Below, piece by piece: positions 1-64,000 of a stretch of 64,000 nucleotides of DNA; positions within the stretch are counted from its first letter, which is position 1; every line of letters begins with the position of its first letter. The stretch is taken from positions 17,889 through 81,888 of IMG/VR virus record IMGVR_UViG_3300021512_000003. One strand, written 5' to 3'. The position numbers were made by a program, and so were the translations under genes. This stretch comes from a virus. The notes below the pieces were generated by a model that saw nothing but the letters and a program-made list of their open reading frames with translations, made no database searches and was not told the origin of the DNA.

Positions 1-1
1 A

Positions 2-304
2 CTCACAGGCAGTGCTAGCTCTGCTTCTGGTGTTCTAGGTACTTCTGGAAGCCTCACAGAAACTCTTGACGCAACACCACTCAGTGGTTCTGGTGTCATA
101 AGTAACACAGGCTATATTTCAGAGGTTACAGGTAACACAAGTAGTGTGGTGTATGGTCTACTTTCCTCTGTTGGTAATGTTGGAGAGACTCTTAGTAACA
201 CTATAATCAGATCAAGTGGTGTTGTTGGGGTGTTTGTACCTCTTATTCAGAAATCAACTTACATTATAAGTAAGCCTTTATTTACAACTGTGAAGTGCCA
301 CTAG
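2..304 (+). CDS. 3' part of a Ser/Gly/Thr-rich virion-type protein (truncated by the window start)
   Basis: Frame open from base 2 to TAG at 302-304 (LTGSASSASGVLGTSGSLTETLD...). Confidence 0.6.
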   Translation, partial: LTGSASSASGVLGTSGSLTETLDATPLSGSGVISNTGYISEVTGNTSSVVYGLLSSVGNVGETLSNTIIRSSGVVGVFVPLIQKSTYIISKPLFTTVKCH

Positions 305-339
305 GGTTTAACCTCCTTCAACCTTTATAAGGGAATAAT

Positions 340-708
340 ATGAACATAGAGTTTGAAGCTGCCGAGAGCATCACTATTGATGTATCCACATTCCTCTCAG
401 ATAGAGGTGTTCTTGCAGGAGACATAACAGAAGTAGCCTACTTCATAAAAGTGGATGCAACTGATTTAGACGAAGATGCAATCGTAGAGAAGAAGCTAAC
501 TCTTGGAGAAGTGGTCTACATTGATCCAACTGTGGTAGTGAGGTTGGCTGTTACTGATTTTGGTACAACAGCTGACAAGCTACAAGTAGGGGAAATATAT
601 AAGGCAAAGCTTGGCTTTCTTGCTCCATCTAAAGGTTGGAGTAAATATCTGGAAGGCCCACTAGCTGATAACAGAGTTATAATAAAACAAGACTTTATAA
701 GGGCATAG
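340..708 (+). CDS. hypothetical virion-associated protein
   Basis: 122-aa ORF with an RBS, in the structural operon. Confidence 0.6.
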   Translation: MNIEFEAAESITIDVSTFLSDRGVLAGDITEVAYFIKVDATDLDEDAIVEKKLTLGEVVYIDPTVVVRLAVTDFGTTADKLQVGEIYKAKLGFLAPSKGWSKYLEGPLADNRVIIKQDFIRA

Positions 709-713
709 AATAA

Positions 714-1673
714 GTGAAACATCTTAAAGTACTCTCTACACTCTTCTTCTGTTGTGTGCTGTTCTCTAAAACTGTGTCAGCTGGGTGGCAACCTATAGCC
801 TCCCCAGGAAGCATCACAAACATTGAACAGCAAGCTTATACACAGTTCAATGCACCAAAAGACTCGTGGAGTTTTTCAGCACGATGGATGGGGGCCAATA
901 TAATTGGCGCTCCCACAACATTCAACCCACCAACATCACTACAGATACCAAAGCCTGCTTACTGGCAGCTTGGTAGTAACTACAGTAACACCAACCAGAC
1001 TGTTATTCAAGGTAAAGGTATCACTGGTGGTGCTTACATTAATGCAAATGACTCACCACACTCTCAATACAATAAACATATAGCATGGAGTATTAAATAC
1101 TCTAACCCTGTTCCGCTGTGGCAAGAGCAAGGCGAAGAGCTAATGCTACAGGCTGAGGTTGCTGTCCCTACGTTCATTGCCTACAACATGATAGAGCATT
1201 GTCAGTGTGCTGGTGATGGTATAGATGTTCCTGTTGGGCAAGTCTATTTCGCGCTGAACTTGGATGACGGACAGGGTGAAGATGTACAGGTCACTGTTGT
1301 CTTGTTTGATAGTAGGCCAGGGTACTTGTATGAAGTAGCCCATACAGATAAGTTTGGTAGACCCTTTGCTATGACGTACATCGGAGGCATTAAGTACTCT
1401 ACTGTCAAGGCAACAGGTGGCTATAGCTCGAATACACTCTGGCAAGACAGAATCCCATTCCGTATTCATATCACTCAGGATGACATGCTGCAGATAATCA
1501 GGGACATAAACATCAAACGAGGAGAGATAGGTGCATACCTCTTAACTGAAGATGTTAGTGCATACAGTCTTAGAACTTTCGGATTGTTGGTTGAGGTTAG
1601 TTACTCTGAAGGTGACAACGTAGAGCTAGGTGCTAGCTGGTACAACGTAAGCGCCTATAAATGGCTTCCATAG
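714..1673 (+). CDS. hypothetical exported protein with a signal peptide
   Basis: MKHLK, hydrophobic core, then VSA-G cleavage-like motif; 319 aa. Confidence 0.6.
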   Translation: MKHLKVLSTLFFCCVLFSKTVSAGWQPIASPGSITNIEQQAYTQFNAPKDSWSFSARWMGANIIGAPTTFNPPTSLQIPKPAYWQLGSNYSNTNQTVIQGKGITGGAYINANDSPHSQYNKHIAWSIKYSNPVPLWQEQGEELMLQAEVAVPTFIAYNMIEHCQCAGDGIDVPVGQVYFALNLDDGQGEDVQVTVVLFDSRPGYLYEVAHTDKFGRPFAMTYIGGIKYSTVKATGGYSSNTLWQDRIPFRIHITQDDMLQIIRDINIKRGEIGAYLLTEDVSAYSLRTFGLLVEVSYSEGDNVELGASWYNVSAYKWLP

Positions 1674-2161
1674 CATACAAGGAAAACAACTGGGGAAAGG
1701 GCATGACAGAAAATGAGGTTCTTAGGAAGTGTTATGACTTCCTAGAGAAGCACTTTGCTTCAACGAAGAATATAAAAGAGAATGTTGACGTTATCAAAAG
1801 TAAAGATTCAGCCCAAAGACGCGCACTCTTTGTTGTTCTCTCTCCTGACGAAGTAGACGCTCACGGAGATGTTTATTCAGAGGCTGAAGTTGAGAAGGGA
1901 TGTATCTCCTACAACACACACTGCATGAAAGCTAGTATGTTTCATCAGGTAGATGTCTCTAAAGAGAAGGCTCTAGTTGAGCAATCTTTTGTAAACCCTA
2001 CAGACTTTGCTGTAGATGACGGAAGGACAATTAAGAAAGGTGCATGGCTTCAGTGGTGGCACTTCCCAGACGAGGACATGTGGGCTCAAGTAGAGAAGGG
2101 TGTCTTCACTGGCGTCTCTGTTGAGTGTGTTGCAAGAGTAGAGGATCTATCTAATGAGTGA
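1661..2161 (+). CDS. prohead maturation protease (XkdF-like putative serine protease)
   Basis: Motifs VLSPDEVDAHGD, MFH, KKGAW and KGVFTGVSVE; lies upstream of scaffold and capsid; real start probably ATG 1703. Confidence 0.8.
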   Translation: MASIAYKENNWGKGMTENEVLRKCYDFLEKHFASTKNIKENVDVIKSKDSAQRRALFVVLSPDEVDAHGDVYSEAEVEKGCISYNTHCMKASMFHQVDVSKEKALVEQSFVNPTDFAVDDGRTIKKGAWLQWWHFPDEDMWAQVEKGVFTGVSVECVARVEDLSNE

Positions 2162-3101
2162 TGGAGTAAAGGCTAAGCGTAGGCTTAGTAGGTTTAACTT
2201 TGAAGCAAGTGGCTCTAGGGTGAGTCTTGTAGGGCCAGATGTAGGAGGCCCAGCAAATGAGTATGAGGTCTTAGTTACTAAAGCAACTAAAGACATCTCA
2301 AAACTAGACTACATGGATAAAATAATTAAAGCAGCAGACGTTCAAGTGACTCTGAGCATGGAAGACTTCCTAAGCAAGTTCTTCGATATGTGGAGTAGAG
2401 ATGCAGCCGCACTAGCTAGCTTACTGGGTTATGAAGTGCAGGATGAAGAACTCTACTCTTGTTGTGAGTCCATGCAAGAAGTAATTGACAACAGGTTAGA
2501 AGGTGTTGAGTTATTGAAGTCACTACATAAAGGTGATGACTTTTTTAATCTTAACTTAGATGATCAAAAAAGAATTCTAAAAGCTCAAGCAGCTTTTGAA
2601 AAAGGTTTATCTTCTGAAGTATCTTCAGAGGGTGAAGCAAGTAAGACCATAAAGAAAAACTCTGAAGATTCCACAGGAGACACAATGTCAGAAGAAACGA
2701 AAGAAACCTTGGAAGAGGTGTTGAAATCTGTAGCTGATTTAAAAGAAGCTCTTGAAGCAGAAACAGCTGTTCGTAAGTCACTAGAGCAGAAAGAAGATAA
2801 GCGTGTAGAGATGGCCTTTATTGAGAAAGCCAAAGGCTACAGCTTTATTGAAGATTCAGAAGCAGAGGTTTTTGGAAAGATTCTAAAATCACTGTCTGAA
2901 GAAGATTCTTTGAAAGTGCTAACTATTATTGAGAAAGCACATAAGGCTGTTGAAGACAGTAACTCTGAAATGTTCGTACAGAAGAGTATGGGTGGAGAAG
3001 CTAAAGTAGACTTAGTAGCTATTGAAAAGTCTAAAGTAAATGTTCGGAAGGCTTTGGCTAAACTGGGCGTAAACGTAGACACACAAGAAGAAGGAGAATA
3101 A
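2154..3101 (+). CDS. capsid scaffolding protein
   Basis: Acidic and Lys-rich coiled-coil C-terminal half; between protease and capsid genes. Confidence 0.65.
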   Translation: MSDGVKAKRRLSRFNFEASGSRVSLVGPDVGGPANEYEVLVTKATKDISKLDYMDKIIKAADVQVTLSMEDFLSKFFDMWSRDAAALASLLGYEVQDEELYSCCESMQEVIDNRLEGVELLKSLHKGDDFFNLNLDDQKRILKAQAAFEKGLSSEVSSEGEASKTIKKNSEDSTGDTMSEETKETLEEVLKSVADLKEALEAETAVRKSLEQKEDKRVEMAFIEKAKGYSFIEDSEAEVFGKILKSLSEEDSLKVLTIIEKAHKAVEDSNSEMFVQKSMGGEAKVDLVAIEKSKVNVRKALAKLGVNVDTQEEGE

Positions 3102-3104
3102 TAG

Positions 3105-3527
3105 ATGCCTGTTACTTCAAATGAACCTAAACGCCTTTCCGACCTAGTTAAGAAAGAGTTTTGGATTCCACAAGGCTGGTGCCGAAAAGAGGTCACTGTA
3201 AACCAAGCAGTCCAGACTACTTATGTCATGGGAACCACTCTAGGCAAGATCACAGCAAGTGGTAAGTATATCATAGCAAAGGAAACTGCTTCTGATGGCT
3301 CCAAGGTTGTGGATGCTATTTTTATTGGTGGAGATGGTGCAACCATCGGAGAAGATCTGGTGATTGCCGCTGCCACTGACACCACTGTTCTTGTCTTGAT
3401 TCGTGGCCCACTTATTGTTGGTGATGACGTACTGTTGTTTGATGCCACCTACAACAATGCCGCTAAGCTAGGTGTTGCTTATGCAAGCCTAGAAGCAAAA
3501 GACATCAGCATTGAAACACAATTTTAA
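3105..3527 (+). CDS. head decoration protein
   Basis: GTTLGKITASGKY motif of lambda gpD-like proteins; directly before the capsid gene. Confidence 0.8.
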   Translation: MPVTSNEPKRLSDLVKKEFWIPQGWCRKEVTVNQAVQTTYVMGTTLGKITASGKYIIAKETASDGSKVVDAIFIGGDGATIGEDLVIAAATDTTVLVLIRGPLIVGDDVLLFDATYNNAAKLGVAYASLEAKDISIETQF

Positions 3528-3543
3528 AGGAGTTTATTAAGAA

Positions 3544-4575
3544 ATGCCTAATGCAAGATCTAATGGTAACGCCTTCGTTCTTAACGACTACACTGATGAG
3601 CTTCTGCTTATTCCAAACCAGTGGGGTCTGATTAACGAACTAGGTTTGTTTGAAGGACGGGGTGTTTCTAAACACACTGTTGAGTTTGATGAGACTTCTG
3701 GTTCTCTGGTACTTATTGAAGATAAGCCTCGTGGAGAGCGTTCTCAGTACAACAAAGAAGATTACAGCAAGCTGCACTCTGTACCTGTACCTCACTTCCC
3801 TTTTGATGATGCTATCACCCCTGCTGACGTACAAGGTCGCAGACGTAAGGGCTCTGTCAATGAAGATGAGATGCAAGATGAGGTACGTGCTCGCAAGATG
3901 ATGCGTATGCGTAAGAGTTGGGCTGCTACTATGGAGTATGCACGAGCACAAGCCCTACAAGGCATCGTGTACGCCCCTAACAGCACTGTATCCCTTAACT
4001 GGTACACTGAGATGGGTCAGTCTCAGACTACTGTTGACTTTGTTTTAGATACAGCTGGAACTGATTTAGTTGACAAGAATGAGAGTGTTATTGCAGCTGT
4101 GCAAGACAACATTCAGTCTGGTGAAGTTATTACTGACATTGTTGGTCTTTGTTCCCCTGAGTTCTTCTCCTCTTATGTTGGTCACGCCTCTGTAGCTGAA
4201 GCTTATAAATATTACAGCTCAAACACAGAGCCACAACGTAACCGTCTTGGTAGTGGTAGGTTCCGTCAGTTTGAACATGCTGGCTTACGTCTTATTGAGT
4301 ATCGTGGCAGCTTCCTTGATTCTGCTGGGTCTACTCAGAAGAGTATACCAGCCAACGAAGCATACTTTGTACCTATGGGTACTTCTGACATGTTCCTCAC
4401 CTACTACAGTCCTGCTCACAAATTCCAATTTGTTAACACGTTGGGTGAAGAGCAGTATATGTTTGAGTATGAGAACGGTACGGACACTGAGATTACTATT
4501 GAAACAGAGTCTAACTTCTTGAATGCTGTTAAGCGTCCACAAGCAGTTATTAAAGCACTGCGAGATGCACCATAG
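3544..4575 (+). CDS. major capsid protein (lambda gpE-like family)
   Basis: 343 aa; VPHFPFDDAITPADVQG and TMEYARAQALQG; C-terminal ETESNFLNAVKRPQAV. Confidence 0.9.
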   Translation: MPNARSNGNAFVLNDYTDELLLIPNQWGLINELGLFEGRGVSKHTVEFDETSGSLVLIEDKPRGERSQYNKEDYSKLHSVPVPHFPFDDAITPADVQGRRRKGSVNEDEMQDEVRARKMMRMRKSWAATMEYARAQALQGIVYAPNSTVSLNWYTEMGQSQTTVDFVLDTAGTDLVDKNESVIAAVQDNIQSGEVITDIVGLCSPEFFSSYVGHASVAEAYKYYSSNTEPQRNRLGSGRFRQFEHAGLRLIEYRGSFLDSAGSTQKSIPANEAYFVPMGTSDMFLTYYSPAHKFQFVNTLGEEQYMFEYENGTDTEITIETESNFLNAVKRPQAVIKALRDAP

Positions 4576-4582
4576 GTAGTAC

Positions 4583-4611
4583 TGAAGGGGCCGTAACAAG
4601 CCCCTTCATTC
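4583..4611 (+). terminator. putative intrinsic terminator after the capsid gene
   Basis: TGAAGGGGC-loop-GCCCCTTCA hairpin with a weak T tract. Confidence 0.55.
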
Positions 4612-4631
4612 CCTGATCATAGGAGGTAGTA

Positions 4632-4970
4632 GTGGCGAGTTTTAGACTAGCAACAGAGGAAGCCCTTCTTAACGTACAAGGTGATGGAAATATATCTATA
4701 CCTTTAGACAACCAAGCAACTCACTTTCAAGTTACAATTGAACGTGTTGCTTCTGCTACAGGGACGCTAACATTCTCTGTTAAAGGACACCCTGATGCGT
4801 CCTATGAGAACTTGGTGGATGCAGCTACAGACACACAAAAAACAATACTTCTTACCAATGGTACAACTACATTTCCTATTGACAAGTTCTTCTTGAGCTT
4901 CTTGAGGGTAGAGCCTGCAACTGTTGTTGGCCAATATAGTGTATTCGTCCAACAGAGTTACAACACGTGA
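4632..4970 (+). CDS. hypothetical virion protein
   Basis: AGGAGG RBS, GTG start, beta-rich 112 aa. Confidence 0.6.
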   Translation: MASFRLATEEALLNVQGDGNISIPLDNQATHFQVTIERVASATGTLTFSVKGHPDASYENLVDAATDTQKTILLTNGTTTFPIDKFFLSFLRVEPATVVGQYSVFVQQSYNT

Positions 4971-6181
4971 GTATTGTAACAGGTAATGCAATTACAACAG
5001 GGATAGCGGGGGGAGGCGGCGCCCATACACCCACACCTGCAAACGTAGTCATTGTTAATGCTGCTAGTGACCTTCCGGCAGCCACAGCTGGAGAGAGACA
5101 GCTTGTAGCAAACACGGTATACGTCTTTGGCGCAAGTGTAGCCCTGACGGATAAACTAATAATTGCAGACGGAGTTTCAATAACAGGCCAAAACCCATTT
5201 GGCCCTGTACTCTCAACAACAGCCTCAAGTCTTTTTATTGGCGGTGACGCTAACTTTAACCTGTCTGAGATAAATCTTGATGTACCCTCTGGTGAAGTTT
5301 TTACAATAACTGATACAGTTCCAGGGACATCCTTTGTAAACATAAGCACAGTGCAGACAATAAGTTGTCTAAGTTACGGCACGTTTACAGACATAAGTAC
5401 ACTCATAATAAACAACTCAAACTCCCTAGATGGATACACAGGTGTAACTGTTAGTGGGTCTTCTTATACAACCATATCTCTAGTTAAGTTTGTGATGGTC
5501 TCTTCTTCAGCTTCGTTCATAGGTGTTGATTTTGGGACAGCAGTCAGTGCTAATATAGAGCTTGATAACTTAGTTACCTCCTCTCCAGCAGGAGGTATTG
5601 GTGTAAAGGTTGCAGCAGCTTCTGCAAATCTACCAGCAGGTGCTATTGGTACAATTACTAACTCAACACTGAACTTGGGTGGCATGACAGTCCCTGTCTC
5701 TGGCTACACAGCTTCTGACGTAAGATGGGCTTTCAGGGATAATAGTGGTGTCTCTAATACAGTACCAGATGCCATGTTGAGCTTAAATAGTAATGCCACA
5801 GAGACAGTTATTTCAGTAGTAAATACCCCTGTAAAGGTGGCTGGGACTTGGGTTGTAGAGCGGGTAGCTCTTTTCTCAGGAGATACGTCAGGGAGGGTAA
5901 CATCCCTCTCAGAGAGAGGTGTAACTTCACCTATTGACATTACTGCAACAATATCCGCAGCAAGTGGTTCAAATAAAGACATAACGATATACCTCGCCCT
6001 AAACGGCAGCATCATTTCCAACTCAGGGGAGACTAATAAAGTTTCAGCAGGTGATCCTAAAAACACCACAGTCTTTTGGCAAGCGGTGTTGCAGGAAAAT
6101 GATTATCTTGAGGTGTGGGTAGAGAATAACACAGATACACAAAACCTAGTTGCCGAATCAGCAATTCTTCGTGTGAGGTGA
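4967..6181 (+). CDS. putative head fibre or decoration protein
   Basis: 404 aa, Ser/Thr/Gly/Val-rich, beta-helix-like; VNAASDLPA motif. Confidence 0.55.
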   Translation: MSIVTGNAITTGIAGGGGAHTPTPANVVIVNAASDLPAATAGERQLVANTVYVFGASVALTDKLIIADGVSITGQNPFGPVLSTTASSLFIGGDANFNLSEINLDVPSGEVFTITDTVPGTSFVNISTVQTISCLSYGTFTDISTLIINNSNSLDGYTGVTVSGSSYTTISLVKFVMVSSSASFIGVDFGTAVSANIELDNLVTSSPAGGIGVKVAAASANLPAGAIGTITNSTLNLGGMTVPVSGYTASDVRWAFRDNSGVSNTVPDAMLSLNSNATETVISVVNTPVKVAGTWVVERVALFSGDTSGRVTSLSERGVTSPIDITATISAASGSNKDITIYLALNGSIISNSGETNKVSAGDPKNTTVFWQAVLQENDYLEVWVENNTDTQNLVAESAILRVR

Positions 6182-6182
6182 T

Positions 6183-6629
6183 ATGACAGTAACAATTGAT
6201 CCTGCAGATGACCCTATTGCTCAGGTTAGGCTAACTATAGGTGATGCAGAAACAACGTATATTCTGGATGATGTGGTCATCCAATACATCCTAGACAAAC
6301 ATAGTAATGATATAACAGCATCTTCTTTAGAGGCTCTTCGTTATATTGTCTCTACGTTAGGCAAGAAGGTAGACGAAGAGGTGGGGGATGTTAAGGTTAA
6401 GTGGAGTCAACTAAGGGCACACTATAAGCAACTCCTTAGTGACCTACTAAGAGACCCATCTATCACACTAACCCCTGTCCTTCATTTCTTTGGAGGTACA
6501 AGCAAAACTGAGATAAACAGGGTTAGGAATAATTCAGACTCTAACCTACCTCCACTACAAGAAGGGGAGTTTACCACTGTGCCAAAGTCATCTACAAGAG
6601 ATGATGACAATGGCTTTCTCTTAAACTAA
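6183..6629 (+). CDS. head-tail adaptor (connector)
   Basis: QVRLTIGD...ILDD motif; position after the capsid. Confidence 0.7.
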   Translation: MTVTIDPADDPIAQVRLTIGDAETTYILDDVVIQYILDKHSNDITASSLEALRYIVSTLGKKVDEEVGDVKVKWSQLRAHYKQLLSDLLRDPSITLTPVLHFFGGTSKTEINRVRNNSDSNLPPLQEGEFTTVPKSSTRDDDNGFLLN

Positions 6630-6638
6630 GAGGTGTAC

Positions 6639-6797
6639 ATGGGAAGAATTATTACTGAAGAAGAGCTTAAGGCTATTGCAGAAGCAGATGAAGAAGCTCT
6701 ATCTGCAAAACCTACTCTCAAAAGAAAGAGTACAAAGAGGAGCACCAGTGATGCCACAGTTGACAGCGAAGTTGGTGAAGAAGGGAAGGGGTCTTGA
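6639..6797 (+). CDS. small charged hypothetical protein (52 aa)
   Basis: GAGG RBS, then MGRIITEEELKAIAEADEEALS...; below the ORF-track cutoff. Confidence 0.5.
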   Translation: MGRIITEEELKAIAEADEEALSAKPTLKRKSTKRSTSDATVDSEVGEEGKGS

Positions 6798-7272
6798 GAA
6801 CCTATTAAAACAACTTAAAGATTTAGAGAAAGAGTCTGTAGAGATAGGGCACTTCCAAGAGCAAGGCCAGCACACTGGTTCTAAGATGAGTTATCCGGGC
6901 ATAATGAGACTACACCACACAGGTGCAACCATTAAGACAACAGGTGTAGTTATACCTCCTAGACCAATCCTCTCCATACTAGAATTTAGACTTCAAGGTA
7001 GTGGCCCACAGCTCAAGCAGGCTGTGAAGGACTGGGCTAAGAAAAGTCTCTCTAGGGAGAGTAGTCTGAATCTCCTAGAAGACATAGGGAAGTCTGTTGT
7101 TGTGATGGAGAAAGACATCTTTGGAGACCCATCCTTACTAACACCAAACAGTGAAAACACAAGAAAGCGTGTTGGTGTAGATGGCCCTGATGCCCCTCTT
7201 GTTGATACAGGTAGTTTGAGAGATAAGGTGGCTTACAGGACAACAATAGATAATACGGTTAAAGGAGGATAG
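6751..7272 (+). CDS. neck or tail-completion morphogenesis protein
   Basis: IPPRPIL and PLVDTGSLR motifs; start moved to ATG 6751 (GAGGAG RBS). Confidence 0.7.
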   Translation: MPQLTAKLVKKGRGLENLLKQLKDLEKESVEIGHFQEQGQHTGSKMSYPGIMRLHHTGATIKTTGVVIPPRPILSILEFRLQGSGPQLKQAVKDWAKKSLSRESSLNLLEDIGKSVVVMEKDIFGDPSLLTPNSENTRKRVGVDGPDAPLVDTGSLRDKVAYRTTIDNTVKGG

Positions 7273-7275
7273 GGA

Positions 7276-7653
7276 TTGATAACACTATTAAAGACTTCTA
7301 CCCTCTCCTTTACACAACAAGCCTCTGCTGGCTATTATGTCGGTGGAGAGTGGGTAGATCCTCCTAACAGCCCTGCAATATCCGTTGAGGGGAGTCTACA
7401 GCCCTATAAGTCAAAAGGCTCTCTAAGGCAGAGTATTCTTCCAGAAGGGAAGAGTTCTGGTGATGCAAGGATCTTCTACACAAGTGCAGTCCTAAAAACT
7501 GCAACACAGTTTGGAGATACAGAGGCTGACGAGACAACAATAGATGGCAACAGGTATTACGTCTGGTTAGAGCAAGACTGGTCTCTCTACGGATTAACCT
7601 CAGATCATCATACATACGTCTTAATTAGAGAAGACCAGCAGGCAACCTTATGA
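7276..7653 (+). CDS. head-closure (stopper) protein
   Basis: SLQP...LPEG motif; gene order. Confidence 0.6.
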   Translation: MITLLKTSTLSFTQQASAGYYVGGEWVDPPNSPAISVEGSLQPYKSKGSLRQSILPEGKSSGDARIFYTSAVLKTATQFGDTEADETTIDGNRYYVWLEQDWSLYGLTSDHHTYVLIREDQQATL

Positions 7654-8225
7654 TAGACGAACCAGCAATATATGCTAAGTTTGTCTCTGTTGCTCAAGTA
7701 GCAGTAGGTGCTCTCTTATCACAGACTGGGCCTACAGGTAGTCCAGAAGCCGCTGTCATCAGGTTAAGAACAAACGGTGTAAAGCCAGCCTACCCCTATA
7801 TAACTGTAGGTATCCTTGACACAAGAGATGAAAGTGGTTGGCTAACTGGTGAGTATGTAGACACAAACACAGATAACCCAGTGTATGAAACAAACAAACA
7901 ACTCCTGATTAACTTCAGATGTTATGGTGGTGATGCTCTTAGTATTATAAATGAGTTACACGGTAATCTAAGACTCCCCTCTGTAAGAGACAGCGTAAGA
8001 TCCACACTAGGTGGTAGCGTAGTCTCTTTAACTGATCCAGATAATTTGCCAGTGTTACTTGCTGACAAGTATCTTGAGTCTGCTTCTTTTAATCTGGTGT
8101 TCAATATAACAGATTCACTGACAGACAGCAACACAGGCATTATTGATAATGTGCATCTTAATGGTGAACTACACAGGTTTGATGATGACCCTGCTCCCCT
8201 CGATATGACTATTATCGAACCTTAA
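7650..8225 (+). CDS. tail terminator protein
   Basis: KPAYPYITV motif; directly before the sheath gene. Confidence 0.6.
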   Translation: MIDEPAIYAKFVSVAQVAVGALLSQTGPTGSPEAAVIRLRTNGVKPAYPYITVGILDTRDESGWLTGEYVDTNTDNPVYETNKQLLINFRCYGGDALSIINELHGNLRLPSVRDSVRSTLGGSVVSLTDPDNLPVLLADKYLESASFNLVFNITDSLTDSNTGIIDNVHLNGELHRFDDDPAPLDMTIIEP

Positions 8226-8258
8226 TAAAAAATAAATTAAACCTTTCAAGGAGATTAT

Positions 8259-9614
8259 ATGGCTCTTGAAGATATTGTACAGGTATCTATAAGCCTAGAG
8301 ACAAGTGCTGTGAGCAGGGCTGGATTTGGGATTCCCATTTTTATCAGTGCGCACAATTGGTTCACAGAACGAGTTAGAACATACACAAACTTAGTAGGAC
8401 TAGAGGCAGACATCCCTGCTGGCTCTGAAGAGCATACAGCAGCTAGTGCTTTCTTCTCTCAGTCACCAGCTCCTTCTCAGATCAAAGTAGGGCGAAGAGA
8501 GGTAGACTTAATAACCTTCACACCTTCTGCTGCTACGGCTACAGGGCAAGTTTATACTATCACTGTTGTGGGTACAGATGATGTAGCTGTTGTTGCTACC
8601 TTCACAACATCTACAGGATCTGAGACAGCCGCAGACATTGTAACAGACCTTAAGGCAGATTTGAGTGGTATCGTTGGTGTCACTGTTGCAGGTACTACAA
8701 CTCTAACACTTTCTAAGTCAGGTTCCACTGCATTCAGTGTTAACACTTTGAAGCGTCTTGCAGACGCATACACTGTTACAGAGACTGCTGCTGCAGGACT
8801 CTCTGCGATTGAAGCTGTAGATTCCGACTTCTACTTCATCACAGCACACGACCACACAGAGGCCTACATCCTAAGTATGGCAGCTGCAGTAGAGGCAAAA
8901 GAGAAGCTATACTTTGTCTCTAGTCAAGATGTGAATGGGTTGGCTACCTTGGCCGTTCCTGCTACAGATACACTGGGCAAACTCACTGATCTTAACTACT
9001 TCCGAACAGCAAGTATGTTCCACCAGACAGCAGACACTACCTTCCCTGAGTGTGCTTTTGTGGGTAAGGGTGGGCCTTATGAACCAGGAACTATCACTTG
9101 GGCTAATAAGCAATTAGCTGGTGTAGCCTTTGGAATTAACCCAACTTCTCTCAATGTACTCTCAGCAACAGAGCTAAACAACCTTCAAGCAAGGAATGCT
9201 AATGTTGTTATTAGGACAGGCGGCATACCCATTACAAGGGAAGGTCGTGTTGTAGGTGGTGGTAGTGGTCTTGGTGAGTGGATTGATGTTATTCGTAGTA
9301 GGGATTTACTTATTGCAAGGATCAGAGAGGCATACCAGAACAAACTAATCAACGCTCCTAAAGTGTCTTACACGGATAACGGGATAGCGGAGATGCGAGG
9401 GGTTCTAACCACCACTCTTAACCGCTACGTATCTACAGAAGCTTCGCCAAACATCCTGAGAGAGAATGATCCCTACACCACTAATTTCCCACGAGCAGCT
9501 GATGTATCACTTGCTGAGAAAAGTGCTAGTAAGCTTACAGGCTCATTCACAGCTATCTTAGCTGGTGCCATCCACGTTGTTGTCGTCACTGGCACACTTG
9601 CACTTGTAGATTAA
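8259..9614 (+). CDS. tail sheath protein (DUF3383-like)
   Basis: MALEDIVQVSI..AGFGIP, PGTITWANKQLAGV, EWIDVIR, KVSYTDNG and AGAIH motifs. Confidence 0.9.
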   Translation: MALEDIVQVSISLETSAVSRAGFGIPIFISAHNWFTERVRTYTNLVGLEADIPAGSEEHTAASAFFSQSPAPSQIKVGRREVDLITFTPSAATATGQVYTITVVGTDDVAVVATFTTSTGSETAADIVTDLKADLSGIVGVTVAGTTTLTLSKSGSTAFSVNTLKRLADAYTVTETAAAGLSAIEAVDSDFYFITAHDHTEAYILSMAAAVEAKEKLYFVSSQDVNGLATLAVPATDTLGKLTDLNYFRTASMFHQTADTTFPECAFVGKGGPYEPGTITWANKQLAGVAFGINPTSLNVLSATELNNLQARNANVVIRTGGIPITREGRVVGGGSGLGEWIDVIRSRDLLIARIREAYQNKLINAPKVSYTDNGIAEMRGVLTTTLNRYVSTEASPNILRENDPYTTNFPRAADVSLAEKSASKLTGSFTAILAGAIHVVVVTGTLALVD

Positions 9615-9627
9615 TAGGAGATATTTA

Positions 9628-10128
9628 ATGGCTTTACCAGTTTATTCATCAAAAGACGTTAAGGTGATTTGGTCGGGGGCACCTATTGACGGTCTTGCCC
9701 CTGACTCCTTTATCACCTTCTCTCGTAACTCAGACATTACGGACGAAGAGGTAGGTGCAGATGGTCAACTAGCCATCTCTCGCCTTCCTGACAAGACAGG
9801 CACCTGTACCATCTCCTTACAACAGGGAAGCAGGGGTAATTTTATCCTCTCTGGTGTCATGGTAAGTCAAGAGTCAGGTCTAGGCTTCCCTAGAGGGAGT
9901 ATCACTATCACAGACCCGTCAGGGAGTGTTCTAGCACTTCTTAAGAACTGTCACTTGAAGACAGCCCCAGAGATTACTCTTGGGAGCAGTGCAACAGGGC
10001 AGACACGGGACTGGGTGTTCTACTGTGAGGAATTGCAATTCACTTCTTCTCCAGAGGGTGTTGATCCATCTATGGTGGATGCGGCTATCATCGCTGCTCA
10101 CACTGCGACAATTATGACTAACATTTAG
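9628..10128 (+). CDS. tail tube protein (DUF3277-like)
   Basis: VYSSKDV, VGADG and ITDPSG motifs; follows the sheath gene. Confidence 0.8.
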   Translation: MALPVYSSKDVKVIWSGAPIDGLAPDSFITFSRNSDITDEEVGADGQLAISRLPDKTGTCTISLQQGSRGNFILSGVMVSQESGLGFPRGSITITDPSGSVLALLKNCHLKTAPEITLGSSATGQTRDWVFYCEELQFTSSPEGVDPSMVDAAIIAAHTATIMTNI

Positions 10129-10182
10129 ATAAAGAAAGACTGGGGGGGTCACTACAGACCCCTTAGTTCTCTGGGAGGGGAA

Positions 10183-10680
10183 ATGGTAGAACAGAGTGAG
10201 ATACAGAAGATTGCAGAAGAGGTGTCCTTACAACAAGGTATCCTTGACAAGAAGATTGGAGAGGATGTTTATTCAGTTAAGCTATTACCAGCTACAGTGG
10301 GTGCTTCTGTTGGTTTAAAACTAATCAACTTAGCTCTCCCTATTATAGGTGTAATAGTAGATAAGAGTGGAGAGCAAGAATATGTTCTTCCAGAAGATAA
10401 GAGTATGTGGACAGAAGCCTCTATTCTCTTGGTCAGACAAATGGATCAAGTGGATGTGGTAGACACAATGAAACTCTTACTAAACCAGTCCACCTGTAAC
10501 GGTGTTACGATAGACTTTGATCAGCACTTCGCTGCTAAGTATAGCAGGTTGATCTCTCTTGTAGAGTTTGCTTTGGAGGCCAACTTTAAAGATTTTTTTA
10601 CAGAGTATCTCAAGGGAAAAGGCTTAGATTTGAGTTCCTTGAGAGAGAAGATGACGCTGGGCCAAGCACAACAAGGGTAA
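10183..10680 (+). CDS. tail assembly chaperone
   Basis: Between tube and tape measure; C-terminal NFKDFF. Confidence 0.75.
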   Translation: MVEQSEIQKIAEEVSLQQGILDKKIGEDVYSVKLLPATVGASVGLKLINLALPIIGVIVDKSGEQEYVLPEDKSMWTEASILLVRQMDQVDVVDTMKLLLNQSTCNGVTIDFDQHFAAKYSRLISLVEFALEANFKDFFTEYLKGKGLDLSSLREKMTLGQAQQG

Positions 10681-10886
10681 TACAAGAGACTAAAAAGACT
10701 ATTATTGAAGAGGTTGAGTGGTTGTTCTTCAACACAGTGGCCTCTAAGCATTGCCCTGTTAAAGACCCAAACACACTTAAATGGCAGTACACACTCCCTG
10801 ACTTCCTAAGACTACAGGAGTATGTAGAGATAATGAATGCTCTTGACACAGCCTCATACAAAGACTTAGACCTTAAGAATAAATAA
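10593..10886 (+). CDS. -1 frameshift extension of the tail assembly chaperone (gpGT-like)
   Basis: In-frame slippery heptamers T_TTT_TTT (10593-10599) and G_GGA_AAA (10614-10620); the -1 frame is open to TAA at 10884-10886 and fills the gap before the tape measure gene. Confidence 0.7.
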   Translation, partial: FFYRVSQGKRLRFEFLEREDDAGPSTTRVIQETKKTIIEEVEWLFFNTVASKHCPVKDPNTLKWQYTLPDFLRLQEYVEIMNALDTASYKDLDLKNK

Positions 10887-10896
10887 CAGGAGATTT

Positions 10897-12948
10897 ATGC
10901 CAAACGAGATTAAAGACTGGACTATTAAGCTTGGCATGGATCTTTCTGATGTTGAGAAAGGTCTTAAGAGAATAGACGGCCTATTGGACAAACTCAATAG
11001 GAAGTCAGCCAAGATTGCAGGTGGCTCTGTAAGGGGTTCTGGAGCAAGAGCTACTACAAGTGGTGGGGGTTCTGGCACTGTACACAGGGGCTTAGAGGGT
11101 AGACAGTTTAGGGCTGAGACTAGGATAATGTCTACTGAAGAACGGGGTCAAAACATCTTAAGAAGGATTGACCCAAACACAACAGACGCTCGACTGAAAG
11201 CTATCCGTGAAGAAGTAGGTAAGACTGTCTCTGAGCTAGGCTCTCTTAGGGTTGCTGCCAAGAAAGCTACAACAGGTTTACAGTTTGATAAGATCAGTAG
11301 AAGTGTTGGGCAATTAAACAGGGACTTGGGCGGGATAACACAGAGCTTTAATAGAACTACGAGAGCTATGGAGAGGCAGAAAATAGCTGCCAACGGCCTA
11401 AGAGACAGTATGAGAAACCTTGTTAGGACTTATGCCTCTGTATTTGCAATAGTAGGTGTAGGACGCTCTTTCTTTAGGGTAGGGAAGCAATTAGAGTCGT
11501 TAGACGCAACTTTGTTAGCAGCGTCAGGCTCTACTAAGCAAGCAGCAATCGACTTTGAGTTTATAAGAAGAACCTCCCTTGGCTTAGGTATTGAGTTAAG
11601 AGAAGTGGCTGGAGGTTACGCCAAGATAGGCGCTGCATCAAGAGCCGCTAATTTTAGCACAGCACAAACAAGAGAAATCTTCTTGGCAGCTTCTGAGTCT
11701 GCAAGGTCTTTTGGTCTAAATGCCCAGAGAACTAATTTGGTGTTCTTGGCCTTTGGTCAAATCTTATCGAAAGGTAAGGTTAGTATGGAAGAGCTGCGTA
11801 GGCAGTTGGGTGAGCAGATTCCAGGTGCTTTCCAGATAGCAGCTAGATCCATGAACATGACTACCAAAGAACTGGATAAGATGGTCAGTAGTGGTAAGCT
11901 TTCCTCAGAAGAGTTTCTTCCTAAGTTTGCTGCTGAGTTAAGAAAGACTGTGAGAGAGACTGGTGCACTTGCCGCAAGTTTGAAGAAGGTTGAAGCAGAG
12001 CAACAACGTTTCACTTCTCAAATGCAGTTAAATGTTAAGGCTGGGTTTGAAGCAGGTAAGGGTGGATTCGCAAGCTTCTTTCAAGACCTCTCTGGCGTAC
12101 TACACACCCTCACCCCAGCTTTTAAAGCCTTTGGTAGAGTGTTTGGTGGTACTGTAGCAGTAATAGGTACAGCAGTTAGGCTGCTTATGCCCCTTATCAA
12201 CTTTGTTATAACACCGTTTACAAACTTAATCAATCTCATGGGTGCAGGTTTTAGTGCAGAGAAGTCTATTAAAGACTTAACCCTCCTAGACCGCTCTCTC
12301 AGGGTCATAGGGAATACACTTAAGAGTGTTGTTGGTTTGTTCTTTATTGCATTTGGTCTTGTAGAAGAGTTCAATAAGCTAGTAAGTATAGACGGCTCTG
12401 AGATATTTGCAGAGCAAATAAAGAAGATACATGTAACAATACAAGCTTTTGTAGGCTTCTTAAAAATAGTACCTAATACTATAAAGACTCTTTTAGGTAA
12501 GACTTTTTTAGGCAAGGCTATTTCAGCACTTGGTGGCGCCTTTTCAGGAATAGGTAAGTTTATAGTTACTAAGTTACCGCAAGTATTAGGTAAGGCTTTT
12601 AATGCAGTTTTTCAGGTAGTAAATAAATTACCCCTCTTTGGACTCTTATTTAGGATACCTGCACTAATAAGCAGGATGTCCAGTGGAGACTATGTAGGTG
12701 CAGCTATAGAGGTAGGTGCAGGGGTTGCCTCTTTTGTGCCAGGGACAGGAACTGCTGCTGCTGTCACTGCTGATATAGCACTCTTATTGCGGGACAGGGA
12801 GAGAAGAGCTGCCTCTACAAAAGGCACAGCCCCAGTCTCTGTAACTAGCGTAGTAAACGTAGAAGGCTTAACTGTAGAAGGTGCTGCTGATGTAATTTCA
12901 GAGGAAGTTGTTAACAAGATGCTATCAGGTGTAGCTAGAAATAACTAG
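10897..12948 (+). CDS. tape measure protein
   Basis: 683 aa; QILSKGKVSMEELRRQLGEQIPGA tape-measure motif. Confidence 0.9.
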   Translation: MPNEIKDWTIKLGMDLSDVEKGLKRIDGLLDKLNRKSAKIAGGSVRGSGARATTSGGGSGTVHRGLEGRQFRAETRIMSTEERGQNILRRIDPNTTDARLKAIREEVGKTVSELGSLRVAAKKATTGLQFDKISRSVGQLNRDLGGITQSFNRTTRAMERQKIAANGLRDSMRNLVRTYASVFAIVGVGRSFFRVGKQLESLDATLLAASGSTKQAAIDFEFIRRTSLGLGIELREVAGGYAKIGAASRAANFSTAQTREIFLAASESARSFGLNAQRTNLVFLAFGQILSKGKVSMEELRRQLGEQIPGAFQIAARSMNMTTKELDKMVSSGKLSSEEFLPKFAAELRKTVRETGALAASLKKVEAEQQRFTSQMQLNVKAGFEAGKGGFASFFQDLSGVLHTLTPAFKAFGRVFGGTVAVIGTAVRLLMPLINFVITPFTNLINLMGAGFSAEKSIKDLTLLDRSLRVIGNTLKSVVGLFFIAFGLVEEFNKLVSIDGSEIFAEQIKKIHVTIQAFVGFLKIVPNTIKTLLGKTFLGKAISALGGAFSGIGKFIVTKLPQVLGKAFNAVFQVVNKLPLFGLLFRIPALISRMSSGDYVGAAIEVGAGVASFVPGTGTAAAVTADIALLLRDRERRAASTKGTAPVSVTSVVNVEGLTVEGAADVISEEVVNKMLSGVARNN

Positions 12949-12956
12949 GAGGTCTG

Positions 12957-13583
12957 GTGGGGTTATACTATATAAAAACAAAAGAGGGTACTGTATATGA
13001 GCTTGATTCAACAAACTCTATACAAATATCTCTCCCATCACAAGCAACAAGGTTCCCTGTAGAGAGTGGGTCAGTTGTGTCAGATCATTATGTTAATAAG
13101 AACATAACAGCCCAGTTCAGTGGAACTGTCTCCTCTATCAAGAGTGTCAGGTTACAGCCACAGAGAGATAAAACACACAAATTAGTTCATAAATCTCCAC
13201 AAGACTATATTAAAGGTTTGTATGAGATAAGAGACTCTAAGGAGAGTTTTACACTCTACTACAGTAATGATCTCAACCCAATCCTTAATTGTGTTTTTGA
13301 AGTGTTGTCTATTAGCCAAAACCAGAACAGAGGCTCTGTTGGCAAGGACTCTAGCTACACTGTCTCTTTTACGGCAATACAGATAAGGTTTGCTTCTCCT
13401 TCACAGGTTATGTCTGAACCTAGGACTGAGTTTGTAGATCTGTTTTCAAAACAACAGTCAGGGGCAGGAGCAACTGACGAACCAACGGCAGACAAGGAAG
13501 GCACCCTTGATAAGGGTGTTAGGTTGTTCAAAGATCCATTTTTAGACAGTGCAAGAGTAACAGGCTTAGTAGGAGGAAGTTGA
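12957..13583 (+). CDS. baseplate or tail-tube initiator protein
   Basis: TRFPVESGSVVSDH motif; follows the tape measure gene. Confidence 0.7.
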   Translation: MGLYYIKTKEGTVYELDSTNSIQISLPSQATRFPVESGSVVSDHYVNKNITAQFSGTVSSIKSVRLQPQRDKTHKLVHKSPQDYIKGLYEIRDSKESFTLYYSNDLNPILNCVFEVLSISQNQNRGSVGKDSSYTVSFTAIQIRFASPSQVMSEPRTEFVDLFSKQQSGAGATDEPTADKEGTLDKGVRLFKDPFLDSARVTGLVGGS

Positions 13584-13915
13584 TGCCATTAACTCTAAAC
13601 GTACCTAACACAGCACACTCCTTACAGACTGTATCTCTTGGTGGTATAGATTATGACATCACTTACACCTACAACACAAGAGATTCTCGTTGGAGGATGG
13701 ACATAAGTAAGCAAGGTGTTGTTGTTAAGTCAGGGATAAAGATTATGGAGAATCAGTCACTCCTAGGGAGATACCTCCTCAGTAATTTCGAGCATGGGGA
13801 TATATTCTGTGTAAGGGTGGAGAAAGACAGTTCTAATGTAGGACGAGACAACTTAGGTTTAGATAAAGCCTATGAGTTGGTGTATTACACAAACGAAGAA
13901 CTAAGTCAACTCTAG
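13580..13915 (+). CDS. small baseplate protein
   Basis: YTYNTRDSRWRMDI motif; gene order. Confidence 0.65.
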   Translation: MMPLTLNVPNTAHSLQTVSLGGIDYDITYTYNTRDSRWRMDISKQGVVVKSGIKIMENQSLLGRYLLSNFEHGDIFCVRVEKDSSNVGRDNLGLDKAYELVYYTNEELSQL

Positions 13916-13926
13916 GGGAGAGGGAG

Positions 13927-15012
13927 ATGTCTGATGTTTTCATTAGAAGCTATGAGCTAAGTATTGGTAGTAAGCAAAAGATGTTAGAGCTTGCAGTTTC
14001 TCCTTTGCTAATAAGACCCTCTTTACGATCAGGTTTAAGTAAGGGGCGATTAAGCCCAGACAAACCCTCACTCGGTAAGTATAGGGACTACTTAACAGTC
14101 CAGCCTGGGGAAACAACACTAAAGATAAAAGACTTACAGATAACAGCAGACATAAAGTACCTAGGCAGTATGTCTACTAATAATGATCAAACCTCCACTA
14201 TCAAGATATACAACATAGCCCCATCAAGGCTAAAGTATATTGAGGATAACGGAATTGTATTACTGAAGGCTGGCTATGTACAAAATGCTGAACTCCCCCT
14301 TGTCTTCACGGGACAGATTGAAACACACCACACAAGAAAACAAGGGCAAGATCAAGTTACCACTCTTTTCTGTAAAGACCACCACATCACTCTAGGAAAC
14401 TCCCGGGTGAGCCTTCATTGGGGGAAGCCCTCTAAAGGGAAGACGTTGACATACAGAGATGTGTTGGAGGACTTGATAGAGGAAGCTAAGGTTAGAGGAG
14501 TACCTCTAGGAGGATTCTACCCCCATTCAAAACCACTCCAACCAACCCAAGAAGCTCTGGCTTTAAACCTAGATGGCTTCACTGGTGCTGCTCTAACCGT
14601 ACACAAGATAGATGCACCCCTCCCTAATGGATACAATGCCGAAGGAAAGCTCTTAGATGAGATACAAGAGCTTTGTAACGACATTGACTACAGGATGTAC
14701 CTTTCTCTTGGAAGTCTCTATGTAGAGCCTAAAACAGCCCCAGAAAGGGTAGAGGTTATCACCTTAGATAACTCACAGATAAAGAGCATTAAACCCCAGA
14801 ATGATTCTTCTACTAAGAGCCTTTCCTCAAAAGATAAGAAGAAGGGTGTTGTTGTTGACATGCTGTTGAATGGAAGTGTTAGCTTAAAAACTGTTGTGAA
14901 GATAAAAGAAGGTGAGTACAAGGGGAGTTACAAAGTAGACACTGTTACTCACAAGCTGGACTACGAGGGTGGAAGCTGGGATACCAGCATCAAGACCACT
15001 CAGGGAGGTTGA
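13927..15012 (+). CDS. baseplate hub protein
   Basis: IKIYNI, LKAGY, VFTGQI and YKVDTVTHKLD..GGSW motifs. Confidence 0.75.
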   Translation: MSDVFIRSYELSIGSKQKMLELAVSPLLIRPSLRSGLSKGRLSPDKPSLGKYRDYLTVQPGETTLKIKDLQITADIKYLGSMSTNNDQTSTIKIYNIAPSRLKYIEDNGIVLLKAGYVQNAELPLVFTGQIETHHTRKQGQDQVTTLFCKDHHITLGNSRVSLHWGKPSKGKTLTYRDVLEDLIEEAKVRGVPLGGFYPHSKPLQPTQEALALNLDGFTGAALTVHKIDAPLPNGYNAEGKLLDEIQELCNDIDYRMYLSLGSLYVEPKTAPERVEVITLDNSQIKSIKPQNDSSTKSLSSKDKKKGVVVDMLLNGSVSLKTVVKIKEGEYKGSYKVDTVTHKLDYEGGSWDTSIKTTQGG

Positions 15013-15015
15013 GAA

Positions 15016-15687
15016 GTGATTAATCCAAGCGAAGCTTTTGGAACGTTGCTTAAAGACTTTGCAAGACAAAGACTATACACAGCTATCCCTGCTGTAGTAG
15101 AGGCAGTGAATGATTTTGGTAAAGATCAAACAGTAGATGTTAGACCTGTTATTACGAGAGTCTACGATGATGGTGTGATTCAACAGCCTGGTATTGTTGC
15201 AGGTGTCCCTGTTGTATATCCCTCTGGTGGTGGTGGGATGTTGTCCTTCCCTATAGAGAGGGGTGATACAGTATTAGTTGTTTACTCTATGAGGAGTATT
15301 GATGATTGGTTAGAGAGTAGTGGTGGAGCGATAACTCAAATCCCTACAACCAACAGGCATCATAACCCCACAGACGCAATAGCAATACCTGGCCTGTACA
15401 CTAAGAAGAGTAACCTTTCTCCTAACACAAAAGATGTCGAGCTTAAGTTCAATAACCTGTCTTTCAGGTTAGAGAAGAGTAGTGGTGATATGGTGTTAGA
15501 GAATCCAAGTCATTCACTGAAGCTTAAAGCAGATGGCAGTGTGTTGCACTCCTCTGGTGCTCAGATAACAGCAGAAGGTGACTTCATCACTGCTACAGGG
15601 GTGTCTTTAAACTTACACGTACATGCACAAGCAAATGATTCAGATAACAACGTACAAGTGCCTACATTCCCACCTACCGTGATATAG
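15016..15687 (+). CDS. baseplate central spike (Gp138/gpV-like)
   Basis: VPVVYPSGGG, FPIERGD, RHHNPTDAIAIPG and C-terminal HVH metal-binding motif. Confidence 0.85.
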   Translation: MINPSEAFGTLLKDFARQRLYTAIPAVVEAVNDFGKDQTVDVRPVITRVYDDGVIQQPGIVAGVPVVYPSGGGGMLSFPIERGDTVLVVYSMRSIDDWLESSGGAITQIPTTNRHHNPTDAIAIPGLYTKKSNLSPNTKDVELKFNNLSFRLEKSSGDMVLENPSHSLKLKADGSVLHSSGAQITAEGDFITATGVSLNLHVHAQANDSDNNVQVPTFPPTVI

Positions 15688-15703
15688 AGGTGCAGAGAAG
15701 CTT

Positions 15704-16153
15704 ATGGTAGATATATTTATAGACCCTCTTACACACGACATAAGTCTAGAAGATAATCAGATGAGGCTTACAGCGTCTGTTGAAGAGCTTACGAGACAGA
15801 AGGTAGCTGTAACACTTCTTGCCTTTAGGGGAGAGTGGTTTGCTAATCAAACATATGGAGTACCTTACCTACAACAAGGAACTAACACACTCCAACTTCT
15901 TGGGAAGACTAATAAGAATATTGCAGACACAGAGATAAAGGATGCAATCCTTACAAGAGATGGCGTAGTTAGTATTACTAAATATGAATCTTCTTTAGAC
16001 AGTCAAAGAAATCTTATAGTCTCAGCTGAAGTATTAACTGAAACAGGGGAGACAGTGACTATAGTGTTTGACATTACAGAAGGTATTCCAGCATACACAG
16101 GCGCTATTGCTGGTATTGCTATAGCAGGTGTAGCCATTGCAGGGACAATTTGA
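15704..16153 (+). CDS. baseplate wedge protein (gp25-like)
   Basis: FRGEWF...YGVPY motif. Confidence 0.75.
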   Translation: MVDIFIDPLTHDISLEDNQMRLTASVEELTRQKVAVTLLAFRGEWFANQTYGVPYLQQGTNTLQLLGKTNKNIADTEIKDAILTRDGVVSITKYESSLDSQRNLIVSAEVLTETGETVTIVFDITEGIPAYTGAIAGIAIAGVAIAGTI

Positions 16154-16171
16154 TGAAGAGGTACAATAGTT

Positions 16172-16552
16172 GTGATTAGTTATTCCTCTGAACTAGCCCT
16201 TAAAAAGGAGAAGTTAGGGTTGTGGTCTTTAAAACAAGACTTCACATTCTCTTATAACAACAAACAGTACGTTATTAAAAATAATTTTTTAACTGATCTT
16301 GCTAGTGTACCTTTTCCGCTATCGTTGTGGCTGAAGCCTGATGGAGTATATAAAGAGTCTGCTGTTATACATGATTGGTTCTTAAAGGAGATGTACAACG
16401 GTAACTTAAACATCTCTCGTAAGTATGCTTCTAACGCCTTCCTCGCTAGTCTCCGGTATCAAAATATACCAATGTATAAAATAATCATCCTTTACTCTGG
16501 TGTCCGGTTGTACGACTTCTGTAAATATCTACAAAAGGATTTATTAAAATGA
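16172..16552 (+). CDS. DUF1353-family protein
   Basis: FLTDLASVP and AVIHDW motifs. Confidence 0.8.
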   Translation: MISYSSELALKKEKLGLWSLKQDFTFSYNNKQYVIKNNFLTDLASVPFPLSLWLKPDGVYKESAVIHDWFLKEMYNGNLNISRKYASNAFLASLRYQNIPMYKIIILYSGVRLYDFCKYLQKDLLK

Positions 16553-16584
16553 AGGGAAAGACAATGTTATTTAGGGGGCAGTAA

Positions 16585-17478
16585 GTGACAGATACAGTAT
16601 TCCAGAACGGCGTAACAATAGTTGAGGCTGATTGGCTCAATGATGTAAATAGAGTCCAGTATACAATAGCTGGTAATCCAGTAGATTTAGCAGAGATGCA
16701 GGTAAACCTAGGTATTTCTTCTAAAGCTAATATCTCTGGTGACGTGGCGCAGGATTTTGCAGCAAAAGATTTAGTAGCTACTGGAGACATCACGTTAGGC
16801 ACAAATAATACCAGCGCCTTACGGGTGACCGACACCGCGGGGGAACGGATCGATGCTATCCGGATGGACTCGTTCGACAATTTGCGGATTGGCGATTCTT
16901 CTGGCGTCGATTTTCTTCAGATCGACTCACTGTTTGACCAAAAATTTAATATTGCGGGGTCAGAGGGGTTTAGGGTAACCGGCACGGGGTCAAAAACCAC
17001 CGGGGTGCATGAGGTCACTTCCGGTGTTAAGTTCCCCTCAACACAAGTGCCAAGTGCAGACCCTAACACGCTGGATGATTACGAGGAAGGGACATGGACG
17101 CCTTCTTTAAGTGGCTCCGTGACCGCAGGGGACACCACATATATTACTCAAAATGGATGGTACACAAAAAATGGGAATGTCGTAACCGTACAGGGTCGAA
17201 TAACGGTAGACCTAAAAGGCACCTTAGATGGTCTTGTGCAGATAGACAGCCTTCCCTTTACATCATCCAGTATAAGTAACTCTTACGGAACATGCACAAT
17301 CAGCTTTGCGGAGGGTTTGGCTATTACTGCCGGGGAGAGTATAACGGGATTTGTTCAGCAGGGTGCTACTTTTATTCGCTTGCGGATTTGGAACGCTGCT
17401 ACAGGGAGTGTGTACTACGATGACGCTGGGCTAACAGACGGCGCGGACTTTATGTTTGTTGCGGTATACAAGGTATAA
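16585..17478 (+). CDS. tail fibre-like protein
   Basis: ADWLNDVN N-terminus; NTLDDYEEGTWTP and YTKNGNVV C-terminal fibre domain. Confidence 0.7.
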   Translation: MTDTVFQNGVTIVEADWLNDVNRVQYTIAGNPVDLAEMQVNLGISSKANISGDVAQDFAAKDLVATGDITLGTNNTSALRVTDTAGERIDAIRMDSFDNLRIGDSSGVDFLQIDSLFDQKFNIAGSEGFRVTGTGSKTTGVHEVTSGVKFPSTQVPSADPNTLDDYEEGTWTPSLSGSVTAGDTTYITQNGWYTKNGNVVTVQGRITVDLKGTLDGLVQIDSLPFTSSSISNSYGTCTISFAEGLAITAGESITGFVQQGATFIRLRIWNAATGSVYYDDAGLTDGADFMFVAVYKV

Positions 17479-17481
17479 AAT

Positions 17482-18078
17482 ATGATCACTAAACGGTATG
17501 AACAGAAGCTAGAAATTATGGACGATGGCCGGATTCAATGTTTGTTATCTACAATCGTAATCATGGATGGAGTAGAGATGGCTCCGAAGTTCCATCGTCA
17601 TGTTGTTGATGTTGATGATGACCTGACCAATCAATCAGAGCGGGTTAAAGCTATCGCCCCTTTGATCTGGACGCAAGAAGTAAAAGCCGCGAGGTCAACA
17701 TTCAAAGCCAATCCAGAAGCCACAACAGCTATAACCCAAGGCATTGTAGAGAAAACTAAGGCAATCAATCACGTCCTACCAAGCGGGGCAATCGTCCAGC
17801 AAGTGTTCGATATTGTAGAAGAGGACGGGGTAGAGGTTGGGATAGCCGCGCGGCCTAACAAATTGATTGACGTAGAAGCAGACACTACAAACGAATCTGA
17901 GCAAGTTAAAGGTTTGGCGCTTGGCACATGGAATCAAGAAGTAAAGGCCGCAGCTAATGCACGAAGGATCGCCACTATTGCAGAAAAAGGTAAGGCACTT
18001 CCTGAAGTGGTAGCGACAGCGAAAGCCAAGGCTAAGGAAGACACTGATTCTGTAGCAGGGAAAGCAGCAAGGACATAA
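17482..18078 (+). CDS. fibre-associated protein with an internally duplicated domain
   Basis: Two copies of IV.DGVE...DV..D.TN.SE.VK..A...W.QEVKAA. Confidence 0.55.
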   Translation: MITKRYEQKLEIMDDGRIQCLLSTIVIMDGVEMAPKFHRHVVDVDDDLTNQSERVKAIAPLIWTQEVKAARSTFKANPEATTAITQGIVEKTKAINHVLPSGAIVQQVFDIVEEDGVEVGIAARPNKLIDVEADTTNESEQVKGLALGTWNQEVKAAANARRIATIAEKGKALPEVVATAKAKAKEDTDSVAGKAART

Positions 18079-18106
18079 CAGAGTACAACTACTTTAGGGG
18101 GAGAGG

Positions 18107-19558
18107 ATGGCTGGACTGAGTAGTGACGGTTTAACTATAAAAAGATTACCAGAGATTATTGATGAAATAACTACCTCCGAAAGGAATAACATTTCTTCTA
18201 ACATCTCAACAGAAGATGATGAAGTCTTAGGACAACTAAACAACATTATTGGAACGTCTCTTGCAGAGCTTTGGGAGCTAGTTGAGTCAGTTAATGACAA
18301 CTTTAATGTAGATAAGGCAGAAGGTAGAAACTTAGACGACCTTGCAGCCTTAGTAGGTATTTCTCGGATTGCTGCCTTAAAGACAACAGGCTCTGCAAGA
18401 TTTACCGGAGTTGACGGCTCTGTAGTCCCTCTTGGAGCTTTAGCACAGAACCCTGTGAGTCTTGATAGGTTTCTAACAACAGAGGTGGTGAACATACAAG
18501 CAACTGCTTGCTATGCTGCAACTATAACACCAGCACAAGTGTTAGACTCTACCTTGTATCGACTCACTATCAACACAACAGATTACGATTTCACCACCAC
18601 TGGCTCTGCAACGGATGTTCAGATCATACAAGGACTACAGGGGCTTATTGCTGTAGATACAGCAGCAACATGGATAGCAACACTAAACACAGAGAGTACA
18701 CTCCTAACAATAACAACAGATGATCCTAATGACATCTCTATTATAACCACCACGCTATTGACAGCAGATAGCGTTACGGTAGACGGTAGTATAGAGGCAG
18801 AGATTGCAGGGGCTGTTATTGCTCCTCCCAACTCAGTGATCTCTGTAGTGAGTAGTGTTGCTGGATGGGATGAAGTTACTAACCCAGAAGCCTTGACTGC
18901 AGGCAGAGCAGAAGAGTTAGACGAAGAGCTTAGGCTCCGTATAAGGGTGAGTCAGCAGATCAATGGTCTCTCTACAGTAGATGCTATTGAAGATGTAGTG
19001 TCCACTGTAGCAGGGGTGTCTAGTGTTCAGGTGATTGAGAATGTCACTCTCGTAACAGACGCTTTCGGAAGACCCGCTAAGAGCTTTGAGACGCTTGTAG
19101 ACGGCGGTACAGACTTAGACGTAGCTCAGGCTATATGGGTCTCAAAAGCAGCAGGAATAGCCACGTATGGAGGCTTAAGCGTAAGTGTTATTGATAGTAA
19201 GGGAAGACAGCGTGATGTTAACTTCTCAAGACCAGAAGACATCTACCTTGCCTTTAGGATAACCTATAGTTTGTATGATGAGGAAACCTTTCCAACAGAG
19301 GGTGAGCAGGCTATAAAAGATGCTGTTGTTGCTACAACCTCCCTACTACAACTAGACGAGGATGTAATCCCCTCTAGGTATTACGGCCCAATCTACAATG
19401 CTGTATCTGGTATTGATTCCTTAACTGTAGAAGTGCAAGCACTGGTTAACCAAGGTGACACCCCTTCAGGTGGTTCTTGGCAAACTACAAAACTTGCTAT
19501 ATCGTTTAACGGTAGAGGGACTACAGTAGACACAGATATAACAATAGTAGCGGTGTAG
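18107..19558 (+). CDS. baseplate J-like wedge protein
   Basis: AEGRNLDDLAAL, VTNP..LTAGRAEELDEELRLR and KAAGIATYG motifs. Confidence 0.9.
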   Translation: MAGLSSDGLTIKRLPEIIDEITTSERNNISSNISTEDDEVLGQLNNIIGTSLAELWELVESVNDNFNVDKAEGRNLDDLAALVGISRIAALKTTGSARFTGVDGSVVPLGALAQNPVSLDRFLTTEVVNIQATACYAATITPAQVLDSTLYRLTINTTDYDFTTTGSATDVQIIQGLQGLIAVDTAATWIATLNTESTLLTITTDDPNDISIITTTLLTADSVTVDGSIEAEIAGAVIAPPNSVISVVSSVAGWDEVTNPEALTAGRAEELDEELRLRIRVSQQINGLSTVDAIEDVVSTVAGVSSVQVIENVTLVTDAFGRPAKSFETLVDGGTDLDVAQAIWVSKAAGIATYGGLSVSVIDSKGRQRDVNFSRPEDIYLAFRITYSLYDEETFPTEGEQAIKDAVVATTSLLQLDEDVIPSRYYGPIYNAVSGIDSLTVEVQALVNQGDTPSGGSWQTTKLAISFNGRGTTVDTDITIVAV

Positions 19559-19561
19559 CTT

Positions 19562-20332
19562 ATGGCCTTACCTAGAGTTTTTAATCACTTAGAGCAAGGG
19601 TCAGAAAGGCTGCTTTGGCAGTGGAGAAACTCTCCTAATCTAAAGGGACTCCTTCAAAGCTACATGGAGAGTGTACAGGAAGTAGAGACCACACTCTTTC
19701 AAATGCTAAACGCAAGGGGCTTAGATACAGCAACAGGAGAACAGCTAGACATCCTTGGGAAGATTATTGGAGAGCCTAGGACAGGAAGAAGTGATGAAGT
19801 CTACAGAGAAGCCCTTAAGCAGAGGGTGGTGGTTAATAATGCTGATGGGTCTACTGAGGTTGTATTAGAACTTATTCAGCTTGTTACAGGTGCTTCAAGA
19901 GTTACCTTCTTTGAGCACTACCCCGCATCACTAATACCTTTTGCAACAAGTGAACCTTCACTAGAAACCCTCTTACTGATGGTTAAGGCTAAGTCGGCAG
20001 GGGTCAGATTAACACAGATGTTGTTTGACCCAACAGATGCTACAGTGATACCTCAAGAAGTAGGGGATGTCTCCGGAGGCAACCTTGTAACAGATGTAGG
20101 TGACCTTATTGTTGATGACAATGGAAATAATATCTCTGTAACTGTATATGGCACAGTAAGCCCTGGCTTATCCCCACTAGCTTCGACTAATGACCCACCA
20201 GGAACCAGTGCGCTCGCTTCTGTTGTATCTTTTGAGATACCAATTTCTGAGGCTACCATCTTAGTAGATAACAACGGTAATGAGATAGTAGATGATAACA
20301 GCAACCAAATACAAATAGTAATCCCAGACTAA
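19562..20332 (+). CDS. baseplate wedge protein (DUF2612-like)
   Basis: QWRNSPNL and TATGEQLDILGKIIG..R..RSDEVYR motifs. Confidence 0.8.
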   Translation: MALPRVFNHLEQGSERLLWQWRNSPNLKGLLQSYMESVQEVETTLFQMLNARGLDTATGEQLDILGKIIGEPRTGRSDEVYREALKQRVVVNNADGSTEVVLELIQLVTGASRVTFFEHYPASLIPFATSEPSLETLLLMVKAKSAGVRLTQMLFDPTDATVIPQEVGDVSGGNLVTDVGDLIVDDNGNNISVTVYGTVSPGLSPLASTNDPPGTSALASVVSFEIPISEATILVDNNGNEIVDDNSNQIQIVIPD

Positions 20333-20335
20333 GGA

Positions 20336-20680
20336 GTGGATATGGCTACTAGACCAACTGATGATTTTGTGTGGGCCACTGACAGTATCACTGAGCCTGT
20401 CTCAGGCTTACCTAACAAGACGGCCCCAACACCAGAGCTTGCTGCTTCTGGTCTCATAGGTAATGAGAATCTAGGCAGACAACACTACAACTACTTATTG
20501 AATAACCTCGCTGGGTGGGTTGCTCACTTAGACGAGAGGCACTCTACGGGGGACTTTGTGTTGGCAGATAGTAGTGAGACAGCTACAACAATTAATGCAA
20601 GATTAGGCGGTACTTGGAGTGATAAAGGGACGGACACCATAGCAGGTGAGGCAGTCCGTCTATTTAAGAAAACAGCATAA
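20336..20680 (+). CDS. tail fibre attachment or short fibre protein
   Basis: RQHYNYLLNNL N-terminal fibre-type motif. Confidence 0.55.
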   Translation: MDMATRPTDDFVWATDSITEPVSGLPNKTAPTPELAASGLIGNENLGRQHYNYLLNNLAGWVAHLDERHSTGDFVLADSSETATTINARLGGTWSDKGTDTIAGEAVRLFKKTA

Positions 20681-20696
20681 GAGAGGGTAAATAAGA

Positions 20697-21872
20697 ATGA
20701 CAACAATACAAATATCAGGGTTCCCTTCTGCCACTACATTGGCTGATGCTGACATTACACATATTAAGCAAGGGACTACAGACAAGAAGGCTACAATGGC
20801 ACAGATTAAGACTGCTGCTGCTGTTGCTGTAAAGGAAGAAGGCTCTACTGTTGTAGCACAGCCAAAAGCTATTAACTTTTCTGGTGAAGGTGTGTCTGTA
20901 ACAGACGATAGTGGGGTAGCTGATGTTGCTATTATAGCAGGGTCTAGTGAAGACAACCTCATTATTAATGGGAACTTTGATATATGGCAGAGAGGTACTT
21001 CGTTTACTTATACCAACAGCTTCGCTCCTTCTTATGCAGATAGATGGAGAGTGCAAGGTACAGGGGGAGGAACAGTATCTCGTCAAAATCATGTACTCGG
21101 TCAAACAGATGTCCCAGGAGAGCCTGCTCACTTCCTCAGAACAACAGGGGGGAGTGGCGCTATTAGTGTGATACAGCTTGTAGAGGGCGCCCGGTCTCTG
21201 GCAGGTCGGACAATAACAGTAAGCTTTTACTTAAGGACGGCATCTGCGACTTCGGTAAGAACACAAGTCATTCAGAGGTTTGGAATTGGTGGAAGTGGTG
21301 ATGTCACACAAGCTGCCAGTTTTGAATCTGCAACCGTAGGGGCTTTCGCTAAACACTCATTCACATATACCACGGCAGGACTCTCAGGAAAAACGATAGG
21401 TACAGGTAGCCACACGTATATAAGCATAGAGAGTAACAGCACTCCAAACAACTTTGACATATCTCAAGTAAAAGTAGAGATAGGCGACACAGCCACTCCA
21501 TTCAAACGCAGACACCCCTCAGAAGAGTTAGCCCTTTGCCAGAGGTACTACCAGAAAACATACGAGCTTGATGTCTTCCCAGGAGACACTTCTGAAAACA
21601 AAGAGGGGGCTTTCTTTGGTGTAGTTGTTGGTGGGGCTTCCACTATTGGTTCTTATCATGGCCCAGTTAGGATGAGGGACACACCATCTGTCACTTTCTA
21701 CTCTGCAAGGACAGGAGGGGCTTCTGGGACATTCTGGGACGTCCTTTCTAATACTGACAAGGCTGTTACAGCTGTTGCTTCAGGGGAGACTGGTACAGGT
21801 GTTAATCTGAATGTTGCTGCTAGCACTACAACCACAATGGGCGGTCACATTGTCTTAGACGCAGAGCTATAA
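20697..21872 (+). CDS. tail fibre or receptor-binding protein
   Basis: NLIINGNFDIWQRG, YADRW and ATPF..R...EELALCQRYY motifs. Confidence 0.8.
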   Translation: MTTIQISGFPSATTLADADITHIKQGTTDKKATMAQIKTAAAVAVKEEGSTVVAQPKAINFSGEGVSVTDDSGVADVAIIAGSSEDNLIINGNFDIWQRGTSFTYTNSFAPSYADRWRVQGTGGGTVSRQNHVLGQTDVPGEPAHFLRTTGGSGAISVIQLVEGARSLAGRTITVSFYLRTASATSVRTQVIQRFGIGGSGDVTQAASFESATVGAFAKHSFTYTTAGLSGKTIGTGSHTYISIESNSTPNNFDISQVKVEIGDTATPFKRRHPSEELALCQRYYQKTYELDVFPGDTSENKEGAFFGVVVGGASTIGSYHGPVRMRDTPSVTFYSARTGGASGTFWDVLSNTDKAVTAVASGETGTGVNLNVAASTTTTMGGHIVLDAEL

Positions 21873-21886
21873 GGAGCAATAGACTA

Positions 21887-22225
21887 ATGCCAGCAGCAGA
21901 GACTGGAGCTATAACCCTGTCTTGGTCTTTACTTCTCAAATATGTATGGGCACCTTTTATTGGACTTCTGATATGGTTTGGTAAAAGCTTATATGTAAGT
22001 GATAAAGAAAAGACTACTGAGATAATAGAACTACAGGGGAAGGTTAAAGCCTTAGAGGAACACTCTATTAGTGAAGAGCGGATCAGGGTCTTAATAAAAG
22101 AAGCTATGACCCCTTTGTACGAGGATATGTCAGAAGTCAGTTCCAGCATAAAGGCACTGGCAGAGACAGTGGTTCAGCTACGGATAGATCTTGCTAGGGC
22201 AAATGCCTTAAAGGACGGTGTGTAG
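21887..22225 (+). CDS. putative holin or antiholin (one TM helix plus coiled coil)
   Basis: N-terminal hydrophobic helix; first gene of the lysis cluster. Confidence 0.5.
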   Translation: MPAAETGAITLSWSLLLKYVWAPFIGLLIWFGKSLYVSDKEKTTEIIELQGKVKALEEHSISEERIRVLIKEAMTPLYEDMSEVSSSIKALAETVVQLRIDLARANALKDGV

Positions 22226-22695
22226 TGGAGGTAATTAGGAGGTCTTTGAAAGAGGCGTGTTCTAGTAAGGTGGTGTTAGTTAATGATGACGAGGGGGTGC
22301 TAACTAAAACCCTCTCGGCAGAGGGGATTAATACAGTGTTAGTGGGAGGAACACCGAAGTCTATTAGGGGTGTTCTTGGAAAGGTGAAGCCTAACCTAGT
22401 TATCGTAAATGTGGATGGTTGTATAGAGTATGGGAAACACATCTGTAAGGACATAAAAGAAGACAAGACGTTTAGGAATATCCCTGTAATCTTTGTCTCA
22501 TCTAATGAGAAACCAGAGGACAGAAGAGATGCATTCCTCTTTGGCTGTTTAGATTACATAGAGAAGCCCTACGAGGACGATAGGCTCTTAGCTAAGGTTA
22601 GGTCTTACATTAGCTTAGGAAGTGTTGAGCGAAGTATTAAGAGCCTTCTCGTCCACCTAGAGAGTAGGTGCTATTGTAGTGAGAAGGTGGCATGA
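22225..22695 (+). CDS. CheY-like receiver-domain protein (pseudo-receiver)
   Basis: VVLVNDD, PNLVIVNV, IPVIFVSS and GCLDYIEKPY; the phospho-acceptor Asp position appears to be Asn. Confidence 0.8.
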   Translation: MEVIRRSLKEACSSKVVLVNDDEGVLTKTLSAEGINTVLVGGTPKSIRGVLGKVKPNLVIVNVDGCIEYGKHICKDIKEDKTFRNIPVIFVSSNEKPEDRRDAFLFGCLDYIEKPYEDDRLLAKVRSYISLGSVERSIKSLLVHLESRCYCSEKVA

Positions 22696-22943
22696 TGGTG
22701 AAGCCAGATGAGAAGGATGCAATGAAGATTAGAAGACATATTGCACTAACTTCTTTTTATAGTTTGCTAGCAACATTATTCATTTGCCTGCTTACTGCAC
22801 TGTACGGGGATGAAACTTCAGCAAAGAACATAGCAACAATGGCTATAGTACTCAGCCCTATAATTATCAGCCTCACAGGATTAATCGCTGGGTATAAGTG
22901 GCAGTGTGTTCAAGGGGGGAAGAAGGATGTTGGGACTCAGTAA
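22692..22943 (+). CDS. putative holin (two TM helices)
   Basis: Two hydrophobic helices; directly upstream of the spanins. Confidence 0.55.
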   Translation: MMVKPDEKDAMKIRRHIALTSFYSLLATLFICLLTALYGDETSAKNIATMAIVLSPIIISLTGLIAGYKWQCVQGGKKDVGTQ

Positions 22944-23352
22944 GCTGAAAATGATGGTGGTAGGTGTCTTTGTATTTGCCTTGTTGAGCTTGCTTGTAAC
23001 AACTAAAGTGGTCTGGAGTAAGTATCAGAAGCAGGTTGGTATATCTAACAACCTTAGATCACAAGTAGAGCAAACTGTCTCCATCAACCAGACACTTGCA
23101 AACACAATAGCTGAATTAAAAAGACAACAGATTAAGACAGAGGGGATTCTTGCACTAAGAGAGAGAAGAAAGGAAAAAGTAGAGGAAGAACTTCTAAGAA
23201 AGGTAGTAAAAATAAAGGAGGAGAGGGATGCGTGTCTTGATATGCCTGTTCCTGTTAGCATTCTTAACAGCTTGTACACCAACACAGATAGTGAGGGAGG
23301 TAGATATAGTAGAGAGGAAACCCCCAGCACAACTACTGGAGGCTTGCCCTGA
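22927..23352 (+). CDS. i-spanin (Rz-like)
   Basis: N-terminal TM, coiled coil, C-terminal CLDMPVP. Confidence 0.75.
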   Translation: MLGLSKLKMMVVGVFVFALLSLLVTTKVVWSKYQKQVGISNNLRSQVEQTVSINQTLANTIAELKRQQIKTEGILALRERRKEKVEEELLRKVVKIKEERDACLDMPVPVSILNSLYTNTDSEGGRYSREETPSTTTGGLP

Positions 23353-23479
23353 GCCTTCTTTTAGTGGGAGCACTTACAGAGATGTCCTCGTACTGACAGC
23401 TGAGCTACAAGCTGCACTAGAAGACTGTGACTCTAAGCTTTTCTCTATAAGAGAGTTTTACGGAAAAACTCTGAAGTAA
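23228..23479 (+). CDS. o-spanin (Rz1-like lipoprotein)
   Basis: Lipobox LTAC, PPAQLLEACPEP; overlaps the i-spanin in another frame. Confidence 0.85.
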   Translation: MRVLICLFLLAFLTACTPTQIVREVDIVERKPPAQLLEACPEPSFSGSTYRDVLVLTAELQAALEDCDSKLFSIREFYGKTLK

Positions 23480-23483
23480 ACCC

Positions 23484-23969
23484 TTAACAGAAAACCCCTC
23501 CTTGGAGCTTTCTTAGCTCCCGCTCGAATGATGGGTCACTCCTGTTTCGTAGTTGAGCTTCTTCTGAGGCTACCCTCCTCCCCTCTACGACTTTAGTGAC
23601 CCATCCCTTATCTACTCGCTCTTGCCCATACAAATAAGCCCCGAATACAATATCCCCACCAGCACCCCTATGTAAACCTATGTCAAGTCTCCAAGGATAC
23701 ACCTTGGTATCCAGACCCATATCCCAGAGTAAGGCTCGCCTCTTCTCTTCGGGCATACTGCCCCACCCACCCTCAACTACTACTCTGTCCAACTCCTCAA
23801 CACCTTTTAGTGGGTAGTTCAGTCTTAGTGTGATAGGGTCTTCCTCCTTTCTGTACTCTCTGTCTGCTTCCATCTTCTGTATTACAAGGTCTTGGGCTTC
23901 TTTCTTTGAATACCCTGAATCCAAAAGATTATAGAAAACCTCTTCAAAGTTTACCTGCCAATCCTCCAT
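23484..23969 (-). CDS. hypothetical phage protein
   Basis: 161-aa ORF; last gene of the leftward operon. Confidence 0.6.
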   Translation of the reverse strand: MEDWQVNFEEVFYNLLDSGYSKKEAQDLVIQKMEADREYRKEEDPITLRLNYPLKGVEELDRVVVEGGWGSMPEEKRRALLWDMGLDTKVYPWRLDIGLHRGAGGDIVFGAYLYGQERVDKGWVTKVVEGRRVASEEAQLRNRSDPSFERELRKLQGGVFC

Positions 23970-24076
23970 TACCCAACCCCTCTTTGCTTATGAAGAATGC
24001 TCATCATCGTCCCCTGTTGGCATAAACTTGTATACAAGGACACAGATGATAAGTGTTACAACACCAATTATAAAAT

Positions 24077-24664
24077 TCACTCAAACCCCTCTTTACATAT
24101 CTTCTCATCTATGTACTCTGGATACTCCACATTACACAGCAACCACTCAACAAAATCCTGCCACTCAGTAAGCCTGTGATCTTGTCTTTGACTCACTATG
24201 TTCTGAAGAGCTTTGTAGTTTGTACAGACCAACCTCTCCTGTAGCCACCCCTCTGGTAAGTTTTTCTTGATTCGGTTAATATCCTTTTTATCTTTCCTGA
24301 TCACCTCGTTCAGATTATCAATAGCAGCTAGTGTTGTACCTTTATCGAAGTCAAGACAGGTAGTAAGCCTTTTGTTCAATGTGTGGAGGGTGCTGGAGCT
24401 TTGCTTAGTCACCCCTGCACGATAGGTGTCAAACTCTGACCAGAAGTCTCTTGAGCTTTGTATGAAGATCCACACCTGTATAGACTCAAGAAACTTATTA
24501 TGACCACCTCCCTTATGTGCTAGCTTAGAGGCTCTCTTTTTAGCCCTGCTGTACCTCTCTTCAGTCCAGAAGTCTGTTAGTAGGATGTTGTGGTCATAGT
24601 ATGACAAACTCATACCAAGTAATGCCTGCTCATGGCCAGCTTCTTTTAACATAGAACAAATCAA
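24077..24664 (-). CDS. ThyX-like flavin-dependent thymidylate synthase homolog
   Basis: GHNKFLE and FWSEFDTYR..VTKQSSST resemble a divergent RHRx7S; LPEG and NY..L....QR..H.L.EW. Confidence 0.6.
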   Translation of the reverse strand: MICSMLKEAGHEQALLGMSLSYYDHNILLTDFWTEERYSRAKKRASKLAHKGGGHNKFLESIQVWIFIQSSRDFWSEFDTYRAGVTKQSSSTLHTLNKRLTTCLDFDKGTTLAAIDNLNEVIRKDKKDINRIKKNLPEGWLQERLVCTNYKALQNIVSQRQDHRLTEWQDFVEWLLCNVEYPEYIDEKICKEGFE

Positions 24665-25221
24665 GATTTAACCTCTGTCTCAAGAGCTTTAATAATCTGT
24701 GGTAGGGAACACCACTCCCTGAAAGAATGGACTACACAGGACAAAGGGACATCTTGCCTAAACCCAGTCTCGAATCTGAGCTTAGGGGTTTCTGCTGGAA
24801 GGGAGTTTAGGAATACGTTCCTATCGTCTATTGCTATATCACAAGAAACAGCATACTTCTCCTTTGTAGCTGCAAACCCCTCCATGAAAGGAAAATACCT
24901 GTCAAGAAACCTGTACTTGCTCCTGAAGTGATTGCCTTTACAGTGAGATGCAAAGAATATGTTATACTCTTCACTTAAATCTCTCAGAGCTTCAACAGAG
25001 CCTTTTATAGGCACACCCATGTCATACAATCCCTCATTCCTCCAGAAGTCCATAGGGTCTGTTGTTTGTGGGAAGTAGGTAGATAAGTCGTAGTCTACAA
25101 GACCTCGTTCTGGGTACTCCTTTTCTACCTTTGTCTGAAGCTCAAGCCACCTCCACCAAGTTCGAGATAAATCTACAACAGTGAGGTCAACGTCTACAAG
25201 TATTCTCTTCTTAACTGACAT
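24661..25221 (-). CDS. HAD-family 5'(3')-deoxyribonucleotidase
   Basis: ILVDVDLTVVD (DxD) and IAIDDR motifs. Confidence 0.8.
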   Translation of the reverse strand: MSVKKRILVDVDLTVVDLSRTWWRWLELQTKVEKEYPERGLVDYDLSTYFPQTTDPMDFWRNEGLYDMGVPIKGSVEALRDLSEEYNIFFASHCKGNHFRSKYRFLDRYFPFMEGFAATKEKYAVSCDIAIDDRNVFLNSLPAETPKLRFETGFRQDVPLSCVVHSFREWCSLPQIIKALETEVKS

Positions 25222-25882
25222 AGAAATCCTCCGCTAAGTCCATCATCTTCTGTAAGTACTCTTTCTCTGTCCCTGTATTATACACGTCTACTGTGTTCTT
25301 TACAACACCTTCCCTAATATACCCCCTACTGTCTCCTGTAAACTCACCTCTACCTCTTACACGGACTAGGAGAATATCTTCATGCCTCAGTCTCTTGAGT
25401 AATGGGTATATCTCTTCCTCAAAACCTGTAGAGTCATCTATATACCAGTGCTTACTTTGAAGGCTGTTCGCTCTTGTGTCCCCAAAATAAGCTTTACCGA
25501 AAGAAGGCTTTACAATAATCTCAGAAACGTATATCAAAGCTTCTCTAACAGAGAGGTGGATAAAGTCTCTGTCTTGTTTATCAGCTAACCTCTCTCCAGA
25601 ATCCTTTCCTAAGAACGCCATTAGTTTCTTAAAAGCTTGTGTGGTTATGGTAAACTCAGGAACTGGTGTCTCCTTCGTATCCCTCTCATTATACAACGTG
25701 TCAAACTCTTTCTTAGAGAGGCAGAATAACTCTCGTGTAAGAACTATAAGCTTGTCCTTACAACGACAGTCTCTTATGTTGTACCACCTCTGAAGGAAGT
25801 CTACGAAGAAGGTCTTCCCACAGAGACGTGGCCCATTCAGTAAGAGTATCTTACTTGTTAAGAAGCCACTCTGCTCACTCAC
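25211..25882 (-). CDS. dNMP kinase-like P-loop protein
   Basis: LLNGPRLCGKT; REALIYVSE..KP.FG; DSRGY. Confidence 0.7.
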   Translation of the reverse strand: MSEQSGFLTSKILLLNGPRLCGKTFFVDFLQRWYNIRDCRCKDKLIVLTRELFCLSKKEFDTLYNERDTKETPVPEFTITTQAFKKLMAFLGKDSGERLADKQDRDFIHLSVREALIYVSEIIVKPSFGKAYFGDTRANSLQSKHWYIDDSTGFEEEIYPLLKRLRHEDILLVRVRGRGEFTGDSRGYIREGVVKNTVDVYNTGTEKEYLQKMMDLAEDFYVS

Positions 25883-26093
25883 TCGCTACACCGAAGTCCT
25901 TAGACCTTGTGAAAGAGCCTTTATACTCGAACAACACATAAGCAAGGAGACCCTGCTTAAGAACCCAAGGAGCCACCTCTTCCTCTGTAAGCTCAGGGGA
26001 ATAGCCCCTTAGCTCTGAACCTCCTAGAGAATACTTCATCTCGTACCTCACAACATAAGTACGTTCTTTTGGCTGCTGTACTTTCTCACTCAT
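25875..26093 (-). CDS. hypothetical protein
   Basis: 72 aa, tightly packed in the operon. Confidence 0.55.
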   Translation of the reverse strand: MSEKVQQPKERTYVVRYEMKYSLGGSELRGYSPELTEEEVAPWVLKQGLLAYVLFEYKGSFTRSKDFGVASE

Positions 26094-26097
26094 TTTA

Positions 26098-27168
26098 CTA
26101 CTCCTTGTTGTATTTTCTTCTCAGATAGTCGATGTCAACAAACATTGGATTGTAGCTTCCGTCTCTTACGTTGTGCTTTACGATGACACCTCGCCAGTGG
26201 TGGTTTCCTTGGTGCCCTTTGTAGTCCTCTGAGTGTGCGTAGTAGGCCCCTGCTATGACGGCCCACTGTTGCCTACCAGAAGCAGGTAAGAACCTTGTAG
26301 CTACGTCTAATGTTTGCTTGTGCCCCATTGTAAAGGATTCTCCTACGTTTTTCAAGACATTCATAGCAGTTCCTCCGTAGGGTCTTCCTGTCATTGGGTT
26401 AGCCATGTAGTGTACATAGCTGACACCATCTACTATAACAGGTTTTAGGAAATCATGCACCTCCCATCCGAACTCTTTATATTTGAGGTTGTCATAAGAG
26501 AGGAGTCCAGAGAGTTCTGGATTGGCCTCTACGTGACGCTCAATACGAGACTCATGGTTGCCCATGACAAGTATCATTGTGGGTTTATATGGCGCCCCTC
26601 CTGACGTTTTTAGAGCTTCTTGGTACTTGTGTAAGGGTTTTAAGAGAAAGCGCATACCTTCTATTGCTGCCTCTATATCCTTATTCACCCTCTTCCCTTC
26701 TGCTCTTTTCTTACCTTTGTCATAAGAGGATAGTGAGGGCATATCAGCATGATCTCCCAGGTTCACTATAACATCAGGCTTCCTCTCAACAATGTACTCT
26801 CCTAACCAAGAGAGGTATGCCATGTCTATGTCTGGTTTGCATTGAGTGTCTGGGATGACTAAGTGTGTTTTCTCTCTGGTGTCTGTAGGGTTGTGTGGTG
26901 TTGTCTCTATCCTAAAAACACCTTCTTCACTAACCACCTTCTCTTGTTTGTTCTCCGTTGTACCTACCTTCTTTGCATCATTCTCCAAATGCCACAACTG
27001 GTAAGTCTCCTTTCGGAGGAAATCTGTTACAGTACTCTTCCCTATCCCGTATGTTTGGGCAATCTCTCTTGCAAGAAGGCCACTACCATCCAACTCAAGA
27101 ACACCTAGCTTTACTGCCTCTTCTTGTAGACTACCCATCAGCACCCCCTCTGGATTTCTCTTGAACAA
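26098..27168 (-). CDS. calcineurin-like metallophosphoesterase with an N-terminal HTH
   Basis: IPDTQ, LGDHAD, GNHE and GH motifs. Confidence 0.85.
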   Translation of the reverse strand: MFKRNPEGVLMGSLQEEAVKLGVLELDGSGLLAREIAQTYGIGKSTVTDFLRKETYQLWHLENDAKKVGTTENKQEKVVSEEGVFRIETTPHNPTDTREKTHLVIPDTQCKPDIDMAYLSWLGEYIVERKPDVIVNLGDHADMPSLSSYDKGKKRAEGKRVNKDIEAAIEGMRFLLKPLHKYQEALKTSGGAPYKPTMILVMGNHESRIERHVEANPELSGLLSYDNLKYKEFGWEVHDFLKPVIVDGVSYVHYMANPMTGRPYGGTAMNVLKNVGESFTMGHKQTLDVATRFLPASGRQQWAVIAGAYYAHSEDYKGHQGNHHWRGVIVKHNVRDGSYNPMFVDIDYLRRKYNKE

Positions 27169-27694
27169 CCTTCCTCATAATATCTTTCCTCTTCTTTGCA
27201 TTAGAAGTGTCTTCACTGGAGAAGCCTTTCATCCTCAAGTATCGTTTTACAACCTCTTCCCTCTTCATAACAAGGATAACACGTTTTTCTAATCTTGCCT
27301 CTTCAAAAGATATTGTGTGCTTTTCTGAATAAGTTTTGATGTCGTGACAAGGTTTACACAAGAAGGCCAGATCGTCCTCTGTTATAAAGACTAATCCTTC
27401 AATAAAAGCTTGAAGGTCTTTGCTTGACCTTAGAGAGTGTCCTCCCTTTTTATGATCAACTTGTAAGTGTTTCGTTGCCAACTCTAGGTTACAACAAGAG
27501 CAGACACCCCCCCAAACCGTTGGGAACCTCTCACTAGGTTTTGGGTTGGTTATACGCCCTCTGTTCTTCTTAATAAATGTGAGCTTAACAGGGTGCTTCT
27601 CCCACAGCCCCCGCCTTATACCTCCTCTTAAGAAAGAGAAGAACCTACTCTCTGTAGGCCATATCTTCGGGTAATCCTCCCAAGGTTTCTTCAT
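27131..27694 (-). CDS. HNH endonuclease
   Basis: CSCC, QVDH and LCKPCHDIKT motifs. Confidence 0.8.
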   Translation of the reverse strand: MKKPWEDYPKIWPTESRFFSFLRGGIRRGLWEKHPVKLTFIKKNRGRITNPKPSERFPTVWGGVCSCCNLELATKHLQVDHKKGGHSLRSSKDLQAFIEGLVFITEDDLAFLCKPCHDIKTYSEKHTISFEEARLEKRVILVMKREEVVKRYLRMKGFSSEDTSNAKKRKDIMRKVVQEKSRGGADG

Positions 27695-28168
27695 ATCTCT
27701 CCTACCAGCACCTTACAATGAAGCTTCTTACCTCTTTAAAAAATAACACTGCTGCAGTACACACACTACTAATAAGTACTAAAGGCACAACAAGTTGTAA
27801 GAGGATGAGTACAGCAGGTCTTCTTATTCACTTTCTCTCTACTAGGTCTAATGGTGTGGTAAATTCTTCTCTTAGTGGCCTCATATACTCTCCACAAATC
27901 TTTTTATGTGTACTTAGGTAGAAAACTGCTTAACTCAATCCACCGCTATATTGATATTATGGCTTGGTTGCGAGCATGAGTGCTCCCACACAGATAGCCC
28001 AAACAACAAGTGGGTTACTTAAAGTTAAATCCACTCCAACCACTGCGCCTATCGGTAGGAGTATTGTGCAGCCGGTAAAAGCCCCCGTACAAAAAGGGTA
28101 AATCTTGTCCATAATACATCTCCTGACTCTAGGTTACTGTCTCGCCCTATAACACCTCGTGTGTTTAT

Positions 28169-29221
28169 TCACTTCCTACCTCCGGTAGTCTCAACACCAT
28201 GCTTAATGTAAAACTCTTCTACATCTAAAATATCTCCATCCCACCTACGCATTCTTGCTAGGTCGAAATATTCCTGGCTCAAGCTTATCCAGTCTCCTTC
28301 TATTTCTAAATTGTCCCATGTAGTGTAGGCTAGAGGTTCAGGATACCACTCTTTAAACTTAGCAGCAACGGCCTGTATGCACTCCCTGTCCGTCTTTAAG
28401 TCTTTTAGGTAGTGGTAGGCAGCCTTCTTCCCAAAACGCACACCAGCGAGCTTATTGGCCTTATAGTTATCCGCTGTGTCTTCACAAAGCCATTGGAAAT
28501 AAAAGAACTTCCTCCCTACTCCTTTTATGTCTTTATTTGCATTCTCTTTAAGGCCACCTAAGCCATGTACATAGAGAGGTCTTGCCATAAGAGGCACACC
28601 ACTAGAGTCCTTTCTGAAGTCAAATACCCACCCCTCATTACCAAAAGCATCCTTATCGAAAGTGGCAGCTATATACTTCTTATCTTTACTACCCTCACCT
28701 ACCCTCCGTCCCTTCCACTGCCAGTAATTTAGAACATCGTCTGCTTCTACGTCTGTAATCACCTTTGCTTTGTGGTATAACACCATATAATCTTTTACAG
28801 CTTGCAAGTTGAGAGGTTTCTGCTTTCCTAGCCTGTTCCCCTTATACTGCTGTACCGTAGCAAGGTGGTGCCGGAATGTCAACCCCTCATCTAAGTACAC
28901 CTCATATGCAGAAGCATCACAAGCTTTAAGAATGTAGCTTAATATGCTCTTAACATTCTTATATGCCTGTTCTACAGGGGGAGCTTCTATCTTATCCTCT
29001 ATCTCGAAATCTGTGATATGGAAAGGAAGTAGCCTAGCCTCTGTTCTTGTCACGTTTGTCTCTGTAATAAACTCCTTAAAGGCTGTCCTGTGAGCAAAGG
29101 GTTTAGCCTTCCCTGTCTTCCTGTGTGTTACAACTATGGTTCTCTTTTCTCCAGCAGCAGAAGCTCTGAAGGCAAGAAGACTACCATCTATTGCTACGAA
29201 GTTACCCATCAGTGTCACCAC
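28169..29221 (-). CDS. 5'-3' exonuclease (T7 gp6 / FEN-like)
   Basis: IDG, YKGNR, EADD, DKD and DTADNY motifs. Confidence 0.85.
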   Translation of the reverse strand: MVTLMGNFVAIDGSLLAFRASAAGEKRTIVVTHRKTGKAKPFAHRTAFKEFITETNVTRTEARLLPFHITDFEIEDKIEAPPVEQAYKNVKSILSYILKACDASAYEVYLDEGLTFRHHLATVQQYKGNRLGKQKPLNLQAVKDYMVLYHKAKVITDVEADDVLNYWQWKGRRVGEGSKDKKYIAATFDKDAFGNEGWVFDFRKDSSGVPLMARPLYVHGLGGLKENANKDIKGVGRKFFYFQWLCEDTADNYKANKLAGVRFGKKAAYHYLKDLKTDRECIQAVAAKFKEWYPEPLAYTTWDNLEIEGDWISLSQEYFDLARMRRWDGDILDVEEFYIKHGVETTGGRK

Positions 29222-29510
29222 CTATGAACTTGTCAACCATAATCTCATCAAACAAGTCATTGAAAGACTCTTCCCCGTGATCTCCAGAATAAAGCCACTC
29301 AACTTCTTTTGCTAGTCTCCCTGCTAAACCAATGATCTGAAGAGATGTCTTTAACCTAGAGATTGTAGGTTCTTCGAACCTATTTCCCAGTGTATCTCCC
29401 CAATCATCTACTGTTGTGTCATCGTTTGCTTGGATCTCCCGGTCTAACTCCTCAGCAAACAAAACAATCTCAAAGCACTTATATTCAAAATGTCCACCGC
29501 TCATACACAC
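29202..29510 (-). CDS. hypothetical phage protein
   Basis: MSGGHFEY...VEWLYSGDHGEE. Confidence 0.65.
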   Translation of the reverse strand: MCMSGGHFEYKCFEIVLFAEELDREIQANDDTTVDDWGDTLGNRFEEPTISRLKTSLQIIGLAGRLAKEVEWLYSGDHGEESFNDLFDEIMVDKFIGGDTDG

Positions 29511-29559
29511 CTCGTCTCTTGTTAAGGAGGGAGAGGGAAAACCCCCTCCCTAGACACAA

Positions 29560-30408
29560 CTACCAAGGGGTGTCGGACTCTGAGTCATCTGTTGGAGGAG
29601 CTTCCTGTAGTGTTCCTGAAGAACCTTCCTCCTCTAGGACATCTTGCACCACTACCTCTTCTTTAGGTGTTGCCTTTTCCTCTAACTCTTCCCCTTTAAT
29701 GAAGGCTGAGAGAGGGACAGTGAGGGCCAACACATCTTGGACGTAAGTTTTAATTTGATCTGTGGTTAAGTCTGGATCAGCTTTCTTGGTCTTTAGTGCC
29801 ATATTAGCCTTACAAGCATTCCTTACAGCATGACCTACAGAGGCACCTACATCCCGCTTGCTCATGCCTGGATTCTTCCCCTGACACCACGCTTCGGCAG
29901 CAATACCTAGTGTGTGAAGCTCTTTAGCCAACTCTTCTACTTTAGGGTTGTCTGGTTTAAACTTATGCCCATAATACTCCAAAGCAGCATTAATTGCATG
30001 ACCAACCTTAATACCTGTTAGATCAAAAGGTGTAGCTGGAGTGTTACCTTGGCCTCCTCCTGTAGCCTCTTTTGATTCGTAAGCCTTCCCTTCTACAAGG
30101 TTCATAATAGTTAGGCCAGACTTCTTGGCGTTCTTGAAGTCTCCGTTTTGTATGTATTGGAGAAGCACCTTACTACCTGCACCAAGAATAGCATACCCCT
30201 CACCATCTAATCGCTTTACAAAGAAGTTATCTTTGTCCGTACTCCCTAAGCCATACCATGCCTCCACTCCATCAGTATCATTCTTTATTAGCATAGAGAG
30301 TCGGTGTGTGTTTGTTATGCTCTTTCCTTCCCACACAAATGTGTCAGGCTCTTTAAGTTGGTAAGCACCGCACTTCATAACTGTTCCAATTACATTCTGT
30401 AAACTCAT
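29560..30408 (-). CDS. putative single-stranded DNA-binding protein
   Basis: Beta-rich N-terminus, acidic tail ending in DTPW, replication context (inference). Confidence 0.5.
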   Translation of the reverse strand: MSLQNVIGTVMKCGAYQLKEPDTFVWEGKSITNTHRLSMLIKNDTDGVEAWYGLGSTDKDNFFVKRLDGEGYAILGAGSKVLLQYIQNGDFKNAKKSGLTIMNLVEGKAYESKEATGGGQGNTPATPFDLTGIKVGHAINAALEYYGHKFKPDNPKVEELAKELHTLGIAAEAWCQGKNPGMSKRDVGASVGHAVRNACKANMALKTKKADPDLTTDQIKTYVQDVLALTVPLSAFIKGEELEEKATPKEEVVVQDVLEEEGSSGTLQEAPPTDDSESDTPW

Positions 30409-30468
30409 AACCTTGCTCTCTCTTATGTTAGGTTTCTAAATATTTCGCTTGAATATCTCTGAGACACT

Positions 30469-30903
30469 CTATACTGCACCTTGTTTTTGCATCCACTTCT
30501 TTATTGCAGCTGGTTGTTTGATGTGTTCTGGTACTTCAAAGTTATGCGCCTTTGCATACTCCAGAAGCTCTACTTTCTTAGTAAGGGTTTCTAAAGTGGC
30601 CATGGTATCAGAACTCTCCTCTACCTGTAAAGGAGTTTCTTCCACAATAACTGCATCTTCCCCTAAAGGAGCTTCCTCTTCAGAAGCATCTACCTCGATA
30701 CCTTGTGAAACACCTTCTTCACCTTTTACAAGAGTAATACTGTAGTAGCCAGCACCATACCGCTTACCACAGAACTCATTCTTCCCACCCCTGTCTACAA
30801 AGAATCCCTCTTTGTTGGCGTCCTCTAAGGCAGTGAGGAAGTTAGTTATACCAAGGTGGTCATACCCAGCTTGTGCAGTTATCGTTTTCTTTTCAATAGT
30901 CAT
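30469..30903 (-). CDS. hypothetical phage protein
   Basis: 144 aa; C-terminal TKKVELLEYAK helical module. Confidence 0.6.
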   Translation of the reverse strand: MTIEKKTITAQAGYDHLGITNFLTALEDANKEGFFVDRGGKNEFCGKRYGAGYYSITLVKGEEGVSQGIEVDASEEEAPLGEDAVIVEETPLQVEESSDTMATLETLTKKVELLEYAKAHNFEVPEHIKQPAAIKKWMQKQGAV

Positions 30904-30961
30904 ATATATTCTCTTTTTGTTAAAATTTGTTTGTGTGGAGATAAACTTCTATCGTAATGCC

Positions 30962-31018
30962 TAACCTTTTGATTTCATCAGTATGACTTTGTGTAGTCTG
31001 TATAGTCCAGTGTTATAA
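30962..31018 (+). other. attI-like site A (IHF box plus simple site ending G/TTATAA)
   Basis: 30968-31016 is identical to 57401-57449 (49 bp); GTT at 31012 heads array 1; IHF consensus at 30962-30974. Confidence 0.7.
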
Positions 31019-31218
31019 ATAATAACCAAGAACCTAGGAGGTTCTAAATACGAAACCAATAAACCACCTAAACTATAAAACGATTGAGAAAGACCTCAAC
31101 CAAGCACTACAATCCCACATCTCTTACGAAGATTGGATGGAGTTTATTGTAAGACTTGTAGGCGGCTCGGAAGACATCTACCAGATCAACTACATACTTC
31201 CAACCAGTGCTGGTATTA

Positions 31219-31431
31219 CTACAGAAGTTCCGCTTGCAGAAGCAACTTCTTTATACGTGGGTATAATTCGTCTTGTTGCTCCTCCGCAAGTGTGAGTACA
31301 TCCCTGAAAACTTGCTTATCCTCACTACCGTCTGCAAGGAGGATTTTGGGGACGAGGAGGTAATCTACCTCTCCATTGATATGCCTCTTTATGTTGTCCA
31401 GAACTCCTTGAAGTAAAAGTGTATCTATCAT
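31219..31431 (-). CDS. cassette gene, hypothetical
   Basis: 70 aa with a GAGG RBS, between site A and attC 31458. Confidence 0.55.
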   Translation of the reverse strand: MIDTLLLQGVLDNIKRHINGEVDYLLVPKILLADGSEDKQVFRDVLTLAEEQQDELYPRIKKLLLQAELL

Positions 31432-31457
31432 ATCTCTGTCCTCTTATCTAAAATTAT

Positions 31458-31515
31458 TTCTAACAAGTTAATGTTGTCGGAATTGCTACGCAATCCGCAA
31501 ATTAAGACGTTATGT
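31458..31515 (+). repeat. attC-like site
   Basis: TTCTAAC AAGTTAATGTTG..ATTGC TAC GCAAT..CAAATTAAGAC GTTATGT hairpin. Confidence 0.8.
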
Positions 31516-31516
31516 G

Positions 31517-31891
31517 TCAGTACTGCTCTCTCATTTGCTGTCGAAGTTGCACAATTTCATTCTTCAGCTTCTCATTTTCCTCCACCAAATCTTGATTCAA
31601 GTCTTTAACTACCTCATCCTTATGGTTGGAGTAAATAGCTTGGCGCAACTCCTTGTAATCATACGTGTGGTTAGCCCTCCCCCCACGGTATCCTTTAAAT
31701 CCATCCATCAAGGCGTTTCGGTAATTTGTCCAGTGATCAGAGTCAACGTAATAACTGACATCAGTATATAAATCGCCCAATACCTCATTCATCAAAGCTA
31801 CAAGTTTGGGTTTAAAGCTGTCCATTATTTTCTGTGCTTCTTCTTTCCCTTGCTCTGTAAGTTCTGGGTATAAAGGATAATCTTCACTCAT
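31517..31891 (-). CDS. cassette gene, hypothetical phage protein
   Basis: 124 aa; unit bounded by GTTATGTG and CACATAAC. Confidence 0.7.
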   Translation of the reverse strand: MSEDYPLYPELTEQGKEEAQKIMDSFKPKLVALMNEVLGDLYTDVSYYVDSDHWTNYRNALMDGFKGYRGGRANHTYDYKELRQAIYSNHKDEVVKDLNQDLVEENEKLKNEIVQLRQQMREQY

Positions 31892-31914
31892 TTTAATCTC
31901 TCCCGTTTAATCGC

Positions 31915-31978
31915 ACATAACAAAGCACTGAAAAATCGGACTGGCAGAAGAGCCAGCCACTTACAATAGGCGCTATAC
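31915..31978 (+). repeat. degenerate attC-like site (R' GTT changed to GCT)
   Basis: ACATAAC AAAGC...CTGGC..GCCAG...AGGC GCTATAC. Confidence 0.6.
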
Positions 31979-31997
31979 AGCCGCCTGTTACTAACAC

Positions 31998-32207
31998 TTA
32001 TGTATTTGACGGTTCAACTTCTTCGCTAAACTGTAACCCGTATGTAGCACATTCTGTGCAAATTTCAGTTTGAATGTACTCACCTTCTCGGTCGTTAGTT
32101 GTGTTCAGCCCATATCTGCTTACCCTAAAAACTGAGTCGCAGTTGATGCACTTTGCTATATAAGCTCTTTTGTGCTTATTACTATGCCTAATTAACTCCA
32201 CTATCAA
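31998..32207 (-). CDS. small zinc-ribbon protein
   Basis: CINC...CTEC. Confidence 0.55.
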   Translation of the reverse strand: MIVELIRHSNKHKRAYIAKCINCDSVFRVSRYGLNTTNDREGEYIQTEICTECATYGLQFSEEVEPSNT

Positions 32208-32769
32208 AACCTCTACTGGTAATATAACAACGGGCTGTTTTGTCTCTCACTTCATACCCCTCACATAACAAAGCGGCTCTTAGCATCTTGATAGTGTCTT
32301 TAATCCTCCTGATAGAGGGGAGCTTCCTGTATTGTGTAAATTTGTGAACCTCTCCAACAGACTCGTATATCCAACCATCACATCTAATTTTAAAACAATC
32401 ACCAACCTTTATACATTGTACCACAAGGTCTGGCTTTTGTGTTATGTGTTTTCTTGCTTTCTTCTTCAGAGTCACCACCGTCAAGAAACATGTTATCGTA
32501 GTGTTGATGAGGTAAAACAACCACAGAATCACAGGCATTACAGACACCAACCAGTCTTACAAGTCCAGAGCCATCACTAAAAGGTGTATTTCTTAATTGA
32601 AATGTTACATTTTGAAATGACTTGCAAGGACTACAAGCTGCTCTTTTAGTGTCTCCAACCTTCAATGTTTGCTGCATATCTTTGTTGTTAAAACTCAAAC
32701 CCACCCCTCTACTTGTACCATTGTTGTTTGACGTATCTTCATAAAACAAGAGTATAGCACACTTAAAAA

Positions 32770-35280
32770 TTAATGACAATCCTTCCAGCTTCCTCCAATA
32801 ACGTATCCTGCTGTTAGTGGTACGTTTAGATTAAAATGCTTCCCAGCCTCATTTACAGATTGTGCTGCAAGCTCTCCTGTTGGAGAATAAGCAATATAGT
32901 AATCATCTTTCTTCCCTTTTTTTATGTCACTCCACATAATACCACCTTTCTCCTCTATTGTCTTGAAATTAATTGCTTCTTTTTCTGTAGGAAATGTCCT
33001 TATGTCTACTAATTCTTTACTTACACTATTCTGCCCTTCATCGTGATAAGCAATAGACTGCATGGAACACTTCTTCTTTGTTACATCCTCTTTAAATGGA
33101 TTACCAGAGTAGCCTAGTGCTTTATATTTCCTGTCTAGCCACACCATAGCCCACTTCATGCAGATAACACCTGCTGACTGGAACTTCACATTCAAAAGTG
33201 AGTGTTGACTCCTCGTAGGTAGTTGTCTACCATCTATTGCTGTAAGGAATTTCTTATTATTTGTACTCCACTCTGATTCAACTTGTTGTTTGTATATCGC
33301 AAGAGGTAGTGCATCTTCCCAGAAACTCTCGACCTCTTTCTTCCCTTTTGCCAAGCTCCAGTTCATTTGCTTTGCAGCCCCTGCTGCTGAAGAGCCGTAA
33401 GTTAGTGAGTATTTTAATGTCTTACTGTCATCTCTACTAATACCTTTACTCTCTGCTCTTCTCGAATGAAGGTCCTGTGGCTTCTTAGCTATGAGGGATG
33501 TACAATATGGGTGGCCTTCTGTATCACAGTTCCAAACGTAGTGCCCCTCTATCCTAGCCTCTAGACCATCAGCATCGTACCCCTCTAAGAAAGCGTACCT
33601 TGGGTCTGCCATGAAGAGTGCTCTCATGTGTTCTCCGTACAGACTACTGCTTCGAGGTACGTTAGCTACCCCCTTATGCTGGAATCTTGAGGTAGCACAA
33701 CCACAGGGGTCTGCTGGGGTGGGTATGCGTCCGTCTATGGCTAACCTGCCATGTGAGAGCCACCCTGTAATCCTCTTCTTCTTTTCACTGGCAGGGGAGT
33801 AGATAGAGTTCTTCCTGTGTCTGTATGTAAGCCACTCTACGATGTGCTTTACATACCACACTTTCCTACCTAGCCTTACGAGGTTATCACACAACTCTTT
33901 GTCTGCATTCTTAGTGAAGACAGGGAGGCCAACAACCTTTAATGGTTTGTTGAGTTTATGCTTCAGAAGCTTCTCTCTAAGGCCACTAGGTCTCACTCTC
34001 AAATTAGCACACCTCTCTTTCTCGAAAGGTGTACCTATTGTGGCCTCAATATACCTATCTACAGCAGCTTCAAACTTCTCTTGTGTCAGCTTCTTCTTCT
34101 TACTATCCAGTGTTAGGTCTTTGTCTTTCCAGTTCAGAGGGTTCCACCCCAGTGTTATTAGGTATGCCTTAATGTCTTCTTGGTGAGACAGTAGCATTGG
34201 CTCTGTAGTAACAAGAGACTCTCCCTCTGGTAAGGGGAGATCCCACATCTTATTAAAGATCTCAACCTTTCTTGGAAGGATAAGGGTTTTCTTTACTCTC
34301 TTGCCTACCTCTCTTTCTTCGTGAGCTACAACCCTACCTCCGTGCTTTTCTAAGAATTTAGCTAGATTAGCAGACATAGTACCGTCCCCAACAAATTGTC
34401 CTTTTGGAGGTATGAACTTTTTAGCTTCTGTCTTCCCTATCTTTTTTGGTGGTAGGAGGTGTTCTACATCTTGCTCTATCTTATCCATTTTCTGTGTAAG
34501 ATCTTTTACGCACCACTCAGCAAGCTTAATATTGAACTTAAAGCCGAAGTGTTCTTGTCTTGTTATAACCTCTGCTACAGCCTTCTCTAACTTGTAAGCC
34601 TCACCCCAAGACCACGTACCCCACTCCTTCTGGAGCATCTTGTACACTGCTAGGTTAGCTATACAGTCTTGGATGTTGTAGTAGAGCATGTCTGCACCAA
34701 ACCACGTAAACCTGTCCTCGTCCCACTCTTTTCCATGTCTGAACTCAACCTTAAAAGAGCCTGCTGCTTGAGACATCTTTGCAAGGGAATGTCCACACCA
34801 CCTATCTGGGTTTAACACTTTAGACATAACAAGTGTGTCGTGAATGTATACGTCTTTACCACCTACCGTGTCAGACTCTTCTTTATTGAAGCCAACAGTG
34901 TATGGTTGGTCATAAAGTAGGTCCATTAAGAGAAGGTCGTAGTTAATAATGTTATGACCTATAAGCATCTTTGCCTCGTCTTTGATGAAGGCAGGCACCT
35001 CGCTTAGTGGGTAGTGTGTGTATTCATACTGTGTGTAGTGCTCTAGTGGCACAGTGAGTCCATTCGGGTATGTTGTGGTGTGAGATCTACCGTCAAACAG
35101 TATCTTGTCACCATCACAAAATGCAAACAACTCAGAAGTGGTTGTGTCAAGAAATACAAAGCAATGTGCCTTAAAAGAGGGAAGAAGCTTATATGGCATT
35201 TTGCTGTAGTCAATAGACTCATAATTGAGTAGGTTATTAGCTTCTGCATCAAATATTAACTTCCTTCCTGACATATTCAT
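32770..35280 (-). CDS. DNA polymerase, family A (T7-like) with a 3'-5' exonuclease domain
   Basis: FDAE, GHNIINYD, YNIQD; motif A DADGLEARI; motif B RDDSKTLKYSLTYG; motif C YHDE. Confidence 0.95.
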   Translation of the reverse strand: MNMSGRKLIFDAEANNLLNYESIDYSKMPYKLLPSFKAHCFVFLDTTTSELFAFCDGDKILFDGRSHTTTYPNGLTVPLEHYTQYEYTHYPLSEVPAFIKDEAKMLIGHNIINYDLLLMDLLYDQPYTVGFNKEESDTVGGKDVYIHDTLVMSKVLNPDRWCGHSLAKMSQAAGSFKVEFRHGKEWDEDRFTWFGADMLYYNIQDCIANLAVYKMLQKEWGTWSWGEAYKLEKAVAEVITRQEHFGFKFNIKLAEWCVKDLTQKMDKIEQDVEHLLPPKKIGKTEAKKFIPPKGQFVGDGTMSANLAKFLEKHGGRVVAHEEREVGKRVKKTLILPRKVEIFNKMWDLPLPEGESLVTTEPMLLSHQEDIKAYLITLGWNPLNWKDKDLTLDSKKKKLTQEKFEAAVDRYIEATIGTPFEKERCANLRVRPSGLREKLLKHKLNKPLKVVGLPVFTKNADKELCDNLVRLGRKVWYVKHIVEWLTYRHRKNSIYSPASEKKKRITGWLSHGRLAIDGRIPTPADPCGCATSRFQHKGVANVPRSSSLYGEHMRALFMADPRYAFLEGYDADGLEARIEGHYVWNCDTEGHPYCTSLIAKKPQDLHSRRAESKGISRDDSKTLKYSLTYGSSAAGAAKQMNWSLAKGKKEVESFWEDALPLAIYKQQVESEWSTNNKKFLTAIDGRQLPTRSQHSLLNVKFQSAGVICMKWAMVWLDRKYKALGYSGNPFKEDVTKKKCSMQSIAYHDEGQNSVSKELVDIRTFPTEKEAINFKTIEEKGGIMWSDIKKGKKDDYYIAYSPTGELAAQSVNEAGKHFNLNVPLTAGYVIGGSWKDCH

Positions 35281-35330
35281 AACCTATAGTTAAAGTAACA
35301 AGCTCCTGCACTGTTTTGCAACTTGTGCAT

Positions 35331-35672
35331 TTAGTCGTGCTTTGCCTCTTCCAAGTTAGCCAAGGCTGCTGCCAACTCATCTTCAAAGTAATGCTTACCT
35401 CCAATCAACACTGTACTTCGCAAGTCTTCTCCACACAACCACCCTATGTCAATGTCTGCACCAATGTCTTCACTAAAGACAACTCCACTGTTACTAGAAA
35501 GGATTTTTCCAGTAACACCTGTAAATAAAAAACATTTATCCGTATGACGGAAACGCTTACCACCCATAGACCACCTATACCCAAGGACAAATAAGCGCTC
35601 TTGTATAACCTTACTCACTTCCTTGTCGTAACCAATGTTAAACTTCATATTTTTAAATTCAAACATATACAC
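35331..35672 (-). CDS. hypothetical phage protein
   Basis: IQERLFVLGYRW; GAGG RBS. Confidence 0.6.
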   Translation of the reverse strand: MYMFEFKNMKFNIGYDKEVSKVIQERLFVLGYRWSMGGKRFRHTDKCFLFTGVTGKILSSNSGVVFSEDIGADIDIGWLCGEDLRSTVLIGGKHYFEDELAAALANLEEAKHD

Positions 35673-35973
35673 CTCTTATTTTATGTGATCTGTTGTACTG
35701 TGGGTACAAGCATAGCATACAGTACTGTGCGACACAAGTACGTTCCTTTTTCCTTACCTTTGGTAACCCGTTGTGCCATCTCTTAACTCTCTTATTAACC
35801 TGATAGCTTTATTTAACTTTAGGAAGACATCGGCAGCTACCTCTACATCGCACAACAAGTAGATAGATTGCTGCGTCTCCCTTAGCTCTGCAATAAAATC
35901 ATCTATCTCATTTTGTTGTTTTGTCATCACACTGCCTCTTGTTAAGTGTTAGTTGGTTTCACTCTAACCGGTG

Positions 35974-36735
35974 TTAAGCATACTGACTAATTCCCTCTTC
36001 ACACCACACATCACTCGACCCATCAAGACTAGCATGAGCAACCTTGTCAATAAAACTGTACTCCTCCTCACCCTGAAACTCTGAGACAAACTTGTACTTT
36101 CTTATAGCCATATACTTTGCTTCGTTCTTCATCATTGTAAAAAGTAGACCTTCCGATGTGTCTTCATTCTCAATGAAGCCTAAAGGTACTCTCTGAATAA
36201 ACTTTGTGGCAGCAAGCCAGTACGCTTCACTTACCTCTACCTCAGACAGATTAAACCTTCTAGTAACCATGTGCGGCATAGACAGTGCCCATCTTCCAAT
36301 TTCTTTTTCTAAAGGGGTTTTATTTAATAGACAATGCTGGTAACAGGCTTTCCCTAGAACACTCTTGAACTTACTGTAGTGCTGTAATGTCCTGTGATCA
36401 GCTACAGTGTTAAAATCATACAGCCCCGCCAAATTCTCAGCCCGACAGTTCAGCGTATCCTTATCTCTAAAAACTATCTTACTGCAATCTGAGTCAGGTA
36501 GGAAGTGTTTTGCAACAAGAGTGTGTACGAACACATTAAACACTCTCCCTTGTGTTGTTTTGCGGCTTAAAAACACCCTAAGCCTTGGGCTAGAGTTCTT
36601 GCGCCTTTTGCTTATATAAGGTTTCAACACCTTCTCTCCAAACTTCTTTGTCCAACTCATAACTCTACCAAGACTGCTGATATAGGCGTTATCTATTCCG
36701 TTAATAGCTTTCCACTCTTCACTACTCATAGTCAC
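35974..36735 (-). CDS. NUMOD4/HNH-like protein with a degenerate active site and helical C-terminal domain
   Basis: EEWKAI, YISSLGRV, VHTLVAKHFL; VFRDKDTLNCRAENL where VNH.DG...NN...NL is expected. Confidence 0.7.
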   Translation of the reverse strand: MTMSSEEWKAINGIDNAYISSLGRVMSWTKKFGEKVLKPYISKRRKNSSPRLRVFLSRKTTQGRVFNVFVHTLVAKHFLPDSDCSKIVFRDKDTLNCRAENLAGLYDFNTVADHRTLQHYSKFKSVLGKACYQHCLLNKTPLEKEIGRWALSMPHMVTRRFNLSEVEVSEAYWLAATKFIQRVPLGFIENEDTSEGLLFTMMKNEAKYMAIRKYKFVSEFQGEEEYSFIDKVAHASLDGSSDVWCEEGISQYA

Positions 36736-36744
36736 CTCTTACAA

Positions 36745-37020
36745 TTAAAACTCTGGTCTACACCCTTCACCATCACTCTCTTGTGCAGATGTATGCTTGT
36801 TCCTTGCTTCCCACTCTTGTATTGTATCACAATGTACGTCCTCAAGGAAGCCCTCTGGTGGTTCTATAAAGTCTCCTGTTGAGTTATCGTAGAACAAAGG
36901 AACCTTCCCAGTACGCCCATACTTCCTGTCGTCAAGGACTACCAAAGAACGTGTGTTCTTTTCTTTAGTGGTTTGGTCTGGGTCTTTATTCCCCTCTAAG
37001 CCAATCATGTAGTGACAACA
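36745..37020 (-). CDS. primase-helicase exon 2
   Basis: CCHYMIGLEGNKD...LDDRKYGRTG completes the SF4 helicase motif H4 and Arg-finger region. Confidence 0.85.
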   Translation of the reverse strand, partial: CCHYMIGLEGNKDPDQTTKEKNTRSLVVLDDRKYGRTGKVPLFYDNSTGDFIEPPEGFLEDVHCDTIQEWEARNKHTSAQESDGEGCRPEF

Positions 37021-37734
37021 CAAATATGTTCAAGGAGGTTCGCTACTACCTCCCCCGCACCACCTCTTAGGTGCTGCTGCTCTAGCTTTCACTAGAAGTT
37101 CAGACTATATCACCATCTCCTTATAAGAGATGCCTTCCATTTCCACCACCAATAGCTTGTGGTGTACGAGCTTACGCTCTAGTCGTTGAGGTTTACTAAC
37201 TTCTTTGTAGTACCCCTAGCCTTGTACCAAGCATCACCTGAGCAATACAGTGAGTTGGTTACAGCATGTTGTACGTTTTCTTGTTGGGATACTACCTCAA
37301 GATTACTTAAAGAGTTATTTACTGTGTTACCATCTATATGGTTTACAACTTCATTTTTATTAAGTTGTCTACCTATATGTACTGAAGCAATTAACCTATG
37401 TAGCATATAAAGCTTATCTTTTAGCCTTACACGCATATAGGGGTTTTTACTTCTTCCCCAGTGCTTGTAAGGTTTTAACCTCTTAATTTGAGGTTTTCTT
37501 GCTATACTATATATGTTACCTTTTAAGTCTACAAAGTATTTATCCATTTCTGGTACTTGCAGTAAATCTTGTTTTGTTAGTCTTACCTGCTGATTGCCCA
37601 TTGTAACATCCTTTTATTGTTCATCATTGTATCACACATAACTACCAAGCTCTACAACTATAAAAAGGCTTTAGGGGTTTCCAGCAATTAAAAAGGTTTG
37701 CAAAGAGAGTCACCTCTCTAGGGCGCTATTGTTA
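37021..37734 (-). mobile_element. group I intron (714 nt, IA-like) in the primase-helicase gene
   Basis: P1 GCGU/UAACAAUAGCGC with a U-G pair; P AAUUGCUGGAAA; Q AAUCAGCAGG; R UCAACGACUA; S GAUAGUC; terminal G; splicing restores SRSMMR-CCHYMIGLEGN in frame. Confidence 0.9.
37179..37601 (-). CDS. intron-encoded HNH homing endonuclease
   Basis: HRLIA...VNHIDGNTVNNSLSNLEVVSQQENVQHA. Confidence 0.9.
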   Translation of the reverse strand: MGNQQVRLTKQDLLQVPEMDKYFVDLKGNIYSIARKPQIKRLKPYKHWGRSKNPYMRVRLKDKLYMLHRLIASVHIGRQLNKNEVVNHIDGNTVNNSLSNLEVVSQQENVQHAVTNSLYCSGDAWYKARGTTKKLVNLND

Positions 37735-39231
37735 ACGCATCATAGACCTACTACCAGTGAACTGAGAACTATAAACCTTCCCTCCAAACTCATGTGGCTG
37801 GCCTTTATCTGGTGCTTTAAGATGACAGAAGCAATAATAAGTAAAACCTAAATCTATACTCATCTTACTAATCTCATCAGCAAACCTATCAAGCTCCGTG
37901 TTTGCCTCGGAGGGAGTCATCCCTGTTGTAAGCCTGGTTATCGGGTCAATAATGATGTCTTCGCAATGCTCAATAAGAACTGCATGACGTATAGCCCCTT
38001 TCAGCTCATCCCAACTACACCTACCATAGTTATTATACAGGCAAAGACGTGGGCCTGTCTTGTCCGAGGCTGCTATTAAGTCTTCTTGAGTGAAGTAGTT
38101 TGACCTGTCAACAGGAGGGGCTTTCTCTTGGAACTCACCACAATCATCAACATAGAGGACAACCTCCTCTCCTTTCTCATTAAAGAAGATAGCCTTCTCT
38201 GGATTAGTGAAGTCCTTCTTAGACTCCTTACCAGCTACACGGTGAATCGTCTCCGTTGTCGGTTCCTCGAATTTAAACACAGCAACCTTCTGAGGCTTAC
38301 CTAGTGAGTTCTTATCTCGCGCCAATATGTGACTAATTAGTTTATCTGCTAGACAACTCTTGCCCTGCTTCACACCTGCCCCAAAGTAATACCCCTCCCC
38401 CAACCTACGTCCTAATGTAAGTCTTGTTAAAGACCTCCAAGGCCACGTCTTACCTACCACAGGTAACTTATGTGTCTCCTCTCTAATCTCCTCGTAGAGA
38501 GTAAAACCTTCTGGTGTGTACTGGGAAGGCTTCATCAGCATCCAGTAAAGAGCTGTACTCCCCTCTTTCAAGTAGACATCACAAGGGTCACTATCTTCTG
38601 GTAGTTTTGCCACAAGCATATCTGGGAATAGTCCATATACGTCAGCAGTGGCCTCATTGCCTCTCTTTATCTTCTTTAGTCTCTCTTGTGGTGTTGCACT
38701 ATCGTTATCAAAAGCAAACACCTTCTCACTAAATTTATTCAGGTAACGTGTATTTGCTTTCTGTCCTAAGTTCTGAACAGCGTTAGCTGTCCCACAACCA
38801 ATACTTAGTGTGGTGGGATTACCTTTACCTTTGTAACCTTCCTTTAGGCATTGCCACATAAGCATACAATCTATCTCACCCTCACTAACAAATACTTTCT
38901 TCCCCCCAGTCTTATTACCAGATACCAGCCCAAACAAATCGCACTTAACACCGTGATACCCTATAGAGGTGAAGTGGAAGTTACCTTGCTTTGGCTTAGT
39001 CAAGTCTCGCTTCTTATAACCTACAATCCTATCTTCTATTGTGTAGGGGAAGTAGTGAGCTATAGGTGTACGGCCATCACTACTGCTAAGCTCAGTTCTA
39101 ACACCAAAATGCTCTGCTGTCTTTTGTGTGATCTTCCTTTCTTCTATAGGAAGGATAGGAAAGGTGAGTACGTCTGCTAACGTCTGCTCCTTCACTCTCC
39201 CATAGCTTACTCCTGCTGTAGCTTTATTCAT
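37735..39231 (-). CDS. primase-helicase exon 1 (TOPRIM plus SF4 helicase)
   Basis: SEGEID, FDND, Walker A GAGVKQGKS, IIDPIT and CHL; start placed at ATG 39231 (GGAGAG RBS). Confidence 0.92.
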
Positions 39232-39427
39232 CTTCTCTCCTGTTTGGTATGTCATAGTCTCACCTATCCATTAAAGCCTTTTAATTATCTGGTGTGTGTA
39301 TACATAGTTAATACCTTATCGTTAATACCTCATCTTTTTATAATGTACATACTAAGACGTTCTCTAAAACCGTACAGTATTCTTGTTCCTCTGTTAGCCT
39401 TACCACAGGCTTACTACTACTGGTTTG

Positions 39428-39484
39428 TAAGTGCTTGATTTTACTCCTACGACCTTGCGTAGTCTGTATAGTCCAGTGTTATAA
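39428..39484 (+). other. attI-like site B
   Basis: Ungapped match to sites A and C with identical core GTAGTCTGTATAGTCCAGTGTTAT; GTT at 39478; IHF consensus at 39428-39440. Confidence 0.7.
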
Positions 39485-39486
39485 AC

Positions 39487-39687
39487 CTAATCATTGTTAG
39501 GTTTTGGCTTAAAGTCACCATCAGCATCGCAATGCTCAGGTGGCCACCCATGCTTTCTAATATTCATCGCTCTAAGCGGATACTTTATTAAATACCTATA
39601 GAGCGTCTCAAGCATTAACCCAATACCCACAATAATAAAAAATGTAAGAACTGGACTGTCGCTCATAAATTCATAAATTGTTGTCAT
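39487..39687 (-). CDS. cassette gene, small membrane protein
   Basis: One TM helix, then HGWPPEHCDADGDF; unit ends GTTATAAACC and GGTTTATAAC. Confidence 0.7.
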   Translation of the reverse strand: MTTIYEFMSDSPVLTFFIIVGIGLMLETLYRYLIKYPLRAMNIRKHGWPPEHCDADGDFKPKPNND

Positions 39688-39709
39688 ATCTATGGCCTGT
39701 TAAGTCGGT

Positions 39710-39781
39710 TTATAACAAAGCAGTCAAGCTGACAGTCTCTACGCTGCGCTTCGTTCCTGCCGCTTACTTATTGCGTTATGT
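39710..39781 (+). repeat. attC-like site
   Basis: TTATAAC AAAGC AGTCAAGC...GCTTACT TATTGC GTTATGT; extra C in L''. Confidence 0.9.
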
Positions 39782-40468
39782 TGCACTAATTCTATCTTGT
39801 GCAATCTTAAAGTATTCTTCATCTAGCTCAATGCCAATAAACTTACGACCAAGGTTTTTACAAGCTACGCCTGTGCTACCGCTACCTAAAAACGGGTCGA
39901 GTATTGTTGCACCTTTATCACTAAACTTTATCAATAGGTATTCCAATAAATCAACTGGCTTTTGTGTTGGGTGTAATTTATTGCCAGTTCTATTGAACTT
40001 TAAAATATTAGGATCACGCTTACCGTTTATAAGTCTACGTCCTTTCTGTATAAAAATAATCATTTCATACTTTGGTGCAAAGTCGGCTTTTAAATCACCC
40101 ATACTAGTGTTGTTCTTTTCCCATATAAGTATATTCTTTATTTTAAATTTTTGCTCTAGTGCTTGCTTGAATTTATCAATATTATGAAAGCTACAAAAAA
40201 CATAATGCGCCGTATTGTCCGCAGCAACTCTAAATAATTCATCAATCCAAACATCAAGCCATCTTAAGTCTTTATCGTTTTTTATCTTACTGTATTTCTC
40301 AATCCTATAGTTACTCTGAAACTCCATACCATATGGCGGGTCGGTCAATATCATATCAACTGAACCATCAGGTATTTCTTTCATTCTTTCTAAGCAGTCT
40401 CCTTGCATCAACCAAGGATTTAGATCTTCTTTTTCTATATCTGCTAGTCGTTCATTTTTGTAGTGCAT
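39776..40468 (-). CDS. cassette-borne DNA adenine methyltransferase (N6/N4 family, beta class)
   Basis: TDPPY, HPTQKP and LDPFLGSGST; stop codon lies inside the attC GTTA. Confidence 0.92.
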   Translation of the reverse strand: MHYKNERLADIEKEDLNPWLMQGDCLERMKEIPDGSVDMILTDPPYGMEFQSNYRIEKYSKIKNDKDLRWLDVWIDELFRVAADNTAHYVFCSFHNIDKFKQALEQKFKIKNILIWEKNNTSMGDLKADFAPKYEMIIFIQKGRRLINGKRDPNILKFNRTGNKLHPTQKPVDLLEYLLIKFSDKGATILDPFLGSGSTGVACKNLGRKFIGIELDEEYFKIAQDRISAT

Positions 40469-40493
40469 TTTAATCTTTCCTTTAGTTCGTGCA

Positions 40494-40569
40494 ATATAAC
40501 AACAATTTCAAAAAGACACGTACAGTTTGTTCCAAACGTGCCCTTAGCATTTTAAATTAAGGGTTATGT
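40494..40569 (+). repeat. attC-like site
   Basis: ATATAAC AACAA TTTCAAAA..CACGT..ACGTG..TTTTAAA TTAAGG GTTATGT. Confidence 0.75.
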
Positions 40570-40584
40570 TACTAAACCAAGCGT

Positions 40585-40973
40585 TTACCAACTACATAAA
40601 TCATGCTGTTTATTTAGAGAGTGCATCTCTACATCTTCGCACGTCTCAATATCAAACATTCCAATATGGCAATCACTTGGCTCAATATTTAAAGTCTCAG
40701 CTAGCCATTTGTATGCTTCTTTTCTTTTCATATCTCCAAATTTCCATAATGGATCAAAGGCTCTATGCGCTGCGCTTTTTGCTTTTCTTAGCTCTTTATT
40801 TGCCAACCTACCTAATGGCTTTGTTGTTCCTTTGTGTGTACCAACGTAGGCATCACAACCAACACAAGAGTAAAAACTCAAGCTAAATAAATCCTTTCGG
40901 TGTGGGTAAACTTCCTTTCCTGTAACTGCCTTTGAGAATTGTTTGCAGTATGGGCATGTTGGTGTCAAATTCA
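40585..40973 (-). CDS. cassette gene, zinc-finger protein (DUF3268-like)
   Basis: CPYC, C..CDAYVGTH, PLGRLA, AH.AFDPLW and CHIGMFD; start MNLTPTCPYC. Confidence 0.8.
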
Positions 40974-41000
40974 TTCTATCAATCCTTTTTAGTGGTGGTA

Positions 41001-41073
41001 ACATAACAAGGTTTTCAAAGCGGACACATTACAGCGTACCGCTTTCATTTAGCCGTTTAAAACGAGGTTAGGT
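41001..41073 (+). repeat. attC-like site
   Basis: ACATAAC AAGGT TTTCAAAG CGGAC...GCCG TTTAAAA CGAG GTTAGGT. Confidence 0.8.
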
Positions 41074-41099
41074 TGCAAAAACAACATTTAAGTTGTCCA

Positions 41100-41297
41100 T
41101 TAAGTGACTGAACGAATATCCAGACTTTTCATGCTTTTTATGTAAAGAACTCTCATACCAGTCGCCATCTCCATTGCAACCTTTAATTCTGCATTATTAG
41201 GCTCGAATCTTGAGTATAAGATAGTATAATCACCATTCAATTCAGGAGAACTCTTACTATTGAGTATAACTTTCTCGCCTGCTTTAAATTTAGCCAT
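41100..41297 (-). CDS. cassette gene, hypothetical
   Basis: MAKFKAGEKVIL; 65 aa. Confidence 0.6.
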   Translation of the reverse strand: MAKFKAGEKVILNSKSSPELNGDYTILYSRFEPNNAELKVAMEMATGMRVLYIKSMKSLDIRSVT

Positions 41298-41323
41298 AGA
41301 ATAACCCCTTTAATTTAACAGCA

Positions 41324-41382
41324 GCCTAACAAGGCTGCTGTTTTGGAAGCGCTGAAGCGCTCCACAAAGCTTTACGTTATAT
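41324..41382 (+). repeat. attC-like site
   Basis: GCCTAAC...TGGAAGCGC TGAA GCGCTCCA...GTTATAT; near-identical to 57689-57747. Confidence 0.85.
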
Positions 41383-41609
41383 GTAATAAGTGTCCACACA
41401 AACTTCAGCATGAATGTGTATCTGGTCTTTTCCACATCTCTATCTAAACCATCTTAAACAGTCGTATACTTAAACCCCCTCACAACAAACCGGACACCCT
41501 TGTGAGGTTAAGCGGTAGCCCACCAAGGAGGAGGGCAAGCACTCAAACTTTACTTACGATTAACACTCAGTTCTGTGGTGGCAATAACTGACCAACCACA
41601 GGAAAGCAT

Positions 41610-41708
41610 ATGGACCCAATTAGCATCATCCTCACCCTTAAAGTCGCAACCCTATCCGTTGCGCTAGTTACTGAACTCGTCAAGCTGTATAAAGAACTTA
41701 GTAAGTAA
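41610..41708 (+). CDS. 32-aa hydrophobic peptide, candidate type I toxin (TisB-like pattern)
   Basis: MDPISIILTLKVATLSVALVTELVKLYKELSK; AGGA RBS inside a stem; structured leader. Confidence 0.55.
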   Translation: MDPISIILTLKVATLSVALVTELVKLYKELSK

Positions 41709-41843
41709 CTAACAATTAGAGTGCAGTACCAAAGATAATCTATAAAACGGTTTCAGAATCCAACTGAATAAAATGGAGTTTAAAATAAATCTTAAATCAG
41801 TAGCGTCTTATCCTCCTTGAGTTTGGCGCTCATTAAATATTAC

Positions 41844-41915
41844 ATCTAACAATCACATTAAGTCACTTCGTTCGGACTGTCGCTGACGCGTCAGCCGCTT
41901 ATGTGGGCGTTATAT
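41844..41915 (+). repeat. attC-like site
   Basis: ATCTAAC AATCACATTAAG..CGGACTG..CAGCCG CTTATGTG GGC GTTATAT. Confidence 0.8.
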
Positions 41916-42172
41916 CACTCATCCACCCATAAAAGCTTTTTAGTTATTCTGGTTTCAGTCACTTCTTTAGAGGTCTCAATGATCTCTGATTTTGTTTTGA
42001 ACATCACGAACAGCCTCTCAAGCTCTGCGTCGAGTGCTGCATCAAAAATATCACTCATCCCATGATCGGTGGCGTAGTCGCGCATACAAAGGAGTTCTAT
42101 GGTGTAATCTCCCAGCTCACACCCGTCAAGGTGCGCGTATTCGGTCAGAATGTTGTATCTATCTTCGTTCAA
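41915..42172 (-). CDS. cassette gene, hypothetical
   Basis: GGAGG RBS, TTG start, 85 aa. Confidence 0.65.
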   Translation of the reverse strand: MNEDRYNILTEYAHLDGCELGDYTIELLCMRDYATDHGMSDIFDAALDAELERLFVMFKTKSEIIETSKEVTETRITKKLLWVDE

Positions 42173-42185
42173 AATAACCTCCGTA

Positions 42186-42241
42186 ATCTAACAATCAATT
42201 TAAACCGGATTGCTACGCAACCGCTTAATTGAGCGTTATAA
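42186..42241 (+). repeat. attC-like site
   Basis: ATCTAAC AATCAATTTAAACCGGATTGC TAC GCAACCGCTTAATTGAGC GTTATAA; near-identical to 58787-58842. Confidence 0.9.
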
Positions 42242-42250
42242 GGCTTAGCC

Positions 42251-42502
42251 CTAATTCTCTTTCTCCCAATTCCTTTCGCCTTTTTCAAAGGCAACAGCGA
42301 TGTCCAGCACCTCTCTCACGGTTTTTCCGTACTGGTGCTGCGAAGGAAGGCTGAATATCTCAACAGGTACTTTTTCCATACCTGGTTGGCTTCCAATCAA
42401 AGAGTTTTGTTGTATTTTAACGCCACATCCCTCACCTGTGCCGTCTTCCACTAGCATACGCTCTATAAAGTCGATGCGGTCTTTGTCTGTAATTTCGCTC
42501 AT
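42251..42502 (-). CDS. cassette gene, hypothetical phage protein
   Basis: ITDKDRIDFIE...TVREVLDIA; unit ends GTTATAAGGC and GCCTTATAAC. Confidence 0.7.
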   Translation of the reverse strand: MSEITDKDRIDFIERMLVEDGTGEGCGVKIQQNSLIGSQPGMEKVPVEIFSLPSQHQYGKTVREVLDIAVAFEKGERNWEKEN

Positions 42503-42529
42503 GTTTATATCCTTGGTAGGTAAATCGCC

Positions 42530-42586
42530 TTATAACAAGGCATTGCAGCGGACGCGCTCTGCGCGCCGCATAGTTTTGCGTTAGCT
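42530..42586 (+). repeat. attC-like site
   Basis: TTATAAC AAGGC ATTGCAGCGGACGCGC TCT GCGCGCCGCATAGTTTTGC GTTAGCT. Confidence 0.85.
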
Positions 42587-42780
42587 ATCATTAATTACTC
42601 TACGCACTGCACACAATTTATCCCCGACAACGATGTAGCCCGCTTTTATCCGTTGTGTAAACTGGGCGCGTTGCACTCCGATTGCTCGCGCAAATGCGCT
42701 TTGATTCCTTTGAAAGTTTCGGCTATAAAGTCGGCCAGCCTTTTCAGCCCGTCCGCTTTGCATTTTTCGCTAGGTTTCAT
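42581..42780 (-). pseudogene. Cro-like HTH gene, apparently frameshifted
   Basis: MKPSEK..LADFIAETFKG in one frame continues as NQSAFARAIGVQRAQ..GYIVVGDKL in another. Confidence 0.5.
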
Positions 42781-42986
42781 AGTAGATTAGAGTCGATATA
42801 TTCCTGCGCTTCATCCTTGGAAGCGAAGGTGAGCGCACCTTTTTCATCGCTCACATCAGCTCGCGCAATCGAATCATATATTAAAAACGGCCCTGCAAAA
42901 TCAAACCGCCAAAGCCGAGTTGGGTGAAACCTGCATTCCATAACCCAACCCCCTATGTTGTCTGCGTTGCAAATTTCGTGACTCAT
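42777..42986 (-). CDS. cassette gene, hypothetical
   Basis: GAGGAG RBS; C-terminal FASKDEAQEYID. Confidence 0.6.
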   Translation of the reverse strand: MSHEICNADNIGGWVMECRFHPTRLWRFDFAGPFLIYDSIARADVSDEKGALTFASKDEAQEYIDSNLL

Positions 42987-43034
42987 GTTGTTTCTCCTCA
43001 GCGCCTTCGGGTCACTCCCTTAGCTCATGTATGT

Positions 43035-43063
43035 ATAGTAATATACACCCCACACACTGTCAA
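43035..43063 (-). promoter_or_regulatory. sigma70-type promoter inside a cassette
   Basis: TTGACA-17 bp-TACTAT on the minus strand. Confidence 0.7.
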
Positions 43064-43093
43064 CGAAATGCTATACAAATAATCAAATAAAAT

Positions 43094-43155
43094 AGCTAAC
43101 AAAGCAACTCAAATCCGACTCCGCTGGCGCTTGCGGTTTAGCTGAGGCGTTATGT
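43094..43155 (+). repeat. attC-like site
   Basis: AGCTAAC AAAGC AACTCAAATCCGAC...GCGGTTTAGCTGAGGC GTTATGT; extra C and extra A on the left arm. Confidence 0.9.
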
Positions 43156-43350
43156 GGAAAAACAGGCCTCAAGGGCATCTAAATACTGTGGTAAATTCTC
43201 ATAGTTTCCCGTAAGCTCAGCCGTCTTCCTTTCACTAGCGACTGCTCTTGCTGATGAGAGAACGCGGAGCACTTGATGGCTGGTTCCGCCCTGCCAGCTT
43301 AGTGCTTTTATAGCCTCTTCCAAAAACGGATCTTGTTTATTATTTGTCAT
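43150..43350 (-). CDS. cassette gene, hypothetical
   Basis: 66 aa (ALSWQGGT); stop codon inside the attC GTTA. Confidence 0.65.
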   Translation of the reverse strand: MTNNKQDPFLEEAIKALSWQGGTSHQVLRVLSSARAVASERKTAELTGNYENLPQYLDALEACFST

Positions 43351-43387
43351 ATAGATATACCTATAGTTTATTTGTGGTTATAAATTC

Positions 43388-43428
43388 ACATAACAAGGCA
43401 GTCAAGCAGACTGCTGAAAGCGTTGCTT
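43388..43428 (+). repeat. truncated attC-like site (left arm only) ending array 2
   Basis: ACATAAC AAGGC AGTCAAGC AGAC matches the left arm of 39710; no L' partner. Confidence 0.65.
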
Positions 43429-43488
43429 TTTTCAAGTTCTTTGGGGATTTCATGTTTCATTCCTCTTAGTGTAAAGATGTATTTTACC

Positions 43489-43926
43489 TTATGACCAAAG
43501 CCCTGTAAAGTATTTAGCAAACAATCGTAAACCCTCTTTACACTTCTCTTCGTAGACAGACACATCTTCTTTGTATCTTGTATATTCTTGTGGGTTGTCG
43601 GGAGCTAAGCTCAGGACTCCGTTGCCTACAAGATCAGGGAAGGTGAAATTATAATCTTCCATACAAGGCTCACCATAGGGGTCAAAAGCTTCCACCATAC
43701 GATCAAGCACGTACAGCCAAGCCTCCAGCCCACCTAACCCACTCAAAGCATCTCCCTCTTCCACCTCACAATAAGAGGATAGCTCTTTCTTGAATAGAAT
43801 AAGAAGTGGGTGGATGATTAGTTTTAATGTTTCATCTACACTCCATATGTCCCACTCATCAACCTTTATCTTAACCTCTCTCTCTCCACCACAAGTTCTT
43901 GGGTAGTTCCCTATCTGTACTTCCAT
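43489..43926 (-). CDS. hypothetical phage protein
   Basis: DIWSVDETL..IIHPLL...EGLRLFAKYFTGLW. Confidence 0.7.
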   Translation of the reverse strand: MEVQIGNYPRTCGGEREVKIKVDEWDIWSVDETLKLIIHPLLILFKKELSSYCEVEEGDALSGLGGLEAWLYVLDRMVEAFDPYGEPCMEDYNFTFPDLVGNGVLSLAPDNPQEYTRYKEDVSVYEEKCKEGLRLFAKYFTGLWS

Positions 43927-44429
43927 ATTAAACCTCTAGTATGTTGGTGTTCAGTTAAATACTAAACAGCCTCTCTACGTGTAAAAAACATGTATCTGGT
44001 AGGGTAGCCTACCTTTTCACAGAAAACCCCCTACACAGGGGCTTAGGAGGCTTCTCGCTTACAATACACTCCCCTAATAGGTGCACTTCTGAGAAAAGGA
44101 GGGCACACCTTGAAGTGTATCCGCATCCTTAGCAGTTTTCCCACAACTAACCGTACATTGTGTGCCGTTATTCTCTACTTCCAGTTTAGCCTTTGCAAAG
44201 AGTCCTTTTGTAACCCCATACTCCCAAGCATAGTTTTGATATGTTTGAGCCTTGAAGGGACTTTCATTCTCTGTTGAGGTGTACCCTCTTTCGTAAGCAT
44301 CGCAAACACTTCTTACAAGGTTGTCCAAAGCTTTATCCTTTTGTGTGGTTGAAGTTGGGAGGTTATAGGAAAATATATCCATTGTCAAATAAAATAATAT
44401 TGACTTGGAGTAGTTGCAAGCGAGTCTTT

Positions 44430-44570
44430 GGTAGTACTGTACAGTATTACAGTGTAGTACTACACTAACTAACTATATTACTTATAACACTACTTATTAT
44501 ATTACTTATAATACTTCTCTTATATTACTTACTATATTAATTCAGTATTACTATATAGTATTACTTCTTT
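44430..44570. repeat. AT-rich TATTACTT repeats and palindromes at the divergent strand switch
   Basis: Several TATTAC(TT) copies; palindromes TACTGTACAGTA and AGTGTAGTACTACACT. Confidence 0.6.
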
Positions 44571-45195
44571 AGGGTATCACACCTTTTTCAGAAACACAAC
44601 ACTACAGCTCGATTTTGTTCACTAAGCAAATAAAAGAGGTGTAGAAAATAGAGTAAAGAGTGCTTAAAGAGAGAGAAAAATGGTGTTTTATTACACTTCT
44701 CTTGCTATTTATTTCTCTCTCCACTATACTCCTTATCTCATTATTTCGGAGAGGTAATACAGTGAAACTAAGTGAATGTAGTGTAGGTAGAGTGGTGCTA
44801 ATACAAGAGGATGGTCGCCCAACAGAGGTTGGTCATGTTGTAGGGTTTTCTCGACTGTATCAGACAGCTCCACTAGAGAGCACGAAAGTAGAAGTTATGA
44901 TCCCTAGTGGGAAGACTATTGTTACTTCAGTTGGTGATTTGGAGGTGTATTGTGGGTGATCCTAGAAAGTGTATTTCTGCTATGGGTGGGCACATTAAAT
45001 GGCAACTAATAACAAAACCCAACAACTCTACCTTTTTATGTGTTATCTTCACAGGGGAGGATTATGAGTTTGGATATTGGGATGAATCTGTGTGTTGCTG
45101 GGATTGTCCAGAGAAGGGGTGGGTAGAGGATTCTGAGGTGTTAGGGTGGTTTGAGCTACCCCTACCACCAGAACCTAATCAAGAGGCACTAAAAG

Positions 45196-45492
45196 GTGTG
45201 TAGTGTTAGAGCTAATGTAGTGTTCTCTGCCTACATCGCTGTAGGGGATTATGACTCTCTTGCAGTGTGGGGCTTAGAAGAGTCTGGTGCGGGTGGTTAC
45301 GAGTCACTGGATGGACTCCCTACAGTGTGTGTTGAGACAGAGTTAGAGAACCTTGGGGCACAAGACTGGTATGACTGTCTACCAAAAAAGGCTACAGAGC
45401 AAGGCGTGTACTTCTTAACAGGGTCTGCTTCTTTTGAGGAAGACGATGTTGAATACTTGACAGCAGATTACCAAAGTATTAAGGTGTGTTAA
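45196..45492 (+). CDS. acidic hypothetical protein
   Basis: 98-aa ORF in a run of small plus-strand genes. Confidence 0.5.
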   Translation: MCSVRANVVFSAYIAVGDYDSLAVWGLEESGAGGYESLDGLPTVCVETELENLGAQDWYDCLPKKATEQGVYFLTGSASFEEDDVEYLTADYQSIKVC

Positions 45493-45577
45493 TGGGGTAG
45501 CTATTGCTAGCCACACAACTCAAGAGACTTTTCATTCACTATTTCAATTTCACTAATAAGCACAAGAGGGTAAAACA

Positions 45578-45814
45578 ATGAAAGAAGTTATCTTAGTAGA
45601 AGAAAATAAGAACACTATTGACTTATGGAGAGTGGACACCTCCAGACCCATCTTTGCCAAGAAAGGTGGTAAGCTTGTTGGTATGCTTTTGAGAGAGTCT
45701 GATGGGTGGGTCGTAAGGTATGGTGACGGGAGGGGTGTAACAGGGCACTACAGTACAAAAAAAGAGTGCCTCGCATCGACTACAGATTTTAGCTACACCT
45801 TCCGCACAAAATAG
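45578..45814 (+). CDS. hypothetical protein, paralog of 53130..53387
   Basis: Shared PI.A.K.GK.VGML..E..GW..R.G...G.TGH. Confidence 0.65.
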   Translation: MKEVILVEENKNTIDLWRVDTSRPIFAKKGGKLVGMLLRESDGWVVRYGDGRGVTGHYSTKKECLASTTDFSYTFRTK

Positions 45815-45882
45815 TAACAAACAAGGCTGTCCTTTGTTCCAGTACTTAGGACAGCCCCTCTAATCACTCTGCCAGTAGTAAC

Positions 45883-46044
45883 CCACTCAAGCGACTTCTC
45901 ACCTCACCTTTCAATTTTCCCGCAGTAAACTTATCCACTCAAGCAATTCCTCATTCAGCTGTTCAGTTTCACTAGCACAGGTTGATCCACTCGAGCGATT
46001 TCTCGTTCCACTCAAGAGAGTTTTCATCTCAGGTTTCAATTTCG
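45883..46044 (+). repeat. degenerate direct repeats CCACTCAAG...TTTCAATTT
   Basis: Copies start at 45883, 45935, 45987 and 46008; one further copy near 45518. Confidence 0.75.
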
Positions 46045-47005
46045 CCAGAGAATTTTTATTCAGGCGTATTAGGAAAAACTAATATAAAGATTTTATTATA
46101 TAAGGGAACACTAATATTAGGCTTTCCTGATATACATTTTGTTGTTGCTTTATACTGGTTATTCCTTTAGTCTAAAAACCAACATTTACAAAAAGGAGAG
46201 GTGATTATGCTTATTGATGCAGATTGTGTGCAGGATGCCTGCAAACAGTTAAGAAATTTTCGGGCCTGGAGCCCGTATAGATATGGGGGCGTGTGGTTTT
46301 TAGCGCAAATTAACGAAACAGAAGTGGTCTGTTTTCGAACAAAACAGACGGTAGTGAAACACCTACTAGCTGCAAACGTAGTAAATATTGAAATTTGGAA
46401 AGCAGGGGGTTAAATTATGGGGTTATTAGATTTATTGATGCCACGGACGGAGCCACAAGAAAACCTTGCACAGGATGACGGGGTTTTTCTTGATTTATTA
46501 ATAGTATCAGCAAGAGATTTTGCGAGAATACACGAACAAACACGGCTAGAGATAGACACACTAAATAGACTGTTTTTGCGTTATAATCGTATGCGCTACT
46601 ATATGCAGCAAACACAACGTAATGAGATAAACATCACGCACAACATAGACGCGCACTATATAAAGCGGGATAACAATATTATTTTAAAAAGTAGTTGACA
46701 AGCTAAAACAAATGAGTAAGGATAGCTGCATCTTTTATGAAAACAGAGGGCTTAAAAATGAAACTGGCTAATGAGTATGCGGTGATAGCTAGCAATTTAG
46801 AGAGAGGTGAGCGGTACAGCTTCATTAATATAGCGCACTGGGATAGAATGCTAAGGGAGATAGCAGGAATACTACAGGTGGCAGACTATGACACAAAGCA
46901 GGCGGCTGTAGCTGTACTGGTTACACTAGCGAGTGACTACAGAAACAAGGGCTTGTATAGCAACATAGTATTATCAATCACAAAAGAAATAGAGGGATTA
47001 ACAGC

Positions 47006-47428
47006 ATGAATATTAAACGAATTGAAGAATATTTGAAAAAGCATAATAGCGGTAAAACTGGCTATGACATCGTTGAATTTTACACTTTCGTTGACAACGC
47101 GCAGCAGTATATAAAAGCAACAAAGCAGGCAAGAATGATTTGCTCAATTGACACTGTATCAAAAAGCGGAATGTCTCGAAAAATGAAGTTTTTAGAGCTG
47201 AAAAAGAACACAAGGACAAGCCAACATCAGCTGTTAAATTTTAACGTATTTTTTAGGGCAATGGGGTACAGACCGGTACGCGATAGCGATTATTTTAGAA
47301 TTAGTGGCTGTGGAATGGATATGGTTTTTCATACTAATTATGAGATAATTCACCGACTACACCACCTGGGTTTCATCACTAAAAAGACGTGCGAAACACT
47401 GGCACAGAGAACACCACACATAATCTAA
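47006..47428 (+). CDS. hypothetical early-region phage protein
   Basis: VSKSGMSR...GCGMDMVFH. Confidence 0.7.
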   Translation: MNIKRIEEYLKKHNSGKTGYDIVEFYTFVDNAQQYIKATKQARMICSIDTVSKSGMSRKMKFLELKKNTRTSQHQLLNFNVFFRAMGYRPVRDSDYFRISGCGMDMVFHTNYEIIHRLHHLGFITKKTCETLAQRTPHII

Positions 47429-47441
47429 AAAGGGTAGAGAA

Positions 47442-47726
47442 ATGAGTGATTATTTGAAATGCACATTATTGAGCATTGACGCATGGGCCGATGGTAACGG
47501 TGGATGGGATTGGAACGATTGGCACACAATAGAGGAAGACATCTACATTGACCCAGACCTATCCAATCGAGAACTAATTAAATTTTTTAGGGATGATCTA
47601 AATTTGATAAATGATAAATCAAAAGGTTTTGTGAGCATTGAGGATGACGATTATAACATACTATTGAAAATTAGGCAGACTGGCGAGCCTATTTATGCCC
47701 TCTGCTATGGGATGCACTCTACATAA
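47442..47726 (+). CDS. hypothetical early-region phage protein
   Basis: IDAWADGNGGWDWNDW. Confidence 0.65.
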   Translation: MSDYLKCTLLSIDAWADGNGGWDWNDWHTIEEDIYIDPDLSNRELIKFFRDDLNLINDKSKGFVSIEDDDYNILLKIRQTGEPIYALCYGMHST

Positions 47727-48153
47727 CGTCTAAAAGAGGAGTACAGAAAATGAACACAAGAAGAGAAAATATCACAACAGCTAAAACACAACTAATCATT
47801 GATTGTATGCAAACCAGAGGTAGTGACAATACAAAAATTGAACACCTGGGAGAATGTTTAAAAGACAAAACACAGGAGGGCATTATTGAGTATTTACAAT
47901 CGGATGATTGTTGCTGTAAACTCCCTCTGTCATTCTGTAGTATTTTAGAGAGTGCGGAAATAATCGGAATAATACAGACAGGGGCAACACAGCAACAGGA
48001 GGATGTTGTTGCAGCAAACTGGCTGTACATGATGTCTAGACACATTCTGCTATTAGTTAATCAGCCTGTGTTACAAATAAGCTAATTATTTTCTTGCATT
48101 ATGTACAATAATCATTAATATAGCGCATATCAAAACAAAACAGGGATTAAGAA

Positions 48154-48462
48154 ATGCAAAAAACATTATCAGTGAATGATTTTATAGCAGAATTTGAGGC
48201 TTATGGTCGAGAATATAATTTCACACGAGAAAGCCTTGTTTCTCTTTTTGAGTTTTTCGAGGAATTTGAGGGTTTCGAGTTAGATGTTATAGGTATTTGT
48301 TGCCAGTTTACAGAGTATGATTATGAGGATCTGCCAGCCGCATTTGATCATGTGCTAGATGAGAGTGAAGAGTATAGTAACGAGGAATGGCTCGAGGCTT
48401 TAAACGAACTAACTATAGCTATACCTGTTAGTGCTGATCTGTTAGTTATTTCTGAATTTTAA
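48154..48462 (+). CDS. highly acidic early protein
   Basis: Glu/Asp-rich 102 aa; ELDVIGICCQFTEY; downstream of a sigma70-like promoter. Confidence 0.7.
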   Translation: MQKTLSVNDFIAEFEAYGREYNFTRESLVSLFEFFEEFEGFELDVIGICCQFTEYDYEDLPAAFDHVLDESEEYSNEEWLEALNELTIAIPVSADLLVISEF

Positions 48463-48474
48463 GAGGCGCTCACT

Positions 48475-49035
48475 ATGACCCCTAAAAAGCAAAAATGGTT
48501 AGTTCAACACAAGGAATGCGACAGGCGGGTAAGAGTAGACACAGCTGTTAGGCGCGATACGCTCTACAGCATAGATCTGGAACTGTTTCGCCTACGCTCG
48601 TACAAACTACAGCACGAACAATTAGGGGGGATAATAGCTGGCGCTTGCGTATATACGGGCGAGGCGGCAAGGAGGTACAGACACACGGCTACCAATAGGC
48701 TGGTTAATGTAAAATCCATACCTAAATATACGAGCGCTAGCAATATTGCATATGATCGGGCCTGTGTTGCTATGACATCTAATTTTACAGAATGGGGCAC
48801 GTTGTGCAAACACTACGAGAGAGCATTAAGCATATTTTCCGAATTAGCTGACACAAAACAGCACCTAGCAGATTGTAGGCAAGCGTTAAAATGCAAACCG
48901 ATCAAGTGCGCAGAGGATCTTTTAGCGTTACGTGTACGTGCCGGTAAGTTAAGGGCAAGCATGCGCGAACCACACGACACAACTATCACTGCATTTTTGC
49001 GACTGATTAAACGATTGAACAAAAACAGGAATTAA
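48475..49035 (+). CDS. basic hypothetical early protein
   Basis: 186 aa with a GAGG RBS. Confidence 0.55.
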   Translation: MTPKKQKWLVQHKECDRRVRVDTAVRRDTLYSIDLELFRLRSYKLQHEQLGGIIAGACVYTGEAARRYRHTATNRLVNVKSIPKYTSASNIAYDRACVAMTSNFTEWGTLCKHYERALSIFSELADTKQHLADCRQALKCKPIKCAEDLLALRVRAGKLRASMREPHDTTITAFLRLIKRLNKNRN

Positions 49036-50250
49036 GAAAATGAATACACACAACATGGTTAAAGTCATTAAATTAAATAATGATCTGTTAAGGTTTGCAC
49101 AATCTAAAATTGCACTAGAGCTGGATCGTAAGTTTATCTCGTCGAATATACTGAGGGCGGGTAATGAATTAAAATGTAATCAGCTAAAAAGCGCGGCTCT
49201 TCGGCGATTTAATAAACACAAATCTGTTATAGCAAAGTGTAATCGCGATACTGCGCGGATACACGATAGAATAGTATCAGCTAAGTTTCAATACACAGGC
49301 AAAGAAGTAATTCAATAAAAGGGGTTGCAATGGGTTGTATTAGGGTATATATTTAATCCATCAAAACAAAACAGAGAGAGAGACACACATTATGAATATA
49401 ACAATAGCTACCCTACTATCACGCAACGAAGAAAACAGCATCCAAGTAACTACCCGAGCCAGTACGGAAGATGGCCAGCTCTGGCTGGCGATGTCAGAAG
49501 GTGAGCTAGACAGGGCAGAGATGTTCTTAGATGGCAACGGCTTGTCCGGTGTGTATTTTGACCCCTCAATCACTCCAGTAAACTACCGCACATGGGTGAG
49601 CGATGAAAATGGTATAACATTTTATAACTAAGCTCACACTATGTTATATGATGATCAATAGAACAGAGGACAGGACAATGTACAGAACGTATTACGCATG
49701 GGTAGGCCAAGGAGCCACCACGGGCACACCTAACAAAAACACGGGGTTTTACAGTATGTGTGGTGATGTTATCGCATTTGATAGTAGGAAGGCGCGTGAT
49801 AACTACTGTGAGCAATACAGCGAGCGGCATAATAGTTACCCAGTGCCCACAAGCCGCAGGGATGCCAGGCAGTATCACCTGGGCATGAGTGTATATGACT
49901 ATAATGAATATATTGATACGCTAGTGGTTAATTTTTATTAAATTAACGAAAGTTTTAAAAAAAGGTTGCTCTTGTCTCTGTAGGGTGTATAGTGTGGATA
50001 TACCAACTAAGGGGCACTATCGATGAAAACACTAAACTTGAATATAGAAAAAACTACTACTGGTTTTGCAGTAATCAGTCAAGCATTTAATAATGGATCG
50101 GCTTTATGTTCTCTCAATAAGGGCTCTGTTATTACTACAGTGAGCTCGCTACAGCAAGCAAGCGAAATAAGAGACAAACTCATCAGTGCACACAATAACT
50201 CTGTATCTGATCGTACGGCAATAATCGGCTAAGCAAGATCGTAATACAAT

Positions 50251-50276
50251 AAAAGGCCCTTGTGGGCCTTTATTTT
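50251..50276 (+). terminator. intrinsic terminator closing the early-gene block
   Basis: AAAGGCCC-TTGT-GGGCCTTT followed by ATTTT. Confidence 0.75.
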
Positions 50277-51442
50277 GCCTGTCTTTCCTAGACACTATAT
50301 AAGGCCGCCTACCGGCCAGATACACTACACCAAACCTGACACACCTCTAAGCCCCTAAAACCTCTTACACACTCTCTACAGGCTCTCTTTAATCACATGC
50401 CTTGGCATGGCTCCCAGCCTGTGTATCTTTTGTAGCTGTATATGTGCAGGCTGTATCACTATTTGTCCCTGGCGCGTATCACTGTGTGTACTACAGGCGG
50501 GTTACTGCAGGTAGTACTAGGTGAGTAGTACATACTGTAGGTAGTACTAGAGGTGAGACTGGGGTGTTATATAGTGGAATACGTTTTACTAGGCGCGTAT
50601 ATGATGGGTTATTACAGGTGGCGTTTATTGTTGTGGGTTATAGGGTAGGGTTGTAGTGTGGGTTTTACTAGTAGCGTTTATTAGTAGCGTTTAACAATTA
50701 TTATCATCACAAAGCACCCACTACAGCATCCTCTCACGTAAAAGACAGGGCTAGGCTACTGGCGCAAGGACATCACACTACAGCGTGTAATTCCTCTGGT
50801 TATTACCTGATTACTGCTAGTTAGTTCCTGTAATGACTATTACAGGAAATAGTGAATCCTTGTAATACAATCACTTACGTCATATTGGCTTGGTAGTATT
50901 TCAATACAGGAAATAGGCCTGATATTTGAGAATTACTAGGGGTTACAGGGGGACAGGTTCCTTGGCGTTAAATACCTCTATATCAGGTACAGATACCAGT
51001 ACTTCAAATACAGATACCCATGTATCGAGTACAAATACCTATATACTAGGACTAGAAGCCCATATACCACAACATATACAGGTACTCCTGTAAGGTGACC
51101 ATGTATCACCCTTGGTCACAACACCTCCGTGTAATTCATACAGCACTACACAGAGGGGTATTACGCCCCTAATGTATGTCCTTATCACACAGTATTACTG
51201 GCTTGGTATACACACGATATTTCCTCCCAGTGGGTATTACAGATGTCGGTAATACAGCCCCAGAGGTAGGGGAAAAATGGGGCTGGTATATCAGCTACAG
51301 AGGGCAGGATATTTGTAGCTGGACATACAAAAGAGAGAAGGGCTGTTGGCCCTTTGTTGGTAAGAGAATAAGTAAGAAAGAGATAAAAGCTCTTTATGAT
51401 CACAGGTGATATTTGCCCATGAAGATATTTCCAAGGCTTGTA

Positions 51443-51470
51443 TTGACATGGGCAGTAATACGAGTATAAT
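51443..51470 (+). promoter_or_regulatory. sigma70-type promoter
   Basis: TTGACA-16 bp-TATAAT upstream of the GGAGG RBS and MSDAQMG start. Confidence 0.7.
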
Positions 51471-52390
51471 TCTCCACATGATAAATAAAACAGGAGGTTA
51501 CAAGATGTCAGATGCTCAAATGGGTTTACTACTTGGCCTAATGATAGGACTTATGTTTGGGGTTGTTGTTACTATGGTGATTGTAGATAGCCCCTCAGGC
51601 CAAGCGCTTCTGAGAGAGCGCACTTCCATCGTCTCAGAGTGTGAGAAAGCACTCCCAAGAAACCAACACTGTGAAGTGAGAATGGAAGCATTCGTAGGAG
51701 AGGAAGGACAATGAAAACACTACAAAGCCTTGCAGCACTCTTTACATTTCTTTGTCTTGCAATTGTAGTTGCAGCGGTCTGCTCACACAGCTTACAACTC
51801 CTTATCCAAGAAGACCACTACAAGGAGGTAAACAGACAAGAGATGATAGACGGACTAAAGAATTGTGAAGAGGTGTTTGGGAGAGAATGTACGTTATCTT
51901 ATTCTATAGCTCCTATCAAAATAACAAACAACACGTCTAAGAAAGGCGTAGAGAAGCGTTCTCTCTGAAGATGTACATTGATAAGGGTAGAATAACAGGA
52001 GGCTTAGAGAGCCTCTAAGGAGCTTTAATGGCAATACTCCTTAGTATTAAGGATATGTCAACATATTGACACATATACAGAAGAGAGGTTTTAGGCTACT
52101 TCGTAAGTGTCAAATAATTGACAGTGTTAGGTACAGGGTGATATTGTTTGTTAATGATATTTTATTATTAGAGGATAAGGGGTATTTATGCTAGTTAGTA
52201 TTACATTGGAAGGTATTTTAGAGGTTACACCAGAGAGTAGTTTAGAGGGGTATGCTTTAGGTGTATGGGCGAGAGATAATCTGAAAGAGGGTGGTAATCT
52301 CTTCCTTAATATCTATGAAGACCCAGAAGAGATGGGTGAAGGTGAAACTCAATAGTGGATGCACTTATATGTTTGACAGGAGAGTAACAA

Positions 52391-53113
52391 ATGAGTAAAG
52401 TAACACTGATGCAGGGCGATTGCCTTGAGCGGATGAAGGAGATTGAGAGCGGGTCGGTTGATATGGTATTGACTAGCCCTCCGTATAATATGAACTTGCG
52501 GATACGGAACGGTAGGTACTGCTCCCGCCAAATAGTAAAAGAACTCAGCACGAAATATACTAACTTCCCCGACAATCTCCCCATGAAGGAATACTTCGAG
52601 TTTAATAGAAAAGTTATAAACGAGTGTCTGCGGGTTTCGGATCTTGTCTTTTACAACGTGCAGTTTTTAACCGGAAATAAGCCAGCGTTATTCAAGTTAC
52701 TAGGAGAGTTCAACGAAAAGGTGAAAGAGTTTATCATCTGGGATAAGGGTAACGCGCAGCCTGCAATAGGCAAGGGTGTAATGAACAGTCAGTTTGAGGT
52801 TTTAATTGTGCTACAAAACTCTAAGCCAGAAAGCAGGGCGTTCCAAACTGCGCAGTTTGACCGAGGGACGTTATCAAATGTGTTTGCTATTAAAAGGGGG
52901 AAGAAGGTAGAGAAAACACACGGAGCCACATTCCCGCAGACACTTGCAGAAAAAGTTATATCCTGCTTTTCTGCAAGCGGTTCGACTATTCTTGACCCGT
53001 TCATGGGCAGTGGTACGACTATACTGGCTGCTCAGAATCTCAATCGTAATGGTATAGGGATAGAGCTAGACGAGGGATATTTCAAGATAGCACAGGAGAG
53101 GGTGGGGCAATGA
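52391..53113 (+). CDS. DNA methyltransferase (N4/N6 family, beta class, SPPY)
   Basis: TSPPY, HGATFP and LDPFMGSGTT motifs. Confidence 0.92.
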   Translation: MSKVTLMQGDCLERMKEIESGSVDMVLTSPPYNMNLRIRNGRYCSRQIVKELSTKYTNFPDNLPMKEYFEFNRKVINECLRVSDLVFYNVQFLTGNKPALFKLLGEFNEKVKEFIIWDKGNAQPAIGKGVMNSQFEVLIVLQNSKPESRAFQTAQFDRGTLSNVFAIKRGKKVEKTHGATFPQTLAEKVISCFSASGSTILDPFMGSGTTILAAQNLNRNGIGIELDEGYFKIAQERVGQ

Positions 53114-53129
53114 ACAGGGAGCTAATAGT

Positions 53130-53387
53130 ATGATTAGTGCTGTACCAAGTTCAGAAGGCAAGGCAGTCATAGAAGCTAAGAATGTAAACGAGTACGAACC
53201 TATCCTTGCTATTAAAGAGGGAAAAGTTGTAGGTATGTTGGTTAAAGAGGTAGAGGGGTGGATACTCAGAACAGGAGGAAGGTGTGGATCAACAGGTCAC
53301 TTTGAAGACCTCTCTGATTGTATAGAATCTGGGGAGGAGTGTGGGTACACCTTCCACCAAGATGTAGAAGTGAAGGATGCTAAATGA
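53130..53387 (+). CDS. hypothetical protein, paralog of 45578..45814
   Basis: Shared motif as listed for 45578..45814. Confidence 0.65.
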   Translation: MISAVPSSEGKAVIEAKNVNEYEPILAIKEGKVVGMLVKEVEGWILRTGGRCGSTGHFEDLSDCIESGEECGYTFHQDVEVKDAK

Positions 53388-53845
53388 CCTATTTGATGTT
53401 GTGTATTCACAAGCAAACTAAACTGAAATTAGTCTCATGGGCTACAGTTTGTAAGGGGCAGCATGAGCAGGGCTTTGTCTACAAGAAGTGCTGCGTAGTG
53501 TGTGGTGGAGAGGTAATCAGACAGAGACTACCTATATGAAAATATCTGATGAAGGTACAGCTTTGTTATTAAGAGAGGAGCTTGCAGATGATGGGGTTGT
53601 TACTACCTACTACACAATAACCCTTGCCTCTATTTTATCTGAAGCTTCTTATATGAAGATCAGTAGAGAAGATATTATGAATGGATGTTTCTTTTTTAAG
53701 GTGTTCCTTACTACAGAAGATGGTGAAGAGATTGCCGAGATTGTGTTAGCAGAGCCTAAGAGGGTTTCTGATAGCTTCAAAGCTCTGCTTGCTGACATCG
53801 GTTTTAAGACACTACAATCTAAACTTAGTTAATAGGAGGTTTTAT

Positions 53846-54835
53846 ATGAGGCTTGAGGATATTGGTTTTTATACGTTGAGCGATGAGAGGGCTAAGAGCA
53901 CATCTCCAACATCACAAATGAAGCGTTGTGAGATGATTATTAATGAGTACTGTAATTTCAAGTGCCCCTACTGCAGAGGTTTGGCTGAGATGGTGTTCGA
54001 TAATAGAATAAAAAAGGAACTCTCGATAGAGGAGATTAAGAGAAATATTGATCTCTGGTGTGACGGACTCCCCTTGGAGAATATTAGGTTTTCTGGTGGG
54101 GAGCCTACTTTCCATAAACACATTGTCCAAGCTGTTGAGTATGCCAGACAAAGTGGGGTTAAGAGGGTGGCGATTTCCACCAATGGTTCCAACAAGAGAA
54201 AAATATATGAAAGGTTGCTTGCCGCAGGGTGTAATGACTTTTCAATATCTCTTGACGCAGCAGATGCAGAAACAGGTGACAGGATGGCTGGTAACATCTC
54301 TGGTGCATGGGCAAAGGTGGTCAGAAATATCGAGTGGATTTCACAAAGAACTTATGTTACTGTAGGTGTGGTGTTGGAGCCAGAAAATATTGAAGGGTTT
54401 ATTCAGATTGTTGAGTATGCAAGCTCACTTGGGGTTTCTGACATACGAGTTATCCCCTCTGCACAGTGGGATCAGCCACTACCAGGATTGGCAAACATCA
54501 ACCAAAGTATACTAGACAGACACCCTATTCTGAGGTATAGAGTAAACAACTTCATACTAGGAAAGAGAATCAGAGGTTTAACTGAAACTTCAGCAAAAAG
54601 TTGTCCACTAGTATTGGATGATTCAGTCATTGCCGGAGAAGACCACTACCCATGTGTAATCTATATGCGAGAGCAAGGACAACCCATAGGCAAAGTAAGT
54701 GAAACAATGAGGCAGGAGCGCGTTGATTGGCTCAAGCGTACTAATACCCACCAAGAACTGATATGCAAAAATAATTGCCTTGACGTGTGTGTGGATTACA
54801 ATAAGAGAAGTGTAGGGTTTTCAATAAAGGGGTAA
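53846..54835 (+). CDS. radical SAM enzyme
   Basis: CNFKCPYC (CxxxCxxC), FSGGEPT, STNG, ISLD; C-terminal Cys cluster; AGGAGG RBS before ATG 53846. Confidence 0.9.
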   Translation: MRLEDIGFYTLSDERAKSTSPTSQMKRCEMIINEYCNFKCPYCRGLAEMVFDNRIKKELSIEEIKRNIDLWCDGLPLENIRFSGGEPTFHKHIVQAVEYARQSGVKRVAISTNGSNKRKIYERLLAAGCNDFSISLDAADAETGDRMAGNISGAWAKVVRNIEWISQRTYVTVGVVLEPENIEGFIQIVEYASSLGVSDIRVIPSAQWDQPLPGLANINQSILDRHPILRYRVNNFILGKRIRGLTETSAKSCPLVLDDSVIAGEDHYPCVIYMREQGQPIGKVSETMRQERVDWLKRTNTHQELICKNNCLDVCVDYNKRSVGFSIKG

Positions 54836-54838
54836 GTT

Positions 54839-55282
54839 ATGACAAAAGATGACGCAGTAACTTACGCAACAGAAGCACACAGGGGTCAGATGTATGGCGA
54901 TAAACCTTACGTTTACCATTTAGAGCAAGTGGCAAAGGAGTACCTCTCGTTTTTCAGAGGGAGTGCAGTAGAGGATGGTGTAGTTGTAGCCTACCTCCAC
55001 GATGTCTTAGAGGACACAGATAAGACAGAAGAAAACTTACTACAGGCAGGCTTCTCTCAAGGAGTTGTTTCTTGTGTTAGCAAGCTCACCTTTTGGAACA
55101 AGTTATCACGGGAGCAGTACATAGAGGACATTAGAGTGTTGCGTCATAGTCCGACAATACTACGTGTTGCTTGGGAGGTTAAGGTGGCAGACACAATGTC
55201 AAACTTGAGACACAGTGTAAAGGAGGGTAACGTAAGGAGAATATCTAAATACATGGAGCAAGTGAGGAGACTTTATGCTTAA
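54839..55282 (+). CDS. HD-domain hydrolase (RelA/SpoT hydrolase or Mesh1-like)
   Basis: AHRGQ..PYVYHL, LHDVLEDT and VKVADTMSNL motifs. Confidence 0.85.
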   Translation: MTKDDAVTYATEAHRGQMYGDKPYVYHLEQVAKEYLSFFRGSAVEDGVVVAYLHDVLEDTDKTEENLLQAGFSQGVVSCVSKLTFWNKLSREQYIEDIRVLRHSPTILRVAWEVKVADTMSNLRHSVKEGNVRRISKYMEQVRRLYA

Positions 55283-55349
55283 GACAACTCTGATAGGTTA
55301 GAGAGGGCACGTTAGTGGTGTGCATATATTTATTTCACAGGAGAAGAGT

Positions 55350-56039
55350 ATGATTGTATTGAACAGAATAGAGACACCAGATGGTACACAAATTACAAGT
55401 CACTACAGGCACGACTATGTGAGCCACGAAGATGCAAATGGGTTCGTTTACAGTGTAGATGGTGGTTTGGACTACATTAAGCGTAGTGCCCATAGAGACG
55501 CTCCTTCGTGTAAAGAGCTTTCAGTGTACTCTGAAGATCCTTTTGAAGAAGTTCGGGAGGCATTCCTCTGGGGTACTTATGGGAAAGATGGTGGAGAGGC
55601 TCTTAAGCACGTAGCTCTTTGTGAGCTGACAGATGAACACATACAGGCTATACTTGACACACAGGGTCACTTATCTGTAGACGTGTGTGAGCTGTTCCTC
55701 TTAGAGCAGAAGTGGAGAGAGAGTCACCAAGAGAGGCCTAGAGAGCAATCTGAACTAGGGGTACAAGAAGAGCACATTAGGTGGGGTAAGGCACTTGCTG
55801 AGATGCTCCTTGGTGCTGAGGAGTACAATAGTCATAAGGTGACAGAGTTCTCTACCTTTCCAAAGAAGATGCTTCTGTTGTTGTGTAAGGAGTTGGAGAA
55901 AGTGGAGGTTTCTTGTACATACATCCAACTCTGCACGGATATGTCAGGAAGTGTTTACCAACAGGACTATTGGGGAGAAGGGGATCACCCGCTGGGGCAC
56001 AGAGACAGGCTACTGTTAGGTGTTGGAGAGATAACTTAG
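55350..56039 (+). CDS. hypothetical phage protein
   Basis: TPDGTQITSHYRHDY, VDGGLDY and WGTYGKDG. Confidence 0.7.
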   Translation: MIVLNRIETPDGTQITSHYRHDYVSHEDANGFVYSVDGGLDYIKRSAHRDAPSCKELSVYSEDPFEEVREAFLWGTYGKDGGEALKHVALCELTDEHIQAILDTQGHLSVDVCELFLLEQKWRESHQERPREQSELGVQEEHIRWGKALAEMLLGAEEYNSHKVTEFSTFPKKMLLLLCKELEKVEVSCTYIQLCTDMSGSVYQQDYWGEGDHPLGHRDRLLLGVGEIT

Positions 56040-56048
56040 TATACAGTG

Positions 56049-56072
56049 AAGGGGCACAAAGCCCCTTTTTTT
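56049..56072 (+). terminator. intrinsic terminator at the convergent junction
   Basis: AAGGGGC-ACAAA-GCCCCTT followed by a T run. Confidence 0.8.
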
Positions 56073-56080
56073 ATTACCGA

Positions 56081-56752
56081 TTATTCAGACTCTAGGACAA
56101 GCTCTCCATTATCAACGTACAACCTATACACCTGACCATTAACTCTATCTGTTACTCGAAGAACAGCAAAACCCTTCTTACCCATCTTAGCCATATCTAT
56201 GGCTACAGGCTCACTTCCCTGCATACCTGCAAGTGCGTTCTCTCTGAAGTCAATACCTGTGTTCCAACCTAGTGCCTCTCCAAGAGGTGAAGCTGGTAGA
56301 GAGTTAATCTGTATAGCTCTTGAGTTCCAATTATACTTATTAGACCCAACACCGCCTAGAGGCTCTGCAACACCGTCACGTCTATTCTTGATGTTGACAG
56401 CAATACCTACCTTAGCTCCTTCATTCTCAGAGTTAAGAGAGATTACAGAAGACTCCAGTCCAATTTGGTGTATTGTTGCCACACCTTCATGTGAGTTCCA
56501 GGCTTCTGTAGCCACACCAAAGGAGTGACCTATGCCATAGAGGGCTGTGTTGTGAGAGTTTAGTTGAGCAGCTACAGACAAGTTCCTGTTTGCTGTGAGG
56601 GAGGTGGCTCTGTTATCAGCAGTTATGCCGTAGGTGATGTGATCAGTGCTGGACTGGTACTTTACGTGGAGAGGCTCTTTGACTACCTCTGCTGTAAGAA
56701 AACCACAAGAAAATGTAGTTGTGAGGGTTAGTGCTAGTATTGTCTTTTTCAT
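56081..56752 (-). CDS. hypothetical exported protein
   Basis: MKKTILALTL signal-peptide-like start; beta-rich body. Confidence 0.6.
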   Translation of the reverse strand: MKKTILALTLTTTFSCGFLTAEVVKEPLHVKYQSSTDHITYGITADNRATSLTANRNLSVAAQLNSHNTALYGIGHSFGVATEAWNSHEGVATIHQIGLESSVISLNSENEGAKVGIAVNIKNRRDGVAEPLGGVGSNKYNWNSRAIQINSLPASPLGEALGWNTGIDFRENALAGMQGSEPVAIDMAKMGKKGFAVLRVTDRVNGQVYRLYVDNGELVLESE

Positions 56753-56834
56753 GGTAAGCCTCTTAGTTATGTGTCTTAGTAGGCACACTATAACTTAAGA
56801 GGCTCGTAATTGCAAATGTTGGTCAGCTAATAGT

Positions 56835-57383
56835 CTACTCTTTGTCTTCCAGACGTGTTTGGATCTGCTCTGCACACAAATATAAATCCCTTCCCATAAG
56901 AACTTCCTCAATCTCGTCTTTTGATAAAAACCCTTTGTAGATATTCCTCAAGGCTTCGTCGTAGTGCTTCACTTTGAAATCACCACCAGCGATAAACTCA
57001 TTTCTCTTACCACACTCTCCCCCTGACCAAGCATGGATGAGCATCTGTGCATAAGGAGAGATACTAAAGCTAGAACACCCCAACACAAGAATACTGCCTG
57101 CACTATAGATCTTCCCGTGCAAGCAGGCTGTTGTCTTTGCAGGTGTGTTCTGTAGGGCTTGGTATATGAGGAGGGCTGTGTCCGTATCTCCTCCATTTGT
57201 GTCCAAAAGTATTTCTATTTGGTCATCAACTGTAGCATTGTAGATTAAGTCTATAAGGGAGTGATATTGTGAAGATCCTTGAATGTCGTCTTTGAAGTAC
57301 AAACTATAAGAGGTCCCTATAGGAGAAGCTTTTATTGTGTAAGGCAGGTCTTCGTAACTCTCTTCTACTTCCATTGGAGGCAC
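56835..57383 (-). CDS. ClpP-like (S14) serine protease
   Basis: LDTNGGD, YSAGS and MLIH motifs; DLYLCAEQ. Confidence 0.85.
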   Translation of the reverse strand: MPPMEVEESYEDLPYTIKASPIGTSYSLYFKDDIQGSSQYHSLIDLIYNATVDDQIEILLDTNGGDTDTALLIYQALQNTPAKTTACLHGKIYSAGSILVLGCSSFSISPYAQMLIHAWSGGECGKRNEFIAGGDFKVKHYDEALRNIYKGFLSKDEIEEVLMGRDLYLCAEQIQTRLEDKE

Positions 57384-57394
57384 CCTGTTGTGTG

Positions 57395-57451
57395 TAAGTG
57401 TTTGATTTCATCAGTATGACTTTGTGTAGTCTGTATAGTCCAGTGTTATGT
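57395..57451 (+). other. attI-like site C
   Basis: 49 bp identical to site A; GTT at 57445 heads array 3; IHF consensus at 57395-57407. Confidence 0.7.
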
Positions 57452-57454
57452 GGC

Positions 57455-57664
57455 TTATTGGTTATCCACTTTCACAGTAATAGCGCCATCCAGTGTTATG
57501 CAGTATCTTTCAAGCCCAAGGGAGACTCTGTATTCTGGGTAGCCTTTTCTTAGGCACTCAGCCTCTGTGTAAATTGCTACTGGCGGAATAATGAAGGCGC
57601 AATACAATATGAGTAAGACGGCTGGTGTAACGACAGCTAGTATTATCTTTTCGATTAAAATCAT
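57455..57664 (-). CDS. cassette gene, small membrane protein
   Basis: TM helix, then ECLRKGYPE..YC. Confidence 0.65.
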   Translation of the reverse strand: MILIEKIILAVVTPAVLLILYCAFIIPPVAIYTEAECLRKGYPEYRVSLGLERYCITLDGAITVKVDNQ

Positions 57665-57688
57665 ATCTTTCTCCGGAGATAAAGCACC

Positions 57689-57747
57689 TCATAACAAGGT
57701 GCTGTTTTGGAAGCGCTGAAGCGCTCCACAAAGCTTTAGTGTTATAA
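57689..57747 (+). repeat. attC-like site
   Basis: TCATAAC...GCGC TGAA GCGC...GTTATAA; near-identical to 41324-41382. Confidence 0.85.
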
Positions 57748-58095
57748 AACTCGATAGGCATGGTAGTAACCAGCCGCGCGTCTTTTAAATGTGCCGATCG
57801 TGGTAATATGCAGTTTTCCAGCGTTAAATTCATTACCATCTGGATCAACCCAGCGGCGAGTATAAAAAACTCGCTCTAGGTACCTCCCTGGCTTGTGTAT
57901 GTCGACCACCTTTAAAATCATTTCCCCGATTCCTTCAGCAACAAGCTCATGATCTCCTGAAGCGGTCGGCTCACTTTTGCACCCTGGAATCCATACGTAA
58001 TCCGAGTAATATTCACCAGTAACGGCATACCATTCATGGGTTCCCGTATAAAACGGGAATTTAACTCTAATATGCTGCCCATTGTGCAATTCCAT
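57742..58095 (-). CDS. cassette gene, hypothetical phage protein
   Basis: GGAGGAG RBS before MELHNGQ; RVFYTRRWVDPDG; stop codon inside GTTA. Confidence 0.7.
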   Translation of the reverse strand: MELHNGQHIRVKFPFYTGTHEWYAVTGEYYSDYVWIPGCKSEPTASGDHELVAEGIGEMILKVVDIHKPGRYLERVFYTRRWVDPDGNEFNAGKLHITTIGTFKRRAAGYYHAYRVL

Positions 58096-58112
58096 AACTC
58101 CTCCAAATCGTT

Positions 58113-58178
58113 TTATAACAAGGCGTTTCACGCAGACCGCGCAAAGTGACGCGCGACTGGTGAACTTAGTCGTTAGTT
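58113..58178 (+). repeat. attC-like site
   Basis: TTATAAC AAGGC GTTTCACGCAGACCGCGC...GCGCGACTGGTGAAC TTAGTC GTTAGTT. Confidence 0.85.
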
Positions 58179-58373
58179 TGCTTCGTTATCTATTTGAATT
58201 TTCATTTTTACCCCCCTATACGTAAATTCCGATGGCTCGGTATCTTTGCCTTTTGCAGCGGTGAAGGACTCAAGAAATAAATCCAGACCAAAAACATTAA
58301 GCCCAGCATCCAATATTGCCTGCCCAGTTATACCGGTATTTTTATTGCTCCTTGTGAATTTATTTTGTGACAT
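58173..58373 (-). CDS. cassette gene, hypothetical
   Basis: 66 aa; stop codon inside GTTA. Confidence 0.6.
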   Translation of the reverse strand: MSQNKFTRSNKNTGITGQAILDAGLNVFGLDLFLESFTAAKGKDTEPSEFTYRGVKMKIQIDNEAN

Positions 58374-58402
58374 TTGGTGTTACTCCGTAGGTATTACTGG
58401 CA

Positions 58403-58464
58403 ACCTAACAGTCGCATTAAAATCTAACTTCGCTGGCGCTTCGCAGTTTATGCGAGCGTTAGAG
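58403..58464 (+). repeat. attC-like site
   Basis: ACCTAAC AGTCGCATTAAAA...GTTTATGCGAGC GTTAGAG. Confidence 0.8.
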
Positions 58465-58761
58465 TGCTAAACAGTCTCTTATTTGCTTAGCCTTGCTTTC
58501 CTGCCCTTTTGTGAATGCTCTTCCTTTTTGAACCTCAATGACCCCTAGTATTTCTTCGGCTGTGAATTGCTCTATGCACTCGTCGTCTGATCGGAAGGCG
58601 CATTCTCCATCGAAGGAGATTTTAAGAAATTTGGTAAGATGACATTGTATCGTCGTCATCGCCCCCTCCGCTAAACTCCACACCACCACACTGAAACTGT
58701 CGCTGCTGTAAGCAGTTCGCCCTCCGCCACCGGGTTTTTTAGCGGTTCGTTCTAATCTCAT
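58459..58761 (-). CDS. cassette gene, hypothetical
   Basis: 100 aa with a GGAG RBS; stop codon inside GTTA. Confidence 0.65.
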   Translation of the reverse strand: MRLERTAKKPGGGGRTAYSSDSFSVVVWSLAEGAMTTIQCHLTKFLKISFDGECAFRSDDECIEQFTAEEILGVIEVQKGRAFTKGQESKAKQIRDCLAL

Positions 58762-58786
58762 AATCCCTGCTCCTTGTTTAGCCGTA

Positions 58787-58842
58787 ATCTAACAATCAAT
58801 TTAATTCGGATTGCTACGCAACCATTTAGTTGAGCGTTATAA
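58787..58842 (+). repeat. attC-like site
   Basis: Near-identical to 42186-42241. Confidence 0.85.
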
Positions 58843-59040
58843 GCTTGGTTCCGGCTTGCTATTAGCTTTCATCTCCTCTCGCTTAACGCAGTGTGCCGGA
58901 ACGTTAATCTCTATCTGCACCATCTGCTCATTGAAATCCACGCCGACTATCTTCCCGACCACACCATTAACTATTACGCGCTCGTGGTGCTTAACGCCTT
59001 CGTCTAAAATGTTTTTGGCTCTAATTGTTTGGCCTATCAT
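58837..59040 (-). CDS. cassette gene, hypothetical
   Basis: 67 aa with an AGGAG RBS; stop codon inside GTTA. Confidence 0.6.
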   Translation of the reverse strand: MIGQTIRAKNILDEGVKHHERVIVNGVVGKIVGVDFNEQMVQIEINVPAHCVKREEMKANSKPEPSL

Positions 59041-59064
59041 TTCGTTCTCCTGTCTCTGCGAGGG

Positions 59065-59286
59065 TTATGTTCTAAATGTTAGCCCACAAATAATTGCGAT
59101 AATAGAACTAATAATTACAACATTTACAACACGGTTGTTCCTCTCCCGACGATTTTTTTTTGCGAAGTCCTGTGCGTAGCTTAATTCCTGTTTAGTTACA
59201 GGTGTGCCAAGTTTTATGGCTTGGCGTATAGAGAAAAAACTTTTCACTACTGCCACTCCAATATTAAAATAAACATAACAAAGCAC
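59065..59286 (-). CDS. cassette gene, small membrane protein (start uncertain)
   Basis: Unit bounded by GTTATGTT (59064) and AACATAAC (59272-59279). Confidence 0.5.
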   Translation of the reverse strand: MLCYVYFNIGVAVVKSFFSIRQAIKLGTPVTKQELSYAQDFAKKNRRERNNRVVNVVIISSIIAIICGLTFRT

Positions 59287-59305
59287 TTAAAAATCAGACT
59301 GTCTT
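59273..59305 (+). repeat. truncated attC-like site ending array 3
   Basis: ACATAACAAAGCACTTAAAAATCAGACTG matches the left arm of 31915; no right arm. Confidence 0.6.
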
Positions 59306-59323
59306 CAACTACAAACTACACAG

Positions 59324-59542
59324 TCACTTCCTCGCAACACGCTTATAGTGTGCATTGGTTTTGTTAGTTTTTACCTTCTTCTTTGAAGTTAAGTGCCACA
59401 ACCCACACGCAGTACACGCATACGGTGCTAGGTTTTTTGCTTCCCAACGATAAGACCTTGACTTAAACTTCACAGAGACACAAAGGATCTTTACATAAAA
59501 CCTCGCATCTTTCTTTGTTTGAAAGACTATCTTATTGCACAT
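59324..59542 (-). CDS. small basic zinc-binding protein
   Basis: MCNK..F.TK..A and PYACTACGLWHLTS. Confidence 0.65.
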   Translation of the reverse strand: MCNKIVFQTKKDARFYVKILCVSVKFKSRSYRWEAKNLAPYACTACGLWHLTSKKKVKTNKTNAHYKRVARK

Positions 59543-59601
59543 AAGCCTCCAACTTGACTAGCACTCCCATTAAAAACCAGGCTCCTTCTGGGCAGCACTG
59601 C

Positions 59602-60201
59602 TCAACCACACTTACTGTTCCCACAACTGGTACATACCAAACAACCTTCGCTGAAGTGTAGCACCCCACCACATTCTGTGCAAGCCTTTCCTTCAGCCAC
59701 TTGTCCGTTCTTAATATATGCAGAGAGGAATTTCTTTAAGTGAAATATAAAACTCCCTACAAACACATCCTCAACATCATCAAGACAGGTTACAATATTC
59801 CGAACAAGAACGCCGTGTCGAAGTAATAAGCTAATACTTCGTGTTAGCTTGTCTACGTTGTTACCCTTAGCAATCTTTGCCTCTGTAGAGAGTATATGCT
59901 CTTCTAAGATGCCTTTTGACCTAGCTAAGGCAAACACCCTCTCTACGGCATCACTGGTTGTCACCGTCTTCTCTGGACTATTAGTTTGGCAGAAGAGAGC
60001 AAATGGTTGGTCGTAATTGTCTTTGTGGTAAACTGTAGTTAAATACCACTTCTTACCTTCAAACCTGAGAGTCTTCATCCTTGCAGGAGAGTCTTCAGGT
60101 AGTATTACGTTCTCTTTTATTATCTCTTCCTGTTGTGTTTCTTCTATGTCTTTGTTTATGGACACACTGGTGATCTTACCTGTTATCTGATAATTAGCCA
60201 T
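59602..60201 (-). CDS. class II ribonucleotide reductase C-terminal module (TSCPD/NrdJb-like plus zinc ribbon)
   Basis: PFALF, LTRSISLLLRHGV and CTECG...SEGCLVCTSCGNSKCG. Confidence 0.8.
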   Translation of the reverse strand: MANYQITGKITSVSINKDIEETQQEEIIKENVILPEDSPARMKTLRFEGKKWYLTTVYHKDNYDQPFALFCQTNSPEKTVTTSDAVERVFALARSKGILEEHILSTEAKIAKGNNVDKLTRSISLLLRHGVLVRNIVTCLDDVEDVFVGSFIFHLKKFLSAYIKNGQVAEGKACTECGGVLHFSEGCLVCTSCGNSKCG

Positions 60202-60520
60202 TATTCTCTCTTTTGTTGTTATGGTGTTCTAAGATTTGCTGTGCCCTCCCTAGGATAGCTGGGTGTCTTAGTGGGAGGTTAAAGCCACTAGAGCCATCCC
60301 ACCCCTCAAAGTCTTCATCGTAATACCCAATACCTTCTTTATGTTCACACTGGAGGTCACAAAGCTCATCAGCCCACCGCTGCCATGTATGGTCAGACAC
60401 TATAGAATCATCTAGGTGGTAATAGATACAAGAGTGTATCAGCATCTGTGCCCTTCTTTGCCTTATCTTCTCTTGTCTTGTTTGGTCTACATTGATAACA
60501 CACCCGCCTAAACACAACAT
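60194..60520 (-). CDS. stand-alone NAD-dependent DNA ligase domain Ia-like protein
   Basis: HSCIYYHLDDSIVSDHTW resembles the LigA YY..D.P.VSD.EYD motif. Confidence 0.65.
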   Translation of the reverse strand: MLCLGGCVINVDQTRQEKIRQRRAQMLIHSCIYYHLDDSIVSDHTWQRWADELCDLQCEHKEGIGYYDEDFEGWDGSSGFNLPLRHPAILGRAQQILEHHNNKRENNG

Positions 60521-60771
60521 TCAGTGAGGTACTTACTTTGTAGCGTAAGCCTGCACCATCTGCTCAACGTATGTTGTGTTTGTCCCTGTCATAGCTGCAA
60601 CTACATTAATAAACGCTAAAAACTTAACATCACCACTGTCCCTAGCTTCAATTAGAGTTTTTGCCATTTGCTTCAATTCTTCTGGTTTGTATTTGTCCAT
60701 AGACACACCGCTTAGTGTAGAATAAATAGGTCGCTGTTATAATGAAAAGGTATCATACTTAGTTAGAGGTT

Positions 60772-61221
60772 TTACTGTTGTATCTTAATAATCTGTTTAG
60801 GGATATGCACACCCCCGTACTCAGTAACACCTACTAACTCGAACACCTCTCCGACTAAATCCTTACCCTCACCACTAAAACCAACTAATCCGTTGACAGC
60901 ATTGCTTATAAAAGGGTCTACTGTGATAGTATTTCCTAGAATAGTGCGACAAACTAAGGTGTTCTCTTTTGTGTAGTTCTCAACAAATACTTGCAGCTTC
61001 ACACCAGTAGTGTATCTGGTCTGCTGGCTTGATAGTTCTTTACTTACCTCAGACACCTCTTCACGTAAGCTTACTACCATATCTATAGTCCCCAAAAGAA
61101 AGATAGTATTAGAGCCTCTGTAATCGCCACTACCTGCACAACGAACTCCACGCTCCTCAACCTCCAGTAAAAGATCTTTACACTTACTTGCAGGTAAGCT
61201 AGATATAGATGTTGTAGTCAT
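60772..61221 (-). CDS. hypothetical protein
   Basis: 149 aa with a GAGGA RBS. Confidence 0.55.
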   Translation of the reverse strand: MTTTSISSLPASKCKDLLLEVEERGVRCAGSGDYRGSNTIFLLGTIDMVVSLREEVSEVSKELSSQQTRYTTGVKLQVFVENYTKENTLVCRTILGNTITVDPFISNAVNGLVGFSGEGKDLVGEVFELVGVTEYGGVHIPKQIIKIQQ

Positions 61222-62256
61222 ACATCTTTCCTCTTAGTTATTAAGACATATAAGTACCAATACTCCAAACACTGTATACGGCAACAACCCGCATGTTGCT
61301 AAATCTCTTTGTGAACAAAAAGCAGATTACACAGTCGGCGCGATAGTTCTTTTGTTGTCATTCTTTCTCCAACTGTTTGCTGCTGTAGTTCCACAAGCAA
61401 CTCTTCAATTAGTACCCTCTTCCTACAAAGGAATTGTTGCTGGTACTCTTCTATGTTTTTTAGTTCCTCTGCTTCTCTCTGTGATGTTCCGTGGAATGCT
61501 ACAAAAAAGAACACAACCACAGAGATTGTGACAACCACCATAAACAGATTAAGAAAAGTCTGGACTTCCATAATAAACCTATACATCAGATTAAAGTTTG
61601 TTGTCAAGCTCACGCTGAGAACTCTGCCCTTCTGGTTGGTGCGAATCCTCCTCAAAAGTAAACTTAGTAGGAGCCTTAACTTTTATTGTAAGTGTGGCAA
61701 ATACCTCGTTACCTACAACGTAAAAATCTTCACATACACTACTCAGTAGTTCCATAATGAGCCTCTAACAAGTTAATGTTGGTGGGAGAGATGCACCTAC
61801 GTCAGCCTCTGAGTGCAGAGGAACGTCTCTCCACTCAGTTAAGATTGGGTTTTCGGCTCTTAACTCGTGGACGCTTATAACCGTCCTGTATTGTAAGATA
61901 GTCTTCCCAGTACTCTCTAACCTATAACGTAATTCAAACATAATAAGTAACTCCATGCGACACCGTACCCAAGGCGTCTACAGTTAAACCTAAACTCTAG
62001 AGGTGTGTGGTACGGCACACCTCAGCACAGTCAGCTGACTGTGGCCCGAGTCACCCTACAAAATTTAAGTAAGCTCTTTGAGTAAGGATTCTATCTTGTC
62101 TGTCTTATTTAAGAATAAAGTGAATTCTTGCTCAAAGCATTTTAATTTATCCAACATACCTAAAGCGTCCTTAACACATTGCCTTTCTGCCATTAATTGC
62201 TGTATTAGTTTAATACCTTCTTTGTCCATAATCTTTAACCTTACGTAAGTAAATGC

Positions 62257-62315
62257 TTATAACAGACTATTAAAACCGACTGCGCTGACGCTTGCGGTTT
62301 ATGGCTACGTTATAT
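62257..62315 (+). repeat. attC-like site (isolated)
   Basis: TTATAAC AGACT ATTAAAACCGACTGCG..CGCTTGCGGTTTATGGCTAC GTTATAT. Confidence 0.8.
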
Positions 62316-62443
62316 TTCTTCTAAATAAACTCTTCAATGCCATACCAGTCCAACTAAAGTACTGCTTGTGTACATATAGTGTGATTGAAAGCACACCCAG
62401 CAAGAGTATTTACTAATCACGCCTGACTTCTCTTTAAAAACCC

Positions 62444-62662
62444 TCACCAACGTCTCCAGTCAGCATAGTCACTCATCTCCACAGACACCTCTACATGCTT
62501 ACCACAATATAAGACGTATACAAACCTTATACAGGTGCTTGTAAAACTGACTTCTTGCAAGTCCCACCAAGCATCTTCACCAAAGGTGTCCAAAAAAGAC
62601 TCCTCGTTGTCAAAGATATAGTGGATCTCTTTCTCTAGTTCAGTAAGGAAGGTCGACATCAC
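62444..62662 (-). CDS. hypothetical acidic protein
   Basis: 72 aa, coupled to the endolysin stop codon. Confidence 0.55.
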   Translation of the reverse strand: MMSTFLTELEKEIHYIFDNEESFLDTFGEDAWWDLQEVSFTSTCIRFVYVLYCGKHVEVSVEMSDYADWRRW

Positions 62663-63000
62663 ATAGCACCCCAGTGAGTCATTGAGTAGTGGTTCCCGTC
62701 ATTAAAGCGACCTCCCCACCTATTATCTTCATGCTGCTCTTCCCACCAAGCACCTATTAAGGCGTGGTCTGATGTCTGCTTCAGCAAGACACCATTCTTC
62801 ATTAGGTTGATGTCTTGGGCTAGTTTAAGTTTATGGCAAGAGTTCTTATGACCGTAGCCCATCTTCTCCCCAAACTCACCGTGTACTCGCCTGTCCCTGA
62901 AGGAATCTCCTAGCCTTACATCATACCCTAGTGAGTGTATGTAGTCAAGTAAGCAAGGGAGTTGTTGTGCAAAGAGTTCTTGCTTCTTTCCTAATTTCAT
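62659..63000 (-). CDS. endolysin, peptidase M15 family (L-Ala-D-Glu peptidase-like)
   Basis: SCHKLKLAQDINL and RWGGRFNDGNHYS zinc-ligand motifs. Confidence 0.85.
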   Translation of the reverse strand: MKLGKKQELFAQQLPCLLDYIHSLGYDVRLGDSFRDRRVHGEFGEKMGYGHKNSCHKLKLAQDINLMKNGVLLKQTSDHALIGAWWEEQHEDNRWGGRFNDGNHYSMTHWGAM

Positions 63001-63001
63001 A

Positions 63002-63325
63002 TTAAGTGCCCCCTCCTTTTGAAAGGAGAAGTTCAGAAAGAATCTCTACAAGAGCCTCACTTGTTTTAATAAGACTTTCCTCCACCACTTTTTGTGTAGT
63101 CACGAAGTTAGTCAGGGCAGGCTCTCCTAGCGTAGTGAGTCTGTGGTAAAACTCATTCCAATACTTATCTGTGTCTACCCTCTTTGTGAGTTTTTTTGTT
63201 TGCTCTTGCATCTCAGCACCAGTAACACCTTTGAAGTTTAAAGCTAGGTAGATACTGTCCTCTACAAAAGTATCAAACTGAAGGACTTCTCTCAGAAGCT
63301 TCTCTGTACTTGTCACATCTTTCAT
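63002..63325 (-). CDS. hypothetical protein
   Basis: 107-aa ORF upstream of the endolysin. Confidence 0.55.
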   Translation of the reverse strand: MKDVTSTEKLLREVLQFDTFVEDSIYLALNFKGVTGAEMQEQTKKLTKRVDTDKYWNEFYHRLTTLGEPALTNFVTTQKVVEESLIKTSEALVEILSELLLSKGGGT

Positions 63326-63946
63326 AAACCCACCCTGTTACCCTTAGCCCTACCCCTTGTAAGGCTTTATCTGTAGTTGTTCTTTGGAACAGTATTGTAA
63401 CGCCTACGCGCCCTGTGTGGCGCGAGTAGAGAGGCTTGGCAAATCATTGTCGGCCCATTTGAGCATCTACTTATTTCGCTTGCCTGCGCAGACGGTGGCA
63501 AGGCTCCGATTGCACACCACCAGGAACCCCCAGCGATCGACCCCTACGCTGGGTCATGCAATTCTGTATATTCTCTGCTATATTGCTTGCACAGAATGTA
63601 TAGTTTGAGCGTGTGCTCCGTTCCACTTAAAAGAGTATGCAGTCAAACCTTGTTCACTGGCAGCTCTCACTGCAGGTGATTTGTCCTCGTACAAAATGTC
63701 AGTGCAAAGATCATCAAAACGTCTCATCCCTTCTATCCAGAAAAATAGAACATAGGAAATACATTACAACAGTATCTATCTCGTTCTTAACCCTTGCTGT
63801 TCTAACACTGACATTAGGTCATAGAGTTCAACATACGTCCAAACAGCATGTATCCCCAGAATAATTATGCAGCCAAGAAAAATCAACTGCTGTAAGTAGT
63901 AATAATCTTTCACCTGTAAGCACCCCACCAATTAATATATAAACGA

Positions 63947-64000
63947 ACATAACAAGGCCATTAAATCCGACAGCGTAGCTGCGGTTTATGGCTACGTTAT
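63947..64000 (+). repeat. attC-like site at the window edge
   Basis: ACATAAC AAGGCCATTAAATCCGACAGC GTA GCTGCGGTTTATGGCTAC GTTAT; right arm identical to that of 62257. Confidence 0.85.

Follow-up and report, generated by a model that had tools for sequence, protein, structure and literature searches.

Integrons are regarded as bacterial devices, and phages are known to carry only a few stray attC sites. Qi et al. (2023; PMC9892861) reported 17 attC clusters lacking an integrase in 10,705 phage genomes, with attC sites lying between small genes, including DNA methyltransferase cassettes, in lytic phages; a host integrase is the presumed enzyme, and IntI1 recombined 5 of 6 tested phage sites. 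The examples described in their main text are small, with TJE1 having 3 sites and 4 ORFs. Two other kinds of phage element are relevant, namely the Xer-exploiting phages (CTX, and TLC with XafT), whose DNA is recombined by a host tyrosine recombinase, with TLC encoding a small activator of XerD (PMC6744903 and PMC9226527), and the PeSLs of T4-type myoviruses, which are composite promoter-terminator motifs with documented gene shuffling (PMC2839356 and PMC4122927). Here we describe a lytic-type myovirus from a deep-sea vent, IMG/VR record IMGVR_UViG_3300021512_000003 (81,888 bp), which has 21 such sites, arranged in four arrays, and encodes no integrase. Coordinates refer to a 64,000-nt window (positions 17,889 to 81,888 of the record) unless genome positions are indicated.

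Identification of attC-type sites

A preliminary description, made from the sequence alone, had listed 18 attC-like hairpins in three arrays in the window. We found a TAAC...GTTA element at all 18 positions, and covariance models confirmed 15 of them, so that the observation holds, with three sites being degenerate. Model R2, built from the phage sites, scored 15 of the 18 at E ≤ 0.007, and model R3, built only from sites next to bacterial IntI genes, scored the same 15 at E ≤ 0.004. The lack of covariance-model hits had been named in advance as grounds for rejection; Rfam contains no attC model (0 hits) and the IntegronFinder attC model was not applied, R3 serving as a surrogate. Run with filters off over the whole genome, R3 gave no hit in the structural region or in the + strand early region, where the preliminary description had likewise seen none, the only other row being the reverse strand of one site at E 0.68. 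Six more sites and a fourth array were located in the 17.9 kb outside the window, giving 21 distinct sites, all on the + strand. A 127-bp terminal repeat of the record itself contains one site, so that the last site in the window (63950..63999) and the site at genome position 76 are the same element.

Array B begins with leader B (30969..31015, +), followed by a site at 31461..31512 (R2 58.0 bits, E 1.2e-10; R3 42.3 bits) and a degenerate terminal site at 31918..31990. Array C begins with leader C (39435..39481, +), followed by sites at 39713..39778 (R2 40.6 bits, R3 41.0 bits), 40497..40566 (R2 26.6 bits, E 0.007; R3 27.3 bits), 41004..41070 (42.9 and 37.3 bits, respectively), 41327..41379 (28.1 and 35.5 bits), 41847..41912 (42.0 and 29.1 bits), 42189..42238 (59.1 and 41.5 bits), 42533..42583 (47.9 and 37.6 bits) and 43097..43152 (51.5 and 36.0 bits), and at its far end by a truncated site at 43390..43442. 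Leader D (57402..57448, +) is followed by sites at 57692..57744 (28.2 and 37.1 bits), 58116..58175 (50.3 and 49.1 bits), 58406..58461 (49.8 and 29.2 bits) and 58790..58839 (56.9 and 31.1 bits), and by a degenerate 91-nt site at 59276..59366, whose 5' half resembles that of the site at 31918; further sites are present at 62260..62312 (55.0 and 23.9 bits) and 63950..63999 (57.6 and 37.7 bits). The three degenerate or truncated sites, first listed at 31915, 43388 and 59273, gave no model hit; they retain the 5' half (ATAACAAAGCACT..GAC, or ATAACAAGGCAG..GAC for 43388) but lack a matching 3' half, and lie at the far ends of arrays.

The 15 confirmed sites are 50-70 nt long from TAAC to GTTA. In an alignment fitted with model R1, 90.4% of cells were paired, against 28-40% when partners were slid, and 14 of 22 pairs showed double changes; none of 500 shuffles reached the observed values, although it should be noted that the alignment had been fitted to the model. 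The TAAC/GTTA pairs were invariant in 18 of 18 aligned sites, and the boxes were present in all 24 listed elements. DNA folds showed single-base bulges on the 3' arm of the minus strand, and the models scored the + strand at 60-80 bits but the reverse strand of the same sites at 12-17 bits (for one site scored with a model trained on integron sites, 60.8 against 14.3 bits). These unpaired bases are those expected of a bottom-strand substrate; that they are recognised by an integrase is inferred.

Reciprocal recognition of phage and bacterial sites

R2, built from 18 phage sites, gave 60 hits at E ≤ 1 in 10 stretches taken from nine genomes that carry TIGR02249 integrases, including all 8 of the 20-kb stretches, and every hit lay on the strand that reads away from the integrase gene, whereas R2 gave 0 hits in 20 loci of related phages. 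Conversely, R3, built from 39 of those bacterial sites, gave 22 + strand hits in the phage genome, with E-values from 7e-12 to 4e-3. The training sites of R3 were picked and aligned by R2, which biases it towards phage-like sites.

Cassette ends and crossover position

If crossovers fall inside GTT, the first bases of a cassette should complement the bases before TAAC of its own site. We found that the 6 nt after GTTA at the left border matched this expectation at a mean of 4.43 of 6 positions across 23 junctions, against 1.82 of 6 for the site's own right flank, with a total of 102 against 55.6 ± 6.1 in permutations (0 of 20,000 reached it). True integron arrays, examined as a positive control, showed the same rule (3.63 against 2.47 of 4, n = 30), as did related phage arrays (110 against 56.4 ± 5.9, 0 of 20,000). 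The rule fails at three junctions, at genome positions 77164, 80148 and 81838, the second of these being the site 62260..62312 of the window (0 of 6). The crossover can be placed only within the conserved GTTA(T). In 8 of 27 sites, the TTA of GTTA is the stop codon of the neighbouring minus-strand gene, so that gene and stop lie wholly inside the unit bounded at G|TT. For example, the stop codon of the cassette gene at 39776..40468 (-), an N6/N4 DNA methyltransferase (PF01555, E 8.4e-42), is the complement of the TTA of the preceding GTTA. Another cassette gene, at 40585..40974 (-), encodes a DUF3268 zinc-finger protein (PF11672, E 5.5e-38), and a 49%-identical homologue sits in a bacterial cassette in the canonical orientation.

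Change of cassette order exactly at GTT had been proposed beforehand as a criterion. In other vent samples, contigs from two other studies join leaders and sites in other combinations, with ends at 39478, 39481 and 31012, inside the leader GTTA, and contigs of run X1 diverge from the window at 41847 and 41912; however, the sequence between was not known for any of these joints, and some may come from repeats within the same genome. Related phages carry different cassettes at the same kind of leader.

Gene polarity

Of 21 cassettes, 3 had genes on the same strand as the attC top strand and 18 on the opposite strand, compared with 31 same and 4 opposite of 35 in true integrons, indicating that the cassettes are not simply borrowed from host arrays. 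No sigma-70-type promoter was seen in the leader by eye. The co-directional arrangement read from a promoter at the platform, characteristic of a complete integron, is not found here.

The leader and its partner gene

Each of the four arrays starts at a conserved 47-nt leader ending in GTTA. The leader sits directly upstream of a gene of approximately 100 aa and unknown fold, neither the partner gene nor its spread across unrelated phages having been seen in the preliminary description. The four leader copies are identical over the last 23 nt before the crossover, 17 leader copies align without a gap, and conservation ends at GTTA. The leader occupies the place of an attI site, but its use as an insertion site is inferred only from its position and from the break in conservation, and these observations do not decide whether it is one; by eye, it lacks an obvious inverted AAC box to the left of GTTA. 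The gene-leader-array module recurs in 12 otherwise unrelated viral contigs and one Cellvibrio MAG contig.

Absence of a recombinase

A recombinase encoded outside the window had been one of two enzymes suggested, and a search of the rest of the genome for it had been proposed. The complete genome gave no match to PF00589 or TIGR02249 at E ≤ 10, and Pfam scans of 50 proteins found no recombinase, so this candidate is ruled out, leaving a host enzyme, which is untested. The locus is a group of two or more attC sites with no integrase nearby, and lacks the adjacent intI gene of a complete integron.

Interpretation

The data are best explained by genuine integron-type gene cassettes, a reading to which we assign a probability of about 0.6. 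In this view, each swappable unit consists of one or a few small genes plus a folded attC site (TAAC box, bulged imperfect stem, GTTA box), and units have been inserted, removed and reordered by site-specific recombination inside GTT, the four arrays each growing from a leader ending in G|TTA. The enzyme would most likely be an integron integrase of the host cell, acting on the folded minus (bottom) strand while phage DNA is single-stranded during replication, and the cassette genes would be read towards the leader, as part of the phage's own leftward operons, and on into the core gene behind it. Our analyses establish the sites, their attC character, the crossover position, the leaders and the absence of a recombinase, whereas the identity of the enzyme and the occurrence of recombination during infection are inferences, recombination by an IntI enzyme not having been assayed. 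Against this reading, no host is known and no integrase was tied to this phage, gene polarity is the reverse of that in bacterial integrons, and the leader lacks an obvious inverted AAC box. In addition, the leader is conserved across phages of 42-51% G+C, and since attI sites are normally specific to their own integrase, a single leader serving many host integrases is awkward. The integron-type interpretation put forward in the preliminary description is supported, having survived every test that we could run. Its belief that such sites are unknown in virulent phages is out of date, given the work of Qi et al., but it was right that a multi-array platform of this size is not described there.

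Alternatively, though this is doubtful, the platform may bring its own specificity factor, in which the protein encoded behind the leader (the 'GDRIDNY' family) binds the leader and recruits or activates a host tyrosine recombinase (IntI or XerC/XerD), in a manner resembling the activation of XerD by XafT, or is itself a new kind of recombination protein; the sites would be attC-like in form, but the system would be a phage-native analogue of the integron and not a client of the host integron. The gene is the only one shared between this phage and all 8 other platform-bearing records examined, and in 13 of 13 loci the leader sits at a fixed distance upstream of its start codon. Model hits lie just upstream of the gene, on the opposite strand, in every locus with enough sequence (31 of 31 hits in loci L039-L051), and the layout, with the gene pointing left, then the leader, then attC top strands reading right, is that of intI-attI-cassettes. 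Leaders C and D keep about 12 nt of the gene's 5' end, and the integrases next to the platform in 5 temperate records belong to three unrelated families, so that none of them is the conserved partner. On the other hand, the leader includes the gene's ribosome site and start, so the linkage could simply be a gene with its 5' region, and a complete related phage (G004) has 3 sites that obey the cassette-end rule but no detectable copy of the gene and no integrase. The protein, at 97 aa, is small for a recombinase and has no recognisable fold or motif (model pLDDT 75; best Foldseek E-value 0.49; best VIA Z 5.1). A wider form of this reading, which is not excluded but is also considered unlikely, is that a phage-native counterpart of the integron travels between unrelated phages as a module of the GDRIDNY gene, the leader and attC-type cassettes coded on the reverse strand, with the small protein, and not an IntI encoded beside the site, giving the insertion site its specificity, by recruiting a host tyrosine recombinase or by a chemistry not yet known; because of the inverted polarity, phages would keep a cassette pool of their own, separate from that of their hosts.

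It is less likely that the arrays are relics, captured or built long ago and now static, with the sites serving at most as spacers or RNA hairpins. The absence of a recombinase, the three degenerate sites and the three junctions breaking the cassette-end rule are consistent with this possibility, but 21 sites keep intact boxes and bulges, and the four leader copies identical over the last 23 nt before the crossover, the differing joints in other vent studies and the different cassettes of related phages argue against it.

That the hairpins are terminators or PeSL-like signals, with genes shuffled by homologous recombination between repeats, is very unlikely despite their position between genes, since none of the 9 full sites in array C was flagged as an intrinsic terminator (four terminator-like sites were found against 3.4 expected, the only one on a hairpin being the truncated site at 43398-43414), all sites share one strand whichever way the neighbouring genes run, the boxes are invariant while the stems covary, exchange at random points inside repeats would not produce the cassette-end complementarity, and models trained on integron sites recognise the phage sites strand-specifically.

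About 10 kb, or 12%, of this lytic phage genome is organised as cassette arrays headed by the leader, and the same leader and partner gene appear in unrelated lytic and temperate phages. If the arrays are active, phages have a dedicated site-specific way to gain, lose and reorder small accessory genes, methyltransferases among them, which bears on how phage accessory genomes turn over and on traffic between phage and host gene pools. The leader and the small gene also make testable the question of whether an attC cassette system can run without its own integrase.

Comparison with known systems

The Xer-exploiting phages integrate whole genomes at dif and do not shuffle cassettes; no dif-like site was sought or found here. 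PeSLs are likewise repeated intergenic hairpin motifs in the variable regions of myoviruses, linked to gain and loss of small genes, but they are promoter plus terminator motifs thought to act through homologous recombination, whereas the sites here have attC boxes and bulges, lack a T-run and show a crossover signature at GTT.

The clusters of Qi et al. share with this phage the attC sites between small genes, the methyltransferase cassettes and the lack of an integrase. However, this phage has 21 sites in four arrays, Qi et al. report no conserved leader and no linked gene, and the TJE1 and PH101 cassettes are described as oriented in the same direction, typical of bacterial cassette arrays, whereas polarity is inverted here. 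We did not find the scale, the leader, the linked gene or the inverted polarity in print, although larger cases are not excluded among the 17 clusters, as those listed in their Supplementary Table S1 were not compared.

The sedentary chromosomal integrons of Gammaproteobacteria share the site architecture, a single site orientation reading away from the platform gene, cassette-end complementarity and mostly single-gene cassettes of unknown function, and models cross-recognise the sites in both directions. They differ in that the phage has no IntI gene, the gene beside the insertion site encodes a protein of approximately 100 aa and unknown fold, most cassette genes (18 of 21, against 4 of 35 in integrons) lie on the opposite strand, and there are four insertion sites, inferred as such, in one genome.

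General features of the phage genome

The record is 81,888 bp long, the window comprising bases 17889-81888, and its first and last 127 bases are identical. A repeat of exactly this length (window 63874-64000, equal to genome 1-127), which itself contains a full attC-type site, may simply be the overlap of a circular assembly and not a physical terminal repeat, although this is our inference. The genome encodes a tail sheath, a baseplate wedge, a tape measure, a family A DNA polymerase and a primase-helicase. The polymerase is at most 42% identical to that of any GenBank phage, and a megablast search of array C, the second of the three arrays in the window, against GenBank phages gave no match. 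Among public sequencing runs, the best holder, probably the source sample, is labelled hydrothermal vent metagenome.

Phages related through the primase gene share the core block of primase, 87-aa gene and polymerase but have no homologue of the array genes, and the arrays are therefore additions to a conserved backbone. In this phage, two HNH/NUMOD4 homing-endonuclease-like genes (window 35974-36729 and 37179-37601, minus strand) lie between the polymerase and primase genes, whereas in the relatives the 87-aa gene and the polymerase directly follow the primase. In addition, four copies of a 34-nt direct repeat (ACTCAAG...TTCAATTTC) were found in window 45518-46043 at spacings of 367, 52 and 73 nt, where transcription switches from the minus to the plus strand; these could be early promoters or an origin. 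The plus-strand early region (window 52391-55282) holds a second N6/N4 DNA methyltransferase, a radical SAM protein and an HD-domain protein, none of which is flanked by attC-type sites. Outside the window, at genome 1398-4517, a 1,039-aa ribonucleotide reductase is interrupted by an intein with a LAGLIDADG endonuclease domain and lies between an attC-type site (genome 1294-1347) and a 97-aa gene discussed below.

Identification of the attC-type sites

The preliminary description, made from the sequence alone, had listed 18 imperfect hairpins between small genes, and this observation held: a TAAC...GTTA element is present at each of the 18 positions. A search of the window against Rfam at the gathering threshold returned no hits, and RNAalifold applied to a plain MAFFT alignment of 16 sites predicted no pairs, the alignment not being in structural register. 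We therefore built a seed covariance model (R1) from six clear copies with a hand-written structure, followed by model-based realignment. With filters off, R1 found 18 hits at E <= 0.01, all on the + strand, 11 of which were not in the seed. On this alignment, which was fitted to the model and is thereby favoured, the four box pairs were invariant (18 of 18), 14 of 22 pairs showed compensatory double changes, and 90.4% of cells were paired, against 28-40% when partners were slid by 1-3 columns. A second model (R2), built from these 18 hits, found 21 hits in the pieces of this genome and none in 20 loci around the primase gene of related phages, about 442 kb being searched in all. Fifteen of the 18 sites were supported, while those at 31915, 43388 and 59273 retain only the 5' half and sit at the far ends of arrays. 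Six further sites were located outside the window, at genome 832, 1294, 5234, 5779, 6033 and 7734.

Similarity to the sites of bacterial integrons

A search of the whole contig with an attC covariance model had been proposed in advance as the means of checking the attC reading. IntegronFinder's own model was not run, and we instead made the test reciprocal, using as a starting point among bacteria a contig of an uncultured Cellvibrio MAG that carries a related platform. In 301 genomes of its class, 112 carry an integron integrase above the TIGR02249 cut-off; this count includes three unpublished genomes (G053, G155 and G310), on which no other claim rests. We retrieved 20 kb on the array side of eight of these integrases. 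R2, trained only on phage sites, found rows of hits in 8 of 8 regions and, counting two short contigs of the MAG as well, gave 60 hits at E <= 1, every one on the strand that reads away from the integrase gene. From 39 of these hits at E <= 0.001 we built a third model (R3), which, over the whole phage genome with filters off, gave 22 + strand hits with E values of 7e-12 to 4e-3. These represent 21 distinct sites, since the end repeat counts one site twice, and the only other row was one reverse-strand echo at E 0.68. The training set of R3 was chosen and aligned by R2, which biases it, but its sequences nonetheless all come from beside true integrases. The interpretation of the hairpins as integron attC sites is thus supported.

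Crossover signature at the cassette ends

In an integron the crossover falls between G and TT, and the bases after GTT therefore belong to the next cassette and complement that cassette's own R'' box, not the box of the site that they abut. We found that, over 23 junctions, the 6 nt after GTTA of the preceding site or leader matched the reverse complement of the 6 nt before TAAC of the cassette's own site at 4.43 of 6 positions, compared with 1.82 of 6 for the site's own right flank. The total was 102, against 55.6 +/- 6.1 under permutation, and none of 20,000 permutations reached it. However, three junctions, at genome 77164, 80148 and 81838, do not follow the rule; several genes lie between the sites there. 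Applied in a 4-nt form to the true integron arrays, the same test gave 3.63 against 2.47 of 4 (n = 30). In addition, in 8 of 27 sites the TTA of GTTA is the stop codon, read on the minus strand, of an ORF of 50 aa or more in the cassette to its right, which fits units bounded at G|TT. Three cassettes, at genome 883-1344, 6081-7784 and 48901-49397 (the last being window 31013-31509), begin with the same bases after GTTA (TAAATA...) and end with the same bases before TAAC (TATTTC), and form a paralogous cassette family, although only these shared ends were compared.

Conserved leaders at the heads of the arrays

A repeated sequence proved to have four copies, ending at genome 4871, 48903, 57369 and 75336, the last three being at window 31015, 39481 and 57448, and each copy heads an array. 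The four copies are identical over the last 23 nt and diverge immediately after GTTA. A search for this 23-nt core in a viral contig collection gave no matches, but a 20-nt core of the leader occurs in three metagenome contigs. One of these, L037, is bacterial and reads dusA, a 392-aa tyrosine integrase, a 105-aa gene, the leader, a methyltransferase cassette and an attC-type site; the platform of 105-aa gene, leader and methyltransferase cassette (L037 3691-6351) sits just inside an island whose integrase abuts the tRNA-dihydrouridine synthase gene dusA.

Inspection of the leader by eye revealed no sigma-70 hexamer pair at 16-18 nt spacing on either strand, the leaders themselves not being submitted to a promoter scan. 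An IHF consensus is present on the minus strand of all 4 leaders of this genome and of 10 of 13 leaders of relatives. However, it overlaps the start codon and codons 2-3 of the adjacent small gene, so that its conservation could be due to coding, and we favour neither explanation.

A small gene linked to the leader

The 105-aa gene of L037 is a homologue of a 97-aa gene that lies directly to the left of leader A, the copy ending at genome 4871, at genome 4532-4825 on the minus strand. The family is small, with 12 proteins found counting the query, none of which is named or has a Pfam domain, and it contains an invariant G-x-R-I-D-x-Y block. Searches of the 97-aa protein against Pfam and NCBIfam gave no match, Foldseek against the PDB gave a best E-value of 0.49, a wide search with VIA gave an uninformative best Z of 5.1, and the ESM Atlas gave no usable hit; the protein thus has no recognisable fold.

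A search with the family alignment found 12 viral contigs and one contig of the Cellvibrio MAG, and in 13 of 13 of these loci the leader lies at the same distance upstream of the start codon. Seventeen leader copies, including the four of this genome, align without a gap over 47 nt, and conservation ends at GTTA. R2 hits lie just upstream of the gene in every locus with enough sequence, and all 31 hits in the loci designated L039-L051 are on the strand opposite to the gene. These arrays also obey the cassette-end rule, with a total of 110 against 56.4 +/- 5.9 and none of 20,000 permutations reaching it. The records are otherwise unrelated to this phage: of its proteins, only the 97-aa one matches all eight fetched records, and their G+C content ranges from 42% to 51%. 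One of them, G006, is a complete 39.8-kb phage with two arrays and no integrase. A search with the family alignment in five phages related through the primase returned nothing, although an empty result of this kind is not evidence of absence.

Possible source of the recombinase

The preliminary description had inferred that the enzyme was either a host IntI or a recombinase encoded outside the window, and had named a search of the rest of the genome for a tyrosine recombinase as a check. No tyrosine recombinase was found in the genome, and Pfam scans of 50 of its proteins revealed no recombinase of any kind, but HNH endonucleases, methyltransferases and a ClpP-like protease, among others. A complete related phage, G004, has three sites that obey the cassette-end rule, as read by eye, and neither an integrase nor the small gene was found in it. 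The Cellvibrio MAG that holds a platform contig also has two integron integrases on other contigs, though binning of a MAG is uncertain. The sites are real and of attC type; the enzyme, by contrast, is a matter of inference, and on balance a host integron integrase is the likeliest. Conservation of the leader across hosts, however, still allows a role for the small protein.

We also considered whether the integrases beside the platform in temperate relatives might be the system's own enzyme. Five temperate relatives have an integrase next to the small gene, but these integrases belong to three unrelated families and sit at the edge of the element, and in L037 the integrase abuts dusA like an ordinary island integrase. 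We therefore rejected this possibility and read them as ordinary prophage integrases.

Population evidence from other samples

Contigs of four runs were compared with window 30500-50400. Two runs from other studies (X2 and X3) have a contig joining 39481, the A of the GTTA of leader C, to 41847, the first base of a site, and X3 has a contig that places the first cassette of array C (from 39478) behind a different site. Both X2 and X3 have a joint from 31508 back to 31012, sharing GTTAT, which is what a circular or tandem first cassette of array B, the first array in the window, would give. In X1, contigs match only 41847-41912 and diverge at both ends of that site. For each of these joints the intervening sequence is not known, and similar cassette ends elsewhere in the genome can mimic some of them; the joints 31016->41336 and 31017->31461 and a loose end at 31467 are probably cross-matches to such ends (genome sites 1294 and 7734). 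Stretches without cover in X2-X4 show nothing, and runs X4 and X5 contain under a tenth of the sampled words, and no habitat was deduced from them. We treat the joints as supporting evidence, not as proof.

Cassette polarity and comparison with known systems

The orientation of R2 on true integrons defines the top strand. In true integrons the longest ORF of a cassette lies on the top strand in 31 of 35 cassettes, whereas it does so in 3 of 21 in this phage and in 1 of 27 in the related platforms. Cassette genes therefore run towards the leader and the small gene, matching the leftward transcription units in which the arrays sit. The phage cassette protein at window 40585-40974, a DUF3268 protein, has a 49%-identical homologue in a bacterial genome (L108 528-2011), where the integron cassette encoding it is flanked by R3 hits on the same strand as the gene, which is the canonical orientation. 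The two pools thus share gene families but not polarity.

The closest published report is that of Qi et al. 2023 (PMC9892861). Literature searches on attC sites and integrons in phage genomes, on CALINs in phages (from 2022) and on integron-like gene cassettes and hairpins in bacteriophages returned no description of a phage leader, a linked small gene or inverted cassettes, and a preprint (10.1101/2024.07.02.601686) mentions CALINs only in its methods. Although Table S1 of Qi et al. may list phage clusters with more sites than their main text shows, the phage analysed here is the largest integrase-less cassette platform in a phage that we could find described, and it belongs to a family defined by a conserved leader and a small gene.

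Follow-up and report, generated by a model that had tools for sequence, protein, structure and literature searches.

A repeated attI-like site as the probable cassette entry point of four integrase-less arrays in a hydrothermal vent phage

How do gene cassettes enter a phage genome in which no integron integrase is found, and why does each of its cassette arrays begin with the same short DNA site? Both questions are raised by a phage with a complete genome of 81,888 bp (~82 kb) from a hydrothermal vent, which was analysed as a stretch of 64,000 nucleotides (the window) and, where indicated, as the whole genome. The two ends of its contig overlap by 127 bp. An earlier note on this DNA had described a motif occurring three times in the window, each time at the head of an array, and had taken it for an attI-like insertion site.

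Exact matching and alignment confirm the motif at these three positions. Its core is an invariant 24-mer, present on the plus strand at 30993-31016, 39459-39482 and 57426-57449 (copies A, B and C, with GTT at 31012, 39478 and 57445, respectively); no further match was found in the window with up to three mismatches allowed, and 0 of 100 shuffles contained one. The count of three holds for the window, whereas the whole genome has four exact matches, the last of them at genome positions 4849-4872, also at the head of an array. As had been claimed, B can be aligned with A and C without gaps, and the final 49 nt of A and C are the same; the fourth copy, in turn, equals B over ~48 nt. All four copies have the same orientation, each lying between a leftward block of core genes and a cassette array.

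The 24-mer is the right-hand end of a module of ~55 bp, composed of an IHF-type consensus, a half-variable block of 17 nt, and the 24 invariant nucleotides ending in G|TTAT. Module A spans 30962-31016 on the plus strand, with the IHF-type consensus at 30962-30974 (minus-strand reading) and the crossover G at 31012; module B, whose left half is that of the fourth copy, spans 39428-39482 (+; consensus 39428-39440, crossover G 39478), and module C 57395-57449 (+; consensus 57395-57407, crossover G 57445). Between copies, pairwise identity is 24/24 in the 24-mer and 20-30/37 in the adjoining left block, falling to 7-14/34 further left; the likeness of the copies stops at GTTAT, just where the similarity had been said to end, because identity drops to 11-19/40 to its right. 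All the conservation of the module thus lies on the left side of the cut, and constraint is greatest beside the crossover, with no differences in 24 nt versus 7 positions in the neighbouring 17 nt that differ between the two variants. The R box of the module, GTTAT, departs from GTTRRRY at its fifth base (T, not a purine), a departure shared by most attC sites of the phage. Units resembling parts of the 24-mer (GTAGTAC, CAGTATTAC) recur in a divergent control region at 44420-44570, where 44425-44455 is similar to the 24-mer as judged by eye.

The IHF-type consensus stands ~50 nt from the cut. Its matches in the genome are no more numerous than expected by chance (5 observed versus 5.4 expected); four of the five belong to modules, where they share one register and differ in their N4. 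Folding z-scores of the module, computed for two copies on both strands, are 0.20, 0.31, -0.52 and -0.60, that is, no more structure than in shuffled sequences, in contrast to two attC sites, which scored -3.2 and -4.1; the earlier view that the site is not a hairpin is borne out, and the comparison supports the reading of the module as a non-folding site of the double-stranded type.

The repeats to the right of the modules are genuine attC sites, with their top strand on the plus strand. Covariance models were built from the phage repeats alone, after aligning nine attC sites of like build and assigning their structure by hand; a MAFFT alignment of 16 attC sites that differed in length yielded no structure with RNAalifold, and of our home-made hairpin scans of the sequence one gave no matches and two were too noisy for use. 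Compensatory changes occur in 13 of the 22 stem pairs, and 89% of the stem cells pair, versus 27-40% with the partners slid. When run on 50 kb of plasmid R100, the phage-only models returned as their sole match the aadA1 attC on the sense strand of the gene, with 42 bits and 54 bits (E 2e-11). The repeats are clustered imperfect hairpins with R''/R' boxes and extra-helical bases, with no integrase found, as in a CALIN.

Array A (31013-31987, +) holds two cassettes, namely A1 (31013-31509, attC 31461-31512) and one ending in a second attC at 31918-31990, which is weak in the model (E 0.4). Array B (39479-43149, +) comprises eight, with attC sites at 39710, 40494, 41001, 41324, 41844, 42186, 42530 and 43094. 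Array C (57446-64000, +) has attC sites at 57689, 58113, 58403, 58787, 62257 and 63947, with no covariance-model match between 58842 and 62257, and passes the contig end to continue with three more at genome positions 74-1350, just before the RNR gene. The four arrays together contain at least 21 cassettes, and 21 distinct plus-strand attC sites score below E 0.001. The attC sites common to different arrays are 89-98% identical; apart from them, the arrays share only one element of 34 nt. Genes with a family match (PF01555, DUF3268 and phrog_30464) lie on the strand opposite to the attC top strand, such as the methyltransferase (39776-40468, -) and the DUF3268 gene (40585-41004, -) of array B. 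Just past the last attC of this array, phrog_11543 (43489-43926) is also on the opposite strand.

That the site heads every array holds for the whole genome: the module forms the left boundary at 4/4 copies, with the nearest attC one cassette away (416, 497, 297 and 296 nt), and a module stands to the left of all 22 plus-strand covariance-model matches; the minus strand has a single match, with an E of 0.96.

The GTT had also been proposed as the point where cassettes enter, a claim now backed by both the cassette ends and the strain variants. Among 21 cassettes, the start and far end of one and the same cassette agree at 5.67 of 8 positions, as opposed to 3.00 ± 0.32 when partners are permuted, and none of 10,000 permutations reached the observed value. 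The cassettes therefore carry the end-to-end pairing expected of circles moved through a G|TT crossover. The four first cassettes, adjoining the modules, score 6, 7, 7 and 4 of 8, their own partner ranking 1, 1, 1 and 3 of 21; since cassette starts, including these, pair with their own far end, the GTT of the module is the crossover point, and since the four first cassettes differ (the 11-19/40 identity given above), this GTT has been used repeatedly.

Two other vent studies (runs X2 and X4) also contain the module, in pieces 95-99% alike. Their contigs show the joints 39481->41847, 43399->39478, 31508->31012 and 31504->43145, which coincide with R' boxes, although these contigs are short and of low depth, do not show what lies between the joints, and are subject to cross-mapping onto the mapped stretch from repeats in arrays beyond it. 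In these close strains other DNA stands at the GTT of module B (joints at 39478-39481) and cassette B1 is found behind an attC. Two joints in run X1 (31016->41336 and 31017->31461) were rejected, as cross-mapping from arrays C and 4, outside the mapped stretch, could account for them, and a loose-end consensus left of 39435 was discarded (agreement of only 0.61-0.74).

To the left, the module begins a block of core genes at 4/4 copies: RNR, an exonuclease operon, primase/helicase-DNA polymerase, and ClpP. The first gene leftward of module A (30469-30903, -) has a weak endonuclease VII match and is followed by a 282-aa gene and a 5'-3' exonuclease; those of modules B and C are the primase/helicase (37732-39255, -) and a ClpP-like protease (56835-57383, -), and leftward of the fourth copy lies a 97-aa ORF whose ATG stands 8 nt after a GGAG inside the module. 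This GGAG belongs to the variant common to the fourth copy and B. The distance from module to start codon varies by copy (0, ~20, ~60 and ~170 nt). On either strand of the three window copies, no sigma-70-like match was found in the module (at least 9/12 over the -35/-10 hexamers with a spacer of 16-18 nt), the best readings by eye being 8/12 in one variant and 6/12 in the other; such a match (9/12) does occur at 39311-39284, between module B and the primase/helicase gene. No sigma-70 region 2 gene was found in the phage; the search for a T7-type RNA polymerase gave no match either, but neither did its control, so that this result has little weight. In the opposite direction, no promoter reading from the module end into the cassettes was found, there being no sigma-70-like match and the cassette genes lying on the opposite strand, and a promoter platform of the Pc type is impossible at the module because these genes point toward it.

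That no intI adjoins the arrays, as had been remarked, can be extended to the whole genome. Six-frame searches of the complete genome gave no TIGR02249 match at E <= 10 and no PF00589 or PF00239 match (tyrosine and serine recombinases) at E <= 1, and the position of intI beside the modules is taken by the 97-aa ORF, the endonuclease VII-like gene, the primase/helicase and ClpP. The module likewise has no counterpart in the collections searched: the exact 24-mer had 0 matches elsewhere in IMG/VR, the JGI metagenomes and the genomes of 185,579 species, an 18-mer of the module had 0 in IMG/VR, megablast of 2.5 kb against phages gave none, and BLASTN of the module (60 nt), the check that had been suggested, gave only chance-level matches among GenBank phages (E >= 2). 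With three mismatches, the 24-mer matched three times in five related IMG/VR records, never at an array. The relatives found are too distant for comparison: the nearest one of the primase/helicase among 5.8 billion proteins is 64% identical; upstream of this gene no module was found in the IMG/VR relatives, where it directly follows another gene (400 nt upstream, 9/20 loci), nor was one found in a distant relative having a three-attC array. A 19-nt pattern from one attC family had five genome matches, approximately the number expected by chance, one of which is an attC in a Nitrospinota MAG where 10 attC matches accompany a true integron integrase (374 bits). This MAG was not taken for the host, since its attI is unlike the module, and neither a host nor a host attI was found in the genome and metagenome searches for the 24-mer and the attC pattern.

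We consider the ~55-bp module to be, probably, a phage-borne equivalent of the integron attI used in trans, and predict it to be a dedicated entry site. The module would serve as a double-stranded target into which circular cassettes with a folded attC are recombined at the terminal G|TT. The 24-mer would be bound, and one strand exchanged at this point, by an integron integrase acting in trans, whether it comes from the host or from a co-resident element, while IHF may bend the DNA at its consensus 50 nt away. Phage transcription appears to run leftward through the arrays, which would explain why a cassette is retained only if its gene is antisense to the usual orientation of attC.

The position of the module would be explained equally well by a regulatory leader serving the core genes to its left (a promoter, activator site, ribosome-binding site or processing site restarting expression after a hairpin-rich array), conserved for the sake of expression and with its GTT acting only as an opportunistic target of attG type. 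Every leftward core block starts with the module, the GGAG of one variant precedes an ATG at the fourth copy, units like the 24-mer recur in the control region at 44420-44570, and IHF sites are common at promoters; besides, integrases accept GWT sites anywhere and at high frequency (Loot et al., 10.1101/2022.09.11.507474). We nevertheless regard this explanation as unlikely: neither strand of the three window copies has a sigma-70-like match, the search for a sigma-70 region 2 gene gave none, the copies differ in their distance from the start codon, and copy B has a separate promoter-like site closer to its gene. Moreover, the most constrained part of the module is the farthest from the genes and the nearest to the crossover, and a leader would leave unexplained the preference for this site, with four different first cassettes at the same base.

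Two further explanations were considered. Were the module a portable homology, with arrays or blocks exchanged by general phage recombination between its copies, gene conversion or duplication would account for the identity of the pairs 4 = B and A = C over 48-49 nt and for the likeness of the attC sites common to arrays; such recombination, however, would put neither the break at G|TT in 4/4 copies nor a pairing between the start of a cassette and its own far end, and with strain joints at R' boxes and arrays sharing nearly no cassette content it becomes highly improbable. We give still less credit to a chance repeat or an assembly artefact: the contig does overlap at its ends, and these repeats are where contigs from short reads stop, but the 24-mer was absent from the shuffles, the contigs of the source run reach each repeat from unique flanks with an even depth of ~33, and the module recurs in runs X2 and X4.

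Under the attI-equivalent reading, four modules of the same orientation, each between a core block and an array, mean four entry points and no integrase. It is conceivable, though we advance it tentatively, that the phage carries a distributed integron lacking its own integrase, in which several private attI sites, each with an IHF site, let the integrase of the host load and reshuffle cassettes at four places, from a phage-specific pool whose genes would be inverted relative to attC because phage transcription runs toward the entry site.

Clusters of attC sites in phages are already in print, although it was not until 2023 that phages were reported to carry integron cassettes, in small clusters whose origin was unclear (Qi et al. 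2023, PMC9892861). The present case stands apart in having joints that can be read base by base, one entry site used four times, and strains from other vent samples differing at that very base. Should the module prove to be a genuine target of an integrase, lytic phages would tap the integron machinery of their hosts through a short DNA site alone; with a distributed integron, if real, lytic phages would routinely swap accessory and counter-defence genes by integron recombination. This raises the questions of how new attI sites arise and what the source is of cassettes whose genes are inverted relative to attC.

Small accessory genes of T4-type phages are shuffled between repeated regulatory stem-loop sequences as the PeSL "mobile regulatory cassettes", in which promoter-plus-stem-loop repeats are exchanged by homologous recombination. 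Unlike them, the repeats of this phage match attC by covariance model and are joined at G|TT. The attG sites (Loot et al., 10.1101/2022.09.11.507474) resemble the module in being double-stranded GWT targets outside an integron, but have a central cut, need a right-side motif and form no conserved repeats, whereas the module is conserved fourfold and on its left only. The module has the GTT of such a target; the flanks on the right, where the arrays end, show no likeness as judged by eye.

Among the phages of Qi et al. (PMC9892861), the virulent TJE1, PH101 and P12002L also have CALINs without an integrase, including an N6_N4 methyltransferase cassette as here, but as small clusters compared with at least 21 cassettes in four arrays with the same head; section 3.4 of that paper describes no conserved repeated head site for them, the array boundaries being tabulated in its supplement. 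In the Shewanella prophage M16-3 (PMC9892861), a second attI copy heads an attC cluster without an integrase in a phage-derived element, just as in our phage; there, however, the attI is of the host type and the same prophage has a complete integron with intI, whereas here the site matches nothing known, recurs in four copies and sits in a virulent-type genome devoid of integrase.

The closest comparison is with attI itself. Of the attI1-like simple-site layout that had been proposed, the R box with its crossover at G|TT stands, but the L box is not supported: the two references, admittedly a weak test, read AAC-AAA-GTT in attI1 and AAC-CTG-GTT in the MAG attI, whereas the phage has TCC-AGT-GTT instead of AAC-N3-GTT, and the supposed degenerate L box agrees only in position with the L' boxes that the attC sites of the phage carry. 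The module further differs from attI in its four copies instead of one, in having no intI adjacent or elsewhere in the genome, no sequence likeness and no Pc-type function, and in its IHF-type consensus 50 nt from the cut, a role for IHF at attI being absent from the titles and abstracts of the literature found. On the other hand, like attI1 (class 1 integron In2, plasmid R100) and the attI of the Nitrospinota MAG, it is a double-stranded, non-palindromic array head with a crossover at G|TT, oriented in the same way relative to the attC top strand; the start of the first cassette pairs with its own R'', and the geometry is that of attI1-aadA1-attC in R100. Its conservation, confined to the left of the cut, agrees with the behaviour of attI1, whose recombination is reported to have been unimpaired by changes in its right-hand part (Loot et al., 10.1101/2022.09.11.507474).

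The module is a repeat of about 55 bp built around an invariant 24-mer that ends in G|TTAT. A window search recovers the three occurrences of this 24-mer that the earlier note had claimed, exact and all on the + strand, with the G of the GTT at 31012 (module A), 39478 (module B) and 57445 (module C); no additional near match with up to 3 mismatches was found in the window, and 0 of 100 shuffles yielded any match. Three is, however, not the full number. In the whole record, a complete virus of 81,888 bp with a 127-bp terminal overlap, of which bases 17889-81888 form the window, a fourth exact copy (copy 4) is located at genome 4849-4872, beyond the window. When the four copies are aligned on the G of GTT, their last 24 nt are identical (24/24) and the preceding block agrees at 20-30 of 37 positions, while identity is at background level both to the left of this conserved block (7-14/34) and to the right of GTTAT (11-19/40), where similarity had indeed been said to end. 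The copies fall into two pairs, 4 with B and A with C, with identity spanning 48-49 nt within each pair; the two variants differ at 7 positions of a 17-nt middle block and at none of the adjoining 24. Folding of either strand, in two copies, is no better than that of shuffled sequences, which agrees with the earlier description of the module as something other than a hairpin.

Several shorter motifs are found within the module. The 24-mer contains two 9-nt direct repeats, TGYGTAGTC and TGTATAGTC; the form TGTRTAGTC is found at 10 places in the genome, where 1.4 would be expected, and 6 of these are inside modules. The IHF-type consensus WATCAANNNNTTR is present on the minus strand of all four copies, starting 50 nt from the G and with four different N4 sequences; its 5 matches in the genome, 4 of them in modules, equal the chance expectation. 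As for CCAGTGTTAT, the genome holds 6 copies against 0.2 expected, namely those of the four modules, one at window 57491-57500, within the first cassette and 50 nt rightward of module C, and one at 34149, inside the DNA polymerase gene.

The genome is that of a tailed phage, with a rightward structural block that includes a portal gene and a terminase-like gene, and leftward replication blocks encoding a family A DNA polymerase, a primase/helicase, a 5'-3' exonuclease and the large subunit of RNR (genome 1398-4517, minus strand), which carries an intein with a LAGLIDADG domain. Its closest relatives are distant, with a primase/helicase identity of at most 64%. The earlier note had reported the lack of an adjacent intI, which six-frame searches extend to the whole genome, where no integron integrase, tyrosine recombinase or serine recombinase was found. 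All four copies of the module adjoin, on their left side, the 5' end of a leftward core block: a 97-aa ORF followed by RNR at copy 4, an endonuclease VII-like gene followed by the exonuclease operon at A, the genes from primase/helicase through DNA polymerase at B, and a ClpP-like protease at C. On their right side, all adjoin a run of small genes with hairpin repeats in between. At 507 aa, the primase/helicase (37732-39255) falls short of the roughly 560-620 aa of most homologues, and about 170 non-coding nt separate it from module B. Two NUMOD4/HNH homing-endonuclease genes are encoded at window 35974-36735 and genome 12135-12797, one of them inside a replication block. The divergent region between leftward and rightward gene blocks (window 44470-44570) contains five TATTACT units spaced by about 23 nt, alongside GTAGTAC and CAGTATTAC units similar to portions of the 24-mer, and is possibly an origin or control region of the iteron type. 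The terminal overlap, where window 63874-64000 equals genome 1-127, ends within an attC; it resembles an overlap left by the assembly of a circular or permuted genome more than a true physical terminus.

The hairpin repeats of these arrays are attC sites. Nine similarly built repeats form a 22-pair stem in which 13 pairs are changed on both sides, and 89% of the cells are paired, against 27-40% when partners are slid. Two covariance models, one trained on these nine repeats and the other on 20 phage hits, were applied to the window and to the initial 17.9 kb of the genome, with 50 kb of plasmid R100 as an outside control. The plasmid yielded a single hit, the aadA1 attC on the sense strand of aadA1 (42 bits, then 54 bits, E 2e-11). 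In the phage, the + strand gave 22 distinct sites, of which 21 reach E < 0.001, and the minus strand one marginal site (E 0.96), so the attC top strand is the + strand throughout. Every hit falls within four stretches starting at module copies, with the first attC exactly one cassette away from each module (416, 497, 297 and 296 nt). By eye, a degenerate member of the 42186/58787 attC family, mutated in both boxes, can be seen at genome 8205-8262, at the rightmost end of array 4. At the far end of array C, an inverted GTTAG...CTAAC hairpin lies just past the RNR stop codon (genome 1343-1385); Qi et al. (2023, PMC9892861) describe one phage cluster edged by a terminator with inverted R-box-like ends. 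An element of about 34 nt, whose short hairpin surrounds AGGAGG, is repeated in three arrays, at the starts of cassettes or close to them (window 31017-31050; genome 883-925, 6505-6537, 6862-6897 and 7192-7216), and three times within a single long "cassette" of 1.7 kb.

The GTT of the module is a crossover point. If a cassette circle is opened at G|TT, the cassette start is expected to be complementary to the sequence flanking its own R'' box, and not to that flanking its neighbour's. In 21 cassettes, 3 of which represent one end-family, the 8 nt after GTTA were compared with the reverse complement of the 8 nt before the cassette's own TAAC. Own partners matched at 5.67 of 8 positions, against 3.00 +/- 0.32 for permuted partners; none of 10,000 permutations reached the own-partner mean, and physically adjacent partners showed about 3 matches over 10 nt. 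The four cassettes directly adjoining a module gave 6, 7, 7 and 4 of 8, with the own partner ranking 1, 1, 1 and 3 among 21. These first cassettes bear no relation to one another, so this G|TT has been used repeatedly.

Strain variants in vent metagenomes have joints at these points. Run X1, from a hydrothermal vent, contains 99% of the sampled words, against 6-12% in three other vent studies, and may be the source. Contigs of the runs were placed on window 29000-46000, with arrays 4 and C lying outside that stretch; over core genes, pieces from the vent runs X2 and X4 are 95-99% alike. The joints come from short, low-depth contigs in which the letters separating the sides of a joint are not known, and repeats of arrays 4 and C cross-map, for which reason two joints in X1 were discounted as evidence. 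Joint 39481→41847, present in X2 and X4 with a shorter side of 47 nt, leads from module B into DNA other than its first cassette, B1; further along the contig, the next match to the window is at an attC. In joint 43399→39478 (X4, depth 9.8), an attC-like site precedes the start of B1 at the exact G of module B. Joint 31508→31012 (X2 and X4) connects the end of the attC of A1, the first cassette after module A, to an A1-type cassette start, and is the junction of a circle or tandem copy. Joint 31504→43145 (X2) places an attC before a cassette that trails a different attC in the present genome, and loose ends in X2 start just past the R' box at 39784.

The module would probably, albeit with considerable doubt, be an attI-like site, as the earlier note had proposed; its crossover at GTT, its place at the head of all four arrays and its lack of folding agree with that proposal, whereas the attI1-type AAC-N3-GTT, present in the attI sites of both R100 and a Nitrospinota MAG, is absent from it. 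The lack of an integrase in the genome and of a known host attI also count against this reading. Alternatively, the module could be a regulatory leader of the leftward core genes, its GTT being a merely opportunistic target. Each copy does head a core block, and one variant contains a GGAG that, at copy 4, is located 8 nt before an ATG. However, no sigma-70-like match of at least 9/12 lies within any of the three window copies, the distance to the start codon varies (0, about 20, about 60 and about 170 nt), and copy B has a separate promoter-like site closer to the primase/helicase gene. A search for a sigma-70 region 2 gene found none. We consider the leader unlikely and prefer the attI-like role because of these varying distances and the separate promoter-like site at B, and because conservation is one-sided, stopping at the cut, with the tightest constraint touching the crossover, farthest from the leftward genes. 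According to Loot et al. (10.1101/2022.09.11.507474), the right part of attI1 is replaceable, which fits conservation that ends at the cut, whereas attG sites, with their central cut, require a right-hand motif, unlike the left-only conservation of the module.

A promoter function of the Pc type can be discarded, since the cassette genes read towards the module. All those with family matches are on the minus strand (an N6_N4 methyltransferase, DUF3268/phrog_1934 and phrog_30464), antisense to the usual gene-to-attC orientation, as seen in R100. The arrays are located inside long leftward transcription units, and phrog_11543 (43489-43926, minus strand) lies just past the last attC of array B.

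A distant relative in IMG/VR (140 kb), whose primase/helicase is 60% identical, has a three-attC cluster at 4428-6119 that obeys the cassette-end rule at the second and third sites; no module copy was found in it. A contig of the Nitrospinota MAG (C218, 1-2369) carries a true integron, with an integrase scoring 374 bits against a 265-bit cut-off, an attI reading TAAC-CTG-G|TTAGGC and a first cassette with attC, and the phage-derived model gives ten attC hits across this MAG. A literature search returned no report tying IHF to attI and, the supplements of Qi et al. aside, no repeated phage-specific head site in an integrase-free genome. Qi et al. (2023, PMC9892861) describe virulent phages with integrase-less attC clusters that include methyltransferase cassettes, 5 of 6 such attC sites recombining with attI1, and a Shewanella prophage with a host-type attI at the head of a complete integron as well as of a cluster lacking an integrase. 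The phage arrays match the geometry of attI1-aadA1-attC in R100, with the module standing where attI does.

Follow-up and report, generated by a model that had tools for sequence, protein, structure and literature searches.

Complementary ends of attC-bounded gene units in a phage without a recombinase of its own

The small accessory genes of one 82-kb phage genome (IMG/VR record IMGVR_UViG_3300021512_000003, 81,888 bp, rated 100% complete) lie in rows of integron-style cassettes, in a phage without a recombinase of its own. The two ends of a unit pair with each other, as expected of DNA that has been excised and put back through a folded site. In integron cassettes each site is split across both ends of its unit, and the pairing between those ends is a textbook rule. 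Our analysis covers the window, i.e. the whole stretch of 64,000 nucleotides spanning positions 17,889 to 81,888 of the record, and, where stated, the whole genome. Arrays A, B and C of the window comprise 16 units, each a gene plus one attC hairpin site; the whole genome has 21 distinct attC sites, five arrays and 25 units.

Sites, entry sites and gene direction

Sites were defined independently of their flanks by a covariance model (R1) built from the 15 window sites, of which one, eight and four complete ones belong to arrays A, B and C and two more lie at 62260 and 63950. R1 recovered all six genome sites beyond the window, plus a terminal-repeat copy of one window site, with its top score at the attC of B5 (50.7 bits); across the window it matched nothing besides its 15 sites, and in E. 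coli K-12 it found none. Each of the 21 distinct sites has the form TAAC ... GTTA and so carries the conserved triplets AAC/GTT in inverted R''/R' boxes; they represent canonical attC hairpins whose top strand is the + strand. In the published description of an attC (Nivina 2016), the hairpin combines an L box with a spacer that stays unpaired, and bases at 16, 20 and 23/24 of the L'' arm are extrahelical, the last being a bottom-strand T. The phage sites show this imperfect-hairpin geometry: placing the bulges on the TAAC-side arm gave the better model in 20/21 sites (212 vs 162 of 252 pairs), position 16 holds the first bulge in 15/21, and the third and last bulged base is a top-strand A, i.e. 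a bottom-strand T, in 13/19. The consensus R' GTTRRRY / R'' RYYYAAC is fitted by only 2/25 starts and 7/25 ends; among all attC sites the AAC triplet alone is conserved (Nivina 2016).

At least two close attC sites with no integrase nearby, the definition of a CALIN, are present, and no intI lies beside an array as it does in a complete integron. Nor does the site follow a promoterless gene on the top strand: the sites are on the + strand, the genes antisense to them on the - strand, and all Pfam-supported cassette genes follow the direction of phage transcription, not that of an integron. Because such backward genes could not rely on a bacterial integron's Pc promoter for their expression, plain exchange with a host array is not the whole story.

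Four arrays in the genome are headed by a conserved leader whose 23-nt core occurs in four identical copies, all on the + strand. Identity between the copies ends just past GTTAT, and each is followed by a different first unit. Entry site A contains an IHF-consensus match (30962-30974, - strand), and a similar array head is present in metagenome contig L023. In 596 billion bases of bacterial genomes the core had one exact match, about chance level, inside an ORF with no attC nearby, and a search of bacterial genomes for the core found no leader beside an intI. Judged by their sequence, the leaders are putative attI-like entry sites. Arrays end in half-sites (TAAC without GTTA, the R' box missing), a feature not expected from a simple history of insertions; the one of A2 resembles the half-site at 59276. 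A1 has only its first 36 nt and about its last 21 nt in common with two units outside the window.

Table 1. Array features in the window. Ends: matches between a unit's own two ends, of 6, beyond GTTA/TAAC.
Feature	Position	Strand	Content	Ends
Entry site A	30962..31015	+	conserved leader ending in GTTA (31012-31015)	
Cassette A1	31013..31509	+	attC 31461-31512 (R1 E=5.3e-06)	5/6
Cassette A2	31510..31960	+	ORF 31517-31891 (-); half-site end, TAAC 31918-31921, no GTTA; ends GTTATGTG / CACATAAC	4/6
Entry site B	39428..39481	+	GTTA 39478-39481; same basis as entry site A	
Cassette B1	39479..39775	+	ORF 39487-39687 (-); attC 39713-39778	6/6
Cassette B2	39776..40563	+	DNA methyltransferase 39776-40468 (-), PF01555, E=8.4e-42, stop codon = complement of TTA in GTTA; attC 40497-40566	5/6
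Cassette B3	40564..41067	+	DUF3268 zinc-finger protein 40585-41004 (-), PF11672, E=7.1e-38; attC 41004-41070	6/6
Cassette B4	41068..41376	+	ORF 41100-41297 (-); attC 41327-41379, body almost identical to that of C1	5/6
Cassette B5	41377..41909	+	no ORF >38 aa; attC 41847-41912	5/6
Cassette B6	41910..42235	+	ORF 41915-42172 (-); attC 42189-42238	4/6
Cassette B7	42236..42580	+	ORF 42251-42502 (-); attC 42533-42583	6/6
Cassette B8	42581..43149	+	ORFs 42581-42763 and 42777-42986 (both -); attC 43097-43152	5/6
Cassette B9	43150..43431	+	ORF 43150-43350 (-); half-site end, TAAC 43391-43394	5/6
Entry site C	57395..57448	+	GTTA 57445-57448; same basis as entry site A	
Cassette C1	57446..57741	+	ORF 57455-57664 (-); attC 57692-57744	4/6
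Cassette C2	57742..58172	+	ORF 57742-58131 (-); attC 58116-58175	6/6
Cassette C3	58173..58458	+	ORF 58173-58373 (-); attC 58406-58461	5/6
Cassette C4	58459..58836	+	ORF 58459-58761 (-); attC 58790-58839	4/6
Unit C5	58837..59366	+	ORFs 58837-59040 and 59065-59286 (both -); half-site, TAAC 59276-59279	1/6
attC of further array running over genome end	62260..62312	+	R1 E=5.9e-06	
Unit W1	62310..63999	+	ORFs 62659-63000 and 63002-63325 (both -)	3/6
W1 attC	63950-63999	+	inside terminal repeat; R1 E=4.8e-06	

Pairing between the two ends of a unit

An earlier note on this DNA had claimed that the two ends of each cassette are complementary. We scored the 6 bases after GTTA against the complement of the 6 bases before TAAC, with the invariant GTTA/TAAC excluded. 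In the window (n=16) own ends matched at 4.75/6 and foreign ends at 2.35/6, and when own pairs were set against shuffled ones the own sum was reached in 0/100,000 shuffles; for the 25 units of the whole genome the values are 4.68/6 and 2.27/6, again with 0/100,000. The same result was obtained when the five half-site units were left out (N=20), when three look-alike units were collapsed into one (N=18), for the window only (N=13) and for attC-to-attC units only (N=14). All nine start/end pairs that the note had quoted are present where it placed them, and they are the best nine of the 16 units: 39478/39707 (10/10), 39775/40489 (11/12), 40563/40998 (10/10), 41067/41321 (9/10), 41376/41838 (12/13), 42235/42527 (10/10), 42580/43092 (9/9), 57741/58110 (10/10) and 31509/31914 (8/8). 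The other seven units score 5, 5, 5, 4, 4, 4 and 1 (each of 6, beyond GTTA/TAAC).

Matches between own ends occur in 17-22 of the 25 units at each of positions 5-10 and in 11 at positions 11-12, and fall to background at 13-14. It is a unit's own start that completes its site, not the start that adjoins the site in the array: the two flanks of a single in-array attC match at 1.76/6, which equals background (21 sites), so that pairing there is indeed worse, as had been said. This agrees with folding, where a site joined to its own unit's start averages -13.6 kcal/mol vs -11.0 in the array and is the better of the two in 17/20 units. The first units after the four entry sites, which the note had included in its claim, score 4, 5, 6 and 4 (of 6), a sum that random foreign ends reached in 0/100,000 draws.

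The one failing window unit of 16, drawn as 58836-59279, matches at 1/6. Within it, GTTATGTT at 59064 is complementary to the end ACATAAC, and C5 is hence probably two fused units, a reading made post hoc. Independent contigs reproduced the pairing more weakly (3.64 vs 2.44; own sum reached in 420/100,000 shuffles), with 3/11 distinct units of L023 and L024 failing (0, 1 and 2 of 6).

R'' lies beside its unit's own start only in a circular (or tandemly repeated) form, and the pattern, read from the letters, does point to a circular stage in the history of each unit. The end pairing is silent on the circle's birthplace, be it the phage or an earlier carrier, and on the enzyme. No circle junctions were found among the assembled contigs to which the search was confined.

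Cassettes in other contigs

Other metagenome contigs contain three of these cassettes, and one of those contigs (L023) is an unrelated phage-like backbone. The contexts number four for C4 and two each for B9 and B1, with borders at GTTA and the right-hand site always retained. C4 is present in L023, L024 and L025, where the homologous stretch begins at the left GTTA, takes in the gene and the right attC, and ends at the right GTTA; its left-hand sites differ in 3/3 contexts with a visible border, and the site travelling with it is the one 5' of the gene. The 3' part of B1 with its attC occurs in L024 at 97.5%, followed by a different unit, and L023 holds B9 plus its half-site at 85%, preceded there by another attC, the homology beginning at GTTA. 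In a contig of run X3 the B7 attC is joined to the start of C2 within GTTA, a joint that is weak because its shorter side has 29 letters and its depth is 2.6. In other runs all four joints involving an array lie at, or at most 6 nt from, a GTTA/TAAC box. These GTTA-bounded blocks in independent contigs, together with the split of the site between the ends and an equal effect size in a published integron (see below), support the earlier claim that the units moved as circles.

Such reordering also bears on whether the arrays are fossils, i.e. blocks acquired from a bacterial integron or another element via illegitimate recombination, whose pairing predates the phage and in which nothing moves now. 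Capture of this kind has been discussed for phage CALINs in Qi et al. 2023 (PMC9892861), and it would suit a genome without an integrase, the decayed half-sites at array ends and the contigs of the source run (X1), among which no array variant was found. We nevertheless consider it unlikely. Four identical dispersed entry copies, each with a different first unit, and a different unit order both on the unrelated backbone of L023 and in two further runs argue against it, as do the Pfam-supported genes, which all run with the phage, and the methyltransferase DNA of B2, whose identity to ordinary Vibrio and Pseudoalteromonas phage genes is 72-75%.

Enzyme, known relatives and meaning

No tyrosine, serine or Y1 recombinase gene was found in the whole genome, and neither PF00589 (E up to 10) nor TIGR02249 had a match in the 81,888-bp record. 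Since the phage thus lacks recombinases of the families searched, we infer that an integron integrase of the host acts in trans during infection. We regard it as likely that the units are integron-type gene cassettes excised as circles and inserted at the entry sites by that integrase, with their genes antisense. In the array each unit is split at G|TTA within its R' box, with the consequence that the terminal part of its own site, some 6 bases past GTTA, sits at the unit's far end and pairs with the bases ahead of its own TAAC (R''). Recombination of attC x attC on the folded bottom strand would release the unit as a circle, which would then be inserted at a conserved attI-like entry site or at another attC, and phage transcription would read the cassette genes from the array's far end toward the entry site.

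The same movement could conceivably be the work of an enzyme other than IntI that takes attC-like hairpins as its substrate, either a host recombinase, Xer-like or of another type, or a phage protein from an unrecognised family. XerCD also use folded single strands (Nivina 2016), and the backward genes point to a pool apart from classical integrons. We find this quite unlikely, however, given the IntI-specific geometry, with bulges at 16, 20 and 24, the last of them a bottom-strand T, and given that all R1 hits in a control record of 40 kb are true integron sites, while 151 Flavobacteriales genomes sampled contained no R1-type sites and even E up to 10 brought up no phage tyrosine recombinase. 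It is very improbable that the pairing is something other than a recombination mark. In that reading the genes would be small transposon-like units ending in inverted repeats and inserted into hairpin targets, or the repeats would be regulatory hairpins that homologous recombination has shuffled; every gene is indeed flanked by an inverted repeat (GTTAnnnnnn ... nnnnnnTAAC), and some attC bodies are reused with unrelated genes. Against it, the conserved block includes the right-hand site in full and never the left-hand one, unlike an inverted-repeat unit, the pairing has the length of an R box, ending after about 6-8 bases, there is no enrichment of promoter-like or terminator-like matches, and a Y1 transposase was not found.

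Integron-type cassettes have precedents in phages. The CALIN of Pseudoalteromonas phage H101 likewise has no intI, attC-bounded cassettes including an orphan DNA methyltransferase, four R1-type sites antisense to annotated genes, and unit ends matching at 5, 6 and 5 (of 6). Section 3.4 of Qi et al. 2023 (PMC9892861) reports that IntI1 recombined attC sites of virulent phages including H101; the same section calls the H101 layout typical and mentions no antisense genes. In contrast to H101, the phage studied here has 21 sites in five arrays, four with an identical leader, and shares cassettes with an unrelated backbone. The integron and CALIN of Shewanella prophage M16-3 (MZ568829), the latter beginning, according to Qi et al. 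2023 (PMC9892861), with an attI of its own, have the same TAAC ... GTTA hairpin family under the same model: R1 found 15 sites, all inside the integron or CALIN and all co-oriented with cassette genes, and own ends match at 4.62 vs 2.28 of 6 (0/100,000 shuffles), the same effect size as in the phage. M16-3 differs in having intI and co-oriented genes where our phage has no intI and antisense ones. Sedentary chromosomal integrons, which we group with M16-3, have the same hairpin family and own-end pairing. The Shewanella control integron, judged by eye with no count made, also departs from the GTTRRRY consensus.

Classical mobile cassettes (class 1, attC(aadA7) type) share with the phage units the AAC/GTT crossover triplets, the R and L boxes, the extrahelical bases, the short terminal loop and the opening at G|TT. 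Unlike in these, R' in the phage is GTTAT(R)(W) instead of GTTRRRY, the pairing reaches about 10 bp, and the gene is on the other strand, so that the site lies 5' of it. The pairing rule is already known; what stands out is the setting, with 21 sites in five arrays, four attI-like heads of identical sequence, and backward genes.

End pairing offers a cheap sequence-only test of whether these phage units are integron-type cassettes, and it also fixes the cut point; combined with the shared cassettes, it shows that a recombinase-less phage takes part in cassette traffic. One of the cassettes encodes a DNA methyltransferase, which likely counters restriction. More tentatively, and with rather less confidence than in the cassette reading itself, we suggest that virulent phages of marine bacteria may keep their own attI-like docking sites, several in each genome, and a phage-owned pool of backward cassettes that the host integrase moves during infection. 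The backward build, with the site ahead of the gene, would let phage read-through express the cassettes, and the integron platform would thereby be split between virus and host. If the host integrase does the work, integrons would be a gene-exchange route among phages as well as bacteria. The backward genes would in that case be the sign of a distinct cassette pool owned by phages, one that surveys assuming co-oriented genes could misread.

The site family and its arrays

The small genes are separated by hairpin sites of 50-70 nt with the form TAAC aa ... gc GTTA, which constitute one attC family. Our covariance model of these sites, R1, was trained on the 15 sites of the window, so that the definition of a site is independent of its flanks. 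With filters switched off, R1 recovered from the whole genome these 15 sites, six further ones outside the window (17.9 kb), a terminal-repeat copy of a site and one weak minus-strand candidate, likewise outside the window, and nothing more. All 21 distinct sites lie on the plus strand. Arrays A, B and C each terminate in a half-site that retains TAAC and the first arm and has lost GTTA.

Arrays of attC sites in the phage genome (window positions unless marked genome)
Array	Start	Strand
A	31012	+
B	39478	+
C	57445	+
Fourth	genome 4868	
Fifth	62260 onward, across the genome end	

The virus record, of which the window covers bases 17889-81888, measures 81,888 bp, carries direct terminal repeats of 127 bp and is rated 100% complete. 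Its minus strand encodes, within the window, a family A DNA polymerase, a helicase-like ATPase, a 5'-3' exonuclease and HNH endonucleases. By polymerase, the closest cultured relatives are lytic phages of Gammaproteobacteria (PolA about 41% identical), a weak hint that the host may belong to this class. Six-frame searches of the whole record revealed no tyrosine recombinase (E up to 10), integron integrase, serine recombinase or Y1 transposase. Likewise, megablast of 24000-44000 against phages gave no match, an Rfam search of the window at gathering thresholds gave no family, and R1 detected no site in the helicase neighbourhoods of related phages (20 loci, 44-64% identical) or in 151 sampled Flavobacteriales genomes. 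Array B matched plasmids only through two methyltransferase hits, both weak.

Several individual sites deserve mention in their own right. The attC bodies at 41327-41379 and 57692-57744 are nearly identical, as are those at 42189-42238 and 58790-58839, even though the members of each pair stand in different arrays beside unrelated genes; in the first pair, the stretch ahead of TAAC is also complementary to the opening bases of the site and is followed by TTTT, and this pairing is kept even though the two copies differ in sequence. The site at 41847-41912 reaches a summed contig depth of about 214 in the source run, against about 35 elsewhere, and occurs on several contigs with other flanks; its sequence is therefore present in other genomes of the same sample. 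It is the site of cassette B5 (41377-41909), which combines paired ends and the best-scoring site with no ORF longer than 38 aa. Finally, the minus-strand candidate (positions 9555-9610 of the whole-genome record, E=0.31) is the only R1 match on that strand; some 350 nt beside it recur within a 577-nt unit of two metagenome contigs, L023 and L024, and the ends of that unit are unpaired.

Complementarity between the two ends of a unit

The earlier note had proposed that the two ends of each cassette are complementary to each other, as expected of excised circles, and quoted nine examples. All nine are found where it placed them, and they are the best nine of the 16 units in arrays A, B and C. 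We scored every unit by the number of matches, out of six, between the bases following its GTTA and the complement of those preceding its TAAC. Over the 16 units, own ends averaged 4.75 and foreign ends 2.35; the own-end sum was reached in none of 100,000 permutations within the window, and for 14 of 16 units the best partner was their own end. Thus, shuffled pairs, which the note had named as the case that would speak against it, score far below own pairs. Extending the comparison to all 25 units of the genome gave 4.68 for own and 2.27 for foreign ends. The ends of five half-site units had been chosen by eye; leaving these units out, counting look-alikes once, or keeping only units between two complete sites each again gave 0 of 100,000.

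The pairing is confined to a short stretch: 17-22 of 25 units pair at each of positions 5-10, this number drops by half at 11-12, and the signal is gone at 13-14. Each site is split across its unit. The two flanks of one and the same in-array site pair only at background level (a mean of 1.76 of 6, with matches in 3-8 of 21 sites at any one position), which bears out the note's remark that pairing within a single in-array site is poorer. Sites closed with the start of their own unit fold with a mean energy of -13.6 kcal/mol, compared with -11.0 kcal/mol in the array. The first units behind four entry sites pair as well (4, 5, 6 and 4 of 6), again as had been claimed. The pairing rule itself is standard integron knowledge.

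As a positive control we used the Shewanella prophage M16-3, which holds an integron and a CALIN (Qi et al. 2023). There R1 found 15 sites, 11 on the minus strand in the integron and four on the plus strand in the CALIN, and none elsewhere in the 40-kb record; the 13 M16-3 units scored 4.62 versus 2.28 of 6, with 0 of 100,000 permutations as high. As these are the same figures, the behaviour of the phage units in this test is that of true integron cassettes. E. coli K-12, our negative control, yielded no R1 site. For replication we turned to L023 and L024, where R1 finds 10 and 6 sites, respectively (E up to 0.05), along with a weak head match in L023. Their 15 units, 11 of them distinct, gave 3.64 versus 2.44 of 6 for the distinct units (420 of 100,000 permutations), an effect weaker than that in the phage, with three units failing at 0-2 of 6.

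Unit C5 (58836-59279) is unpaired, with a score of 1 of 6. Within it lie two minus-strand ORFs and, at 59064, a GTTATGTT that pairs with the end of the unit and is preceded by the apparent 3' end of a lost attC. By this post hoc reading, C5 is probably two cassettes fused through the decay of a site. In addition, the flank before site 62260 (62250-62259) can pair over five bases (TAAGC) with the beginning of C5 (58840-58844). Chance may account for this, or 58836-62263, phage genes included, may once have been a single unit.

The units beginning at 31012, genome 882 and genome 6080 were considered as paralogues and rejected, as only their first 36 nt and last 21 nt or so are common. A conserved module that includes a palindromic ribosome-binding site, AACCTAGGAGGTT, occupies 31012-31047, positions 882-918 of the whole-genome record and several places in 6080-7215; three units begin with it, it also precedes several small plus-strand ORFs, and its window copy has no start codon.

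Mobile blocks and putative entry sites

Cassettes recur elsewhere as blocks with borders at GTTA and in another order. Cassette C4 (58459-58836) is also present, at 91-93% identity, in L023, L024 and a third metagenome contig, L025. The aligned homology runs from the left GTTA through the gene and the entire right-hand site to the right GTTAT. The left border is visible in three contexts, each with an unrelated site on that side, and the sequence past the right-hand site differs in all four contexts. Cassette B9 recurs in L023 with another site in front and its decayed half-site travelling along, and in L024 B1 reappears together with its site, ahead of a different unit. L023 encodes a primase-polymerase, a family A polymerase, a PD-(D/E)XK nuclease and an SNF2 helicase and is otherwise dissimilar to this phage; it therefore represents a different phage-like backbone. 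Searches of viral contigs with the 26-nt attC core, the C4 protein and the L023 primase returned nothing.

Contigs from two other sequencing runs, X2 and X3, connect segments of array B with segments of array C, with joints at, or at most 6 nt from, GTTA/TAAC boxes; the small word shares of these runs are uninformative on habitat. One joint, short and shallow, lies inside GTTA and leads from the B7 site to the start of C2. Most other array joints in these runs, including one that goes back from 43399 to 39478, are recorded with what lies between as not known, and we therefore read them as different arrangements only and not as circle junctions. No array joint was seen in contigs of the source run.

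Four arrays are headed by an identical 23-nt motif ending in GTTA, the identity of the four copies ending just past GTTAT, and a different first unit follows each. The head of the L023 array, ...TATAGTCCGGCGTTAT, is close to the entry core TATAGTCCAGTGTTAT. A degenerate form of the motif has four occurrences in the phage genome, all at entry sites, and one in L023; searches for the exact motif gave no match in viral or in metagenome contigs. Its single exact match in bacterial genomes, in a record titled as a Crocinitomix MAG, was treated as chance and rejected as a lead to the host: it falls inside an ORF, neither the locus nor its genome contains an R1 site, and chance alone would give about one 20-mer match. 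The consensus for IHF is WATCAANNNNTTR, and its four matches in the window are not above chance (3.67 expected). Three of them fall in entry leaders, on the minus strand (30962-30974, 39428-39440 and 57395-57407), each beginning 50 nt ahead of the G of GTTA; because these leaders are copies of one sequence, the three do not constitute independent evidence. Sigma-70-like promoter and terminator matches in array B did not exceed shuffles, and none lay at the entry site.

Polarity and a proposed route of exchange

The extrahelical bases of attC sites lie on the L'' arm, at bottom-strand positions 16, 20 and 23/24, the last being a conserved T (Nivina et al. 2016). Three single-base bulges on the TAAC-side arm fit better than the mirror model in 20 of our 21 sites; the first falls at position 16 in 15 of 21, and the third corresponds to an A of the top strand in 13 of 19. 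This makes the plus strand the top strand and puts the entry sites at the place expected for attI. The 15 sites of M16-3 all point in the same direction as its cassette genes. Here the minus strand carries both Pfam-supported genes (a DNA methyltransferase and DUF3268) and the likeliest ORF of most ORF-bearing window units, and in seven of the minus-strand cassette ORFs the stop codon is the complement of the TTA of GTTA. One alternative, that ordinary cassettes were inserted via the top strand, would, judging from Figure 1D of Nivina et al. (2016), leave the bulges mirrored, which is not seen. In the C4 comparison the site that travels with the gene is 5' of it, and the cassettes are therefore built backwards.

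The virulent Pseudoalteromonas phage H101 shows the same arrangement in its published CALIN region (NC_029094, 75922-77984), with four R1 sites on the plus strand and all annotated genes on the minus strand. Its three units, of which two are copies of each other, have end scores of 5, 6 and 5 of 6, and GTTATA directly precedes its first site. At the DNA level, the cassette methyltransferase (39776-40468) shares 72-75% identity with methyltransferase genes of cultured Vibrio and Pseudoalteromonas phages, where these homologues are ordinary head-module genes; no R1 site was found beside those of two such phages.

CALINs in virulent phages are already published. The literature searched, mostly at the level of listings, yielded no report of this many arrays in one phage, of repeated attI-like heads in phages, of cassettes common to unrelated phage backbones or of antisense cassette genes in phages.

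As to mechanism, IntI1 recombined five of six virulent-phage attC sites tested, as described by Qi et al. (2023); among them were two sites of H101, which may belong to its four R1 sites. Because this recombination was observed, and because the sites described here match the geometry of IntI substrates, we suggest that a host integron integrase would excise a unit as a circle and would insert it at an entry site of the phage, where the cassette may be expressed through phage read-through.

Follow-up and report, generated by a model that had tools for sequence, protein, structure and literature searches.

Bottom-strand coding relative to attC in the cassette arrays of a hydrothermal-vent phage

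Ordinary integron cassettes carry their genes on the top strand of attC, read from Pc at attI. The window analysed here, 64,000 nucleotides of a phage record that is 81,888 bp long, has terminal repeats and comes from a hydrothermal-vent sample, raises the question of whether whole arrays can be coded the other way round and, if they are, what accounts for it. A sequence-only reading had placed the attC top strand on plus, the entry sites at the left and every cassette ORF of 60 aa or more with a credible RBS on minus, pointing toward the entry site and often stopping inside the R' box. Our best overall explanation, at a probability of roughly 0.72, is that these are cassette arrays of a phage without an integrase, with genes on the bottom strand that would be read in phage operons, and that they belong to a viral class of cassettes.

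Identity and polarity of the attC sites

The motif TAACAA..GCGTTA occurs eight times in the window against 0.15 expected, and six of the eight occurrences resemble attC; the matches at 18705 and 18711 overlap each other, are not attC-like and were rejected. A covariance model (R1) was trained on 14 plus-strand sites of the phage itself. An unfiltered search of the entire phage with R1 yielded 31 matches at E<=10 and 20 at E<0.1, all 20 of them on plus, with no minus-strand match at E<0.1 anywhere in the phage. The record holds 21 distinct attC-type sites, 15 of them in the window and supported by R1 or by alignment; B1 (57692-57744) scored weakly (E=1), and A2 (40497-40566), missed by R1, was accepted from the alignment of sites. 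The TAAC and GTTA boxes are invariant in 21 of 21 aligned sites, R'' and R' enclose paired L boxes, and 7 of the 14 pairs of the consensus fold are changed on both sides (L-box covariation).

A search for tyrosine recombinases (PF00589) found no match across the whole 81,888-bp record, in which at least 21 attC sites are spread over at least six arrays. The phage thus carries CALINs, clusters of two or more attCs with no integron integrase near. It is not a complete integron with intI, attI and a Pc reading into the cassettes, because it has no tyrosine recombinase and its genes are read toward the entry site and not away from it. Judged by their sequence, the units appear to be genuine integron-type gene cassettes without an integrase, which forms part of the reading we favor. 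CALINs in virulent phages have been described (Qi et al. 2023, PMC9892861), and in the parts of that account that we draw on they share with the present phage attC arrays in lytic-type phages, the lack of intI and DNA methyltransferase cargo; the present phage stands apart by its many sites and arrays, by its conserved attI-like leader and by coding systematically on the bottom strand, the last of which H101 shares and TJE1 does not.

The hairpins could instead be intercistronic terminators or RNA-stabilising stem-loops of the phage that resemble attC and are not integrase substrates, given that each one, read on minus, follows a gene and precedes a T-rich TTGTTA, and that the phage has no integrase. 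We regard this as highly improbable: R1, built solely from these hairpins, picks out 40 sites in bacterial arrays beside an integrase (10 of the 12 loci) and has no match in 17 loci outside integrons that hold homologs of one cassette gene; the R and L boxes agree with attC, as do the bulges and the covariation; cassette-sized units swap partners exactly at G|TT; and the attCs of phage H101 (PH101) are reported to be recombined by IntI1, as far as the account in PMC9892861 is used here. The T-rich tail does mean that terminator-like hairpins could add a bias of the same sign.

The strand of these sites was calibrated on bacterial DNA next to integron integrases (TIGR02249), in 12 loci of 20 kb each. 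Ten of these loci contained R1 matches, 40 in all, and every one points away from intI, with 29 of 29 on plus where intI lies on minus at the left and 11 of 11 on minus where intI lies on plus at the right. The phage sites resemble these attCs in the same polarity, and the plus strand of the phage is therefore the canonical attC top strand, as the sequence-only reading had held and not the reverse. When the minus strand is folded, the well-folding sites place three bulged bases (T, A, A/G) on the 3' arm, which is where the passages of PMC5027507 on strand selectivity and on folding of the bottom strand as substrate locate the extrahelical bases of the attC bottom strand; the full hairpin was the minimum-energy structure in three of eight folded sites. 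The extrahelical bases of a recombinogenic bottom strand are thus found on minus.

A miscalled strand would turn these units into ordinary cassettes, with minus as the attC top strand and each gene followed by its own attC and stopping in R''. The sites are near-palindromic, the succession of gene, stop in a TAAC box and hairpin does look like an ordinary cassette on the minus strand, and pairing between cassette ends (below) cannot separate the two strands. Such an error is nevertheless very hard to reconcile with R1 pointing away from intI at every calibration match, with adjacent bacterial genes that share the R1 strand at 38 of 40 sites and oppose it at none, with the bulges on the minus-strand 3' arm (PMC5027507, in the passages named), with the lack of any minus-strand R1 match at E<0.1, and with seven leader copies that stand before seven different cassettes at G|TTA, which fits an entry site and not a last attC.

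Coding strand and stop codons of the cassette genes

Codon usage was scored (as LLR) with a model trained on 22 long phage ORFs. It marked 17 of 17 minus cassette ORFs in the window as in-frame coding, while 9 of 10 plus-strand competitors scored as not coding and a 32-aa plus ORF at 41610-41708 scored about zero. Three minus ORFs (39776-40468, 40585-41004 and 57742-58095) have Pfam or strong homology support, and four match PHROGs at E<1e-6. Classed by the codon usage of the adjacent gene, 17 of the 21 phage attCs are reversed, two are ordinary (F1 and F2), one has no strand call and one lies at the edge; among 40 attCs of the bacterial arrays 38 are ordinary, none is reversed and two have no strand call (Fisher p=1e-12). 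The promoterless top-strand gene followed by its attC that defines an ordinary, Pc-read cassette is therefore not what these arrays hold, 17 of 21 being coded on the bottom strand. Minus coding of the cassette genes relative to the attC top strand is confirmed. That every cassette ORF is on minus and points to the entry site is borne out within the window and fails for the whole genome, in which array F (genome 4870-6080, outside the window) has two plus ORFs, one of them with its stop codon in the R'' TAA.

Array A follows the leader at 39435-39478, a conserved plus-strand copy that ends in G|TTA. Its first cassette, A1 (39479-39775), has a 66-aa minus ORF at 39487-39687 (LLR +13.3) and an attC with top strand plus at 39713-39778 (R1 E=0.00029). 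A2 (39776-40563; attC 40497-40566) encodes on minus an N6/N4 DNA methyltransferase at 39776-40468 (PF01555, N6_N4 methylase, 8e-42; phrog_67) which terminates on the complement of the TTA in A1's R' box; it has 72-74% DNA identity to methylases of Vibrio and Pseudoalteromonas phages, near which there is no attC. A3 (40564-41067) has a minus DUF3268 ORF at 40585-41004 (PF11672, 7e-38) and an attC at 41004-41070 (E=0.0028), and A4 (41068-41376) a 65-aa minus ORF at 41100-41297 (LLR +12.5) and an attC at 41327-41379 (E=0.081) that is closely like that of B1 when the alignment rows are compared by eye. A5 (41377-41909; attC 41847-41912, E=1.6e-7) has no strand call; it has no minus ORF of at least 50 aa, and the 32-aa plus ORF is its sole one. 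A6 (41910-42235) and A7 (42236-42580) carry minus ORFs of 85 aa (41915-42172, LLR +19.6) and 83 aa (42251-42502, LLR +24.2 against -22.3 for a 94-aa plus ORF), with attCs at 42189-42238 (E=3e-12) and 42533-42583 (E=3.5e-8). A8 (42581-43149) has two minus ORFs, 42581-42763, which stops in an R' TTA, and 42777-42986. The cassette has a match to phrog_10103 (5e-7) and an R1-found attC at 43097-43152; a sigma-70-like site at 43063-43035 makes it the only cassette with a promoter-like site. In A9 (43150-43428) the minus ORF 43150-43350 again stops in an R' TTA, and the short, weak terminal attC-like site at 43392-43428 reaches only 11.9 bits with R1 (E=3.3).

Array B follows the leader copy at 57402-57445. 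Its cassettes B1 to B4 (57446-58836) have minus ORFs at 57455-57664, 57742-58095, 58173-58373 and 58459-58761, all with positive LLRs, and R1-found attCs with top strand plus at 57692-57744, 58116-58175, 58406-58461 and 58790-58839; three of these ORFs, those ending at 57742, 58173 and 58459, take their stop from an R' TTA, and the 117-aa ORF 57742-58095 has 28 homologs. B5 and B6 (58837-59366) hold minus ORFs at 58837-59040, which stops in the R' TTA of B4, and at 59065-59247, which ends on a GGGTTAT that stands as an orphan; from 59276 on there is a degenerate terminal site, and R1 found no attC between 58840 and 59366. Array C, behind the leader at 30969-31012, has within 31013-31990 the minus ORF 31219-31431 with an attC at 31461-31512 (C1) and the minus ORF 31517-31891 with a degenerate terminal site from 31918 (C2). 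Further plus-strand attCs are D1 (62260-62312, R1 E=6e-11) and a copy in the terminal repeat (63950-63999, genome 77-126; E=4e-10).

The ORF ends at 39776, 42581, 43150, 57742, 58173, 58459 and 58837 are exact complements of an attC R' TTA, and genome-wide 8 of 21 R' boxes are used as a stop; for the remaining GTTA in regions transcribed leftward the count is 4 of 137 (Fisher p=9e-6). The stop codon does often lie inside R'. Of the eight stops that had been listed on the complement of a GTTA, seven hold in this form; the eighth, at 59065, falls on a lone GGGTTATG, an orphan R'-like box where no attC was found. A TAA formed by the complement of the R' TTA mirrors the habit of ordinary cassettes of stopping in R''.

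In other respects the cassettes are like ordinary ones, with R''/L''/L'/R' boxes, bulges, a G|TT crossover, pairing ends, compact single-gene units and a stop in an R box; they differ in that their genes occupy the bottom strand, are read in the direction of the entry site and stop in R' and not in R''. Chromosomal integrons contain a minority of reverse-oriented cassettes with internal promoters, such as toxin-antitoxin cassettes. The phage cassettes are like these in having a gene antisense to the array and an attC in array orientation, and unlike them in that nearly all are reversed and most have only 16-32 nt between ORF start and attC.

Entry sites, exchange and reversal in other viruses

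A 24-nt core of the leader occurs in four plus-strand copies in the phage, at the arrays A, B and C and at genome 4825-4868 (array F, outside the window), and these four arrays begin at one conserved leader of about 44-49 bp. Each copy ends in G|TTA with the cassettes after it, which places the entry sites at the left as proposed. Three metagenome contigs carry the whole leader, each followed after G|TTA by a different cassette with a plus attC and a minus ORF whose stop lies in the TTA of the junction, so that seven leader copies abut seven different cassettes. The three contigs also share the small gene on the left of the leader (32% identity, E=1e-12), and in bacterial contigs, within integrated elements, the leader likewise stands beside a homolog of this small gene; for a 392-aa recombinase beside the leader in metagenomic relatives, TIGR02249 was not among the matches, only PF00589. 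Array geometry is normal relative to the attI-like leader, with the entry site at the left and the attC top strand pointing away.

The cassettes also behave as discrete units. Their R'' side pairs with the start of its own cassette at 8.8 of 12 positions and with that of the following cassette at 5.7 of 12 (n=18, p=4e-4), in a test that is blind to which strand is top. Two further vent runs have contigs in which single cassettes stand in other contexts, the break points being 39478, 39784, 41846/7, 41912/3 and 42189 (the first two for A1), and a contig of run X3 joins 43399 to 39478; partners change at G|TT, the predicted crossover point, between samples and elements. Near the primase gene in 20 loci of related phages R1 found no attC, and the arrays are therefore recent or lineage-specific. 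An integron integrase supplied in trans by the host is the probable agent of cassette movement. As far as bioRxiv 10.1101/2022.09.11.507474 is drawn on here, attG insertion is catalysed by IntI outside the integron platform at short GWT motifs without strand bias, with expression from resident promoters and later excision. The phage arrays would share the IntI-catalysed insertion outside the platform, the resident promoters and the excision; they differ in starting, in four cases, at one conserved leader.

Reversal extends to other viruses. In the cultured Pseudoalteromonas phage H101 R1 places four attCs on plus, and 14 of 14 annotated features of the region are on minus. Some cassettes in this phage and in H101 also carry a plus ORF behind a repeated leader. 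Phage TJE1, unlike these two, has three R1-found sites in ordinary orientation, and with array F it indicates that reversal is not obligatory. The main-text passages of PMC9892861 describe the cassettes of H101 and TJE1 as oriented like typical bacterial arrays and do not mention a reversal of gene against attC. In other IMG/VR contigs, which lack the leader of the phage, 47 R1 hits comprise 27 reversed, 3 ordinary, 4 without a strand call and 13 that could not be scored for want of a model, in loci pre-selected by a pattern from the phage's own sites; reversal thus holds at 27 of 30 attCs with a strand call and, by locus, at 20 against 2, and a stop in the R' TTA was seen at 8 of 15 attCs inspected. 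With R1 trained on the phage's own sites and the loci pre-selected, weak single IMG/VR hits may not be real attCs. The search for inverted cassettes in bacterial integrons gave none among the 40 attCs of the 12-locus set. By these counts the reversed class appears to be frequent among viral sequences, and bacterial integron arrays contain it rarely or not at all.

A simpler account needs no phage class: the leader forces the top strand to plus, and only the bottom-coding minority of bacterial cassettes is expressed and kept. All four leader copies are indeed on plus, the three in leftward units with minus genes and the fourth, at a divergent point, with two plus genes, and secondary-site insertion has no strand bias of its own in the portion of bioRxiv 10.1101/2022.09.11.507474 concerned. 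We consider this account unlikely. Arrays D, E and G show the same reversal without a leader; it is kept at genome 9552-9613, where a plus gene precedes a degenerate attC that is flipped to minus; unrelated viral contigs without the leader are reversed; and random insertion with an expression filter on a bacterial pool with none of 40 reversed would yield mostly ordinary orientation. Orientation at the entry site cannot alone explain the reversal.

Expression of the cassettes and the cause of the reversal

The explanation we favor, bottom-strand cassettes read in phage operons, draws on the layout. Cassettes in the window are co-oriented with every flanking phage gene, and in most of them 16-32 nt separate the ORF start from its own R'' (the exception, 42581-43149, has about 110 nt), which is space for a ribosome-binding site and not for a promoter; the only array in a divergent or rightward region, F, has plus genes. 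Transcription within the phage's leftward operons, toward the entry site, is therefore most likely. The cassette class would be defined by a gene on the attC bottom strand that starts 16-32 nt from its own R'' and whose end falls on the first bases of the cassette or no more than about 35 nt from them. That the cassettes are built to be read by the leftward operons of this phage agrees with the co-orientation, the short gaps and array F. As stated it is too narrow, since the same reversal in unrelated viral contigs needs a general cause, and why the reversal exists is something we infer.

With genes on minus and the top strand on plus, the recombinogenic bottom strand must be the non-template strand, as had been proposed. 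One possible though doubtful cause is recombination rate: a bottom-strand gene makes the folding strand non-template and, if genes follow the fork, the lagging-strand template, and the exposed single-stranded DNA would fold and speed exchange in each infection cycle. The geometry follows from the attC strand, the calibration and the coding results, bottom-strand selectivity and folding as substrate are described in the cited passages of PMC5027507, and cassette contexts differ between vent samples; against this, GC skew in the phage tracks transcription and yields no origin. This reading could coexist with the one we favor, as its cause.

A bolder reading, at less than even odds, is a widespread phage cassette economy, in which bottom-strand-coded cassettes would be swapped via host integrases at phage attI-like sites and read by phage operons, with a polarity that would expose single-stranded DNA for fast exchange and silence the genes if a bacterial integron captured them. 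There a reversed cassette would face Pc and stay unexpressed, as is logical from PMC5027507. If this is true, the bottom strand would be single-stranded both in transcription and in lagging-strand synthesis, allowing fast cassette exchange. With the reversed class common in viruses and rare or absent in bacterial arrays, phages appear to maintain a separate pool of cassettes with genes of phage type, methyltransferases among them, and because the cassette genes are of phage type (methylases and small unknown proteins), phages may also be where cassettes are made.

Polarity of the attC sites

The motif TAACAA..GCGTTA occurs eight times against 0.15 expected, and six of the eight are hairpins between small genes. 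The TAAC and GTTA boxes are invariant in an alignment of 21 candidate attC sites. The consensus fold of a cleaner 14-site alignment consists of R box, L box and inner stem; a single base of the 5' arm is left unpaired, and both partners vary at 7 of 14 base pairs. Using a covariance model built from these 14 sites to scan the whole phage, with filters off and E<=10, we obtained 31 matches; all 20 with E<0.1 are on the plus strand, and no minus-strand match was found at that threshold. Site B1 of array B was matched at E=1 only, and site A2 of array A, missing from the model output, was accepted on alignment. The model places attC on plus in array A (39.5-43.4 kb), array B (57.4-59.4 kb), array C (31.0-32.0 kb) and array D (62.3 and 63.9 kb, the second within the terminal repeat), as well as in three arrays outside the window, E (genome 77-1347), F (genome 4870-6083) and G (genome 7734). 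Rfam at gathering thresholds gave no match in the window, which is uninformative because, to our knowledge, Rfam has no attC family.

Two attC pairs, compared by eye in the alignment rows, are nearly alike, though the members of each pair lie in different arrays and have different neighbour genes: A4 and B1 (41327-41379 and 57692-57744), and A6 and B4 (42189-42238 and 58790-58839). The right ends of arrays C (31918-31990) and B (59276-59366) have in common a half-site of R'', L'' arm and stem with compensating changes and are without a matching 3' arm, so these array ends are not clean full attCs. At genome 9552-9613 a degenerate attC with R' decayed to ATTAG lies on the opposite strand, directly behind the plus gene 9255-9548, and scores only 14.5 bits with the model, on minus.

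Whether the strand reported by the model is the canonical attC top strand was calibrated on bacterial integrons. The integron integrase family TIGR02249 is above cut-off in 147 of 401 bacterial genomes of one class, a tally that takes in the unpublished genomes G042, G311, G299 and G144, from which none of the loci used here derives. For 12 of the 147 we took the 20 kb adjoining intI on its cassette side, and ten of these 12 loci contained model matches, 40 sites in all: with intI on minus at the left end the sites are on plus (29/29), and with intI on plus at the right end they are on minus (11/11). The strand called by the model thus points away from intI and is the canonical top strand. In the phage sites that fold well, three bases (T, A, A/G) bulge from the 3' arm of the minus strand. 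The extrahelical bases of the bottom strand lie near L'' and are G16, A20 and T24 in attCoxa2 (Nivina et al. 2016, PMC5027507).

If the strand had been miscalled, minus would be the attC top strand and the cassettes would be ordinary. We regard this as highly improbable, since the polarity is confirmed on all 40 bacterial sites, the bulged bases agree with minus being the bottom strand, minus-strand matches with E<0.1 are absent, and seven different cassettes adjoin one conserved attI-like leader at G|TTA, which suits a left-hand entry site and not a terminal attC. The sequence-only reading, which had put the attC top strand on plus and the entry sites at the left, therefore holds.

Cassette genes on the bottom strand and stop codons in R'

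In the integron model, strand selectivity orients promoterless genes correctly for Pc. The bacterial arrays follow this arrangement, as is established for ordinary cassettes: in 38 of 40 cases the gene beside attC is on the same strand as the site, and in none is it on the opposite strand. These calls come from per-locus codon models; an ORF-length rule for the gene strand was dropped, since it left many cassettes ambiguous and miscalled two bacterial cassettes with ORFs running into attC.

The phage cassettes are different. Minus-strand ORFs match Pfam models of an N6/N4 DNA methylase (39776-40468) and DUF3268 (40585-41004), 28 homologs were found for the minus ORF at 57742-58095 (117 aa), and four minus ORFs have PHROG matches at E<1e-6. 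Coding potential was scored with a codon-usage likelihood test, the 22 phage ORFs of at least 250 aa serving as training set. All 17 minus cassette ORFs in the window come out as in-frame coding; nine of ten competing plus ORFs come out as antisense or out-of-frame sequence, and the tenth, the 32-aa plus ORF of cassette A5, scores near zero. Cassette A5 (41377-41909) has no sizeable minus ORF; its plus ORF, at 41610-41708, is hydrophobic and has long flanks. Over the whole genome, 17 of 21 sites have a bottom-strand gene to the left of attC and two (F1 and F2 of array F) a top-strand gene, with no call for A5 and one site at the record edge (Fisher p=1e-12 against the bacterial arrays). The expectation that every cassette ORF of 60 aa or more with a credible ribosome-binding site is on minus is thus borne out in the window, and fails outside it for F1 and F2, which have plus genes.

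Eight ORFs had been said to take their TAA stop from the complement of an attC GTTA. Seven do so exactly, the first T of the R' TTA lying at 39776, 42581, 43150, 57742, 58173, 58459 and 58837; the eighth stop, at 59065, falls at a lone GGGTTATG with no detectable attC. A further stop of this kind lies outside the window at genome 7785. Eight of 21 R' boxes supply a stop. Among other GTTA the rate is 4 of 137 where transcription is leftward (p=9e-6) and 10 of 390 over the whole genome. As crossover takes place between G and TT, the R' TTA forms the first three bases of the cassette, so that in the circular form the stop lies in the cassette's own R' box. This mirrors the stop in R'' of ordinary cassettes, the form also seen in F1, whose plus ORF stops at the TAA of R''.

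The cargo itself looks phage-derived, judging from where relatives of its genes are found. The methylase of cassette A2 has 72-74% DNA identity to methylases of Vibrio and Pseudoalteromonas phages, and in three of these phage records, Vibrio phage 1.168.O, Pseudoalteromonas phage HS5 and Vibrio phage K359, it adjoins genes for terminase, portal or head proteins and lacks a nearby attC. A plasmid search returned distant methylase matches only. The 117-aa family is mostly outside cassettes: scanning contigs with homolog alignment, we found it without attC in 10 viral and 7 bacterial loci, with one weak match (E=0.06).

Mobility, entry site and expression

Several observations point to the cassettes being discrete, mobile units. 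Contigs from two other vent runs carry single array-A cassettes in different contexts: there cassette A1 comes after the 3' arm of a different attC and is itself succeeded, after 39784, by another cassette. Breaks also occur at the attC edges 41846/7, 41912/3 and 42189, and one contig joins 43399 to 39478. Unitigs of the probable source run also break at or near attC sites and at the leader. The stretch left of each R'' is complementary to the start of its own cassette at 8.8 of 12 positions, and to the stretch following its own R' at 5.7 of 12 (n=18, p=4e-4); this effect is real, but both strand models predict it, and it was set aside as a strand test.

The 24-nt leader core has four copies, all on plus and each ending G|TTA directly before a cassette. 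A 20-nt core had no exact match in IMG/VR. A metagenome scan with a 17-nt core matched 23 stretches; of the 15 inspected, three contigs (L064, L066, L076) carry the whole leader of about 44-49 bp, and the remaining 12 look like chance. In each of the three, G|TTA is followed by a different cassette with a plus attC and a minus ORF that stops at the junction TTA, the ORF in L066 being again an N6 methylase, 35% identical to that of A2. Next to the leader, on its left, is a small minus gene, a homolog (32% identity, E=1e-12) of the phage gene at genome 4532-4825, which encodes 97 aa. It is succeeded by a generic tyrosine recombinase of 392 aa that does not match the IntI model and, further out, by ordinary bacterial genes, which indicates that these relatives are integrated elements in bacterial contigs. 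The recombinase (L066 4803-5981, L076 28-1206) is two genes from the leader, at an element edge beside dus and transaldolase genes. In the phage (genome 4825-4868) and the three contigs the leader overlaps a gene for a small basic protein of 97-105 aa at its ribosome-binding site and start; at the window copies (39435-39478, 30969-31012 and 57402-57445) that gene is gone and the leader alone is kept.

Within the window the gene blocks run on plus at 1-23 kb, minus at 24-44 kb, plus at 44-56 kb and minus at 56-64 kb, and all cassette genes are co-directional with the flanking phage genes; array F, the one array at a divergent point, has plus genes. In most cassettes 16-32 nt separate the ORF start from its own R'', which leaves space for a ribosome-binding site only. 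From this layout, read-through from phage promoters is the economical reading. Scans of 37.5-45 kb gave background levels of sigma-70 promoters (14 seen, 17 expected) and of terminators (7 seen, 5 expected). The exception to the short gap is the sole two-gene cassette, 42581-43149, with minus ORFs of 60 and 69 aa; a sigma-70-like site matching at 10 of 12 positions lies upstream (43063-43035), so this may be a self-expressed gene pair.

A palindromic leader with a ribosome-binding site (GAACCTAGGAGGTTC) is repeated before small plus ORFs at genome 6518-6545, 6866-6893 and 7192-7219 and at window 31024-31050; these ORFs face the minus ORFs of the same units, and the ATG has been lost from the copy in C1 of array C. 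In phage H101, the plus ORFs of two cassettes are preceded by a repeated leader particular to that phage, about 90 nt long (2479-2560 and 3879-3968 of locus L086).

Reversal in other viruses and its meaning

The phage record (81,888 bp; the window is bases 17889-81888) has direct terminal repeats and is rated complete, and no match to the tyrosine-recombinase family PF00589 was found anywhere in it. The window proteins include one of primase-helicase size and a ClpP-like protease; beyond the window the phage encodes a ribonucleotide reductase whose large subunit (genome 1398-4517) is split by an intein with a LAGLIDADG domain. Public runs containing the array are hydrothermal-vent metagenomes only, and none of them is listed as RNA. 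Megablast of window 30-50 kb against phage records gave no match, and neither attC nor the leader motif is present in 20 viral loci that carry a related primase (43-64% identity).

Among cultured phages, the same reversed layout is present in the virulent Pseudoalteromonas phage H101, whose attCs were recombined with IntI1 (Qi et al. 2023, PMC9892861). Its four model matches at 75918-77988 are all on plus, the 14 annotated features of 73.5-80.5 kb are all on minus, and the codon test calls all four attCs reversed. Tetrasphaera phage TJE1, unlike the window phage, has its genes on the attC top strand, with three matches and orf1-3 all on plus. Polaribacter phage P12002L gave no model match.

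Scanning IMG/VR with a degenerate attC pattern returned at least 80 loci, and among the matches listed the model confirmed 47 sites in 36 loci at E<=0.01. Per-locus codon models scored these 47 as 27 reversed, 3 ordinary, 4 without clear strand and 13 unscorable, a count to be read knowing that pattern and model both derive from the window phage, that single weak matches may be false, and that a hairpin trailed by a T-rich stretch on the coding strand looks like a terminator and could bias weak matches toward reversal. By locus, 20 are reversed and 2 ordinary among the matches listed (p=6e-16 in a Fisher test against bacteria, p=8e-6 in a binomial test against an even split). Multi-site arrays convincing by eye are reversed in L090, L115, L129, L133, L156 and L160 and ordinary in L162; L098 is likewise ordinary. 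These six reversed loci and L108 show clear attCs between minus-sense genes, several with an R' TTA stop, and in seven inspected loci such a stop of a minus ORF is found at 8 of 15 attCs.

Taken with the window phage, phages appear to hold a distinct class of cassettes coded on the bottom strand. A filter imposed by a leader of fixed orientation could account for the reversal in arrays A, B, C and F, but we think it an unlikely cause, as it leaves unexplained the arrays that have no leader, the degenerate attC at genome 9552-9613 that lies flipped behind a plus gene, and the unrelated reversed viral contigs. Insertion of cassettes at secondary sites is described as having no strand bias (bioRxiv 10.1101/2022.09.11.507474), and random bacterial cassettes passing an expression filter would then yield ordinary polarity, the opposite of what is observed. 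The bottom-strand class might instead owe its polarity to the bottom strand lying exposed as non-template or lagging-template strand, to use of the bottom-sense hairpin in mRNA, or to the manner in which reversed cassettes arise.

Clusters of attC in phages were already known (Qi et al. 2023, PMC9892861). New here, as far as full-text searches show, are the systematic reversal of gene relative to attC, the stop in R' and the conserved attI-like leader that the phage shares with integrated elements; figures and supplements of Qi et al. may bear on the orientation in H101. If the bottom-strand class is real, host integrases would serve the phages' own accessory genes, and polarity would separate the phage and bacterial cassette pools functionally. 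It would also offer a natural test case for the origin of cassettes and for control of attC folding by transcription or replication, and the same layout in the cultured H101, which grows on Pseudoalteromonas marina, makes the idea open to bench testing.
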